Below are positions 1 to 32,000 of a DNA stretch of 32,000 bases, one piece after another. A model generated the notes under the pieces. It was given only the letters and a program-made list of their open reading frames with translations, did no database searches and had not been told where the DNA came from. Made by a program: the position numbers and the translations under genes. Every line of letters starts with the position of its first letter. Within the stretch, counting starts at the first letter, position 1. The stretch comes from Pyrobaculum aerophilum str. IM2. Lineage in GTDB: Archaea; Thermoproteota; Thermoprotei; Thermoproteales; Thermoproteaceae. Location of the stretch: contig NC_003364.1 in assembly GCF_000007225.1 (NCBI RefSeq), positions 990,001 to 1,022,000 of the forward strand, given 5' to 3'.

Positions 1-479
1 GTCGGCATTTTGGCCACAAGCTTCTCGGCTATTCTATACGCAAGCTCCTTCTCCTCGGCTTTATACCTGCCTACTGATAACGCCTCTATTAATTTCTGGT
101 TGTCTTCATCGTACGCGCCCTCCGCCGCCACAGCCGCCTCTAGCGCAAACATGGGATGGGCCTTGGCGAGGTTTCTAATTACCTCAACTGTCGCCGGGTG
201 GAGCTCTCTGTATTTTTTCATTCTATTAATGTAATCTTCAAGCTCCCTCTTCGTCGGCAACCTCCCATATAGAATGAGGTACGAGACCTCTTCATAAGTA
301 GAGAGCCTGGCCAACTCTTCTATCCTATACCCTCTGTACCAAAGAATGCCCTTCTCGCCGTCTATATCGCTTATTGATGTGCTTTTTATCAAAACGTCTT
401 CTAAACCGTGAATAATGGGACCACAGGGAGACTGAAGAATTTTACCCGTAGTTTTTACCTGAACAGTTTGTTCACTCAT
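1..479 (-). CDS. citrate synthase / 2-methylcitrate synthase family, N-terminal part (3' end lies outside the window)
   Basis: Reverse-strand ORF open to the window edge, with ATG at 479-477. Hand translation gives MSEQTVQVKTTGKILQSPCGPIIHGLEDVLIKSTSISDIDGEKGILWYRGYRIEELARLSTYEEVSYLILYGRLPTKREL. The GLEDV...IDGxxGxLxYRGYxIxxLA...EEVxYLxLxGxLP pattern is typical of citrate synthase N-termini. It is absent from the ORF track because it is truncated. Confidence 0.85.
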   Translation of the reverse strand, partial: MSEQTVQVKTTGKILQSPCGPIIHGLEDVLIKSTSISDIDGEKGILWYRGYRIEELARLSTYEEVSYLILYGRLPTKRELEDYINRMKKYRELHPATVEVIRNLAKAHPMFALEAAVAAEGAYDEDNQKLIEALSVGRYKAEEKELAYRIAEKLVAKMP

Positions 480-606
480 ATGGGCATTTTAATATTAATG
501 AATAATTTACATTGACTTTAGATAATTGCGTAAGTAGTTTTCACATAAGTCGAATCAGATAGGATGCCGACAGTCATACCTCCTCCGGGTTCTAATCATC
601 ACAAAA

Positions 607-1191
607 TCAAAACACCCTTAGAATATTAATACATCTCCACTCCAGGGGAGTTAGGACGTCGGCAAAGGTGTCGCCGCAAGCAACGATTACAGAGGCGTCT
701 CGGCGCACACGCGATTTCAAAGCCTCGGCGAGGGCAACGTCGTAGTGCTCTAAGGGCTCTCCAATAGGGGGTATCAGGAGGTTTCCTCCCCTTGACTCCA
801 CTATTAAAACGCCGCATGAGCCAAGCCTTATTAGCGAGTCGCGGGTTTTTAAAACATCGCCTACCTCCCCCTCGACGACGTGGGCCACGCACCTTTTCCC
901 ACATAGTAATTTTCTAGCCTCGTCTACTGTGAACATGCCGGATATTCCGCATAAATTCAACGCGTCTCTGAGGAAGATCTCGCCCTGCTCTGATATTTTC
1001 ACCCCGCCTTTTAAAACTATCACATGGCCTAAGTCCTTGCCGCCTTCCAGCAACGTCCTTACCACTCCCTCCCCGATTCTGAGCTCTTCTGCGAGGTTTT
1101 TCCTTCCCCTGGGGGTCCTCGAGGCGCTGAGAATAGCCAGCATTTGCAAATAGGCCACCTCTCTAGCCCTCACGTGCTGTACTACACACAC
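607..1191 (-). CDS. hypothetical protein with probable N-terminal winged-helix segment (possible crenarchaeal DUF4443-like regulator)
   Basis: A 194-codon ORF. The start is uncertain: GTG 1191, GTG 1173 or ATG 1143. The N-terminal stretch LAILSASRTPRGRKNLAEELRIGEGVVRTLL looks like an HTH. The family assignment is from memory only. Confidence 0.6.
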   Translation of the reverse strand: MCVVQHVRAREVAYLQMLAILSASRTPRGRKNLAEELRIGEGVVRTLLEGGKDLGHVIVLKGGVKISEQGEIFLRDALNLCGISGMFTVDEARKLLCGKRCVAHVVEGEVGDVLKTRDSLIRLGSCGVLIVESRGGNLLIPPIGEPLEHYDVALAEALKSRVRRDASVIVACGDTFADVLTPLEWRCINILRVF

Positions 1192-1192
1192 C

Positions 1193-1209
1193 TTAAAAAG
1201 TTTTTAAAC
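1193..1209. promoter_or_regulatory. A/T box (ttaaaaagtttttaaac) in a divergent intergenic region; TATA-like element for the TIP49 gene and possibly the opposite gene
   Basis: The centre lies about 26 nt upstream of the ATG at 1230, matching the leaderless promoter spacing seen at other genes in this window. Confidence 0.45.
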
Positions 1210-1229
1210 GGGATATGTAGTGCCGAATT

Positions 1230-2582
1230 ATGTCCATAAAGATTGAAGAGGTTAAAACTCAGTTTGAGCGTTTCGCCGCCCACAGCCATATAAAAGGCCT
1301 GGGCGTGAGGGATGGGAAAGTGGAATTTATAGGCGATGGCTTTGTCGGCCAAGTGGAGGCCCGCGAGGCGGCGTATATAGTTGTGAAGATGATAAAGGAG
1401 GGTAAATTCGCCGGTAAGGGCGTATTAATCGTAGGTCCCCCCGGCACTGGGAAAACGGCGTTGGCTTTGGGAATTGCGAGAGAGCTCGGCTCAGAGACGC
1501 CTTTTGTTGCGCTGTCAGGCGGCGAGATTTACTCGCTAGAAGTAAAGAAGTCGGAATTCCTTATGCGGGCACTACGCAGGGCAATTGGGATTAAGGTGAG
1601 GGAGTGGAGGAAGGTTTACGAGGGAGAGGTGAGGTCAATAGAACTGCGATACGGAAAGCATCCATACAACCCCTATTTACAGAGGGTAATGGGGGCCACT
1701 ATTAAATTGAGGACTAGAGACGAAGAGAAAGTTTTGCGAATTCCCGCGGAGATAGCTCAGCAGATTATTGAACTAGGAGTCGAAGAGGGCGATATCATTA
1801 TGATAGACGAGGAAACCGGCGCGGTGTCTGTTTTAGGTAGGGGAGAAGGCGGAGAGCAATACGACGTCGCGATTAAGAGAAGGGCGGAGCTGCCCAAGGG
1901 CCCCGTGTACAAGGAGAAAGAGATAGTGAGGTTTTTCACTCTGCACGATATAGACGTCTCTCTGGCGAGGCAGAGAGGCCTCATCTCGGCGATGATTTTC
2001 GGTTTTGCAGAGGAGGTAAAGGAGATACCCGACGAGGTTAGGAGGCAGAGCGACGAGATAGTGAAAAAGACTGTGGAGGAGGGCAAGGCGGAGCTGGTGC
2101 CCGGGGTGTTGTTTATAGACGATGCCCATCTGCTCGACATTGAGAGCTTTTCCTTCTTAATGCGGGCTATGGAGACGGAATTCGCCCCAATAATTATCAT
2201 GGCGACTAATAGGGGGATAGCTAAAATAAGGGGTACAGACGTCGAGGCTCCGCACGGCATTCCTCAAGACATGCTGGACAGGCTTGTTATTATAAAGACC
2301 AGGCCTTACACAGCCGAGGAGATAAGGGAGATTATTACCATTAAGGCAAAAGAGCAGAACATCTCGCTGAGTAAAGACGCCCTTGAGCTCCTAACTAAAA
2401 TAGGCGTTGAGCACTCTCTGCGTTATGCGTTACAACTTCTCACCCCTGCTTATATAATCGCAAAGGAGAGGGGAAAAGCCAGCGTCACAAAAGACGAGGT
2501 GGAATACGTAAAATCTCACTTTATATCAGTGAAAGAATCTGTTGAATACGTAAAGTCTTTAGAGGAGAAGTTTTTAAGATAA
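1230..2582 (+). CDS. TIP49 / RuvB-like AAA+ ATPase (TBP-interacting protein homologue)
   Basis: A 450-aa ORF with Walker A GPPGTGKT, Walker B VLFIDDAH and overall RuvBL1/2-like sequence (HSHIKGLG..., ...IIMATNRG...). Confidence 0.93.
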   Translation: MSIKIEEVKTQFERFAAHSHIKGLGVRDGKVEFIGDGFVGQVEAREAAYIVVKMIKEGKFAGKGVLIVGPPGTGKTALALGIARELGSETPFVALSGGEIYSLEVKKSEFLMRALRRAIGIKVREWRKVYEGEVRSIELRYGKHPYNPYLQRVMGATIKLRTRDEEKVLRIPAEIAQQIIELGVEEGDIIMIDEETGAVSVLGRGEGGEQYDVAIKRRAELPKGPVYKEKEIVRFFTLHDIDVSLARQRGLISAMIFGFAEEVKEIPDEVRRQSDEIVKKTVEEGKAELVPGVLFIDDAHLLDIESFSFLMRAMETEFAPIIIMATNRGIAKIRGTDVEAPHGIPQDMLDRLVIIKTRPYTAEEIREIITIKAKEQNISLSKDALELLTKIGVEHSLRYALQLLTPAYIIAKERGKASVTKDEVEYVKSHFISVKESVEYVKSLEEKFLR

Positions 2583-3041
2583 TTTCTTTTCAGCAATATA
2601 AATATTATAAATTGAATACAAAATAAAGACTTGGCCTATATCTAGATATATTTGAATATTATTTTTTACGTTTATCGTGTAAAAGAGGGGATAGATAGAG
2701 ACGCCGTAGCCAGGCGGCGACGACGTAAAGAGAAGGGTTAAGTAGTGGAAGACTGCCGCGGCAATTGACAGCATCGCTAACGTCCACCTAGCCCTTGCGT
2801 TAGGCTTGACGAAAAACGTCGCGACAATTGCGGCGAAAAGGAGTATTGTAAATATCACAGTTATCCTCCACGCGTAAAGCCAGAGAGGCGTAGAGGCGAT
2901 ATCTTTAACTCCATCAGGCGTCAACACTTTGTTAGACGGCGGCCTGATGGCGTCTGCTACAAACCGCTCCACTGGCATAAAGGCAGACGCAATGGCTACT
3001 ATAACGATGGCAATAAATAAGACTACTAATTGGCGCGTCAT
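2574..3041 (-). CDS. small polytopic membrane protein (about 4 TM segments), function unknown
   Basis: I place the start at ATG 3041-3039 (MTRQLVVLFIAIVIVAIASA...) rather than the track start at 3086, because the upstream codons belong to the duplicated 28-mer and cassette end. Several hydrophobic segments are present. The gene overlaps the convergent TIP49 3' end by 9 bp. Confidence 0.7.
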   Translation of the reverse strand: MTRQLVVLFIAIVIVAIASAFMPVERFVADAIRPPSNKVLTPDGVKDIASTPLWLYAWRITVIFTILLFAAIVATFFVKPNARARWTLAMLSIAAAVFHYLTLLFTSSPPGYGVSIYPLFYTINVKNNIQIYLDIGQVFILYSIYNIYIAEKKLS

Positions 3042-3065
3042 CTTATAGACTGTAAAATTCTGTAT
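3038..3065. repeat. left copy of a perfect 28-bp direct repeat tcatcttatagactgtaaaattctgtat
   Basis: Identical to 5070-5097 when read base by base. The flanking bases differ on both sides (g/a before, c/t after). Confidence 0.95.
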
Positions 3066-4224
3066 CATTTTTTGTTGCGCCAGCATACCACCTTAACAGC
3101 TCCCAACCGATACCCCTAAGTCTTGTCAAGGCGAATAGGTGATTTGTGACAAGTTTTACAGTTCCACTCTTTCCCTTTATCGCCTCGTCGCCGAGAAGTG
3201 TGGCTAGCACTAGGGCCTTCTCGTCATTTAGCCTCACGCTGGCTTGAATTCTTCCTCCAGTCGCGCCCCAAGTGAAATAGAAAGTCTTCACCACGCCGTT
3301 AATTTCGTACTCCACCACAACCCTAGGCCTGTTGTTATCCCATTCCACTCTCACACCTCTTATCACCGCTTTAATCCCCCTCTCGGCGTCTTCAGCCACT
3401 AATCCCCTAGGGTCGACGGTCTCGGCCTCCCTAGCCGGCCTTAGGTATTCCTCTAACAAGTCGGAGAAGCCCCTAGCTTTTGCAATCTCCTCCAAGCGTC
3501 TTAGCGCTCTCTCGGCCCAATCAATGCCCTGCCTTCTCAGCTCCTCTAAGCGCCAAATGCTGGTTGGCATTTTGAGGTACACGTGGCCCTTCGCACCGCC
3601 CTCCGGTCTTTTCGCAGTGAAGTGTACTCCCTCCACAAAGCCCGCACCCTTAAGCGCCTTTACAGCAGCGTCAAAGGCGGCAGAAGAGCCAGGCTGGTAT
3701 ACGATTACTAGCCACTTGGTTTTTCCGCTCTTTGTTTCCTTTTCTCTAAACCATACGCTTAGCTCCGCGCCAGCTATCTCAACTACGTTAGGTCCGGCGT
3801 TAATCTCTGTTAGCAATCTATCCCTCTGTTCCTTGCCTATTAAACCCCTCTTGTGCAACTCCTCCACGAGTGCCCTAACAGCGTCCAGCCACTCCACGCG
3901 GCGTATTGCGGTTATGGAATCTGTATACAGATTAACGCGCCAATCTCCGCCGTATTCCTTAACCTCAACTTTGGCACCTAGTACGCTCAGTATTGAAGCT
4001 AACCTCTCTGCATTTTCTTTGGCGCCATTGAAGTAGGCAAGTAGGCTTTTTCTATCCCGCCTTACGCTCACACGGGCAATTTCGTTCCCCTTTTCATCCC
4101 TGAACCTTACCTCAACCCACGGGTCAACACCAGGCGGGCTGTACAACGTATATTCAATTTTCAACTTGTCAATGTCTCTTTCCACGTGCCTCTTAATGTT
4201 ATCAATTTTTAAAGATGTGGTCAT
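3043..4224 (-). CDS. PaREP2b-like protein, short variant with one ALKxxGxxEGxHFT module and a disrupted N-terminal domain
   Basis: Clear homology to 7704..9581 and 24403..26325 (ENAERLASILSVLGAKVEVK..., AGPNVVEIAGAELSV..., RPAREAETVD...). The first in-frame ATG is at 4224 (MTTSLKIDNIK); the track ORF extends to 4332. The last 6 codons and the stop come from the duplicated target. Confidence 0.75.
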   Translation of the reverse strand: MTTSLKIDNIKRHVERDIDKLKIEYTLYSPPGVDPWVEVRFRDEKGNEIARVSVRRDRKSLLAYFNGAKENAERLASILSVLGAKVEVKEYGGDWRVNLYTDSITAIRRVEWLDAVRALVEELHKRGLIGKEQRDRLLTEINAGPNVVEIAGAELSVWFREKETKSGKTKWLVIVYQPGSSAAFDAAVKALKGAGFVEGVHFTAKRPEGGAKGHVYLKMPTSIWRLEELRRQGIDWAERALRRLEEIAKARGFSDLLEEYLRPAREAETVDPRGLVAEDAERGIKAVIRGVRVEWDNNRPRVVVEYEINGVVKTFYFTWGATGGRIQASVRLNDEKALVLATLLGDEAIKGKSGTVKLVTNHLFALTRLRGIGWELLRWYAGATKNDTEFYSL

Positions 4225-4556
4225 TGTAAATGACTTGCTCTCTGCCAAGTGTCCACAAGGCTGAAAGATCTCCCCACACGAGGAAGAACATTTTTGTGAC
4301 GTATTTAGTGTCGAAGAAAATCTTAACTGCATCTTTACTTACATATATTCCCTTGATGCCTACGCCGTATTTCGCGACAAGGAGTATGTACAGCGCGATT
4401 TTGTCGTACATATCAAGCAGGAGGCGTTTTGTGTCGTTATCAACTCTGAAGTTGTCAAGCGTGAGAGACGCTTCGCCAGTCCTCACATGTCAGTCAAAAA
4501 GCACTGCGTAGGCGAGGAATTTCACGACCTCTTCCTCTAACACGTCTATTACGGCG
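4225..4556 (-). pseudogene. degenerate N-terminal region of PaREP2b-like gene A (in-frame TGA plus frame change)
   Basis: The reverse-strand reading ...VVKFLAYAVLFD*HVRTGEASLTLD...LLVAKYGVGIKGIYVSKDAVKIFF... aligns with the LSPLAYAVETHRRGELS... N-terminus of B and C. It is interrupted by a TGA and is out of frame with 3043..4224. Confidence 0.55.
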
Positions 4557-4557
4557 G

Positions 4558-4933
4558 TTGAAGATTAAGGAAGAGGCGCTGGGCTCAGCGGCTGGGTGGT
4601 ATTTTCAATGCTTTGGAGAAACTGCAAACCCACTGAAAGTAGCAAAGAGGCTAGAGGAGTATTTCGCGCTGTGCCAGATGCGGACAGCGGCCAAGAGGGA
4701 ATTCGGAGTGGCGCTATCGGAGAGGGCGCTAAGAGGGGCCTTTTGGTGGGATGGGGAGTGGACGGGCAAGCCCGTGTCGTGCCTCGTCACGGAGAGGGAG
4801 GCGATGTGCAAGTGGGGGAAGTGCCAAGTGGAGATTTGCGGCGAGGGCGGGGACAGACGGCGTGTACATAAAGCCCGAAAGCCCCCTCTACCAGGAGTGG
4901 ATTAAGGCGGCCCACAGCGGCGGCGACAGTTGA
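4558..4933 (+). pseudogene. PaREP2a-like gene, frameshifted
   Basis: Frame 1 (4558..4905) carries ...ALRGAFWWDGEWTGKPVSCLVTEREAMCKWG. The conserved C-terminus KWRFAARAGTDGVYIKPESPLYQEWIKAAHSG lies in a second frame (4751..4933). There is one extra nucleotide relative to copy C within 4811-4830. Confidence 0.7.
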
Positions 4934-5069
4934 GGCGACGTGTGTAAAAGTGGCGCTACCAGAGGCCTTTTCCCTGCTTAATAATAAAGCCAATGGATTT
5001 GCCAATTTATTAACAATATATAGAAAGGAGAAACTCTATGTAGAAAGTATAATAGAAATTAAATGAATA

Positions 5070-5097
5070 TCATCTTATAGACTGTAAAATTCTGTAT
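5070..5097. repeat. right copy of the perfect 28-bp direct repeat
   Basis: Identical to 3038-3065. Here it encodes the last 9 codons and the TGA of the S2P protease gene. Confidence 0.95.
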
Positions 5098-6578
5098 TGT
5101 TCCCCTAATACGCCGAGGGCCAGGTTGAAAATTAAAATCGCCGCCAAAATCCACGTAACGGCGCTCACGACAGCGCCTCCCTTCTTCTCGCCTAGCTTGC
5201 GCTGGACTACTGCGGCTAGTAGCTGACCTCCGTCCAGCGGGTAGATGGGCAATGCGTTAAGCACAGCTAAGCCGTAGTTCACCACTATAAGCCAAAAGAT
5301 TAGTTTTGTAAAGTCGGTGTTGTAAAGCTCATTTCTTTTAATAGGCCCCTCGTCGTATCCCAACATTGGCAAACTGCCAGGCCCTAGGCCGTAGAATATC
5401 TTCCCTCCTCTTTCCACCAGCGTGACGTTTAAAACGAGTAAAGTGGCGTTTCTCTGCACATACACCTTCACCACGTCGCCGGGTTTACACACGCCTCTTG
5501 TCTCAATTACTGCTTTAAGCAGCTCCCCCCCGCTTCTCACTTCCCACACACGGCCGCAGCCTTCTATTTTTTTCACGACGTCTCCAGGCCTGACGCCTCC
5601 CAGATATAAAGAGCCGTCCGTGTAAAGCCAGTTAATCCTAGGAGACGTCGTAAAATTGGCGTAGTCGAGCGTTACTTCGTATTTGTGTAGCCAAGAGCTC
5701 GCCACAAGGGTTACTTTATCGCCTGGTTTACAGTCCGCTGTCTTGTTCACGCCTAAAAGCGGCCCCAGGCCGGCCAATATATTTAGCTTAGTTATAAAAT
5801 CGTCAGGAGTGTAGACTTTCTCATGCATCCCGCAACCGCGTATTTCAATTACTCTGTCGCCAGCTGGTATGTTATAGGCTGAGACTCCGAACACAGCCCC
5901 TTGTAGGCCCGCCCAAGCGCCCAGGACGCCTATTAGCATGGCGGCTAAAGCTAATACCACGTTAACGGCGACTCCGCTGGCTAGAACAGCCGCCTTCGCC
6001 TCTACACTTGCTTTTTTAAAACTATCCTCGTCAGGCTCAACAAAAGCCCCGCTTAATACGTAAAATATGGAGAATACTCCGACGGATTTTACAGGTATGT
6101 TATATCTAAGCGCCGCGTATCCGTGCATTAACTCGTGCAAAACCACAGCAAGTACGACGGCTACGGCCATGTAGGGCAACTGATCCCACGGCAGCGTAAC
6201 CCCTGGTATGATGGGGGTAACCCCCGCAGAGCGCGACGCCGCCTCTGCCACCGACGCGCCTCCGAGGAGCGACTGCACGGCGTTAAACGCGCCGCTTATT
6301 AACATGAAGAGAAAGCCTTGTATTATTAGAATCTGCCCATCTGGCCTCACAAAAGGCATTGCCAAGAATACAGGCAAGGCGAATAAAACCAGCACAACTA
6401 TTAAATACGCCTTTTTGGGCACAAAGCTAAGTCTTTTAGTGAACTTGACGACGTATTTCACTAAGTTTTCGCTTTTCCAGTATATAGCTACGTAATATTT
6501 TACAGCCTTTTTATTTATGATATACACTACTGCGATTATTACAAACCAACTGGCTATGAACACTATGACGGAGTCCAC
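5070..6578 (-). CDS. site-2 protease family (M50) membrane metalloprotease with PDZ-like insert
   Basis: A 502-aa ORF with an HELMHG zinc motif in a TM segment, the C-terminal NALPIYPLDGG motif typical of S2P/RseP, multiple TM helices and a large central soluble insert. Confidence 0.88.
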   Translation of the reverse strand: MDSVIVFIASWFVIIAVVYIINKKAVKYYVAIYWKSENLVKYVVKFTKRLSFVPKKAYLIVVLVLFALPVFLAMPFVRPDGQILIIQGFLFMLISGAFNAVQSLLGGASVAEAASRSAGVTPIIPGVTLPWDQLPYMAVAVVLAVVLHELMHGYAALRYNIPVKSVGVFSIFYVLSGAFVEPDEDSFKKASVEAKAAVLASGVAVNVVLALAAMLIGVLGAWAGLQGAVFGVSAYNIPAGDRVIEIRGCGMHEKVYTPDDFITKLNILAGLGPLLGVNKTADCKPGDKVTLVASSWLHKYEVTLDYANFTTSPRINWLYTDGSLYLGGVRPGDVVKKIEGCGRVWEVRSGGELLKAVIETRGVCKPGDVVKVYVQRNATLLVLNVTLVERGGKIFYGLGPGSLPMLGYDEGPIKRNELYNTDFTKLIFWLIVVNYGLAVLNALPIYPLDGGQLLAAVVQRKLGEKKGGAVVSAVTWILAAILIFNLALGVLGEQYRILQSIR

Positions 6579-6616
6579 AGACGCCTAAAGATATGTATAT
6601 TAATTTGTGTCGCGAT

Positions 6617-7210
6617 CTAGATCTCTATCGACGCCCCGGCGCCAATTCGATACACGTTAAATTTCTTTTCCAAATCTTTTACAAGTTGCGGCGCTGTGTG
6701 GAGGGCCACAACGCACTTGACGCCTAAAAGCCTAAGTTCGGCGTTAATTCTGTGCACCACATAGGGATTGTAGCTCGTCCCCCCCAAGCCCCCCACTAAA
6801 CACCTCGCCTTTACTCCCCTCCGCGAGAGCTTGTGGTAGGGGATGGAGTATAAGCCGCAGGGCGAAATCACCACGCCGTCTATATACAGTAAATTCTCCC
6901 CCCTCTCCTTAAATACTATATATCGCTTTCCGCGCAGTATAAACGCCATGTCGTTTGGCGGGCTAATTACGGGCACTTTAAAAACGCCGAAACCCCCGGC
7001 GTGGTGCCCGTTTCCCGGCACCCCCTCTATTCCAATTAAAGGCCTCACTGACGCCTTAGCTACAAACTGGACCGCCGCCTCTTTGCTACAGCTGTCAAAA
7101 AGCAATACGTCGTCTACGATAACGCCAAATCCATGACTGGGCTCTGTCGCCCCTGGAAATTCGGAACATACAGCAGTTATTTTTACCACTGGAGTTCGGC
7201 CGCCTCCCAA
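6617..7210 (-). CDS. metallo-beta-lactamase-fold-like protein (COG1237-like), short and with a degenerate metal motif
   Basis: A 197-codon ORF with a TTG/GTG start. VVKITAV...SHGFGVIVDDVLLFDSC... resembles the N-terminus of MBL-superfamily proteins, but GNGHHAGG occupies the position of HxHxDH. The functional call is weak. Confidence 0.5.
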   Translation of the reverse strand: MGGGRTPVVKITAVCSEFPGATEPSHGFGVIVDDVLLFDSCSKEAAVQFVAKASVRPLIGIEGVPGNGHHAGGFGVFKVPVISPPNDMAFILRGKRYIVFKERGENLLYIDGVVISPCGLYSIPYHKLSRRGVKARCLVGGLGGTSYNPYVVHRINAELRLLGVKCVVALHTAPQLVKDLEKKFNVYRIGAGASIEI

Positions 7211-7214
7211 TAAA

Positions 7215-7330
7215 AACTTTCGGTGTGGCTGAAGAGCTGAAAGAGGCGTTTTGGCGGGATGGGGGTGGCTGGGTTAATCCCTTTCATGTTTTGTGATGGG
7301 GCTGGGAGCGATATGTGACTCGGACGACTT
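7215..7330 (+). pseudogene. relic of a fourth PaREP2a-like sequence
   Basis: gaggcgttttggcgggatgggggtggctggg matches ggggccttttggtgggatggggagtggacggg of copy A (17 of 19 identical in the core). It translates to EAFWRDGGGW..., compared with GAFWWDGEW..., then is broken by stops. Confidence 0.5.
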
Positions 7331-7348
7331 TATGATGGTGTATTACGT

Positions 7349-7549
7349 CTAGTGTTGCCTTACGTGATGTTTATACTGCTGGCTCTTTACCTTTGAGTTG
7401 CATATGGGACAAACGACGTCATTTCCGCTTTTCTTTCCGTGATCTATATAGTGAGATACGACGTGCCTCCAGTCCACCTCTTTTTTACAATAGTGCACTT
7501 CACAGTAGTCACAGGCCTTGCGTAGTTCTGATCCGTACAGGCATAGCAC
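7349..7549 (-). CDS. small zinc-finger protein (CxxC...C plus C-terminal C2H2-like CPICx11HHx3H); the start is problematic
   Basis: A 66-codon ORF with only a GTG start. A 39-codon ORF (7444..7563) in the adjacent frame starts at an ATG correctly spaced from a TATA box. The two frames overlap at an A_AAA_AAG heptamer (see findings). Confidence 0.6.
   Translation of the reverse strand: MLCLYGSELRKACDYCEVHYCKKEVDWRHVVSHYIDHGKKSGNDVVCPICNSKVKSQQYKHHVRQH
7480..7486 (-). other. A_AAA_AAG heptamer (A6 run) at the junction of the two overlapping reading frames of the zinc-finger gene
   Basis: Reverse-strand codons GTA AAA AAG in the ATG-7563 frame. A -1 slip, or an A7 allele, continues into AAA AAA GAG GTG GAC... 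of the 7349..7549 frame. Confidence 0.4.
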
Positions 7550-7582
7550 AGCTGGGCCTCCATAGCCTTACGAAAGTAACCA

Positions 7583-7592
7583 ATTTATAAAA
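7583..7592 (-). promoter_or_regulatory. TATA-like box ttttataaat
   Basis: The centre lies about 25 nt upstream of ATG 7563 on the reverse strand. Confidence 0.45.
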
Positions 7593-7703
7593 CTCGATGT
7601 TGGCGTAAAGATATACTATGTAACGAAATCATAGCTCTTGGTATTAGTAAATGGACGCTCCCTAGACTGGTCATATGAATTAAAAGAGTGCGACGAAGTT
7701 GCG

Positions 7704-9581
7704 TTAATGGTTTTGCTCTTGTCTTTGCGGCCTCCCCTCTCTCCACTGGTCTATTGCGTCTTTTAGTGGTTTGAACCGGCGCAGGGCGTCTAGCTGGTCG
7801 GCGAGGAGGGCCACTCTGCCCTTTCTCGCCTTTCCCGTCAACGCCTTCAACACGGCTACCTCAACATCGTCTCTGACCGTTGGCCGTGCTATTTCGTAGT
7901 AATACGTGACAGTTGTTTTGCCCCTCTCTTCCCGTTTCCTCGCCCAGTACCACTCCATCTTCAACTGTCTCCTCTCCCCTCCAGCTTCGTACTCCGCGAT
8001 TATGCGCAGGCGGCAGTCCTCTCCGGCGCATTGGCCTACGGGTTGGTTGCCTTTAACGAACTCGTACTTTAGGCCTACAACACGGGCAATTAAGTTGCCT
8101 CTATCGTCGTAAACTGGCAACGACGAGTCCACAGTCCCCTCTTCTCTCGCTGGTTTAAGCACATCATTCAGCTTATTAACTGCATCTTGGCCGTACCTAC
8201 GCTCCAACACGTCCTTCAGTTTCCTGATGAAGCGTGCCGCCTCCTTGTCGCCGCCCAGCGCCATGCACTGAATTTCGCGGAGGCCGTCGTAGGTGATGTG
8301 GATTACGTAGTGTCCGCTCCACTTCACGGTGAAGTCTCTGCCCTCCTTAAGCCTCGCCGTCTTTAAGGCGTTTATAACTGCGTCCTTATGGTCTTTTTTG
8401 ACGCTGATTACGCGTTTTCCGTCATCAATAGTGAAGTGTTCGCCCTCCCTCAGCCCGCTCCGTGCTAAAGCCTCAACAGCCTTCGTATATGACTCGTCTG
8501 CTATGCGGATTTCATAACCGCCTTGTTCTGTCACCGTGAAGTGTCTTCCCTCCTCTAGCCCTCTGGCCTTTAAGGCGTTTATGGCAGCGTTTTTAGAGGC
8601 TTCACTGCTTGGTTGATATTTTACCTTTATACGCTTGACTCCTGTCTCGTAATAAACCGAGAACTCCGCGCCGGCGAATTTAACGGTGTTAGGCCCAGCC
8701 TCAATATCTTTCACCAGCTGTTTATACCTATCCTCGCTGATCAGCCCCTTGAGCCCCTCGACAAAGCCTTTTAGCGCGTTTAGCCACCCGTCGTGGCGGA
8801 TGGCTATTATGCCGTCTGTGGTGAGCTGGACTACCCATTTACCCTCAAGAGGTTTAACCTCTGCTACACCTCCAAGCGCTTTGATAATGGATGCTAACCG
8901 ATCGGCGTTTTCGCGTGAGCCGATGAACTGAGCTTGTAGCTCACTGCCGGTCCAATACACGTTTATATGTGCCACTTCTTGCCCGTCAATCTTGAAGCGG
9001 ATGACAGTCTTTGGATAACTCCTGCTTGTGTCCAGCGGATCTCTCTCCACAACAATGTTTCTGCGTAAGTAGTTCTCGACCATTGTTATGATCTCATTAA
9101 ACTTTTTGAAAAAGCTTTCCTCCCTCACGTCGTAAGCCCAATCTACGCCGTATTTTGCCCTTACCACCTCGCCGCTGATTGCTCTAAACGCGTCGGCGAA
9201 TTCTGACAGGGCGTCCCTCGGCTCGTACAGCCTTGGAAGCGCTGGGACTAACGCTTTCAGCAGTTCGTTCAGCTCGGCGCCTCTGAAGACGATGCGATGT
9301 GCATTTCTGCCAGGATATACCGCACTTGGCTTAAGGCCAAGCTCCCTAAGCGCCCAGAGCCAGAACACAGTGAAGTGGTCGCGAGTCATAATCGGACTTT
9401 TCTCTTTTTCGGGGCCGCCTACTACAAGCCCAATATCATCTCTTAACACAACCCCGTCGTACAACACTGAGAATGTTACCGCCAAGGCCGCTTCCTCTCT
9501 GGACAGTTCACCCCTTCTGTGAGTCTCCACGGCGTATGCCAGAGGCGAGAGAACGTGGAAATATTTAGGCAAAAATAGCAT
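7704..9581 (-). CDS. PaREP2b-family protein (cassette B), 625 aa
   Basis: A long open ORF, paralogous to 24403..26325 (91 of the first 110 residues identical by hand alignment) and to 3043..4224. I recognise the family name from memory of Pyrobaculum aerophilum repeat families; the function is unknown. Confidence 0.88.
   Translation of the reverse strand: MLFLPKYFHVLSPLAYAVETHRRGELSREEAALAVTFSVLYDGVVLRDDIGLVVGGPEKEKSPIMTRDHFTVFWLWALRELGLKPSAVYPGRNAHRIVFRGAELNELLKALVPALPRLYEPRDALSEFADAFRAISGEVVRAKYGVDWAYDVREESFFKKFNEIITMVENYLRRNIVVERDPLDTSRSYPKTVIRFKIDGQEVAHINVYWTGSELQAQFIGSRENADRLASIIKALGGVAEVKPLEGKWVVQLTTDGIIAIRHDGWLNALKGFVEGLKGLISEDRYKQLVKDIEAGPNTVKFAGAEFSVYYETGVKRIKVKYQPSSEASKNAAINALKARGLEEGRHFTVTEQGGYEIRIADESYTKAVEALARSGLREGEHFTIDDGKRVISVKKDHKDAVINALKTARLKEGRDFTVKWSGHYVIHITYDGLREIQCMALGGDKEAARFIRKLKDVLERRYGQDAVNKLNDVLKPAREEGTVDSSLPVYDDRGNLIARVVGLKYEFVKGNQPVGQCAGEDCRLRIIAEYEAGGERRQLKMEWYWARKREERGKTTVTYYYEIARPTVRDDVEVAVLKALTGKARKGRVALLADQLDALRRFKPLKDAIDQWREGRPQRQEQNH
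8274..8603 (-). repeat. three tandem modules of about 35 aa inside PaREP2b-B (A[IV]xALKxxGLxEGxHFTV...)
   Basis: The modules are NAAINALKARGLEEGRHFTVTEQGGYEIRI, AVEALARSGLREGEHFTIDDGKRVISV and AVINALKTARLKEGRDFTVKWSGHYVIHI. They are also similar at nucleotide level (gccttaaag...gaggag gg..cacttcac). Confidence 0.8.
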
Positions 9582-9687
9582 TGGCTGAGTACGGCGAAAA
9601 ATACGCCGAGCCTTTAATCAGCGAGTATGCCCTAAGAAGGGCCTTTTGGTGGGAGGGGGAATAGCGTGGCAAGCCGATGTCCTGTTT
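9478..9687. repeat. 210-bp core of the large inverted repeat, perfectly identical to the reverse complement of 24297-24506
   Basis: Read base by base. It covers the first 104 nt of the PaREP2b ORF plus 106 nt upstream. Identity stops abruptly at both ends. Confidence 0.85.
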
Positions 9688-9835
9688 TGTGACGGAGAAA
9701 AAGGCGGTGTGCAAGGTGGGAGAAAAAATGGCCGCGTTTTACGTATTTGACACCCCCCACGGCGTCTACTTAAGGCCGGAGATAAAGCTTGTGGACGACT
9801 GGATTAAAGTGGCGCATAGGGGAGATGATAAGTAA
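9590..9835 (+). pseudogene. PaREP2a-like remnant (cassette B): N-terminally truncated with an in-frame TAG; a residual 52-codon ORF spans 9677..9835
   Basis: It translates as AEYGEKYAEPLISEYALRRAFWWEGE*RGKPMSCFVTEKKAVCKVGEK...VDDWIKVAHRGDDK*. The TAG at 9662-9664 sits where copy A has TGG. Confidence 0.65.
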
Positions 9836-10063
9836 GGCAGTTAAGGCGGCGTGTGTAAAAGTGGCATTGCCTGAAGCATTTTCCTTACCGCGCAAATTCG
9901 GCGTTTCATGGGGGTGTTTCACGCAAGGGGCCTTCTACGGCGTTGACGCCGTTGTGGCAGAGGGTGGCGCTAAGGGGGTGTATGTACGTTACGTACTGCC
10001 TTACGACGTTGAGACAATCTGTGGTTTAAAAAATCTATTTAAACTCGTGGTGGAGGGCGTCTC

Positions 10064-10750
10064 ATGAGGCGGGTTTTAATCACCTTGTTGTCCATCCTGG
10101 GGTTTTCCGCAGTCCTCACGTTCTTCCCCGCTGAGTTTTTCACAGTACTCATACTCTATTTCGTGTTCTTCTTTGGCCTGTCAATTATCATGGGGTTGAG
10201 GTCGTATAGAAAAGGCGTAGTGGCGGCACAGGAGATTTCCAGGGGTAGGCCGCTGATAGAAATAGATGAAAAAGAAGTAAATAAACTATTAGAAAAAGAT
10301 AAAGAGCTAATCAACGAGTACAAGAGATTCGCCAGAGCCTCATTTATGCCCCTACTAACCCTGCCCATATTTATCCTGCTGGCCACGTTTCTATTCCCAA
10401 CTCTGCCGCCCTTGGCCGAGTCCGGGCTTGGACCTGTAGTGGGCCGCGAGGCGGCCAGATTCCTAAGCTATGTAGTTGTATTCGGCATTTTTGCTGTAAT
10501 TTCCATGGCGACTTTTAGGCCGCCTGTTGCCCCGAGGATTGTGAGAAATCTCAAAGTGTACGAGGCGGGTCTGGTAATTGATAAAAGCTTGGGTCTTAAG
10601 GCGCCTATTGAAGTAACAGATTATAAAATAAATGAGGAAAGAAAATTCGTAGAATTTAAATTAAATAATCAGATATTTAGGATTTACTACAAGGATATAA
10701 AAGAACTTGATAGTATTTTATCTAAATTGGTAAGGCGCTTAAAACAGTGA
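10064..10750 (+). CDS. membrane protein (N-terminal and central TM segments, C-terminal soluble domain), function unknown
   Basis: A 228-aa ORF. An A/T box tttaaaaaatctatttaaa ends about 22 nt upstream of the ATG. Hydrophobic segments are present. The 3' end overlaps the convergent P1 gene by 12 bp. Confidence 0.75.
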
Positions 10751-11071
10751 AGCCAAAGATCCGGCGATCTCCTCCTCGCTCGGCCCCTTCTTCTCCTCCT
10801 CTTCCTTTTTCTCCTCGGCCTTAGCTTGAGGCGCTGAGGCGGCGGCGGCAGTAGCCGCTGGAGCCGCAGCGGCTGGAGCGGCTGCAACTGGCGCAAAAGC
10901 CGCGGACTTAATGGCCTCCTCTATATTCACCTCTTTGAGGGCGGCCACTAACGTTTTAATTCTCACTTCGTCTGGCGTTATGCCAGCCGCTTGTAGCACT
11001 CTTGCCAGGTTCTCCTCGTTTATTTCTTGTTTGGCGTAGTGTAACAATAGGGCGCCGTAGATGTACTCCAT
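10739..11071 (-). CDS. ribosomal stalk protein P1 (L12e-type acidic protein)
   Basis: [31 protein letters not shown]..., followed by an Ala-rich hinge and an acidic [25 protein letters not shown] tail. I chose the start at ATG 11071, which is preceded by an A/T box at 11093-11106. Confidence 0.92.
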
Positions 11072-11092
11072 GAAAAGTGACGAGAAGGAGAC

Positions 11093-11106
11093 ATTTAAAA
11101 ATTTTA
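11093..11106 (-). promoter_or_regulatory. TATA-like box (taaaatttttaaat on the reverse strand) for the P1 gene
   Basis: Lies 22-35 nt upstream of ATG 11071. Confidence 0.45.
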
Positions 11107-11114
11107 ACAACCCC

Positions 11115-11318
11115 TTATACCTCTTCGATCTTTACGTTCTTGCTCTTCAACTCCGACAGCACTTGCTCGGCCTTATCTGGCGGGAGTTTAATTGTATAAA
11201 GATAGCCGGAGAGCCGCGCCTTTAGCTTCACGTAGTCCTGATAGCGCTTAACTCTTATCTCCTCCGCCCTTTCGCCATATTGTTTCCAGAGCGCCAGTAG
11301 GAATAACTCCTTTGGCAT
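11115..11318 (-). CDS. rpl38e: ribosomal protein L38e
   Basis: A 67-aa ORF. ...[29 protein letters not shown]... matches the eukaryotic/crenarchaeal L38e core ([29 protein letters not shown]). A TATA-like aaattttatatat lies about 25 nt upstream. Confidence 0.8.
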
Positions 11319-11461
11319 ACCCCCTAGTAGAGAGGGATATATAAAATTTGGCCGGGGTAACCCGCCAGGCTCATCCGCCCCCGCTCAGGGGTGTTACCTA
11401 GGGCTAATCCTTTATTACTCCGAGTTTAAAATTTTTTCGACCCCACAATGAGGCCTTTCGG

Positions 11462-12022
11462 CTAATCTATATTTCTGTGCCTGTACTCTATATGCGGCAA
11501 CGTCCTCATGACTTCAAAGGCGAGGTTTGACAGCTGGTTTAACAGCTTGGCGGCGGGGGCCTCCCCCAGCGAGACCAGCCTCCTCTCGGCCCACCTTATC
11601 CACACCCTCGCCTCGTCCACCGCCGAGCACTCCGGCGAGGCGCAGGCCAGCCAGCTCCCCAGCCGCCCCTCCGGCGCCGCGGCGTAGGCCAGCTTCAGCG
11701 CCCTTCTGTACAGCGCAGTGGCCGTGTCCAAGTACTCAGCCCTCCCGGTGGCGAGGTAGAAGCCCAGCTCCATCAGCGAAAAGGCCACCAGCCTCATGAT
11801 CCTGGCCTGGGGGCGGGGGATGAGGTTTGCGGCCTTGTGGGAGTACGCTATGGCCGTGTCCAACGCGCCGTACAGCTTCACCACGGGGTCGTCCTTCCTG
11901 ACGGGCCTCGCCGAGCCCTTCCAGTAGACTACGGTGTCGCCGCTGTCGCCGGGGCAGGTAAACAGCAATAGACAGGGTTTTATCAGCACTATATACTGCC
12001 ACAAATCTAAATAAAAATACAA
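11462..12022 (-). CDS. PduO-type ATP:cob(I)alamin adenosyltransferase (start uncertain)
   Basis: GDSGDTVVYWKGSARPVRKDDPVVKLYGALDTAIAY resembles the TGDxGxT...RVxKDDxRVEAYGxVDELN N-terminus of PduO/MMAB-type enzymes. The gene is markedly GC-rich compared with its neighbours. Confidence 0.68.
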   Translation of the reverse strand: MYFYLDLWQYIVLIKPCLLLFTCPGDSGDTVVYWKGSARPVRKDDPVVKLYGALDTAIAYSHKAANLIPRPQARIMRLVAFSLMELGFYLATGRAEYLDTATALYRRALKLAYAAAPEGRLGSWLACASPECSAVDEARVWIRWAERRLVSLGEAPAAKLLNQLSNLAFEVMRTLPHIEYRHRNID

Positions 12023-12061
12023 CAGTTAAAATAGTGTGATGACGCCGCTGAGCGACGATTT

Positions 12062-13042
12062 GTGAAGTCATTTCAGCCGTCTGAACAGTTAATAGCCCAC
12101 AGGGTTTTAACTATAATGTTAGTTAAAAAGTCGGAAAAGAGGGGGCCGGGGCTGTTGAGAGAGGAGTTGAAGAGGCCCGGCATTGTCTTAGTCCCCGGGG
12201 TATTCAACGCGTTGACAGCCCTAATGGCGCAAGATCTCGGCTTCAGAGCTGTGTACGTGTCGGGGGCGGCGGTCACGGCCTCAATGGCCCTGCCGGATCT
12301 GGGCCTTATAACTATGGACGAAATGGTCAGGGCTGTGAAATATATAGTAGACGCCGTTGACATACCAGTAATAGTAGATATAGATACTGGATACGGCGAG
12401 GCCCTTAACGTCATGCGCGCAGTACGTGAGTTCGAGGCAATAGGGGCGGCTGGGGTTCAGTTAGAAGACCAGGTTTTGCCGAAAAAATGCGGACACCTAA
12501 GCGGCAAGGCGTTAATACCGCCTGACGAAATGGCGAAGAAAATACGCGCAGCTGTAGAGGCTAGGCGCAATCCAGATTTTGTGATTATTGCGCGTACAGA
12601 CGCCGTAGGCGTCACTGGGTTTGAAGACGCGGTAGAGCGTGCCTTATTATACTTAGAGGCAGGCGCTGATGTAATATTCCCAGAGGCTCTCCGATCTGAG
12701 GAGGAGTTCAGGGAGTTTGCCAGAAGAGTCAAAGCGCCGTTGCTGGCCAATATGACGGAGTTCGGCGTATCGCCTTTAATACCGGCGAAAAAATTGGAGG
12801 AGTTCGGCTATAAATTTGTGATATTTCCAGTAACGGCGCTTCGCGTGGCCATGTATGCAATTAGAGAAGTGTTTAAGACGATCTTGAGAGAGGGGACTCA
12901 GGCGTCTTGGCTCGACAAGATGTTTACTCGAAAAGAACTATACGAGCTAATTAAATATTACGACTACGAGAGAATAGACGGCGAAATCTCAAGCTATATA
13001 GATAATATTTATAAAAAACCTAGAGGAGAGCGCCATGGATAA
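12062..13042 (+). CDS. prpB: methylisocitrate lyase (PEP mutase / isocitrate lyase superfamily)
   Basis: Carries the KKCGHLSGK signature, DIDTGYG and EDQ motifs, and overlaps the downstream prpD-like gene by 8 bp. The true start may be the internal ATG in ..IMLVKKSEK. Confidence 0.82.
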   Translation: MKSFQPSEQLIAHRVLTIMLVKKSEKRGPGLLREELKRPGIVLVPGVFNALTALMAQDLGFRAVYVSGAAVTASMALPDLGLITMDEMVRAVKYIVDAVDIPVIVDIDTGYGEALNVMRAVREFEAIGAAGVQLEDQVLPKKCGHLSGKALIPPDEMAKKIRAAVEARRNPDFVIIARTDAVGVTGFEDAVERALLYLEAGADVIFPEALRSEEEFREFARRVKAPLLANMTEFGVSPLIPAKKLEEFGYKFVIFPVTALRVAMYAIREVFKTILREGTQASWLDKMFTRKELYELIKYYDYERIDGEISSYIDNIYKKPRGERHG

Positions 13043-14396
13043 AATAACTAAAATACTGGCCGAATATACGGAATCGGTAGACTACTCGAAAGTGCCATTA
13101 GAGGTGCGCCACGAGGTAAAGCGGCGTATTATTGACTCTATAGCGGTGGCCTTCGCCGCTTACAGCGCAGAGCCTGTAGTTCTTTCCAGGAGAGCCGCCT
13201 CTAAATTCGCGGTTAGAAAAGGCGCCAGGATTTTAGGCACGCGTTACGAAGTGGCCCCCGACTGGGCGACCTTTGTAAACGGCTTGATGATACGCTACCA
13301 TGACTACAACGACACATACCTCTCTAAAGAGCCGCTACACCCCAGCGATTTAATAGGCGCCGCGCTTGCAGTCGGCGATTATGTGGAGGCCAGAGGAACC
13401 GATTTAATCACCGCGGTGGCGATTGGGTATGAGGCCTCGGTGACTTTCTGCGACGGCGGCACGTTGCGCAAAAGGGGGTGGGATCACGTCAACTTCTTGG
13501 GCATAGGCAGCGTGTTGGCCTCTGCGAAGCTCCTCGGCTTAGATGCAGTTAAGACGCAACACGCCCTCTCGATTTACGCAGTGCCCCACGCGGCAATGAG
13601 ACAGACTAGAGTCGGCGAGTTGTCTATGTGGAAGGGCGCCGCAGCCGCTAACTCGAGCAGAAACGCGGTATTCGCCGCGTTGCTGGCGCAAGAGGGCTTC
13701 ACGGGGCCGTACAAACCCTTCGAGGGGGAGATGGGGTTCTTTAGGCAGTTGCTACAAGGAGACTTCGACGTGTCTGTGCTAAGCGGAATAGAGGCCAAGA
13801 ACCCGCCGCGCAGAATCCTCGACACTTATATAAAGCCTTACCCGGTGGAATACCACGCCCAGACCGCCGTAGAGGCCGCGTTGAGACTGAGGGAGAAGGT
13901 GAGAATAGAGGAAATTGAGAAGATTAGAATAGACACCTACGAGGCCGCGTATACAATTATAGGGCCTAAGGACCCGGAGAAGTGGGATCCCCACACTAAA
14001 GAGACCGCCGACCATTCGCTAATGTGGATAACGGCGGCGGCCTTCGTCTGGGGGCCTATAAAAATTGAACACTACAAGGACATTCGCAACCCCGCCGTCC
14101 TCACGCTCATGAAGAAAATTGAAGTCAACCTAGACCCAGAGCTGGACAAGCTGTACCCCCAGGCCTTCCCCACCGTGATAACCGTCTACACAAAGGGAGG
14201 CGCCAAATACACCGAGAGGGTAGACTACGCCAAGGGCCATCCCAAAAACCCAATGACAGACGCCGAGCTTGAGGCCAAATTCACGGCGCTGACTCAAGAC
14301 ATATTGCCAGAAGAGGTAAGGGGAAAAGTGTTGCAGATGCTCTGGCGCCTCGAAGATTACAACATAAAAGACATAATAGAAGCTCTTGTAGCCTAA
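13035..14396 (+). CDS. prpD: 2-methylcitrate dehydratase (MmgE/PrpD family)
   Basis: A 453-aa ORF with PrpD-like sequence throughout (RRIIDSIAVA..., HPSD..., WDHVNFLG..., GHPKNPMTDAELEAKF). It is coupled to prpB. Confidence 0.88.
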   Translation: MDKITKILAEYTESVDYSKVPLEVRHEVKRRIIDSIAVAFAAYSAEPVVLSRRAASKFAVRKGARILGTRYEVAPDWATFVNGLMIRYHDYNDTYLSKEPLHPSDLIGAALAVGDYVEARGTDLITAVAIGYEASVTFCDGGTLRKRGWDHVNFLGIGSVLASAKLLGLDAVKTQHALSIYAVPHAAMRQTRVGELSMWKGAAAANSSRNAVFAALLAQEGFTGPYKPFEGEMGFFRQLLQGDFDVSVLSGIEAKNPPRRILDTYIKPYPVEYHAQTAVEAALRLREKVRIEEIEKIRIDTYEAAYTIIGPKDPEKWDPHTKETADHSLMWITAAAFVWGPIKIEHYKDIRNPAVLTLMKKIEVNLDPELDKLYPQAFPTVITVYTKGGAKYTERVDYAKGHPKNPMTDAELEAKFTALTQDILPEEVRGKVLQMLWRLEDYNIKDIIEALVA

Positions 14397-14476
14397 CCAC
14401 TAGAACGACCTGTACCTGGCTAAATTTGCCTATGAATGCATAGCCAACTTTCAGATTGGCGCGTAGGATTTAAGCC

Positions 14477-14728
14477 TCAGCCGTAAATACAGATTATAAC
14501 TATTATCTCCTTCTCCCTCTTAGCAATTCTCGCCCCCATTTCGTTAATCTTTTCCAGCTCAAAAGAGGTTTTTCCTCCTAACCAGAACTCCATGTCTTCT
14601 GGAGCGTCCGGATAGTAGAAATGTGACGTCAGTAAGCGCTTATTGTGAGGCGCTATTGCGAGAAGTGTGCCAAAAACCCGTTCCTCATAGTGTCGCCTGG
14701 TCCGTTCCCGCACATGCAAGTACGTCAT
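14477..14728 (-). CDS. hypothetical 83-aa protein (weak call)
   Basis: ATG at 14728 opens MTYLHVRERTRRHYEERVFGTLLAIAPHNKRLL...EKINEMGARIAKREKE. No family recognised and no convincing TATA box. It lies in a 640-bp stretch otherwise lacking genes. Confidence 0.35.
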   Translation of the reverse strand: MTYLHVRERTRRHYEERVFGTLLAIAPHNKRLLTSHFYYPDAPEDMEFWLGGKTSFELEKINEMGARIAKREKEIIVIICIYG

Positions 14729-15039
14729 TTTTCTGCGCAAAGTCTTGTTCCACAAGCTGGCTGATAAGGCTGTAGTTCTTTGGCAACTCCGGCGTTTGCA
14801 AAGACTTGCTTGAGGGGGCCAAAGCAAGCGTAAAGGAGGGGAATACCGGAGAATACGCTTAACCCCGCTGTGCTGTACTGGGCATGACGCCTCGGAGCGC
14901 TGCTCCAGAGAAGAATAGCTTCCCGTGATGCCAAGGCCGTGCTATACCTCCTTCGCGACCTTTGAGTATTATGGACTAATTCCGAAAATGTTTTTGCCAA
15001 GAATCGAACGAGAAATAAAGAGGGGAAGTGTTTCACGAT

Positions 15040-17094
15040 ATGGCTATGTGGGTATTGTTAGGGTTGTTGCTTGCCGTGTTGCTAATTGCCAAGCCGGAAC
15101 CCCTAGTGGTCGAGCTTGAAGAGGGAGTGGGGCCAGTGGAGTGGGGGGTTTACCTAAAGACCTCTGAGGGGCTTTATAAGGCGGCAGTTGTCTACCTCCC
15201 CGCGTATTACGAAGTGGCCTTTCCGGACAACACCACTGGCAAGGCGCCTTTCTACCAGCCTTGGCGCTTCGCCGTGTTGCCGCTCGAAAGGGTCAACAAA
15301 ACGGGCAACATTGTCGGGAGGATAATCACAGACCAAGGCACCATTCTCTTCGTAGACGAGCCCCCCGTCATAATCTTCGCAAAGGAGGCGTTGGCAAGCA
15401 AGCCAGCAAAGGTAATGGCAAAGGAGCTACCGCCCCCAAGAAGTCTCGCGCCGAAGCCGAAAATAACAACAAGAAATTTGGAGAACAGCGAGAGCAAAGA
15501 CCAAGCGGCGAGACCAGAGAGTACCTCTGTGGCTGTAGGCGCGGCTCTTGAGCCTGTGGGCGCCCTATACCTAGCGGGGCAGGCCAGGAATAACCAGTAC
15601 CTTAGGGTATACAAGGCAGATCCCTACGTAAGCCCACCGTGTGGCGACGATTACGTGTACTTGGGCAAAAATGTGCGCCACGCCGCTCTGGGGATTCTCC
15701 CCCGCGACTGGGCCCAGGGTAGGGTGGTGGTAGAGCTCTACAACGTGGCGGGCTGCTCCCTTATAGGCACATACAGCATTACCGTGCCTCCCGGCGGCGA
15801 TTACATCTTCGCCTATTTTATCCTGTTCTCGAAATTCGGAGGAAGAGACGTGAGCAATACAGAGCTGGCCGCCCGCTTTAAGTTCGAAGGTAGCGGCGCC
15901 ATTTCCGCAAACGTGTCTATAGCCTACAACAGAGTCGTGGCAGCCAACTTCCAAACGTCTACATACGACTTACGGCAGTACGGCACTATTTCCTCAAGCC
16001 AGTACTTCTACGGAGTGTTACACGCCCCGCACATTCCGCCAGATGGCTTAAGCGATATGAACATAGATATTAATGTGGTCCTTTACACCGTAGATGTTGC
16101 TAACGGCGTATGTCAGTATAAACAGCTCAAATATGAAGTTTATATTAACAACGCATACGAGGGAGGCGGGTACTTGCCGTGCAACACGGAGAGTAGCTCA
16201 TGTAAGTGTAGCGGTGCTATCACCCTCAGCTACTCAAGCGCCCCCTTCCCGCTTAGAAGCGCCAAAGGCGCCGGCAGAGGCGCCTTATCCGTTGCTCTGA
16301 TCTTCAAAAGACCCGACTCCTCTACGCCGCCGCGGATATATTTATATACAGCATCTCAACGCATAAGCGGCAATTTCTGGCGTGAGATATATACGCCGTA
16401 TGCCCTCTCATGGGAACATCTTCAACAATTTGCTCTAGCACATATTATTAACAGAGAGGCAACAAATATTGCTGTGGTAGCTAAATCTACTGGAACTAGT
16501 ATGAGTGGCGATTGGAATCTCGGCCTTGAGTTAGGCGTAGGCGGTCCCAACATTAAAAGGGTCGATTGGATAAATGTGAGATTCCGCCACAACATGGCGG
16601 GCCGCTTATCTAATATCCCCTATAGACTTTACTACGCAATGGGCGATGCTATAAAACCCGTGAGTGCGCCTTGGTGGCAGGAGCTCGGGGCGGCGGCTGC
16701 GGACGTTATCTCGTTAGTGATAACGATCATACCAATGGGCTATAGCACGAGTGTGTTAGCCGGCTTGCTTACCTATGCGGCGGGTAAGTTCATAAACGCC
16801 GCCACTGGGCAAGTAGTCACATATGGCGACAACTCCACCTTCTACGTCGAGTGGTGGCGCGGCTGGTCGGAGCCCACGCCGAATTATGTAGTGATTAATT
16901 TATACATGGGGTACCAGGGAAGCGACGTAAATCTTAACACTGAGTACATAACTTTTGCGAGTAATCGTGGAATTGAGAGCTATCCAGCGTATAGCGGCGG
17001 AGCCGTGCCTCGTTATTGGGGAAGCATAGGGGAAACAATGACTTGGTGGAGCTTCAGAGGCCTTGCTCACTACACTACGTGGAATCCTAGATAG
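15040..17094 (+). CDS. large secreted or membrane-anchored protein, orphan (about 684 aa)
   Basis: The start is placed at ATG 15040, with aaataaag 20-27 nt upstream. It has an N-terminal hydrophobic signal/anchor MAMWVLLGLLLAVLLIA, many N-x-S/T sequons, a Cys cluster CNTESSSCKC, and a late hydrophobic segment ADVISLVITIIPMGYSTSVLAGLL. Confidence 0.78.
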   Translation: MAMWVLLGLLLAVLLIAKPEPLVVELEEGVGPVEWGVYLKTSEGLYKAAVVYLPAYYEVAFPDNTTGKAPFYQPWRFAVLPLERVNKTGNIVGRIITDQGTILFVDEPPVIIFAKEALASKPAKVMAKELPPPRSLAPKPKITTRNLENSESKDQAARPESTSVAVGAALEPVGALYLAGQARNNQYLRVYKADPYVSPPCGDDYVYLGKNVRHAALGILPRDWAQGRVVVELYNVAGCSLIGTYSITVPPGGDYIFAYFILFSKFGGRDVSNTELAARFKFEGSGAISANVSIAYNRVVAANFQTSTYDLRQYGTISSSQYFYGVLHAPHIPPDGLSDMNIDINVVLYTVDVANGVCQYKQLKYEVYINNAYEGGGYLPCNTESSSCKCSGAITLSYSSAPFPLRSAKGAGRGALSVALIFKRPDSSTPPRIYLYTASQRISGNFWREIYTPYALSWEHLQQFALAHIINREATNIAVVAKSTGTSMSGDWNLGLELGVGGPNIKRVDWINVRFRHNMAGRLSNIPYRLYYAMGDAIKPVSAPWWQELGAAAADVISLVITIIPMGYSTSVLAGLLTYAAGKFINAATGQVVTYGDNSTFYVEWWRGWSEPTPNYVVINLYMGYQGSDVNLNTEYITFASNRGIESYPAYSGGAVPRYWGSIGETMTWWSFRGLAHYTTWNPR

Positions 17095-17098
17095 CGGC

Positions 17099-17626
17099 GT
17101 GGTGTTAAAATACTTGTTTTTCCCTCTTTTTGTCGTTCTTTTTTCGTCCCTTGGTATTCTTCTCGTTGGGTGGTCCCCTTGGGTTGGGCTTTTTGTGGGT
17201 TTGTGGTATTGGGGGGTTGTGTGGTGGTGTATTGGGCTTTGGCACTGGCTTTTGGGAGCCCGCTTGTCGGCGAGATACGCCCTCTTGCTTTTAGCCCCGG
17301 CGGCCCCTTATCTCCTCGCGCCGCTTATCCACGAGGCGACTGCCGGGGCCAGCTTCGCCTTGTGGGCTTGGCTCGGGATGTCCCTCTACTTAGTGTACAA
17401 GCCGTTGAGATTTAGGAGGCGCATTGCCGCCTTTTTGATATCCCTACTCGTCTTCTGGACGGCTGGCGGCCTTGTTGCGGTCCTCCTAGTCGCCGCGTTG
17501 AGAAGAGAGATTTTCGAAAGCCCCTACATCAACCTCCCCGCTCTGAGCGTAGCCCTCCTCCCAGCACTCACTGCCGGGATAATTGCCGCGTGGCTGGCGC
17601 TAAGAGCGCTGAGGAAGTGGCTGTAG
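17099..17626 (+). CDS. Trp-rich polytopic membrane protein, orphan
   Basis: A GTG at 17099 lies 4 nt after the upstream TAG (5 nt from its last base); the track start at 17063 overlaps the upstream gene. It contains segments such as WSPWVGLFVGLWYWGVVWWCIGLWHWLL and about 5 TM helices. Confidence 0.68.
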   Translation: MVLKYLFFPLFVVLFSSLGILLVGWSPWVGLFVGLWYWGVVWWCIGLWHWLLGARLSARYALLLLAPAAPYLLAPLIHEATAGASFALWAWLGMSLYLVYKPLRFRRRIAAFLISLLVFWTAGGLVAVLLVAALRREIFESPYINLPALSVALLPALTAGIIAAWLALRALRKWL

Positions 17627-18018
17627 CATGCGTCCTTGACTATAGCCCTCTTTTCTCAAGGGAGTCTTACTCTCTTTAGATCTCCCTTTCCATCTAACAG
17701 GGCGCCCTGGGCGGCTCTATGCAACGGCCGGGAGTTCTCTTTATTATCACATCGCCCAACAAGGCCATTGCATAGTGCATGCCTCGGCCACCACGAGGGC
17801 ACGCCGTGCCGCGCCCCTCGGCCTATTAAATCAACATATGCGAGGCCCTAAAACTACTCAAGCAACTCTGTGCGCTACGACTTCCAAGCCGATGATGTAC
17901 GCCAGCAAAGTATGCCGATGGGTATACCCTAAAGGCGAGTTTACGGGCGTTAAGCCAAACTGAGAATTACTATTCGACAATAAACTAACGAAAAAAAAGA
18001 CTGTAATTTCTTGGGACT

Positions 18019-18204
18019 ATGGAACGGAAAATAGTCCTCGGCTTAGCGCTAGCGGCCGAAGCGGTGCTGATGTTTTCCGCCACTTATCCAGATCAGAAGT
18101 TTAGACCCCTTGTTGCAAGAGTTCAGTACGAGGCGAGGTGGGGGTTCTTCTTTCGTAGCGCTGATACAATTAATAAAGCTTTGGGAGTAGTAGGGTGGAA
18201 ATGA
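18019..18204 (+). CDS. small membrane or secreted protein (61 aa)
   Basis: It has an N-terminal hydrophobic segment. Its TGA overlaps the ATG 18201 of the next gene in an ATGA arrangement, which suggests translational coupling. An A-rich box lies about 25 nt upstream. Confidence 0.5.
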   Translation: MERKIVLGLALAAEAVLMFSATYPDQKFRPLVARVQYEARWGFFFRSADTINKALGVVGWK

Positions 18205-19070
18205 TAAGGCCCATTGCCCTACTCGTCATAGCGCTAGCTGTTGCCGTGCAGGCAGGCGTGCTGTATGTAAACATGTCTAAATACGTCGTCGAAGTCAACA
18301 CCACCTGCGGACCTGCGTACATATTCACTGCGCCGTTTGACTACGCCCCTCTTCTAGGCGAGTGGCTCGTCGAGCAAGGATTTGTTGAGAAGTATGACAG
18401 CCCCATCCGCAAGAAGGCCAGGGAAATGCTCGGCATAAAGTCAGAAGACAACGTAACTTTAGAGCAGTGGAACTCGTTAGTGGCGCTTGACCAATCTCTA
18501 CTAAGCGACAAGGTTAAAGCCGTGGAAGATGCGTTAAGAAAGGCGGGTGTTGAGGTTATAGAGGTAGGCGGCGCGAGTACAGTTAAGATCCCCAACGACA
18601 GTGCTAACAACGGCACCGTATACGCCTTTGTTAGGCTCGGCGGGAGGCTTGACGTGTTGAAGAGGCTGGAAAATGTGGCCAACGATTATAACATCTCTAT
18701 AATAGTAGTCGATTTGCCAAGAGTTAAGGCCCTTCGGACAAATAAAACAGTGGACTTCATACCGGGGCTAGGCGCCCCAACACACGGCATAGTACCGTTG
18801 ACAATATTCGGGCCGTTTGGCGACGTTGTGTATTACGTGCGCCAGCCTGACGAAGAGGCCATTAGGGCGGTTGAAAAACACTTGAAGGAAAGGGAACTGT
18901 GCGGAGTGGCGGTATTGTTCGTACCTAGCGAGAGGTACGTCCCCCGCCTAACGCCCTTGAGAGAACAAACAGGGCTTGCGGCAGATTTCATCTGGATTGC
19001 GCTGGCCGTGGGGACAATCGCCGTAGTCATAGCCTCGCTGTATATACGTAGGTCGTTGGGTTATGTTTAA
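18201..19070 (+). CDS. secreted protein with C-terminal TM anchor; its architecture resembles the protease-partner family (21361..22242)
   Basis: It has a signal peptide MIRPIALLVIALAVAVQA, an early VEVNTTC motif (compare VVVNKTC), and a C-terminal anchor FIWIALAVGTIAVVIASLYIRR. The paralogy is only architectural or weak. Confidence 0.75.
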   Translation: MIRPIALLVIALAVAVQAGVLYVNMSKYVVEVNTTCGPAYIFTAPFDYAPLLGEWLVEQGFVEKYDSPIRKKAREMLGIKSEDNVTLEQWNSLVALDQSLLSDKVKAVEDALRKAGVEVIEVGGASTVKIPNDSANNGTVYAFVRLGGRLDVLKRLENVANDYNISIIVVDLPRVKALRTNKTVDFIPGLGAPTHGIVPLTIFGPFGDVVYYVRQPDEEAIRAVEKHLKERELCGVAVLFVPSERYVPRLTPLREQTGLAADFIWIALAVGTIAVVIASLYIRRSLGYV

Positions 19071-19094
19071 AATTAGCGCTTATAGATTAATGGC

Positions 19095-19486
19095 AAATGC
19101 ACCGCAAGATCCCGGAGGAAGCAGATATTCAAAACTCGGATTTAATTGCGGGTGTGACTCAAAACCTTATTATATACTTTCGCGGTCAAGTGGGTAACGA
19201 ATTAGTTTATATACTGGTGAAACCCAATGGGAGTAGTACAAAAGTTTGTCCAGGCGATAGCGAAGGTCCTGTCTTCTACATGTGGAGTCAAAGAATAGAT
19301 TCTATGACGGTATATTATGCGAATGTTCTTGGTATTACAAAAGCAACTAATGCCGAAAGGACGGTGTTAGTTGCTGACGAGGCGCTTAATAGGTTGCAAG
19401 TATATCTCTATATACGTATAGATCATGAAAGCGCTGTTACTTACTTTAATACTCGTAACGTTAATCCTTGCGGTACCCCAGATTAA
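19095..19486 (+). pseudogene. C-terminal fragment of an S1 serine protease gene (decayed copy of 22246..23073)
   Basis: Nucleotide homology to the reverse complement of 22246-22600 starts at aaatgc(a/g)ccgcaagatcccggagg. The fragment lacks the His and Asp regions, has an internal frame change, reads GDSEGP in place of GDSGGP, and has a 1-nt deletion that removes the stop. Confidence 0.8.
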
Positions 19487-20461
19487 AGTTGTATATGATT
19501 TTAACGGTATAGTTGTAAATAAGACGTGTTATTTAGCCAAGACGCAGAAGTACTGGCCCATACCTATTGCAACGATCTCAGTAGAGGTAAATAAAGATAA
19601 ATTCGCCAAGATGATGCCCCCTATTAGGGCCTTTATCGAAGAGTTAAGGAGGACACCCGGCGTATATGTCAGAGCCGGAGATGACTACGAGGAGGCGCTA
19701 AATAGGCTGAAAAGAGGCGAGGTGGATAGGGTTTCTCTGTGGTTTGAAGTGTTCGTATTTAACAATAAATCGTTGATAGGGCGTATAGTAGAAAAAGCGA
19801 AAAGTCTTGGGTTGGGATTAGCGGTATACTACATTAATGCCACAAATCCAGGCCCGTTTCCAAGTCCCAGGGAAATACTCGACATGTTCCGCTCTTGGCA
19901 TAATGAGTATATTGAGAAATTATTGAGAAATATGGAAAAAATGCGCTCTTCGGTTTACTTATCACATCGCACGAAGTCCCTGTGGTATTTCTCCTAGTTG
20001 TCAACGCCACAGAGGAGGAGGCCGATAAAGTGGCGGCGCGGGTAAGGGAGATCGTGCCCTGTAGATACCCAATAGTTTACTTTACAGACAAGCTAATTTT
20101 ATTACCGTATAGGGGCCCTGAGGCAGATCTAGGCAATGCTTCCGTTGCGGAGGGCGCGCATGCCGTGTCTTCAGAAGGGGGTACTGGGGGCGGCGCAACC
20201 GCTGTAGAGAGCGCGTCTGCATCGCCTGCGGCAGAACGCGCCGGCAGCAAAACACAATGGACTGGCGTAATGCCGGTAGCCTTGTTCGCGGCGCTTGTGG
20301 CGGTATTGTTAGGTAGGATCACCCAAGGAAGGAATTTACTTGAACTTTTTAAATTCCATGCAGATGGGGGATTTAATGGACGTGGATTACGACGTAATAA
20401 TCGTGGGGGCCGGCATAGCTGGACTGTCAGCAGCCTTGTATACGGCCAGGCAGAGGCTTAA
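19425..20461 (+). pseudogene. frameshifted paralogue of the protease-partner gene 21361..22242
   Basis: It is split into ORFs 19425..19997 and 19982..20461. Both halves align with the intact right-hand copy (AVPQIKVVYDFNGIVVNKTCYLAKT..., ...VVNATEEEADKVAARVREIVPC...). The frame breaks at an 11-bp tandem duplication. The 3' end lacks the ancestral stop and runs into trxB. Confidence 0.8.
19910..19931 (+). repeat. 11-bp tandem duplication (tattgagaaat x2) causing the frameshift
   Basis: The copies at 19910-19920 and 19921-19931 are identical. Removing one gives ...EYIEKYGKNALFGLLITSHEVPVVFLLVVNATEEEAD, which is colinear with ...KYVKAYGNRSLLLGFELDMPLIVLGVINATEEEAD of the intact copy. Confidence 0.9.
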
Positions 20462-21341
20462 AACTCTCGTTATTAGCAGGGATTTAGGAGGACAGCTAAA
20501 TATGACTACGCTTATTGAAAACTACCCAGCGATACCTAAAATATCTGGGCCGGAGCTGGCAAAGAGAGTTGAACAGCAAGCCAGGACTTTCGGCGCCGAG
20601 ATAATTTTCGACGAAGTGAAAGCCGTGGAGAAACACGGCGACGTTTTTGTGGTAAAGACTGAGGGGGGAGATGAGTACAAGAGCTTGGCCGTGATCCTCG
20701 CCTTTGGCAAGACGCCTAAAGAGCTGGGAGTTCCCGGCGAGTCGAAATTTAAGAACAGAGGCGTCTCCTACTGTACTATCTGCGACGCCCCGTTTTTCAA
20801 AGGACAAGATATAGCGCTGATCAGCTGGGGCGACTTGGCCAGAGAGCCCGTCACAATACTCTCCTCAGTGGCTAATAAGTTCTACTGGATATATCCTGGG
20901 GAGAAGCCTATTCACGACGACGAGTTTATAGAACAAGCCAAGAGGCTGGGCAAAGCGGTTTTCGTGCCAAACAGCGAAGTTGTTGAAATTAAAGGCGACA
21001 CTAAGGTGAAGTCTGTGGTAGTTAAGAACAGGAAGACCGGCGAGACCCAGGAACTGCCCGTCTCCGCGGTGTTTATAGAGGTTGGCTATGTCACTAAAAG
21101 CGACTTTGTTAAACACCTTGTTGAGCTTAACGAGAGGGGCGAGATCATAGCCGATTGGGAGGGAAAGACTAAAACCCCCGGCGTCTTTGCCGCCGGCGAT
21201 ATTGTGGCCTATCCCTATAAACAAGCGGTGATATCTGCCGCCATGGGCGTAGCCGCCGCGCTGTCAGCAACGGCATATGTAATGAAACTAAAAGGAAAGC
21301 CAGTCCACAGCCTAGTGGACTGGAGGGCCGAGAAAAAATAG
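20376..21341 (+). CDS. trxB: thioredoxin reductase (FAD/NAD(P)-dependent pyridine nucleotide-disulfide oxidoreductase)
   Basis: It carries DYDVIIVGAGIAGLSAA (GxGxxG), a redox-active CTIC and GVFAAGD. I chose ATG 20376 because the A/T box ctttttaaatt (20345-20355) lies about 25 nt upstream; the track ORF extends to 20340. Confidence 0.88.
   Translation: MDVDYDVIIVGAGIAGLSAALYTARQRLKTLVISRDLGGQLNMTTLIENYPAIPKISGPELAKRVEQQARTFGAEIIFDEVKAVEKHGDVFVVKTEGGDEYKSLAVILAFGKTPKELGVPGESKFKNRGVSYCTICDAPFFKGQDIALISWGDLAREPVTILSSVANKFYWIYPGEKPIHDDEFIEQAKRLGKAVFVPNSEVVEIKGDTKVKSVVVKNRKTGETQELPVSAVFIEVGYVTKSDFVKHLVELNERGEIIADWEGKTKTPGVFAAGDIVAYPYKQAVISAAMGVAAALSATAYVMKLKGKPVHSLVDWRAEKK
21090..21138 (+). repeat. 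49-bp segment of trxB that recurs inverted at 21504-21552
   Basis: gtcactaaaagcgactttgttaaacaccttgttgagcttaacgagaggg compared with the reverse complement of 21504-21552 gives 46 of 49 identical by hand count. Confidence 0.9.
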
Positions 21342-21360
21342 GGGATTTAAATATGCGTCC

Positions 21361-22242
21361 TTAAAATCGATCACCTGCTCTGTACAATACCACCGCGAGC
21401 GTTGCCAAGGCCGCAAACAAAGCCGCCAGCAATACGCCAACCCAATCCATTGGGCTATCGGCGCTTTTCGCTACAAGCGCGTCCTCTACAGCGGGTGCGT
21501 CGTCCCTCTTGTTGAGCTCAACGAGGTGTTTAACAAAGTCGCTTTTAGTGACATTGCCCATAGCCGTCTCATCTGGAGATTTCTGGTGTAGTAAGTAAAA
21601 CTTAGTTGCGTAGTATATCATTGGGTATTCGCACGGCACTATTCCCCTCATCTGGGCCGCCACCTTATCGGCCTCTTCCTCAGTGGCGTTTATGACTCCT
21701 AGCACTATTAGAGGCATGTCTAACTCAAACCCTAAGAGAAGGCTTCTATTCCCATATGCTTTAACGTATTTTTTGGCCCATTCGAGTGTCACCTCAATCA
21801 TCTTCTTGCGGCCGGGGTATTCTGGAGCCTTGGCGTTGATGTAGAAAATCGTCATCCCCACCTCAAGCCCCTTTGCCCTCCTCACTACGTAATCTATCAG
21901 AGACTTGTTGCCGAATATGTACACCTCAAGGGATAAGTTGACCCTGTCCTCTCCGCTGTCTTTCAGCCTTCTCAGCGCCTCTTCGCTGAGAATTTCATCT
22001 CCGCGGATGTACACGCCTGGCATTTTCTTTAAGTCTTCTACAAACGCCTTAACTGAAGGCAACATCTTGGCCGCCCTGTCGATTTCCATCAAGGCCTTAA
22101 CCTTTGGCGCAATCACTTCCGGAGTCTTGGCGAGGTAGCAAGTCTTGTTTACAACAACGCCCCCGAAATCATAGACTATCTCTATTTGAGGCGCCGCCAG
22201 CAACAGCGCGGCGACCGCTAGAATAAGCGGGAGTGATCTCAT
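21361..22242 (-). CDS. secreted, C-terminally membrane-anchored protein encoded immediately downstream of the S1 protease (partner protein, function unknown)
   Basis: A 293-aa ORF with signal peptide MRSLPLILAVAALLLAAP and C-terminal anchor WVGVLLAALFAALATLAVVLY. Its ATG lies 3 nt after the protease TAG. Confidence 0.85.
   Translation of the reverse strand: MRSLPLILAVAALLLAAPQIEIVYDFGGVVVNKTCYLAKTPEVIAPKVKALMEIDRAAKMLPSVKAFVEDLKKMPGVYIRGDEILSEEALRRLKDSGEDRVNLSLEVYIFGNKSLIDYVVRRAKGLEVGMTIFYINAKAPEYPGRKKMIEVTLEWAKKYVKAYGNRSLLLGFELDMPLIVLGVINATEEEADKVAAQMRGIVPCEYPMIYYATKFYLLHQKSPDETAMGNVTKSDFVKHLVELNKRDDAPAVEDALVAKSADSPMDWVGVLLAALFAALATLAVVLYRAGDRF
21504..21552 (-). repeat. trxB-derived 49-bp patch inside the linker region of the protease-partner gene
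   Basis: It encodes VTKSDFVKHLVELNKR, compared with VTKSDFVKHLVELNER in TrxR. The decayed paralogue has unrelated sequence at this position. Confidence 0.9.
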
Positions 22243-22245
22243 GAT

Positions 22246-23073
22246 CTATAACGTATATAGATAAACTTGTAATCTGTTAAGCGCTTCGTCAATAGGCGTA
22301 ACATATATTGCCGTTGGATTGCTAACATCGTTTACTCCTTTTATTAAACCAAGCACATTTGCGTAATATACAACCATAGAGTCTATCCTTTGACTCCACA
22401 TGTAGAAAACAGGCCCTCCGCTGTCGCCTTGACAGGCATTTATCCTCCCCCCTCCATCCTTAATGAGTCTATAGACGAGTGCTATTATTCCATTCTCGTC
22501 AATCACATACGTTACTTTATCTATTTTGAGGCCCCAATCGTAGCCACACCTATATCCGAGTTTTGAATATCTGCTACCTCCGGGATCTTGCGGCGCATTT
22601 ACTATTGTGTAGTACCAGTTCACCAGGGCGTCAGTCTGGAATCCCACTGCGGAGGTGGCTATCCAAGGCCTCACAGTTCTACTTGAGGCCTCTATTTTTA
22701 TAAGCGCCGCGTCAATTACGGGCGTTGTGCCGCTGTAGTAGCTGTCTCTAATTACTGTCCCTATATAGTTATTATCGCCTACGTTTAGGTTCCTATACGG
22801 TTGGTAAACCGCGTCTTGGTACTGGCTATTTGTACAATGGCCGGCAGTTAAATATCCAAATACCCGGCTACCGCTCTCATACCAGTACACAGCCACGCCG
22901 AGGCTACAGTAGCCCACTGTGAAATATCTGTCGGGGGTTTGGTCATACCCCACCTCGATCTGGACGCCACCGGCTAAGTCGTTCCACCTGTCTGTCAGCG
23001 ATAGCCCGTAGGCGGCGGCCGCAAGCACCAATGCCGAAATAGCCCCCAGCCTAGCGAGCCCGGGTTTAGGCAT
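22246..23073 (-). CDS. chymotrypsin-fold (S1 family) serine protease with N-terminal signal/anchor
   Basis: The catalytic triad contexts are LTAGHC (His), DAALIKI (Asp) and CQGDSGGPV (Ser). The N-terminal hydrophobic segment is LARLGAISALVLAAAAYG. Confidence 0.85.
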   Translation of the reverse strand: MPKPGLARLGAISALVLAAAAYGLSLTDRWNDLAGGVQIEVGYDQTPDRYFTVGYCSLGVAVYWYESGSRVFGYLTAGHCTNSQYQDAVYQPYRNLNVGDNNYIGTVIRDSYYSGTTPVIDAALIKIEASSRTVRPWIATSAVGFQTDALVNWYYTIVNAPQDPGGSRYSKLGYRCGYDWGLKIDKVTYVIDENGIIALVYRLIKDGGGRINACQGDSGGPVFYMWSQRIDSMVVYYANVLGLIKGVNDVSNPTAIYVTPIDEALNRLQVYLYTL

Positions 23074-23158
23074 ATTTTACTGATTTTCCAGTCTTTTTTT
23101 TACTTTCACGTTTTGTCGTAATTTTTTACGTTTTTTGGCTAATATGCCGTTGGGGAAA

Positions 23159-23168
23159 GTTTTTAATA
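23159..23168 (+). promoter_or_regulatory. TATA-like box gtttttaata for the S19 gene
   Basis: The centre lies about 25 nt upstream of ATG 23189. Confidence 0.45.
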
Positions 23169-23188
23169 GGGGTGGGGTTGGGTGGTTG

Positions 23189-23665
23189 ATGTCTTCAAAG
23201 GAGCAAGAGGCCCAGAAGGGAAAGCAGGGATGGATTACCCCAACTGTGATACCTCCAGAGGAGTGGGCTACGTTTAGGTACAGGGGGAAGACGTTGGAAG
23301 AGCTTTTAAACATGTCCATGGACGAGTTTATAAAACTGCTTCCCGCCAGGCAGAGGAGGAGCTTAAAGAGGGGGCTTAAGCCTGAGCACAGAAAGCTACT
23401 TGAAAAAATACGTAAAGCGAAAAGATTAGCGGCGCAGGGTAAGAAAGTCGTTATAAGAACCCATTGTAGAGACATGATTATCCTCCCCGAGATGGTCGGC
23501 TTAACTATTCACGTGTACAACGGAATTACCTACATACCGGTGTTCATATCGCCGTGGCACATCGGCCACTATTTGGGAGAATTCGCCCTGACGACAAAAA
23601 TCGTTCAACACGGCGAACCCGGCCTCAAGGCAACTAGGTCGTCATTACACATCGCGGCTAAGTAA
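23189..23665 (+). CDS. rps19: ribosomal protein S19 (uS19 / S15e)
   Basis: [35 protein letters not shown]...[28 protein letters not shown] is typical uS19. I chose the start at ATG 23189; the track ORF begins at 23135. Confidence 0.92.
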
Positions 23666-23666
23666 T

Positions 23667-24107
23667 ATGACTGCAATAAAACTACAGACAAGGCCTAGGC
23701 CTGGGGACGTATTCACCCTGCCCAACGGGAAAAGGGTGGAGGTGAAGAACATAGGGATACCTCACGTCTTGCCCCCGGCCAGCGTCTGCGACGATCCCCT
23801 CTGCCCCTGGCACGGCCACCTCAAAGTGCGATTGAAGCTTTTGGAGGTCACCGTGGAGAAGGTCAGAATGCACAAAGCCGCCGTTGTTATTCACGAGTGG
23901 CTACACTACATTCGTAAGTACAACAGATATGAGCGCAGGCGCAAGAGGATGAGAGTGAGAGTGCCTGAGTGCATAGAGGTGAAGCCTGGCGACAAGGTTA
24001 TAATTGCAGAGACGAGGCCGCTGTCTAAAACCATTGCCTGGGTTGTGATAGGGAAAAAAGAAGATGTCGTAGAGTGGAAGGCTAAGCACGAAACTCTCCA
24101 AGCTTAG
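23667..24107 (+). CDS. rps17: ribosomal protein S17 (uS17 / S11e)
   Basis: CDDPLCPWHGHLKVR...YIRKYNRYERRRKRMRVRVP...GDKVIIAETRPLSKTIAWVV matches the uS17 pattern. Confidence 0.92.
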   Translation: MTAIKLQTRPRPGDVFTLPNGKRVEVKNIGIPHVLPPASVCDDPLCPWHGHLKVRLKLLEVTVEKVRMHKAAVVIHEWLHYIRKYNRYERRRKRMRVRVPECIEVKPGDKVIIAETRPLSKTIAWVVIGKKEDVVEWKAKHETLQA

Positions 24108-24118
24108 CCCATTAAGCT

Positions 24119-24394
24119 TTAAGGGCCTCCGATAGGGCGGTTTTTGCACACGTCGCCTTCGCCACTGTGGGCCACTTTAATCCACTCCTGGTATAGTGGG
24201 CTTTCTGGCTTTATGTACACGCCGTCTGCTCCCGCCCTCACTGTGAATCTCCACTTCGTGCTCCCCCACTTGCATACCGCCTCCCTCTCCGTCACGAAAC
24301 AGGACATCGGCTTGCCACGCTATTCCCCCTCCCACCAAAAGGCCCTTCTTAGGGCATACTCGCTGATTAAAGGCTCGGCGTATTTTTCGCCGTA
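24119..24394 (-). pseudogene. PaREP2a-like remnant (cassette C): N-terminally truncated with an in-frame TAG; a residual 62-codon ORF spans 24119..24307
   Basis: The reverse strand reads ...ALRRAFWWEGE*RGKPMSCFVTEREAVCKWGSTKWRFTVRAGADGVYIKPESPLYQEWIKVAHSGEGDVCKNRPIGGP*. The TAG is at 24322-24320. Confidence 0.65.
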
Positions 24395-24506
24395 CTCAGC
24401 CAATGCTATTTTTGCCTAAATATTTCCACGTTCTCTCGCCTCTGGCATACGCCGTGGAGACTCACAGAAGGGGTGAACTGTCCAGAGAGGAAGCGGCCTT
24501 GGCGGT
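24297..24506. repeat. 210-bp core of the large inverted repeat (partner of 9478-9687)
   Basis: Perfect reverse-complement identity when read base by base. Confidence 0.85.
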
Positions 24507-26325
24507 GATTTTCGCCGTGTTGTACGACGGGAGCGTATACAGAGACGAAATTCTGCTTGCCGTTGGCGGCCCCGAAAAAGAGGAAGAACCCCTCATGACT
24601 CACGACCACTTCACCGCGTTCTGGCTGTGGACGCTGAGAGAGCTGGGCTTCAAGCCAAGCTCAGTGCGTAGGGGCAGTAACGCGCACCGCATTTTCTTCA
24701 GAGGCGCCGAGCTGAACGAACTGCTGAAAGCGGTAACGCTGGCGCTGCCCACGTTACACAAGCTTAGGGACGCCCTTGCAGAATTTGCCGATGCATTTAA
24801 GGCCGTCAGCGGCGAGGCGATTAAAAGGAAATTCGGCATTGGCTTGGCGTACGACGTGAGGAACGAAAGTTTTTCAAAAAAGCTAGAGGAGATTATTACA
24901 ATGGCTGAGGACTACGTTTACAGAAACGTCACAGTGGAGAGGGGACCGCTGGACACCAGCGGGCGGTTGCCGAAGATCGTCATCAGCTTTAAGCTTGGCG
25001 ATGAGGAGGTGGCACACATAACCGTGTATTGGAGAGGTGATGAGCTTTATGCTCAATACGGTGGCTCCCGCGAAAGCGCCGAAAGGTTGGCCTCTGTCAT
25101 AAGAGCTCTCGGCGGTGATGCTGAGGTTAAGTACGTAAAGGGCGCCGGATGGGTAGTTAAGCTCACCACCGACGGCATAATTACCATTCGCCACGACGGG
25201 TGGCTAAAAGCGTTAAGGGAGTTTATAGACGAGCTACACGACGACAAGCGTCACGGCAAAAAGCTGATTAGCGATGAGAGGTATGAAAAGTTGATTAAAA
25301 ACATAGAAGCAGGTCCTAACATTGTAAAATTCTCCGGTGTGAAGTTCTCGGTTTATTACGAGACAAGGATGAAGAACATAATGGTAGAATATCAACCGCG
25401 CAACGATAACGCTAAAAACGCCGCTGTAGACGCCTTAAAGGCGAGGGGTCTGAAGGAGGGTGTACACTTCACTGTTAATACAGTGGGCGCTGGACGTTAC
25501 GAAATCCGCGTTACGAAAGAGGCATACGCCAAGGCCGTTGAGACTTTGGCACAGGTCGGGCTGAAGGAGGGCGAGCACTACGCTGTTTACGACAGATGGC
25601 GCATAATCAGTGTCAAGGCGGAGCATAAAGACGCCATCGTAAACGCCTTGAAGGCGGCAGGGCTTGAGGAGGGCAAGGACTTCGCAGTGAAGTGGGGCGG
25701 ATACTACGACATCCGTATCACCTACGACGGCCTTCGCGAAATTCAACGCATGGCGCTGAATGGCGACTTGGAGGCTGAAAGGTTCATAAGGGAGCTGGAG
25801 GACGTGCTTAGGCGCAGATACGGCGATGACGCGGCGAAAAAGCTGATTGAAGTGCTGACGCCCGCGAGGGAGGAGGGAACGGCGGAGCTTCCGTTAACAG
25901 TTTACGACGAGAGGGGCAACTTAATTGCCCGCGTTGTAGATCTGAAGTACGAGTTTGTAGAAAACGGCCAGCCGGTGAGCCACTGCGCTGGAAGGGACTG
26001 CCGCCTGCGCGTTGTCGTAGAATATGAATTGCCCAGCGGCGAGAGGAGAGAGTTCAAGATGGAGTGGTACTGGGCGGAGAAGCGGAAAAAGAAGGACAAT
26101 ACAACGGTGACGTATTATTACGAAACAGCACTGACCACTGTGAAGGACGAAGTGAAGGCCGCCGTGTTGAAGGCGCTGACCGGAAAGGCTAAGAGGGGCC
26201 AAGTGAGACTTCTTGCCGATCAGCTAGACGCCTTGCGTCGCTTTAAGGCCCTAAAAGACGCCATTGACAAGTGGAGAGGGGGAAAGCCGCAGAGCCGGCA
26301 GTTACAAAATCAAACTACTTTTTAA
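24403..26325 (+). CDS. PaREP2b-family protein (cassette C), 640 aa
   Basis: A long open ORF paralogous to 7704..9581. It has the same three tandem ALKxxGLxEGxHF modules (25411-25740) and the same C-terminal ...LLADQLDALRRFKALKDAIDKW. Confidence 0.88.
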   Translation: MLFLPKYFHVLSPLAYAVETHRRGELSREEAALAVIFAVLYDGSVYRDEILLAVGGPEKEEEPLMTHDHFTAFWLWTLRELGFKPSSVRRGSNAHRIFFRGAELNELLKAVTLALPTLHKLRDALAEFADAFKAVSGEAIKRKFGIGLAYDVRNESFSKKLEEIITMAEDYVYRNVTVERGPLDTSGRLPKIVISFKLGDEEVAHITVYWRGDELYAQYGGSRESAERLASVIRALGGDAEVKYVKGAGWVVKLTTDGIITIRHDGWLKALREFIDELHDDKRHGKKLISDERYEKLIKNIEAGPNIVKFSGVKFSVYYETRMKNIMVEYQPRNDNAKNAAVDALKARGLKEGVHFTVNTVGAGRYEIRVTKEAYAKAVETLAQVGLKEGEHYAVYDRWRIISVKAEHKDAIVNALKAAGLEEGKDFAVKWGGYYDIRITYDGLREIQRMALNGDLEAERFIRELEDVLRRRYGDDAAKKLIEVLTPAREEGTAELPLTVYDERGNLIARVVDLKYEFVENGQPVSHCAGRDCRLRVVVEYELPSGERREFKMEWYWAEKRKKKDNTTVTYYYETALTTVKDEVKAAVLKALTGKAKRGQVRLLADQLDALRRFKALKDAIDKWRGGKPQSRQLQNQTTF

Positions 26326-26328
26326 AGC

Positions 26329-26979
26329 ATGTCGCCAGTTGTCCTTGTAGACACGAGAGAGCGCGCTTTAGAGGTCGTCAGGTATATTAAAGAGGGCGGT
26401 TGCGGAGTGATTAAAACAAAACTGGAGGCCGGGGATTACGCCGCTGGCGGGTATGTTTTTGAGAGAAAGAGCGTAGACGATTTCGTAAACTCCGTAATAG
26501 AGGGGCGTATTTTTGAACAGGCCGAGAAGCTCAAATCCACAGGGCTTAAGCCAGTGGTAGTAGTTGAGGGGGATTTGTGGGGGGAGTTAAAGTATAGGAA
26601 GATATCCCCCAATGCCGTTTTGGGGGCTTTGCTTGCGTTAAACTCCCTGGGGCTTGGCCTCATATATACAGAGGACAAGGCGCAGACGGGCATTCTCGTG
26701 TGCTTGGCGGCGAAGAGGGAGGCGAAGAGGCCAGTTAAAACGCCTGTGGTGAAGACAAAACAACTTGACATTAAGACGTTGCAAATTGCGCTTCTCGCGT
26801 CTTTGCCCGGCATTGGCGCAAGGCGGGCGGAGGAATTGCTGAAGAAATACGGCACCCCCCTCAACGCGTTGCTTAATTATAAGTCGTGGGATGTGGACAG
26901 TAAAAGCCACGTGTTGATAAAACGAATTTTGGAAACTCCATTTGATGCGAACAATACGCTAGACGGCTACTTTAAATAG
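26329..26979 (+). CDS. xpf: short crenarchaeal-type XPF/ERCC4 structure-specific nuclease with C-terminal (HhH)2
   Basis: It has VDTRE, then the GDYAAGGYVFERKSVDDF (GDx(n)ERKxxxD) ERCC4 signature, then LPGIGARRAEELLKKYG helix-hairpin-helix. Its ATG lies 3 nt after the PaREP2b-C stop. Confidence 0.86.
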   Translation: MSPVVLVDTRERALEVVRYIKEGGCGVIKTKLEAGDYAAGGYVFERKSVDDFVNSVIEGRIFEQAEKLKSTGLKPVVVVEGDLWGELKYRKISPNAVLGALLALNSLGLGLIYTEDKAQTGILVCLAAKREAKRPVKTPVVKTKQLDIKTLQIALLASLPGIGARRAEELLKKYGTPLNALLNYKSWDVDSKSHVLIKRILETPFDANNTLDGYFK

Positions 26980-27034
26980 GAGTTCTAACCGCCTCGAAAG
27001 CCCGCGCCCGGGGATGTGCAAACTCCGTGTCGCT

Positions 27035-28129
27035 CTAATTGCTTCCCTCGACAGGGGCCTCCCAGCGCCATTCAAGGCCTAGGTCTACTTCCTCTAGTTG
27101 ACATCTAGGCGGGTTTCTCAGCGTGTCTCTAAATTTAAACGCAAGGGGGGTGGGAACTCTGCGAGTCCCCTTGATGTCAATTAGGGCGAAAAAGGGCTGG
27201 TAGCCGAGACCCCACTCGTAGCCGTGGAGAAAACTCCACCATATAGCCACCGCGGGCTTAACCTCTTGAAATACGTTGGCCATGGCGCATAGGTACTCAT
27301 ACCTCAGTTTCTCATTGCGAGACGCTATGCCGAACTCCGTCACGGCTAAGGGCTTTACATGTTTTACCTCAAGTAGCGCCTTCGGCCTCAACGTAAATCT
27401 CAACGTGAAGTTTTCATACCGTCCAACGACGTAAAAATTTAATGATGTATAATCCATTTCTTTAAACATATCTAAATATTTTAAGTTTTGTCTATTTAAG
27501 AAATATAATATTGGTTTAAATAATTTATTTTTGCTTTCAAATTTTGAATAGGAGTGCGTAAAAGTGGCTGAGACTCCGTAGCTTTTCAACACATCTCTGG
27601 CGTCAAGAACTACTCTGTCTATATTGTCCTGAGCGCTTTTCATATGTTTTAGTGAAAGAAAGCCGTGCGGCGGCAAATCGCCTCTGATATATGCGAGAAA
27701 GGTGTACATATTCGGCTCGTTGAATATAACAGCCACGTCTATATACTCGCCCAGCTCCCGAGCGACGAGATCTATATATGCCAAAAACCTCTTTGAAGTC
27801 TCCCGGCTCTCCCAGCCGCCGTATTTCCACACCCAGCGCGGGTTAGTAAAGTGATGTAAAGTAACCCAAGTCTCAAGCCCCGCCGCCTTTATATCGCTGA
27901 GGTACTTTTTAAAAAGCCTCAGCCCCTCGTTGTTATACCTACCCTCCGACGGCTCTACCAGCGCCCATTCAATGCCTGTTCTAAAAACGTCAAGCCCCAT
28001 GGACTTCGCCAAGGCGATGTCCTCGTCGTAAAATAAAATGTGATACGCTCCCGGCTCGTCAGGCATGTCGCACTGACAAAATCCAAAATGTTGATATGGA
28101 GACACCGCAGCCCCGATTTTCACTCCCAC
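27035..28129 (-). CDS. GH1-like (clan GH-A) glycoside hydrolase, short form
   Basis: It carries YDEDIALAKSMGLDVFRTGIEWALVEP, an acid/base motif IFNEPN, a nucleophile motif VTEFG and WWSFLHGYEWGLGY. It is 364 aa, shorter than typical GH1, with a GTG start. Confidence 0.75.
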   Translation of the reverse strand: MGVKIGAAVSPYQHFGFCQCDMPDEPGAYHILFYDEDIALAKSMGLDVFRTGIEWALVEPSEGRYNNEGLRLFKKYLSDIKAAGLETWVTLHHFTNPRWVWKYGGWESRETSKRFLAYIDLVARELGEYIDVAVIFNEPNMYTFLAYIRGDLPPHGFLSLKHMKSAQDNIDRVVLDARDVLKSYGVSATFTHSYSKFESKNKLFKPILYFLNRQNLKYLDMFKEMDYTSLNFYVVGRYENFTLRFTLRPKALLEVKHVKPLAVTEFGIASRNEKLRYEYLCAMANVFQEVKPAVAIWWSFLHGYEWGLGYQPFFALIDIKGTRRVPTPLAFKFRDTLRNPPRCQLEEVDLGLEWRWEAPVEGSN

Positions 28130-28205
28130 CTAAATGTGTATTAATAAAACACATCTCTCGCAAAAACAAACGCCTCAGATAACAGATGAGGCCCCTTATA
28201 TCACC

Positions 28206-28631
28206 TCAGCGTAGTATAAGCACTGAGGTGTTCGCCGCCAGCGCCACGGCGATTGAAGTACTGTTGTATAAAAGGGCTGACGCGCCGTAGTAGCCGCGGG
28301 ATAGGAGGATTACCATGTCGTATGTATTTTCGGAAAGCTCCTTTACAATCTCAGAGGCTATTGTCTCCCCCTCGCCCATTTTCCTCACCTTGAAGCTGTG
28401 CTTTACGCCCTTTTTGCTGGCGAATTCCTCCACGCTCTTTCTGAGCTGATCGACGGCGGGGTCGTTCTCGCTAGAAGCTACGTACAGAAACACGATGTCT
28501 GCGCCGTATCTCTCGCCGAAGTCCACGGCGACGTTGAGAAGCTCCCGAAGCCTCGCTGGATTCATTGGCGAAACCGGCACTAAAATACGGCGGAATTTAT
28601 ACGCCAGCTCGTAAAAGGGCTCGTCACCCAT
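28206..28631 (-). CDS. universal stress protein (UspA) family
   Basis: A 141-aa ORF. ...FRRILVPV...ADIVFLYV...DMVILLSRG...SVLILR is the USP alpha/beta pattern. It overlaps the gap gene's 3' end by 8 bp. Confidence 0.8.
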
Positions 28632-29658
28632 ATCTCTTCCCCTCTGTTATTAACTTAAGCGACTTGTCTGTTTTCTCTATAGAGCGCCACTTCGGCGCCA
28701 AGCCCAACACCGCCCTTACGGCATCGATATTCTCGGGGACTACTATAGACTCTTGATGCACGCCGTACATTAAGTAGAGCTCGTTGCCGTTTACTGTCAC
28801 TGAATCTCTAAACACGGCGACTTCGGGGAAGTCCCCCCTGGGCCGGCCCAAATCCCTCGCGTATTCAATTATTTGCGCAAGGCTTTGAAAACCGGCGCCT
28901 ACATCTGCTAAGAATATCCTAGGCGTTTTTGCAAAGGCCTCTATCACTGCCTCTTTTGTGTAACTGCCGTCAAGCTCTAAATATGCCATGTGCATATGCA
29001 TAATTGTGACGGGGACTGCGACGGCCATTGTGACTATGTCAATGTTTTTCAAGACAGTCTGCGCGTCTGGGCCGTGGTGGCTTGGCACAGTGACCGGGTT
29101 AGGCACCACATCGTTAATAGGCCCCTTTTTGTGCTCCTTAGGATCGGCGCCGCGGCGGGCTATGAAAATCCTCGCCTTCTTTATTTTTATACCGTTAAGC
29201 ATTAACGACGAAAGCACCCTCGTTATGCCAGTAGTGTTACAACTAACCACTCTCACGTAGCGCCTCCCCGCGGCCTCCTCGAAGTTAGCCAAGGCGTTAA
29301 AACTGACCTCCGCTACGTCCGCATCCTCTCCGCCTTGGAAGATTACGGGCTTGTTAAACTTTATGTAATATTTCTCCTTGTTCTCCCTCCCCACATCTTC
29401 CGGAGATGCGTCCACAATGATGTCAGAAGCCTCTATAAGATCCTCTATAGTGCCAGCTGGCTCAATCCCAGCCTTTTTAAATTTATCCAGTCCATCCGGC
29501 AGTGTATACACCTTGAACCCCCTCTCTACGGCGATTTTGGCCTCATAGTCCGGCGTTACTTTTAACACGCCCGATATCTTCATGTCGTCTTGAGCCGCTA
29601 CGGCGTCGGCTATGCGCTTTCCAATAGTGCCGAAGCCTACTATCCCGACCCTGATCAT
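28624..29658 (-). CDS. gap: archaeal type-II glyceraldehyde-3-phosphate dehydrogenase (phosphorylating)
   Basis: [20 protein letters not shown] (Rossmann fold), the active-site context VVSCNTTG, and archaeal GAPDH-like sequence throughout. Confidence 0.93.
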
Positions 29659-30887
29659 AGGCTAAATTTTTTAGCAGAGGTTAATAACGCTTTCACTGCC
29701 GGCATTTCCTCGCCGCCTATTGTCTGAATAAAAGCGCGCCCGCCAGTCGACACGTGGTATGCTTTATCAAGCACGCCGGCCTTCTCCGCGGCCATAATCG
29801 TGTGCCCCCCGCCTAGTATTAACCGTCTGTTTGACGCCGCTTTTAACAGTTCTATTGTTCCTGTCGCGAATCTCTCGTCCTCGATATAGCCCATGGGCCC
29901 GCTGAAAATTACAATCTCGCTCTGTTCAATCACTTCTTTAAACGCAATTGTCGTAGATCTCCCAATATCTAGCGGAGGTTGCGCCAGTGAATATATATCA
30001 ACGTCTAGCCTCCCGTTTTGATTAACTGCGAAGTCCACAGGCGTGTATATCTGCGCGCCGTATTTAGCCAATAATTGGCGGGCTCTCTCTATATATGGGA
30101 GGAAGCCGCCCTTCTCTACCTCTTGTTTTAACGCGCTGTTTAACACGCCATATTTGCCCAAGGCAAACACAAAGCCCACGAGGCCTCCAACGGCCACTTT
30201 TTCCACAAAGCCGTTTTTTAACAACTGCTCTACTGCCTTAAGAGTGTCCGGCATTTTGGCGCCTCCCGCTATTAACGTCACGCCTCTGCCGCGTTTTTCA
30301 AACACCGCTCCCAACGCCCTTAGCTCCCTCTCAAAGACGGGGCCGGCGCAAGAGGGCAAAACAATTGGAAAGCCCACTACGCTTGGCTGCGATCTGTGAG
30401 CCACCGCGAAACCGTCGAATACGTAGTAGTCGGCTAGAGGGGCTAGTTTGCGGACTAGAAGAGTTTCTGCCTGAGCCTCCGGCACCTTTTCTATTACCTC
30501 CTCGGAGAGAATCCTCACGTTTTCCAGCAACAGTATTTCGCCGTCTTTCAACTCTTTTATCTGGCGCCTCGCCTCCGGGCCTATTATATCGTCTACAAAT
30601 TTTATAGGCCTCTCTAGGTATTTTTCTATATACGGCTTATGGATCTCAAGTGAGGTAAAATCGTCTTGTCCAGGTCTCCCTTGATGGGCCAACACCACAG
30701 CCCTGGCCCCCGCGTCAGAAGCCAGGCGCAAGGTGTACGAGTGAGCCCTTATTCTAAAATCATCAATTATTTTACCATTTACAATGGGCGAATTTATATC
30801 AATTCTTATAATTAACGTTTTTCCCTTTTTTAGGCACTTATTTATATTTGGTATTAAGTCAATAATTTCATTAAGTAACATGTCCAA
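29655..30887 (-). CDS. pgk: 3-phosphoglycerate kinase
   Basis: RIDINSP...DDFRIRAH...[10 protein letters not shown]... and the C-terminal ...STGGRAFIQ are typical of archaeal PGK. It overlaps gap by 4 bp, giving a pgk-gap operon as known in Thermoproteus. Confidence 0.93.
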
Positions 30888-30968
30888 TAGTTTACTGGGG
30901 GTTAATAAGTATTCCCGATTACACTCAATATATAATCTATATATTAAGCGTGATTAATTGTTATTAAT

Positions 30969-31562
30969 ATGTGCCTCATTGAGCCCATGCGTCTTGACAA
31001 ATACAAAACGGCGTTGAGGAAAGTGGCGAAGAGCTTGAACGAGAAAGGCGTTGAGTTCGTCCTCATCGGCAGTGCTGTGTTGCCCTTTGTGTACAACATT
31101 GACTACGATCCCAGAGATGTCGATTTATTTATCATAAACAAGTCCACTGTATTAGACAACGAGCTTTTCGAAGAAATAGCAGAGGAAAACGACTGGGACA
31201 TGGGCACGTCTGATCACGGCACTATTTACTACGAGCTCATAGTGGAGGGCGAGGCGGTGAGAGTTGACTTATTGGAAAACATCTTAGACATATACATACC
31301 CCCAGAGTTGCTCGCCGATTTAAAAGAGGTTGACATAGACGGGATAAAAGTCAAATCTATTGGCTTAGAGCAACTCCTTGCTCTGAAGGCTAAAATCGCC
31401 ACAAAAGAGGCAGAGGAGTTTATTAACGAAGTAGCCAGAATGGTGCTGGAGAGAAATATACGCGTCGACTATGAAAAGATTAAAAAATACGCCACAGCTT
31501 ATCCCGAAGACGCCGAGGGTATCTTGAAGAGGCTTAGGAGAAATGGGATATACATAGAGTAG
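30969..31562 (+). CDS. nucleotidyltransferase-fold protein (minimal NTase-like), function unknown
   Basis: The stretch FVLIGSAVL...PRDVDLFI resembles the GS...DxD NTase motif. A tatatattaag box lies about 25 nt upstream of ATG 30969. Confidence 0.55.
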   Translation: MCLIEPMRLDKYKTALRKVAKSLNEKGVEFVLIGSAVLPFVYNIDYDPRDVDLFIINKSTVLDNELFEEIAEENDWDMGTSDHGTIYYELIVEGEAVRVDLLENILDIYIPPELLADLKEVDIDGIKVKSIGLEQLLALKAKIATKEAEEFINEVARMVLERNIRVDYEKIKKYATAYPEDAEGILKRLRRNGIYIE

Positions 31563-31645
31563 AGATCCGCGAGGGCCCTTAAGGGCAGAAGAGGGGGGCA
31601 AAATGTGGGCGGGTAATAGTTATAAAACAGGCCGAAGGCAGGGAT

Positions 31646-32000
31646 ATGCGCGTTCTTTACATACACGCCGAGCGTTTTAATTGGGAGCCTAGAGATCCGG
31701 CATTGGATATTAGAGACGAGCCGACTTCTGGCAACGCCAACAATGCGCTTGTCGTATTTACATCAGTAGAAAGAGGCGACGTTCCAGATGAGAACTTCCT
31801 AAGGGCTGTTGCCAGCGATATTATAGACGTTGCGAAGAAGGTGAAGGCCAGCGCAATAGTCATATATCCCTATGCGCATTTGTCCAGCGACTTGGCCAGG
31901 CCTTACACGGCCAGGGAGGTTTTAAATAAGTTATTTGAGGTCGTCAAGTCCCAATTCAACGGCGAAGTTCTTAAAGCGCCTTTCGGGTATTATAAGGCCT
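31646..32000 (+). CDS. thrS: threonyl-tRNA synthetase, archaeal-type N-terminal editing domain (partial; continues beyond the window)
   Basis: Hand translation from ATG 31646 gives MRVLYIHAERFNWEPRDPAL...ALVVFTSVERGD...IVIYPYAHLSSDLARP...LKAPFGYYKA. This closely follows the Pyrococcus-type ThrRS editing domain (MRVLLIHSDY...VFVYPFAHLSSELAKP...KAPFGYYKAF). The track shows only an antisense shadow ORF here. Confidence 0.82.
   Translation, partial: MRVLYIHAERFNWEPRDPALDIRDEPTSGNANNALVVFTSVERGDVPDENFLRAVASDIIDVAKKVKASAIVIYPYAHLSSDLARPYTAREVLNKLFEVVKSQFNGEVLKAPFGYYKA

What the first reader, a model, noticed from the sequence alone, without database searches (positions are those of the whole stretch)
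3038..5097. PaREP2-type two-gene cassette bracketed by a perfect 28-bp direct repeat that splits an ATGA-overlapped operon
The 28-mer tcatcttatagactgtaaaattctgtat occurs at 3038-3065 and again at 5070-5097. The copies are identical base by base and the flanking bases differ. At 5070-5097 it forms the last 9 codons and the TGA of the S2P protease gene (..QYRILQSIR*). At 3038-3065 it supplies the ATG (3041-3039) and upstream bases of the small membrane-protein gene. Removing one repeat plus the 2004 bp between them joins the two genes as ...tctataagATGAcgcgc, with stop and start overlapping in ATGA, the usual arrangement of a coupled archaeal gene pair. The intervening DNA holds only the divergent PaREP2b-like/PaREP2a-like pair. 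This is the footprint of an insertion with a 28-bp target duplication, or of recombination through a 28-bp att-like core. It is direct evidence that this repeat family is or was mobile, although it encodes no recognisable transposase or integrase. A 28-bp duplication is far longer than typical IS target duplications, so the mechanism is unclear.
Basis: partly seen in the sequence, partly recalled or inferred. Interest (0 to 1): 0.85.

Follow-up and report, generated by a model that had tools for sequence, protein, structure and literature searches.

The report
PaREP2 cassette insertion duplicating 28 bp
A 2-kb pair of genes from a repeat family found only in Pyrobaculum was inserted exactly at the 4-base overlap of two coupled genes in P. 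aerophilum, copying 28 bases of the target so that both genes survived; this shows the family can insert into new sites, but not how.

Summary
The 28-mer occurs exactly twice (3038-3065 and 5070-5097), where none is expected by chance. It brackets 2004 bp holding a PaRep2b gene and a PaRep2a gene on opposite strands.

The insertion reading is supported. Twelve contigs from other Pyrobaculum lineages have the S2P protease and membrane genes contiguous, ten of them joined by an ATGA overlap. In those contigs the 28-mer is simply the conserved end of the S2P gene. No other PaREP2 copy examined carries it. Every P. aerophilum-type contig that shows the S2P-side junction (ten) is filled, so the insertion looks fixed.

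The cassette is decaying. It has an in-frame TGA in all strains, a 2-bp deletion in IM2, and a PaRep2a frameshift in most strains. No copy more than 70% identical in protein is known, so the donor is missing.

The mechanism is unresolved. I found no terminal inverted repeats, no recognisable transposase or integrase, and no flanking repeats at seven other cassettes. The insert also carries 96 bp of AT-rich DNA that matches no other copy examined. The PaRep2b end of the insert sits at that gene's stop codon. The predicted PaRep2b fold resembles LAGLIDADG endonucleases only weakly.

Best reading: a one-off insertion at a staggered break followed by fill-in. Interest is moderate.

The parts
3038..3065 (.). 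Left copy of the 28-bp direct repeat. It is a duplicated copy of the S2P 3' end. It now supplies the membrane gene's ATG (3041-3039, minus strand) and the last 7 codons plus TAA (3043-3045) of the PaRep2b reading frame.
5070..5097 (.). Right copy of the 28-bp direct repeat. It is the functional 3' end of the S2P gene (..QYRILQSIR*).
3066..4540 (-). PaRep2b gene of cassette A (short A-type). It is intact at 481 aa in strains L001, L002 and L021. In this window a 2-bp deletion near 4205 splits it into the ORFs 3043-4332 and 4202-4486. An in-frame TGA at 4490-4492 falls on the G of the conserved ..VLFDG.. motif in all strains. The insert ends at 3066, where the family's stop codon normally lies.
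4558..4933 (+). PaRep2a gene of cassette A, divergent from PaRep2b. It is frameshifted near 4821 in the window and in the other complete filled contigs except L001, where a conversion tract of about 100 bp restores a 124-aa ORF.
4934..4973 (+). Non-coding segment downstream of PaRep2a, conserved at 79-83% in cassettes A, B (9845-9884) and C (reverse complement of 24121-24158). It is a candidate family terminus on the PaRep2a side. No conserved fold was found.
   Evidence: (D3, D4, I14)
4974..5069 (.). AT-rich tail (23% GC) that is part of the inserted DNA but matches nothing in the other PaREP2 copies or in the 40 fetched loci. It may be donor-flank or filler DNA.
5070..6578 (-). S2P / Peptidase_M50 gene, the upstream member of the ancestral ATGA-overlapped pair.
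2574..3041 (-). 155-aa membrane-protein gene, the downstream member of the ancestral pair. It now lies 1 nt after the stop of the extended PaRep2b frame (TAA G ATG).
7603..10010 (-). Comparator cassette B: a 625-aa PaRep2b at 7704-9581, and a PaRep2a pseudogene at about 9583-9835 on the + strand. No flanking direct repeat above chance. It lies in a block inserted between the 190-aa gene and the DUF2208 gene.
24108..26325 (+). Comparator cassette C: a 640-aa PaRep2b at 24403-26325, and PaRep2a on the minus strand. It is wedged between the S17 stop codon (no more than 13 bp away) and the ERCC4 ATG (3 bp away). There is no flanking repeat and no room for one.

Best explanation
A 2004-bp piece of DNA was inserted once into the ATGA junction of the cotranscribed S2P and membrane-protein genes in the lineage leading to P. 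aerophilum. The piece is a PaREP2 cassette (PaRep2b, then PaRep2a on the opposite strand, then a conserved segment of about 40 bp) plus 96 bp of unrelated AT-rich DNA. About 28 bp of target were duplicated (27-28, because the boundary base is ambiguous).

The most likely origin of the duplication is a staggered break whose single-stranded ends were filled in after the fragment was joined. That is a target-site duplication, not an att core. The duplication left S2P with its own last nine codons and stop, and left the membrane gene with its own start and 24 upstream bases. That is probably why this insertion was tolerated and became fixed.

PaRep2b points the same way as the two host genes. It now reads through the insert end into the duplicated target and stops 1 nt before the membrane gene's ATG, so that gene is probably now expressed from the PaRep2b transcript.

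The cassette has since decayed: an in-frame TGA in all strains, and frameshifts in some.

Shown: the insertion, the host origin of the 28-mer, its presence in every P. aerophilum-type contig recovered, the decay, and the lack of a close donor. Inferred: the staggered cut and fill-in, the new transcriptional coupling, and the enzyme. The enzyme could be a once-intact PaRep2b or something acting in trans. Because seven other cassettes show no duplication, the stagger was probably irregular and not a fixed property of a dedicated transposase.
For: - The repeat is exact and far beyond chance.
- Twelve empty-site contigs from other Pyrobaculum lineages were found: L011-L015 and L020, L022-L028. Ten have the ATGA overlap, and the 28-mer region is the conserved end of S2P.
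- The site is filled in every P. aerophilum-type contig that shows the junction: L001-L008, L010 and L021. L009 ends inside the S2P stop codon and shows nothing.
- The 28-mer is absent from the other cassettes and from all non-S2P loci.
- The two repeat copies have no differences, while 4-fold degenerate sites of S2P differ by about 1.2 substitutions per site from the nearest empty lineage. The insertion is therefore young relative to that split. It is still older than the divergence among strains.
- Every member of the 90% identity cluster of this PaRep2b ends in the host-encoded NDTEFYSL. The next relatives are at most 70% identical, so there is no surviving donor.
- The insert ends where A-type PaRep2b proteins normally stop..WYAEVMRE* in the family against ..WYAGATKN|DTEFYSL* here.
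- In other cassettes the PaRep2b stop lies 0-18 bp from the neighbouring gene.
- Decay is documented.
Against: - There is only one case. Seven other cassettes (B, C, L016, L017, L018, L039, L040) have no flanking repeat above chance. Cassette C has no room for one.
- No enzyme can be named. There are no terminal inverted repeats and no transposase or integrase match.
- The donor is unknown, so microhomology at the junctions cannot be checked. Fill-in of a staggered break therefore cannot be separated from template switching during replication or repair.
- Cotranscription of PaRep2b with the membrane gene was not tested.
- The perfect identity of the repeats could partly reflect selection on both copies and not only a young age.
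Confidence: 0.5

Rival explanations
1. PaREP2 is a dedicated transposable element. Its own protein (PaRep2b, perhaps with PaRep2a) cuts targets with a stagger of about 28 bp, as the bacterial IS1202 group does with its 16-28-bp duplications. Cassette A is the one copy young enough, or constrained enough, to keep its duplication.
For: - The family is multi-copy: three cassettes lie in this 32-kb window.
- Its copies coincide with strain-specific synteny breaks and with large indels between P. oguniense and P. arsenaticum (PMC3558965, which calls PaREP2b a putative transposon).
- The PaRep2b-side end is tight and reproducible, at the stop codon.
- A non-coding segment of about 45 bp is conserved at the PaRep2a side even though the PaRep2b proteins are only 33% identical.
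- The full-length PaRep2b model retrieves almost only LAGLIDADG endonucleases from the PDB, and a DG pair is invariant at the end of helix 2.
- Long duplications have a precedent (PMC10132070).
Against: - None of seven other cassettes has a flanking repeat, and cassette C physically lacks room for one.
- There are no terminal inverted repeats.
- The 96-bp tail that does not belong to the family lies inside the duplication.
- The family has no near-identical copies; the closest paralogues are at most 70% identical in protein. That is not the pattern of an active transposon.
- The fold match is weak: E about 1e-3, TM below 0.3, and the N-terminal domain alone matches designed alpha/beta proteins first. 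No sequence profile supports it.
- LAGLIDADG enzymes leave 4-nt overhangs, not 28 (established knowledge of that family).
Confidence: 0.17
2. The cassette was copied in without any transposition, by template switching during replication or break repair (MMBIR or SDSA type). A 3' end at the S2P/membrane junction invaded a PaREP2 locus elsewhere, or on incoming foreign DNA. It copied the cassette plus some flank, then re-annealed 28 bp upstream of where it left, which produced the duplication.
For: - The insert carries 96 bp of AT-rich, intergenic-like DNA that does not belong to the family, as expected if donor flank was copied too.
- Other copies have no duplication.
- Ectopic exchange between PaREP2 copies does happen. 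One example is a 100-bp conversion tract in strain L001. Another is a 5'-truncated PaRep2b fragment abutting host DNA in L002.
- There are no inverted repeats and no transposase.
Against: - A random copying endpoint would rarely fall within one base of the PaRep2b stop-codon position.
- No donor copy survives in IM2 or in any sampled genome, whereas copying should leave the donor in place. The donor could, however, have been foreign DNA.
Confidence: 0.2
3. A small circular PaREP2 element that carried the 28-mer as an attP-like core integrated by site-specific or homologous recombination. This would resemble archaeal integrative elements that target the 3' end of a gene and restore it.
For: - The target is the 3' end of a gene, and the gene is restored exactly, as at typical att sites.
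- The repeat is perfect.
Against: - The 28-mer is ancestral host sequence, present in lineages that have no insertion.
- No other PaREP2 copy has it.
- No other lineage has anything integrated at this site, in 12 empty contigs.
- No integrase is present in the cassette.
- PaRep2b does not occur on viral contigs, plasmids or phages.
- No empty or excised P. aerophilum-type allele was seen in the samples examined.
Confidence: 0.06
4. The insertion was RNA-mediated, by target-primed reverse transcription of a transcript ending at the PaRep2b stop. That mechanism gives one defined end, one variable end, and a duplication of variable length.
For: - The PaRep2b 3' side is a defined end, while the other side is variable.
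- The duplication is present here and absent elsewhere.
Against: - No reverse transcriptase is present in the cassette or window.
- The insert includes promoter-like AT-rich DNA and two genes on opposite strands, which is not the shape of a processed transcript.
- There is no poly-A or comparable 3' signature.
Confidence: 0.02

Closest known systems
PaREP2 (paREP2a/paREP2b) repeat family of Pyrobaculum; Pfam PaRep2b PF07775 and PaRep2a PF07903
   Same: Both genes match the family models strongly. The cassette protein is the annotated paREP2b of P. aerophilum IM2 (AAL63662.1). The literature already links the family to large indels and calls PaREP2b a putative transposon (PMC3558965).
   Different: The papers I could search give no insertion footprint, boundaries or mechanism. 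This copy provides a filled site and matching empty sites at base-pair resolution, with a 28-bp duplication.
IS1202-group insertion sequences (bacterial; unusually long 16-28-bp target duplications)
   Same: The target duplication has a comparable, unusual length (PMC10132070).
   Different: Those elements have 24-26-bp terminal inverted repeats and a TnsB-like DDE transposase. This cassette has neither. Its relatives also show no consistent duplication.
Free-standing homing endonuclease genes (LAGLIDADG type; intronless homing between conserved genes)
   Same: Compact selfish cassettes are wedged precisely between host genes. The N-terminal domain of PaRep2b has the alpha-beta-beta-alpha-beta-beta-alpha topology with an invariant DG at the end of a helix. 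Foldseek hits for the full-length model are almost all LAGLIDADG enzymes.
   Different: The structural match is weak and has no support from sequence profiles. Homing leaves no target duplication and needs homologous flanks. The copy at this locus has a stop codon inside the motif.
Archaeal integrative elements with att direct repeats at gene 3' ends (SSV-type and pNOB8-type integrases)
   Same: A perfect direct repeat of tens of bp brackets the insert, and the 3' end of the target gene is restored.
   Different: There is no integrase. The payload is only 2 kb. The repeat is ancestral host sequence that no other copy of the element carries.
Casposons and CRISPR spacer integration (Cas1-mediated staggered integration; 14-15-bp duplications or duplication of a whole repeat)
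   Same: Both are archaeal precedents for long duplications made by staggered integration (my own knowledge, not tested here).
   Different: No Cas1 or casposase homologue is present in the cassette. There are no terminal inverted repeats.

Membership tests
PaREP2 cassette | PaRep2b protein (PF07775) | tested here: met
   E 1.5e-113 for 3043-4332(-). The N-terminal piece 4202-4486 also matches. It is identical to the annotated paREP2b of IM2.
PaREP2 cassette | A divergent PaRep2a gene (PF07903) next to PaRep2b | tested here: met
   E 5.5e-35 for 4558-4905(+). Cassettes B and C have the same layout. PaRep2a was not detected next to the three P. oguniense copies.
Classical IS / DDE transposon | Terminal inverted repeats at the insert ends | tested here: not met
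   No inverted repeat pairs the two termini at 3066 and 5069.
Classical IS / DDE transposon | A recognisable transposase gene | tested here: not met
   No such match in Pfam, NCBIfam, PHROGs, PADLOC or PDB sequences.
Classical IS / DDE transposon | Target-site duplication of a constant length at independent copies | tested here: not met
   28 bp at this copy, but none above chance at seven others.
IS1202 group (long target duplications) | A TnsB-like DDE transposase and 24-26-bp inverted repeats ending TGT..ACA (PMC10132070) | tested here: not met
   The insert ends are CATTTT.. and ..GAATA.
Integrative element with an att core | A tyrosine or serine integrase encoded by the element | tested here: not met
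   The 2004 bp hold only the two PaREP2 genes.
Integrative element with an att core | The core sequence is also carried by the element at other sites or in a free form | tested here: not met
   The 28-mer is absent from cassettes B and C and from the 30 loci away from the S2P site. PaRep2b is absent from viral, plasmid and phage collections. The rest of the IM2 chromosome could not be scanned.
LAGLIDADG homing endonuclease | The LAGLIDADG fold (alpha-beta-beta-alpha-beta-beta-alpha) with the motif helix ending in an acidic residue followed by Gly | tested here: inconclusive
LAGLIDADG homing endonuclease | A sequence-profile match to LAGLIDADG families | tested here: not met
   No LAGLIDADG hit in Pfam (E up to 10) or in PDB sequences using a profile of the domain.
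LAGLIDADG homing endonuclease | Site-specific cleavage of the empty allele | not testable with these tools
   This needs purified protein and the 60-bp empty-site substrate.

The most novel reading that the evidence does not exclude
PaREP2 cassettes are a previously unrecognised class of archaeal mobile element. A LAGLIDADG-derived, multi-repeat DNA-binding protein (PaRep2b), helped by PaRep2a, inserts the cassette between genes. One terminus is fixed at its own stop codon. Widely staggered cleavage can duplicate about 28 bp of target. There is no DDE, tyrosine, serine, HUH or Cas1 enzyme involved.
Probability: 0.1. Interest if true: 0.85.

Novelty: new variant of a known kind. Interest (0 to 1): 0.55.

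Why it matters
PaREP2 is one of the largest lineage-specific repeat families in Pyrobaculum genomes, and its copies coincide with the indels and rearrangements that distinguish species and strains. It has been called a putative transposon without any footprint to support the label.

This locus gives the first clean filled-versus-empty comparison I could find. It fixes the insert boundaries to the base. It shows that host sequence was duplicated. It shows that the PaRep2b end of the unit coincides with the gene's stop codon.

It is also a clear example of how an insertion into an overlapping, translationally coupled gene pair can be neutralised by duplicating the junction.

It does not yet reveal the enzyme. 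Because other copies lack duplications, it does not establish a new transposition mechanism.

Tried and rejected
- **Chance or assembly artefact.** Rejected: 0 of 100 shuffles gave a match, and the same structure appears in ten independent assemblies, five of them spanning both repeat copies.
- **The 28-mer as a PaREP2 terminal sequence.** Rejected.
- **A site-specific hotspot.** The degenerate 28-mer scan of metagenomes found 8 empty sites and 1 filled site. No other lineage has an independent insertion at this site.
- **An empty P. aerophilum-type allele or sign of excision.** None was found.
- **Flanking repeats at other cassettes.** None above chance at B, C, L016-L018, L039 or L040.
- **Terminal inverted repeats.** None.
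- **An RNA gene or conserved structure at the ends.** There is no Rfam hit in 2500-5600. The conserved 45-bp segment has no covarying fold.
- **The donor copy.** The genome-contig scan returned only three distant P. oguniense loci. Three look-ups of PaRep2b paralogues, two of them annotated as P. aerophilum, failed because no gene with exactly that product is on record. The tail and the left end have no match in any fetched locus.
- **A carrier element.** PaRep2b is absent from viral contigs, plasmids and phages.
- **Function from sequence.** NCBIfam, PADLOC, PHROGs and PDB gave nothing meaningful.
Full report
**Observation.** The 28-mer TCATCTTATAGACTGTAAAATTCTGTAT occurs at 3038-3065 and 5070-5097 and nowhere else in the window, even when three mismatches are allowed. 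None of 100 dinucleotide-preserving shuffles produced a match. An independent repeat search found the same pair 2032 bp apart (D7). The bases on either side of the two copies differ.

- The right copy is the last nine codons and the TGA of a 502-aa Peptidase_M50 (S2P) gene on the minus strand.
- The left copy contains the ATG (3041-3039) of a 155-aa membrane-protein gene. Orthology confirms this start over the longer ORF that begins at 3086.
- The 2004 bp in between hold PaRep2b (PF07775, E 1.5e-113) on the minus strand and PaRep2a (PF07903, E 5.5e-35) on the plus strand.

The window is P. aerophilum IM2 or a near-identical strain, because the cassette protein equals AAL63662.1.

**Is it an insertion?** Yes. 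I fetched the S2P loci of other Pyrobaculum lineages whose S2P is 67-76% identical.

- In L011, L012 and L013 the S2P gene runs straight into the membrane gene with a 4-bp ATGA overlap. In L014 and L015 the two genes abut as TAAC ATG.
- A degenerate version of the 28-mer found nine metagenome contigs. Eight are empty sites with the ATGA overlap. L026 among them is the same contig as L011, so twelve distinct empty-site contigs were found in all. The ninth contig (L021) is the P. aerophilum type and is filled.
- In all the empty sites the 28-mer region is simply the conserved end of S2P (..EQY[RK][IV]L[QE][SA]IR*). It differs from the window at synonymous positions only, or by conservative replacements.
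- The 28-mer is therefore host target sequence. It is absent from the two other PaREP2 cassettes in the window and from every fetched locus away from the S2P site.

**Population status and age.**

- Ten P. aerophilum-type contigs from independent isolates, MAGs and read sets show the cassette after the S2P stop: L001-L008, L010 and L021. L009 ends inside the S2P stop codon and is uninformative. L001-L005 span both repeat copies, and L021 ends one base short of completing the second.
- No empty allele of that type turned up.
- The two repeat copies are identical. Four-fold degenerate sites of S2P differ by about 1.2 substitutions per site from the nearest empty lineage. With roughly 25-35 weakly constrained positions in the two repeats, zero differences imply divergence below about 0.1. 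The insertion therefore falls in the last tenth or so of that branch.
- It is still older than the roughly 0.1% divergence among the sampled strains.
- This dating is an inference. It would be weakened if selection holds both copies constant.

**State of the cassette.** It is decaying.

- All strains have an in-frame TGA (4490-4492, minus strand) exactly where related proteins have the Gly of a conserved ..V[IL][FY]DG.. motif. The annotated PaRep2b therefore restarts at GTG 4486.
- IM2-type strains (the window, L003, L004) also carry a 2-bp deletion near 4205 that splits the 481-aa ORF seen in L001, L002 and L021.
- PaRep2a is frameshifted near 4821 in the window and in the other complete filled contigs except L001. 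In L001 a 100-bp tract with 28 substitutions has restored a 124-aa ORF. That tract is a clear ectopic gene conversion from another copy.

**Boundaries.**

- *PaRep2b side.* A-type PaRep2b proteins end ..GVGWELLRWYAEVMRE*. Here the protein reads ..WYAGATKN|DTEFYSL*, and the last seven residues and the stop come from the duplicated host 28-mer. The insert therefore ends at the family's stop-codon position.
- *A possible slip.* If the A6 run at 3068-3073 was once A7, the protein would end ..WYAGATKK followed by TG|A. That is the canonical length, with the stop codon straddling the boundary. This is my inference. It also makes the duplication 27 or 28 bp.
- *Other cassettes.* The PaRep2b stop lies 0-18 bp from the neighbouring gene in C, L016, L019, L039 and L040. 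This end of the unit is consistently tight.
- *PaRep2a side.* A non-coding segment of about 40-45 bp after the PaRep2a stop is 79-83% conserved among cassettes A, B and C, although their PaRep2b proteins share only 33-35% identity. It has no conserved fold.
- *The tail.* Beyond that segment, cassette A alone carries 96 bp of 23%-GC DNA (4974-5069) that matches nothing else I could examine.
- *Ends.* There are no terminal inverted repeats.

**Is 28 bp a property of the family?** It does not appear to be. Seven other cassettes for which I could see both flanks have no flanking direct repeat longer than shuffled controls give: B and C in the window, three in P. oguniense, and two in metagenome contigs. 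Cassette C sits no more than 13 bp from the S17 stop and 3 bp from the ERCC4 start, so there is no room for a 28-bp duplicate.

**Where did it come from?**

- Every member of the 90% identity cluster of this PaRep2b ends in the host-derived NDTEFYSL, so all come from this locus.
- The next relatives in a collection of 5.8 billion clusters are at most 70% identical, including the other IM2 copies.
- A young insertion with no close sibling implies one of three things: cut-and-paste movement, loss of the donor, or arrival from an unsampled genome.
- PaRep2b is not found on viral contigs, plasmids or phages.
- The family is tiny and confined to this genus, with 49 representatives among 1.84 billion proteins.

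**What are the proteins?**

- No library names a function.
- An AlphaFold model of the long-form PaRep2b from cassette B has pLDDT 86.5. It shows an N-terminal alpha-beta-beta-alpha-beta-beta-alpha domain, about six beta-beta-alpha repeats, and a C-terminal sheet of long hairpins.
- Foldseek against the PDB returned LAGLIDADG homing endonucleases or their relatives in 35 of the top 37 places. These include I-OnuI, I-PanMI and the Thermoproteus intron enzyme I-Tsp061I at probability 0.98. However, E is only about 1e-3 and TM is below 0.3.
- The N-terminal domain folded alone matches designed alpha/beta proteins first, and I-DmoI or intein endonuclease domains only at E 0.2-0.8.
- A profile of the domain finds no LAGLIDADG sequence family.
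- An Asp-Gly pair at the end of helix 2 is invariant.
- I treat the LAGLIDADG-like reading as a lead and not as a result. It would not explain a 28-bp duplication in any case, because those enzymes leave 4-nt overhangs.

**Mechanism.**

- *Shown.* One insertion of 2004 bp, duplication of 27-28 bp of host sequence, and preservation of both flanking genes.
- *Best inference.* The target was opened by a staggered break and the gaps were filled after the fragment was joined. Because both gene ends were kept, the event was harmless and spread to fixation.
- *Consequence.* PaRep2b points the same way as S2P and the membrane gene. Its frame now ends at TAA 1 nt before the membrane gene's ATG. That gene probably now depends on the PaRep2b transcript, which I did not test.
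- *Dedicated or irregular?* Three things make me favour an irregular event over a dedicated fixed-stagger transposase: the co-inserted tail that does not belong to the family, the lack of duplications elsewhere, and the lack of inverted repeats. Template switching during repair or replication remains a serious rival that I cannot separate from it without the donor.
- *In favour of family-specific machinery.* The reproducibly tight PaRep2b-side end and the conserved 45-bp segment are the best arguments that some such machinery exists.
- *The att-core model.* This is disfavoured, because the 28-mer is ancestral host sequence and no other copy carries it.

**Comparison with known systems.**

- The cassette is a bona fide member of the PaREP2 family. 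The P. oguniense genome paper links that family to large indels and calls PaREP2b a putative transposon (PMC3558965). I found no published footprint.
- Long duplications of 16-28 bp are known for the bacterial IS1202 group (PMC10132070), but those elements have DDE transposases and inverted repeats, which are absent here.
- Other paREP families are toxin-antitoxin-like modules (PMC2701414). I found no evidence that PaREP2 is one.

**Verdict.** The novelty is a base-pair-resolved insertion footprint for a poorly understood archaeal repeat family, with an unusually long duplication and no recognisable mobility enzyme. It is a single case and the mechanism remains open. I score interest at 0.55 and novelty as a new variant of a known kind.

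Noticed in passing
window 4752-4852, compared with L001: In strain L001 a tract of about 100 bp inside the cassette's PaRep2a gene carries 28 substitutions and one indel relative to four other strains that are otherwise 99.9% identical. It restores an intact 124-aa ORF. This is an ectopic gene conversion from another PaRep2a copy.
   Followed up: partly
window 4490-4492 (minus strand): An in-frame TGA replaces the Gly codon of the conserved ..VLFDG.. motif of PaRep2b (..KFLAYAVLFD*HVRTGEA..). It is present in all strains. It is either a shared nonsense mutation or a recoded stop.
   Followed up: partly
window about 9660-9665 (+) and about 24310-24315 (-): The PaRep2a genes of cassettes B and C both carry an in-frame TAG at the same codon (WWEGE*), where cassette A has TGG (Trp). 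It is either a shared pseudogene lesion or a conserved readthrough site.
   Followed up: no
window 7211 to about 10010: A block holding a PaRep2a-like fragment (7230-7290), a small zf-Di19-like gene (7349-7549) and cassette B lies between the 190-aa gene and the DUF2208 gene. Those two genes are only 38-47 bp apart in L011, L013 and L014. This is a second, composite insertion with no flanking repeat.
   Followed up: partly
window about 7602-7608, compared with L001/L002; window 594, compared with L002:11987: Closely related strains lose synteny with the window exactly at the PaRep2b-side end of cassette B. In L002, a 5'-truncated PaRep2b fragment followed by an inverted PaRep2a abuts host DNA. 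PaREP2 copies mark the breakpoints of strain-level rearrangements.
   Followed up: partly
window 4934-4973, 9845-9884, 24121-24158: A non-coding segment of about 40-45 bp after the PaRep2a stop (GGCGACGTGTGTAAAAGTGGCGCTACCAGAGGCCTTT) is 79-83% conserved among three cassettes whose PaRep2b proteins are only about 33% identical. It is a possible cis-acting end. No conserved secondary structure was found.
   Followed up: partly
window 11347-11407 (-): The Pyrobaculum H/ACA-like sRNA PyrR205 (Rfam RF02803, 86 bits) lies here. It is unrelated to the finding.
   Followed up: no
window about 19090-22610: Nested inverted repeats (arms of 59-115 nt, 73-92% complementary; I6, I8, I10, I11 and I15) suggest an inverted duplication of a gene block around 21.3 kb.
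   Followed up: no
L017 1658-5389 and L018 1640-5422 (P. oguniense): In these loci the A-type PaRep2b domain is the C-terminal third of single ORFs of 1243-1260 aa, and no PaRep2a gene is detected nearby. The two-gene cassette layout is therefore not universal in the family.
   Followed up: no

Follow-up and report, generated by a model that had tools for sequence, protein, structure and literature searches.

Recurrent short-patch gene conversion as the probable source of a 210-nt identical block in two diverged, inverted PaREP2 cassettes of Pyrobaculum aerophilum

The window analyzed here, a 32,000-nt stretch of the P. aerophilum IM2 genome, holds two PaREP2 cassettes, B and C, and raises the question of how two clearly diverged copies can share 210 nt without a single difference. 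In a gapped alignment the left arm (cassette B, 7723-9722) and the right arm (cassette C, 26294-24261) form a diverged inverted repeat with 76.4% identity over 2057 columns, whereas the block copy in B (9478-9687) matches the reverse complement of that in C (24297-24506) at 210/210 positions. The two block copies are separated by 14,609 nt (9688-24296), which by Pfam and Rfam code for DUF2208, P1, L38e, the H/ACA sRNA PyrR205, a cobalamin adenosyltransferase, prpB, prpD, a trxB-like protein, a trypsin-like protein, S19, S17, and several unknown ORFs; the gene content of the middle part of this segment varies among strains. An earlier note on this DNA had described the inverted, diverged arms, the identical block with its abrupt ends, and the genes between, and each of these descriptions holds. 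It had proposed a recent gene-conversion tract or strong constraint as the cause, and had pointed to the block as a substrate for inversion of the intervening segment.

The identity is sharply bounded. On the PaREP2b side it ends at 24506/9478, and the next 10 nt hold five mismatches; at the other edge an A at 9688 faces a G at 24296, followed by nine matches and then by 58% identity across 137 nt. The block is the longest perfect run in the arm alignment, the second longest being 38 nt, and across 20,000 column shuffles the longest run had a mean of 24.7 nt and a maximum of at most 64 nt, with no run of at least 210 nt. Analytically, the chance of 210/210 is ∼1e-25 at the 74% identity of the flanks and ∼5e-9 at a local baseline of 89%. 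The block is not an artefact of the IM2 assembly because other assemblies yield both copies independently: the B copy is found at 100% in L004, L020, and L026, and the C copy at 100% in the independent contig L008. We found no Rfam match inside the block, and its folding shows no excess stability over shuffled sequence on either strand (z +0.35 and -0.03).

As first described, the block consists of the 104 nt at the 5′ end of the PaREP2b ORF and the 106 nt upstream. The PaREP2b genes of B (7704-9581, minus strand; 625 aa, AAL63668.1) and C (24403-26325, plus strand; 640 aa, AAL63691.1) are exact matches to IM2 proteins annotated paREP2b, and both match Pfam PF07775 (E 2e-268, 891 bits, and E 5e-269, 893 bits, respectively, with a Pfam cut-off of 20.4). 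Both are 5′-truncated. The PF07775 domain of the B protein starts at residue 108, and this protein is missing ∼355 N-terminal residues that are present in paralogues of 950-1027 aa; residue 4 of the C protein aligns to residue 359 of the full-length paralogue in cassette D. The two proteins are identical at 91 of their 110 N-terminal residues, the count previously given, and these divide into 35/35 and then 75% of 75. Within the block, the 34 full codons hold no B/C difference; the first difference, at 24507 in codon 35, is synonymous. Outside the block, pS is 0.52, dS is 0.9, and dN/dS is ∼0.22, and the probability of zero synonymous differences in the block is ∼4e-9.

The 106 nt upstream had been taken for the divergent control region, but they are not simply that: they are coding sequence of a truncated PaREP2a on the opposite strand, carrying the identical nonsense codon in both copies. 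The remnant in B (9569-9835, plus strand), with an in-frame TAG at 9662-9664, translates as AKIALAEYGEKYAEPLISEYALRRAFWWEGE*RGKP..., and that in C (24119-24415, minus strand) has its TAG at 24320-24322. Each is 5′-truncated, with ∼40 N-terminal residues missing. The family assignment is consistent with a PF07903 match on record for the 62-aa part of the C remnant past the TAG, and with NMUE, in which the orthologue of the B remnant has TGG at this site and bears the annotation PaRep2a (PF07903; 86 aa). The divergent PaRep2a neighbor is present in cassette A as well, where it scores 120 bits, and the contig L009 contains a C-type PaREP2a copy with a complete N-terminus, MAALKDWYRRWF....

The center of the block is therefore a head-to-head fusion of 5′-truncated PaREP2a to 5′-truncated PaREP2b with overlapping start codons (24401-24417), and both cassettes contain this same derived fusion. 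We place the junction at ∼24415/24416 (9568/9569 in B), since PaREP2a homology extends up to 24415 and PaREP2b homology begins at ∼24416. Four linked variable sites, 24401, 24403, 24407, and 24413 (B partners 9583, 9581, 9577, and 9571), distinguish two junction states. The first, CCAATGCTATTTTTGCC, gives PaREP2b an ATG start and is present in IM2 B and C; the second, CAATTGCCATTTTCGCC, gives PaREP2b a TTG and PaREP2a an ATG and is present in B of NMUE, of the metagenome-assembled genome (MAG) GCA_026414425.1, and of L024. A/T-rich boxes flank the start codons (24364-24426), namely TGATTAAA at 24364-24371, GTATTTTTC at 24380-24388, and CTAAATATTTC at 24416-24426. Judged from their sequence, these are candidate archaeal TATA elements of the two divergent genes, and promoters may lie within the 106 nt upstream of PaREP2b.

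The strain comparison, which covered ∼10 other P. aerophilum assemblies, includes both unconverted and differently converted orthologues of the block. NMUE is without C, and 10/210 block sites are different in its B. The MAG is 99.7% identical to the window, and its B differs from the IM2 block at five sites; its B and C are identical to each other across 24286-24400 but show four clustered differences at 24401-24413. The tract edges vary in L024, L020, L026, and L011: L024 B is C-type across 24283-24296, L020 B is C-type at 24296 and 24507-24516, and L011 C is B-type across 24275-24296. From the differences in NMUE, the MAG, L024, L020, and L011 it follows that the tract ends move and that there were donors in both directions. 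At 24437/9547 the base has changed in concert, with C in the two copies of IM2 and T in the two copies of the MAG; this argument rests on one site because only two distinct genomes, IM2 (with a near-clone JGI contig) and the MAG, contain B and C across the full length of the block. In L009, a C-type cassette adjoining S17 differs from the block at seven positions within 24344-24398, all synonymous for PaREP2a; four of the seven recur in the unrelated cassette E, and NMUE B equals the block at these sites. The junction is common to five cassettes with the N-terminus MLF[L/S]PKYFHV, which a tree built from the PaREP2b body leaves ungrouped (0/200 bootstraps), with B and C not sisters. Cassette E is itself a mosaic, resembling B at its 5′ end and C further in.

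We conclude that B and C are old PaREP2 paralogues, inverted and 14.6 kb apart, and that the block is very probably (about 0.85) the footprint of recurrent short-patch, non-reciprocal ectopic gene conversion between them. Of the causes proposed earlier, conversion is thus the best explanation, and the support is now direct, from strain comparisons. The sequence of events may have been as follows. The PaREP2a side, 24344-24400, would have been copied from B to C, and the junction and the PaREP2b side to 24506 were probably copied in the same direction. The stretch ∼24286-24343, including the TAG that kills PaREP2a, would then have been copied from C to B in an IM2-like lineage, and in IM2 a further patch over 24401-24413 would have rendered B and C identical. 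The likely route is the repair of a break or gap with the paralogue as template and with patchy resolution of mismatches, as described for Sulfolobus acidocaldarius, another hyperthermophilic crenarchaeon without MutS/MutL, in which conversion tracts are short and discontinuous and heteroduplex is hundreds of bp long (PMC3367456). The four unconverted sites in the middle of the MAG tract resemble this discontinuous pattern. The tract would be confined to the block because baseline similarity peaks here and the flanks are too diverged for heteroduplex.

We note that L009 is a short metagenome contig and could be a chimera with another C-like paralogue, which bears on the polarity of the exchange. 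We also note that L020 B appears converted though C is missing from this genome, which requires an extra assumption under conversion between B and C: C may have been lost, the B allele may have been imported by inter-strain recombination, or another paralogue may have been the donor. The L020 genome is a mosaic: on its B side it is 97% identical to IM2, and on its C side ∼86%. A third PaREP2 copy may likewise have been the common donor to B and C, as the remaining IM2 PaREP2 copies lay outside the comparison.

Purifying selection alone would demand that every position of the block be constrained by overlapping functions (conserved motifs of PaREP2a on one strand and of PaREP2b on the other, the overlapping start codons, and the promoters of both genes) and unchanged since B and C diverged, which we regard as improbable. 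Where other truncated paralogues are compared in pairs, the block stretch is indeed the best conserved (81-89%, against 58-88% for the flanks and 58-80% for most of them), the motifs LPLAYAVE..RGELSREEAALAV and ALRRAFWWEGEWRGKP recur across the PaREP2 family, and the A/T-rich boxes stand beside the start codons. Conserved protein motifs on both strands and the start regions account for this peak in baseline similarity, and part of the conservation of the block is constraint. Yet constraint at this level cannot yield 210/210 with no synonymous difference, so that the earlier suggestion of strong constraint is supported only in part, for the baseline, and fails for the identity. Selection on the proteins is not the cause, since synonymous sites are identical in B and C and the opposite-strand half is, in IM2, a pseudogene with TAG present and ATG absent; no RNA family or structure takes its place. 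The block is also polymorphic among strains, and its edges shift, so that purifying selection as the sole cause is largely refuted by the strain data. A reciprocal crossover, of which the block would be the scar and its identity the associated heteroduplex, with the 14.6-kb segment inverted or still inverting, is also unlikely, if marginally less so than selection. A perfect inverted repeat of 210 nt is an adequate recombination substrate, and population-level inversions occur at inverted duplications in Pyrobaculum oguniense, one of them with a paREP-associated gene; there, inverted repeats surround segments of 22-173 kb, and both orientations are present in 17-35% of reads (Bernick et al. 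2012, PMC3558965). The genus is the same and the geometry comparable, but no second orientation occurs in any assembly here, and perfect identity extends over only 210 nt of the repeat. Eight of the nine short-read contigs that enter C from S17 stop within 24277-24423, and in GCA_013329805.1 a contig of 14,655 nt holds the inner segment by itself, with both ends 23 nt inside the block; a perfect repeat that exceeds k is expected to cause such breaks with or without inversion. The IM2 arrangement DUF2208-B-M50 is found in L004, L006, L007, L020, L024, and L026, and S17-C-ERCC4 in L005 and L008. No sequence that enters the block as B-type continues beyond it as C-type, and no inverted isomer or B/C crossover chimera was found among the cassette-spanning contigs, a small sample in which short-read contigs break at the block. 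Cassette C is insertion-polymorphic, and in the strains that are without it (L020, L023, L042, and L043) S17 directly adjoins ERCC4, which follows after 20 nt, in the IM2 orientation; this orientation is thus ancestral. These arrangements weigh against the proposed inversion of the intervening segment, though low-frequency isomers may exist.

Homing-like conversion, in which a nuclease encoded by the cassette (PaREP2b or PaREP2a) would cut near the junction and repair from the paralogue would copy the flanks, is the least probable reading and, in our view, very improbable. In its favor, the tract is centered on a single site, and insertion of the cassettes is polymorphic: some strains lack A, some C, and some D. 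An exact 28-nt direct repeat surrounds A and occurs as one copy at the empty site, although no clear target duplication was seen at C. The full-length PaREP2b model (pLDDT 85) gave weak Foldseek matches to LAGLIDADG homing endonucleases in two libraries (E 6e-3 to 4e-2), but with a TM of at most 0.19 and an rmsd of ∼18 Å. These matches are gone with a model of residues 285-460 (pLDDT 90), which matches only ferredoxin-like beta-alpha-beta-beta-alpha-beta units (ATX1/HMA, ACT, and PII; TM ∼0.54 over ∼70 residues), and the PaREP2b models show tandem ferredoxin-like repeats. Searches of Pfam, NCBIfam, PHROGs, and PDB sequences found no nuclease, transposase, or integrase family in PaREP2.

Gene conversion between B and C, the reading we prefer, has its classic bacterial counterparts in the ectopic conversion and concerted evolution of tufA/tufB and of rRNA operons. 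Common to these systems and to our block are a sharply bounded island of identity within diverged paralogues, homogenized synonymous and non-coding sites, and tracts of tens to a few hundred nucleotides whose ends vary by lineage. Unlike the tuf and rRNA cases, the partners here differ by ∼24%, the tract is fixed at a head-to-head gene fusion junction, and the exchange spread a nonsense codon, with selection for homogeneity not evident. Invertible promoter switches such as fim and hin offer another likeness, in that inverted repeats lie close to the start and promoter regions of divergent genes; here, by contrast, the repeats lie 14.6 kb apart around ordinary genes, variants in orientation were not seen, the neighborhood contains no invertase or recombinase gene, and the scanned ORFs of at least 70 aa in the window gave no match to a recombinase or integrase domain.

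Within the PaREP2 family (PF07775 and PF07903), B and C are typical in their Pfam scores, divergent a and b genes, and strain-dependent presence, and atypical in their internal deletions at the N-termini of both genes. PaREP2b has been termed a "putative transposon" (PMC3558965), whereas we detected no transposase-like fold or domain in it. These findings support the notion that the block is a clear but ordinary case of sequence exchange among repeats, an event of a familiar kind in a family that has received little study.

Cassettes B and C are diverged PaREP2 cassettes in inverted orientation, and the block that they share is identical throughout: window positions 9478−9687 are the exact reverse complement of 24297−24506 (210/210 positions). 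This identity is real and far beyond chance. A gapped pairwise alignment of the two arms (7723−9722 against 26294−24261), the check proposed in an earlier note made from the sequence alone, gives 76.4% identity over 2057 columns, and its second-longest perfect run is 38 nt. When the alignment columns were shuffled 20,000 times, the longest run had a mean of 24.7 and stayed at or below 64 throughout. Calculated analytically, the chance of the block is ∼1e-25, or ∼5e-9 with an assumed local baseline of 89%. The coordinates, edges, and gene list of the earlier note are all correct. An assembly error in IM2 can be eliminated because independent assemblies carry each copy exactly, the C copy in L008 and the B copy in L004, L020, and L026 (L numbers denote contigs of other P. 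aerophilum assemblies, MAGs, and metagenomes).

Each arm contains a PaREP2b gene (PF07775) and a divergently oriented PaREP2a (PF07903). PaREP2b of B occupies 7704−9581 on the minus strand (625 aa) and that of C 24403−26325 on the plus strand (640 aa); the proteins match the P. aerophilum IM2 entries AAL63668.1 (B) and AAL63691.1 (C) exactly. The 106 nt of the block that lie upstream of PaREP2b had been labeled a divergent control region. The position is right, but the label needs correction: the segment is not plain intergenic DNA, as its opposite strand encodes AKIALAEYGEKYAEPLISEYALRRAFWWEGE-TAG-RGKP..., which is PaREP2a minus its first ∼40 residues. The same in-frame TAG interrupts PaREP2a in B (9662−9664) and in C (24320−24322). 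PaREP2b is truncated as well; residue 4 of the C protein aligns with residue 359 of the 991-aa paralogue D, and many members of the family are 950−1027 aa long. Because homology to PaREP2a extends as far as 24415 and that to PaREP2b begins at ∼24416, B and C share one derived head-to-head fusion. Its junction sits roughly in the middle of the block, dividing it into 119 nt and 91 nt, and the current ATG of PaREP2b (24403) falls within antisense PaREP2a sequence. The overlapping start codons (24401−24413 / 9571−9583) carry a four-site haplotype with two states: with CCAATGCTATTTTTGCC, PaREP2b has ATG and PaREP2a has ATA; with CAATTGCCATTTTCGCC, PaREP2b has TTG and an 86-aa PaREP2a has ATG. The CAATTGCCATTTTCGCC state is found in the B copies of strain NMUE, the MAG GCA_026414425.1, and L024. 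Other candidate features of the block were rejected. A plus-strand ORF at 24144−24419 (91 aa) runs antisense to the PaREP2a remnant, with nothing to support it as a gene; an RNA element finds no Rfam match, and both strands fold no more stably than shuffled sequence; and a tRNA or integration site was set aside, the window having no tRNA genes.

The perfect identity had been attributed to either a recent gene-conversion tract or strong constraint. Outside the block, PaREP2b of B and C differ with a pS of 0.52 (dS ∼0.9) and a dN/dS of ∼0.22; judged from these rates, they are an old pair of paralogues maintained by purifying selection. Within the block not one position differs, and a complete lack of synonymous differences has a chance of ∼4e-9. 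Constraint accounts for part of this. Other truncated paralogue pairs are 81−89% identical over the block and mostly 58−80% identical in the flanks, where some recombinant flanks reach 92%, so the region has a raised baseline identity; conserved motifs on both strands, together with start regions bearing putative A/T-rich boxes (24364−24371, 24380−24388, and 24416−24426, listed by eye), would fit such a baseline. It cannot, however, explain perfect identity or the strain-to-strain pattern described below. Recent gene conversion is the correct reading, supported by the synonymous identity and by tract edges that differ between strains.

To follow these edges, the locus was retrieved from ∼10 other P. 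aerophilum genomes, MAGs, and metagenome contigs by exact-protein look-ups (S17, DUF2208, ERCC4, and PaREP2b variants), and each copy was scored as B-type or C-type at 71 distinguishing sites within 24200−24620. Strains differ in where the shared tract ends. The B copies of IM2, L004, and L022 are B-type up to 24296; those of L026 and the MAG are C-type at 24296, that of L024 is C-type at 24283−24296, and that of L020 is C-type at 24296 and also at 24507−24516, past the IM2 edge. The C copy of L011 is B-type at 24275−24296. These differing states indicate that transfer has occurred in both directions, with tracts that have different ends. NMUE lacks cassette C entirely, and its B differs from the block at ten sites, including TGG for TAG and a cluster at 24401, 24403, 24407, and 24413; because of the TGG, PaREP2a of this strain is an intact gene, annotated with 86 aa. 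The MAG is colinear with the window at 99.7% identity. In its B copy the C-like TAG stretch occurs together with the retained four-site cluster, so the tract of this copy is either discontinuous or older than the last event in IM2. At site 24437/9547, both IM2 copies have C and both MAG copies have T, a concerted change.

The order of transfers is suggested by L009, which has a C-type cassette beside S17 whose PaREP2a has a full N-terminus (MAALKDWYRRWF...); as a short metagenome contig, L009 is possibly chimeric, which qualifies the directions proposed here. Between 24344 and 24398, L009 departs from the block at seven sites, each of them synonymous for PaREP2a. Four of the seven are common to the unrelated truncated cassette E, and B of NMUE agrees with the block there. 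At 24297−24343, L009 equals the block, whereas B of NMUE differs. On the simplest reading, 24344−24400, probably with the junction and the stretch to 24506, would have been copied from B to C, ∼24286−24343 including the TAG would then have been copied from C to B, and an additional patch over 24401−24413 would have followed in IM2. L020 has a converted B and no C, and its genome is a mosaic relative to IM2 (97% on the B side, ∼86% on the C side); import from another strain may be how it acquired its B allele.

The conversion reading can thereby be sharpened: conversion here is recurrent, bidirectional, and short-patch, pinned to the shared deletion junction, over a moderate baseline of constraint. 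The tract is confined because its flanks are diverged: the flank toward PaREP2a is 58% identical, and the opposite one has five mismatches within ten nt. In Sulfolobus acidocaldarius, which is without MutS/MutL, conversion tracts are short and discontinuous, with heteroduplex of hundreds of bp and uncoordinated mismatch resolution (PMC3367456). A similar mode of conversion would yield the pattern at the B−C block. The natural P. aerophilum pattern agrees with that of Sulfolobus, where it has been seen only in laboratory crosses.

The block had also been proposed as a substrate for inverting the DNA between the arms, an idea that found no support. Gene order in all cassette-spanning contigs of other assemblies follows the IM2 orientation, with no orientation isomer among them: across B (L004, L006, L007, L020, L024, and L026) DUF2208 is always joined to the M50-peptidase side, and across C (L005 and L008) S17 is joined to ERCC4. 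Nor does any of these contigs contain a B/C chimera that stays switched past the block. Four independent assemblies without C have S17, then 20 nt, then ERCC4; since the two genes stand in this order in assemblies that lack C, the IM2 orientation is ancestral. Assembly breaks do cluster here. Of the nine short-read contigs that reach into C from the S17 side, eight end between 24277 and 24423, GCA_013329805.1 has the inner segment as a separate 14,655-nt contig with both ends 23 nt into the block, and a JGI scaffold has a run of N within the B block. Such breaks are expected because the perfect repeat exceeds the assembler's k, and alone they do not show inversion; the block accounts for Pyrobaculum short-read assemblies breaking at exactly this point, which matters for assembly and comparative work. 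Populations of P. oguniense do show inversions at inverted duplications (PMC3558965); by that analogy, inversion at B/C would be reasonable, though it is unsupported here.

Several PaREP2 cassettes vary in presence between strains. Cassette A (3038−5097) is missing in NMUE, relative to which IM2 has an insertion of 2032 bp. On either side of it stands an exact 28-nt copy of TCATCTTATAGACTGTAAAATTCTGTAT in direct repeat (3038−3065 and 5070−5097); the empty site has one copy. Ordinary transposases do not usually leave a target duplication of this length, which more closely resembles an att-type or microhomology event. Cassette C (24112−26325) is absent from L020, L023, L042, and L043. The S19−S17 DNA of these four is ∼84.6% identical to IM2, compared with 98% in L014, which carries C; thus C travels with a divergent S19−S17 haplotype. 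L020 and L023 have an unchanged S17 protein. The full-length PaREP2b of D (991 aa) begins at the right end of the window (∼31762−32000; L005 17359−20334). L008, L029, L030, L042, and L043 lack it and have threonyl-tRNA synthetase immediately after DUF2204. The 550 nt upstream of D yielded no PaREP2a. Gene content also differs between strains at 14400−23100, the middle of the "housekeeping" segment: L020, L023, and L014 have a trxB-like gene directly after prpD and a 472-aa gene in place of the 275-aa and 293-aa pair, and NMUE has a still different arrangement. The inner segment further contains the H/ACA-like sRNA PyrR205 (11347−11407, minus strand; Rfam RF02803, 86 bits) between the L38e and cobalamin adenosyltransferase genes, an inverted repeat (19089−19343 and 22338−22606) that is 80−87% complementary with arms ∼3 kb apart, and a 59-nt inverted pair (21084−21142 and 21500−21558, 92% complementary) that lies across the converging ends of the trxB-like gene and its 293-aa neighbor.

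An AlphaFold model of the C protein (pLDDT 85) and a domain model of residues 285−460 (pLDDT 90) depict tandem beta-beta-alpha units. Convincing structural matches are limited to ferredoxin-like domains (ATX1/HMA, ACT, and PII), with TM ∼0.54 over ∼70 residues. PaREP2b also contains internal repeats ∼69 residues apart (window 8324−8395 and 8531−8602; residues ∼300−455), which are modeled as ferredoxin-like beta-alpha-beta units in tandem, in which the motif ...NALKA.GL.EG.HFTV recurs; this fold class is absent from the PaREP2b annotations examined. Weak LAGLIDADG Foldseek matches to the full model (E ∼6e-3, TM ≤0.19) had raised the idea of a homing nuclease; they are gone at the domain level, and the idea is rejected for now. 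Pfam, NCBIfam, PHROGs, and PDB sequence searches returned no enzymatic family for PaREP2b. We see no sign of a cassette-encoded nuclease or transposase, though the cassettes clearly come and go between strains.

The same junction recurs elsewhere in the family. Truncated cassettes E (L038/L039 3747−5896, between the Lsm and Lhr-helicase genes of strains NMUE and NMUF), F (L040 27−1952, beside the PheRS beta gene of GCA_038741535.1), and G (metagenome contig L041) carry it at unrelated loci; E is B-like at its 5′ part and C-like further in. The junction-derived N-terminus MLF[L/S]PKYFHV is present in five proteins: those of B and C and the paralogues P0005, P0016, and P0019. In a neighbor-joining tree of the PaREP2b body (C residue 111 onward, 22 paralogues covering that part), the five are dispersed among full-length paralogues, and neither their monophyly nor a B+C pairing was recovered in any of 200 bootstraps. 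P0016, from cassette E, is 88% B-like over residues 36−110 and only 68% in the body. Given scattered bodies with a common junction, the 5′ junction module and the gene bodies differ in history. Recombination among the cassettes is general, and the B−C block is its most recent instance. A scan of metagenome contigs with a 23-nt block core yielded no recombinant and a single additional paralogue, L041, whose identity is 81% to each of B and C in the block, and 75% to B and 82% to C over longer aligned stretches; a scan of genome contigs for PaREP2b gave only three matches, at distant P. oguniense loci.

The start-codon states differ in which gene is given an ATG: the first joins the PaREP2b ATG to a PaREP2a that in IM2 is TAG-interrupted, and the second has the PaREP2a ATG, with the frame intact (TGG) only in NMUE. 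One speculative and rather unlikely reading is that the block is a portable head-to-head PaREP2a/PaREP2b module that conversion copies among non-sister cassettes, spreading the deletion and switching the translatable gene, as an on/off device possibly tied to the mobility of the cassettes. That the junction itself acts as a recombinational switch has a small chance.

The block adds a well-resolved case of a known process, in a gene family that is little studied, and no general principle is changed by it. It provides a clean natural case of short, patchy, bidirectional conversion between ∼24%-diverged repeats in a hyperthermophilic crenarchaeon, followed at single-nucleotide resolution across strains. 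These results also clarify the anatomy of the PaREP2 cassettes, a large family: their presence is strain-dependent, PaREP2b consists of tandem ferredoxin-like repeats with no recognizable transposase, and at least five cassettes share one internal-deletion junction despite bodies that are unrelated in the tree.
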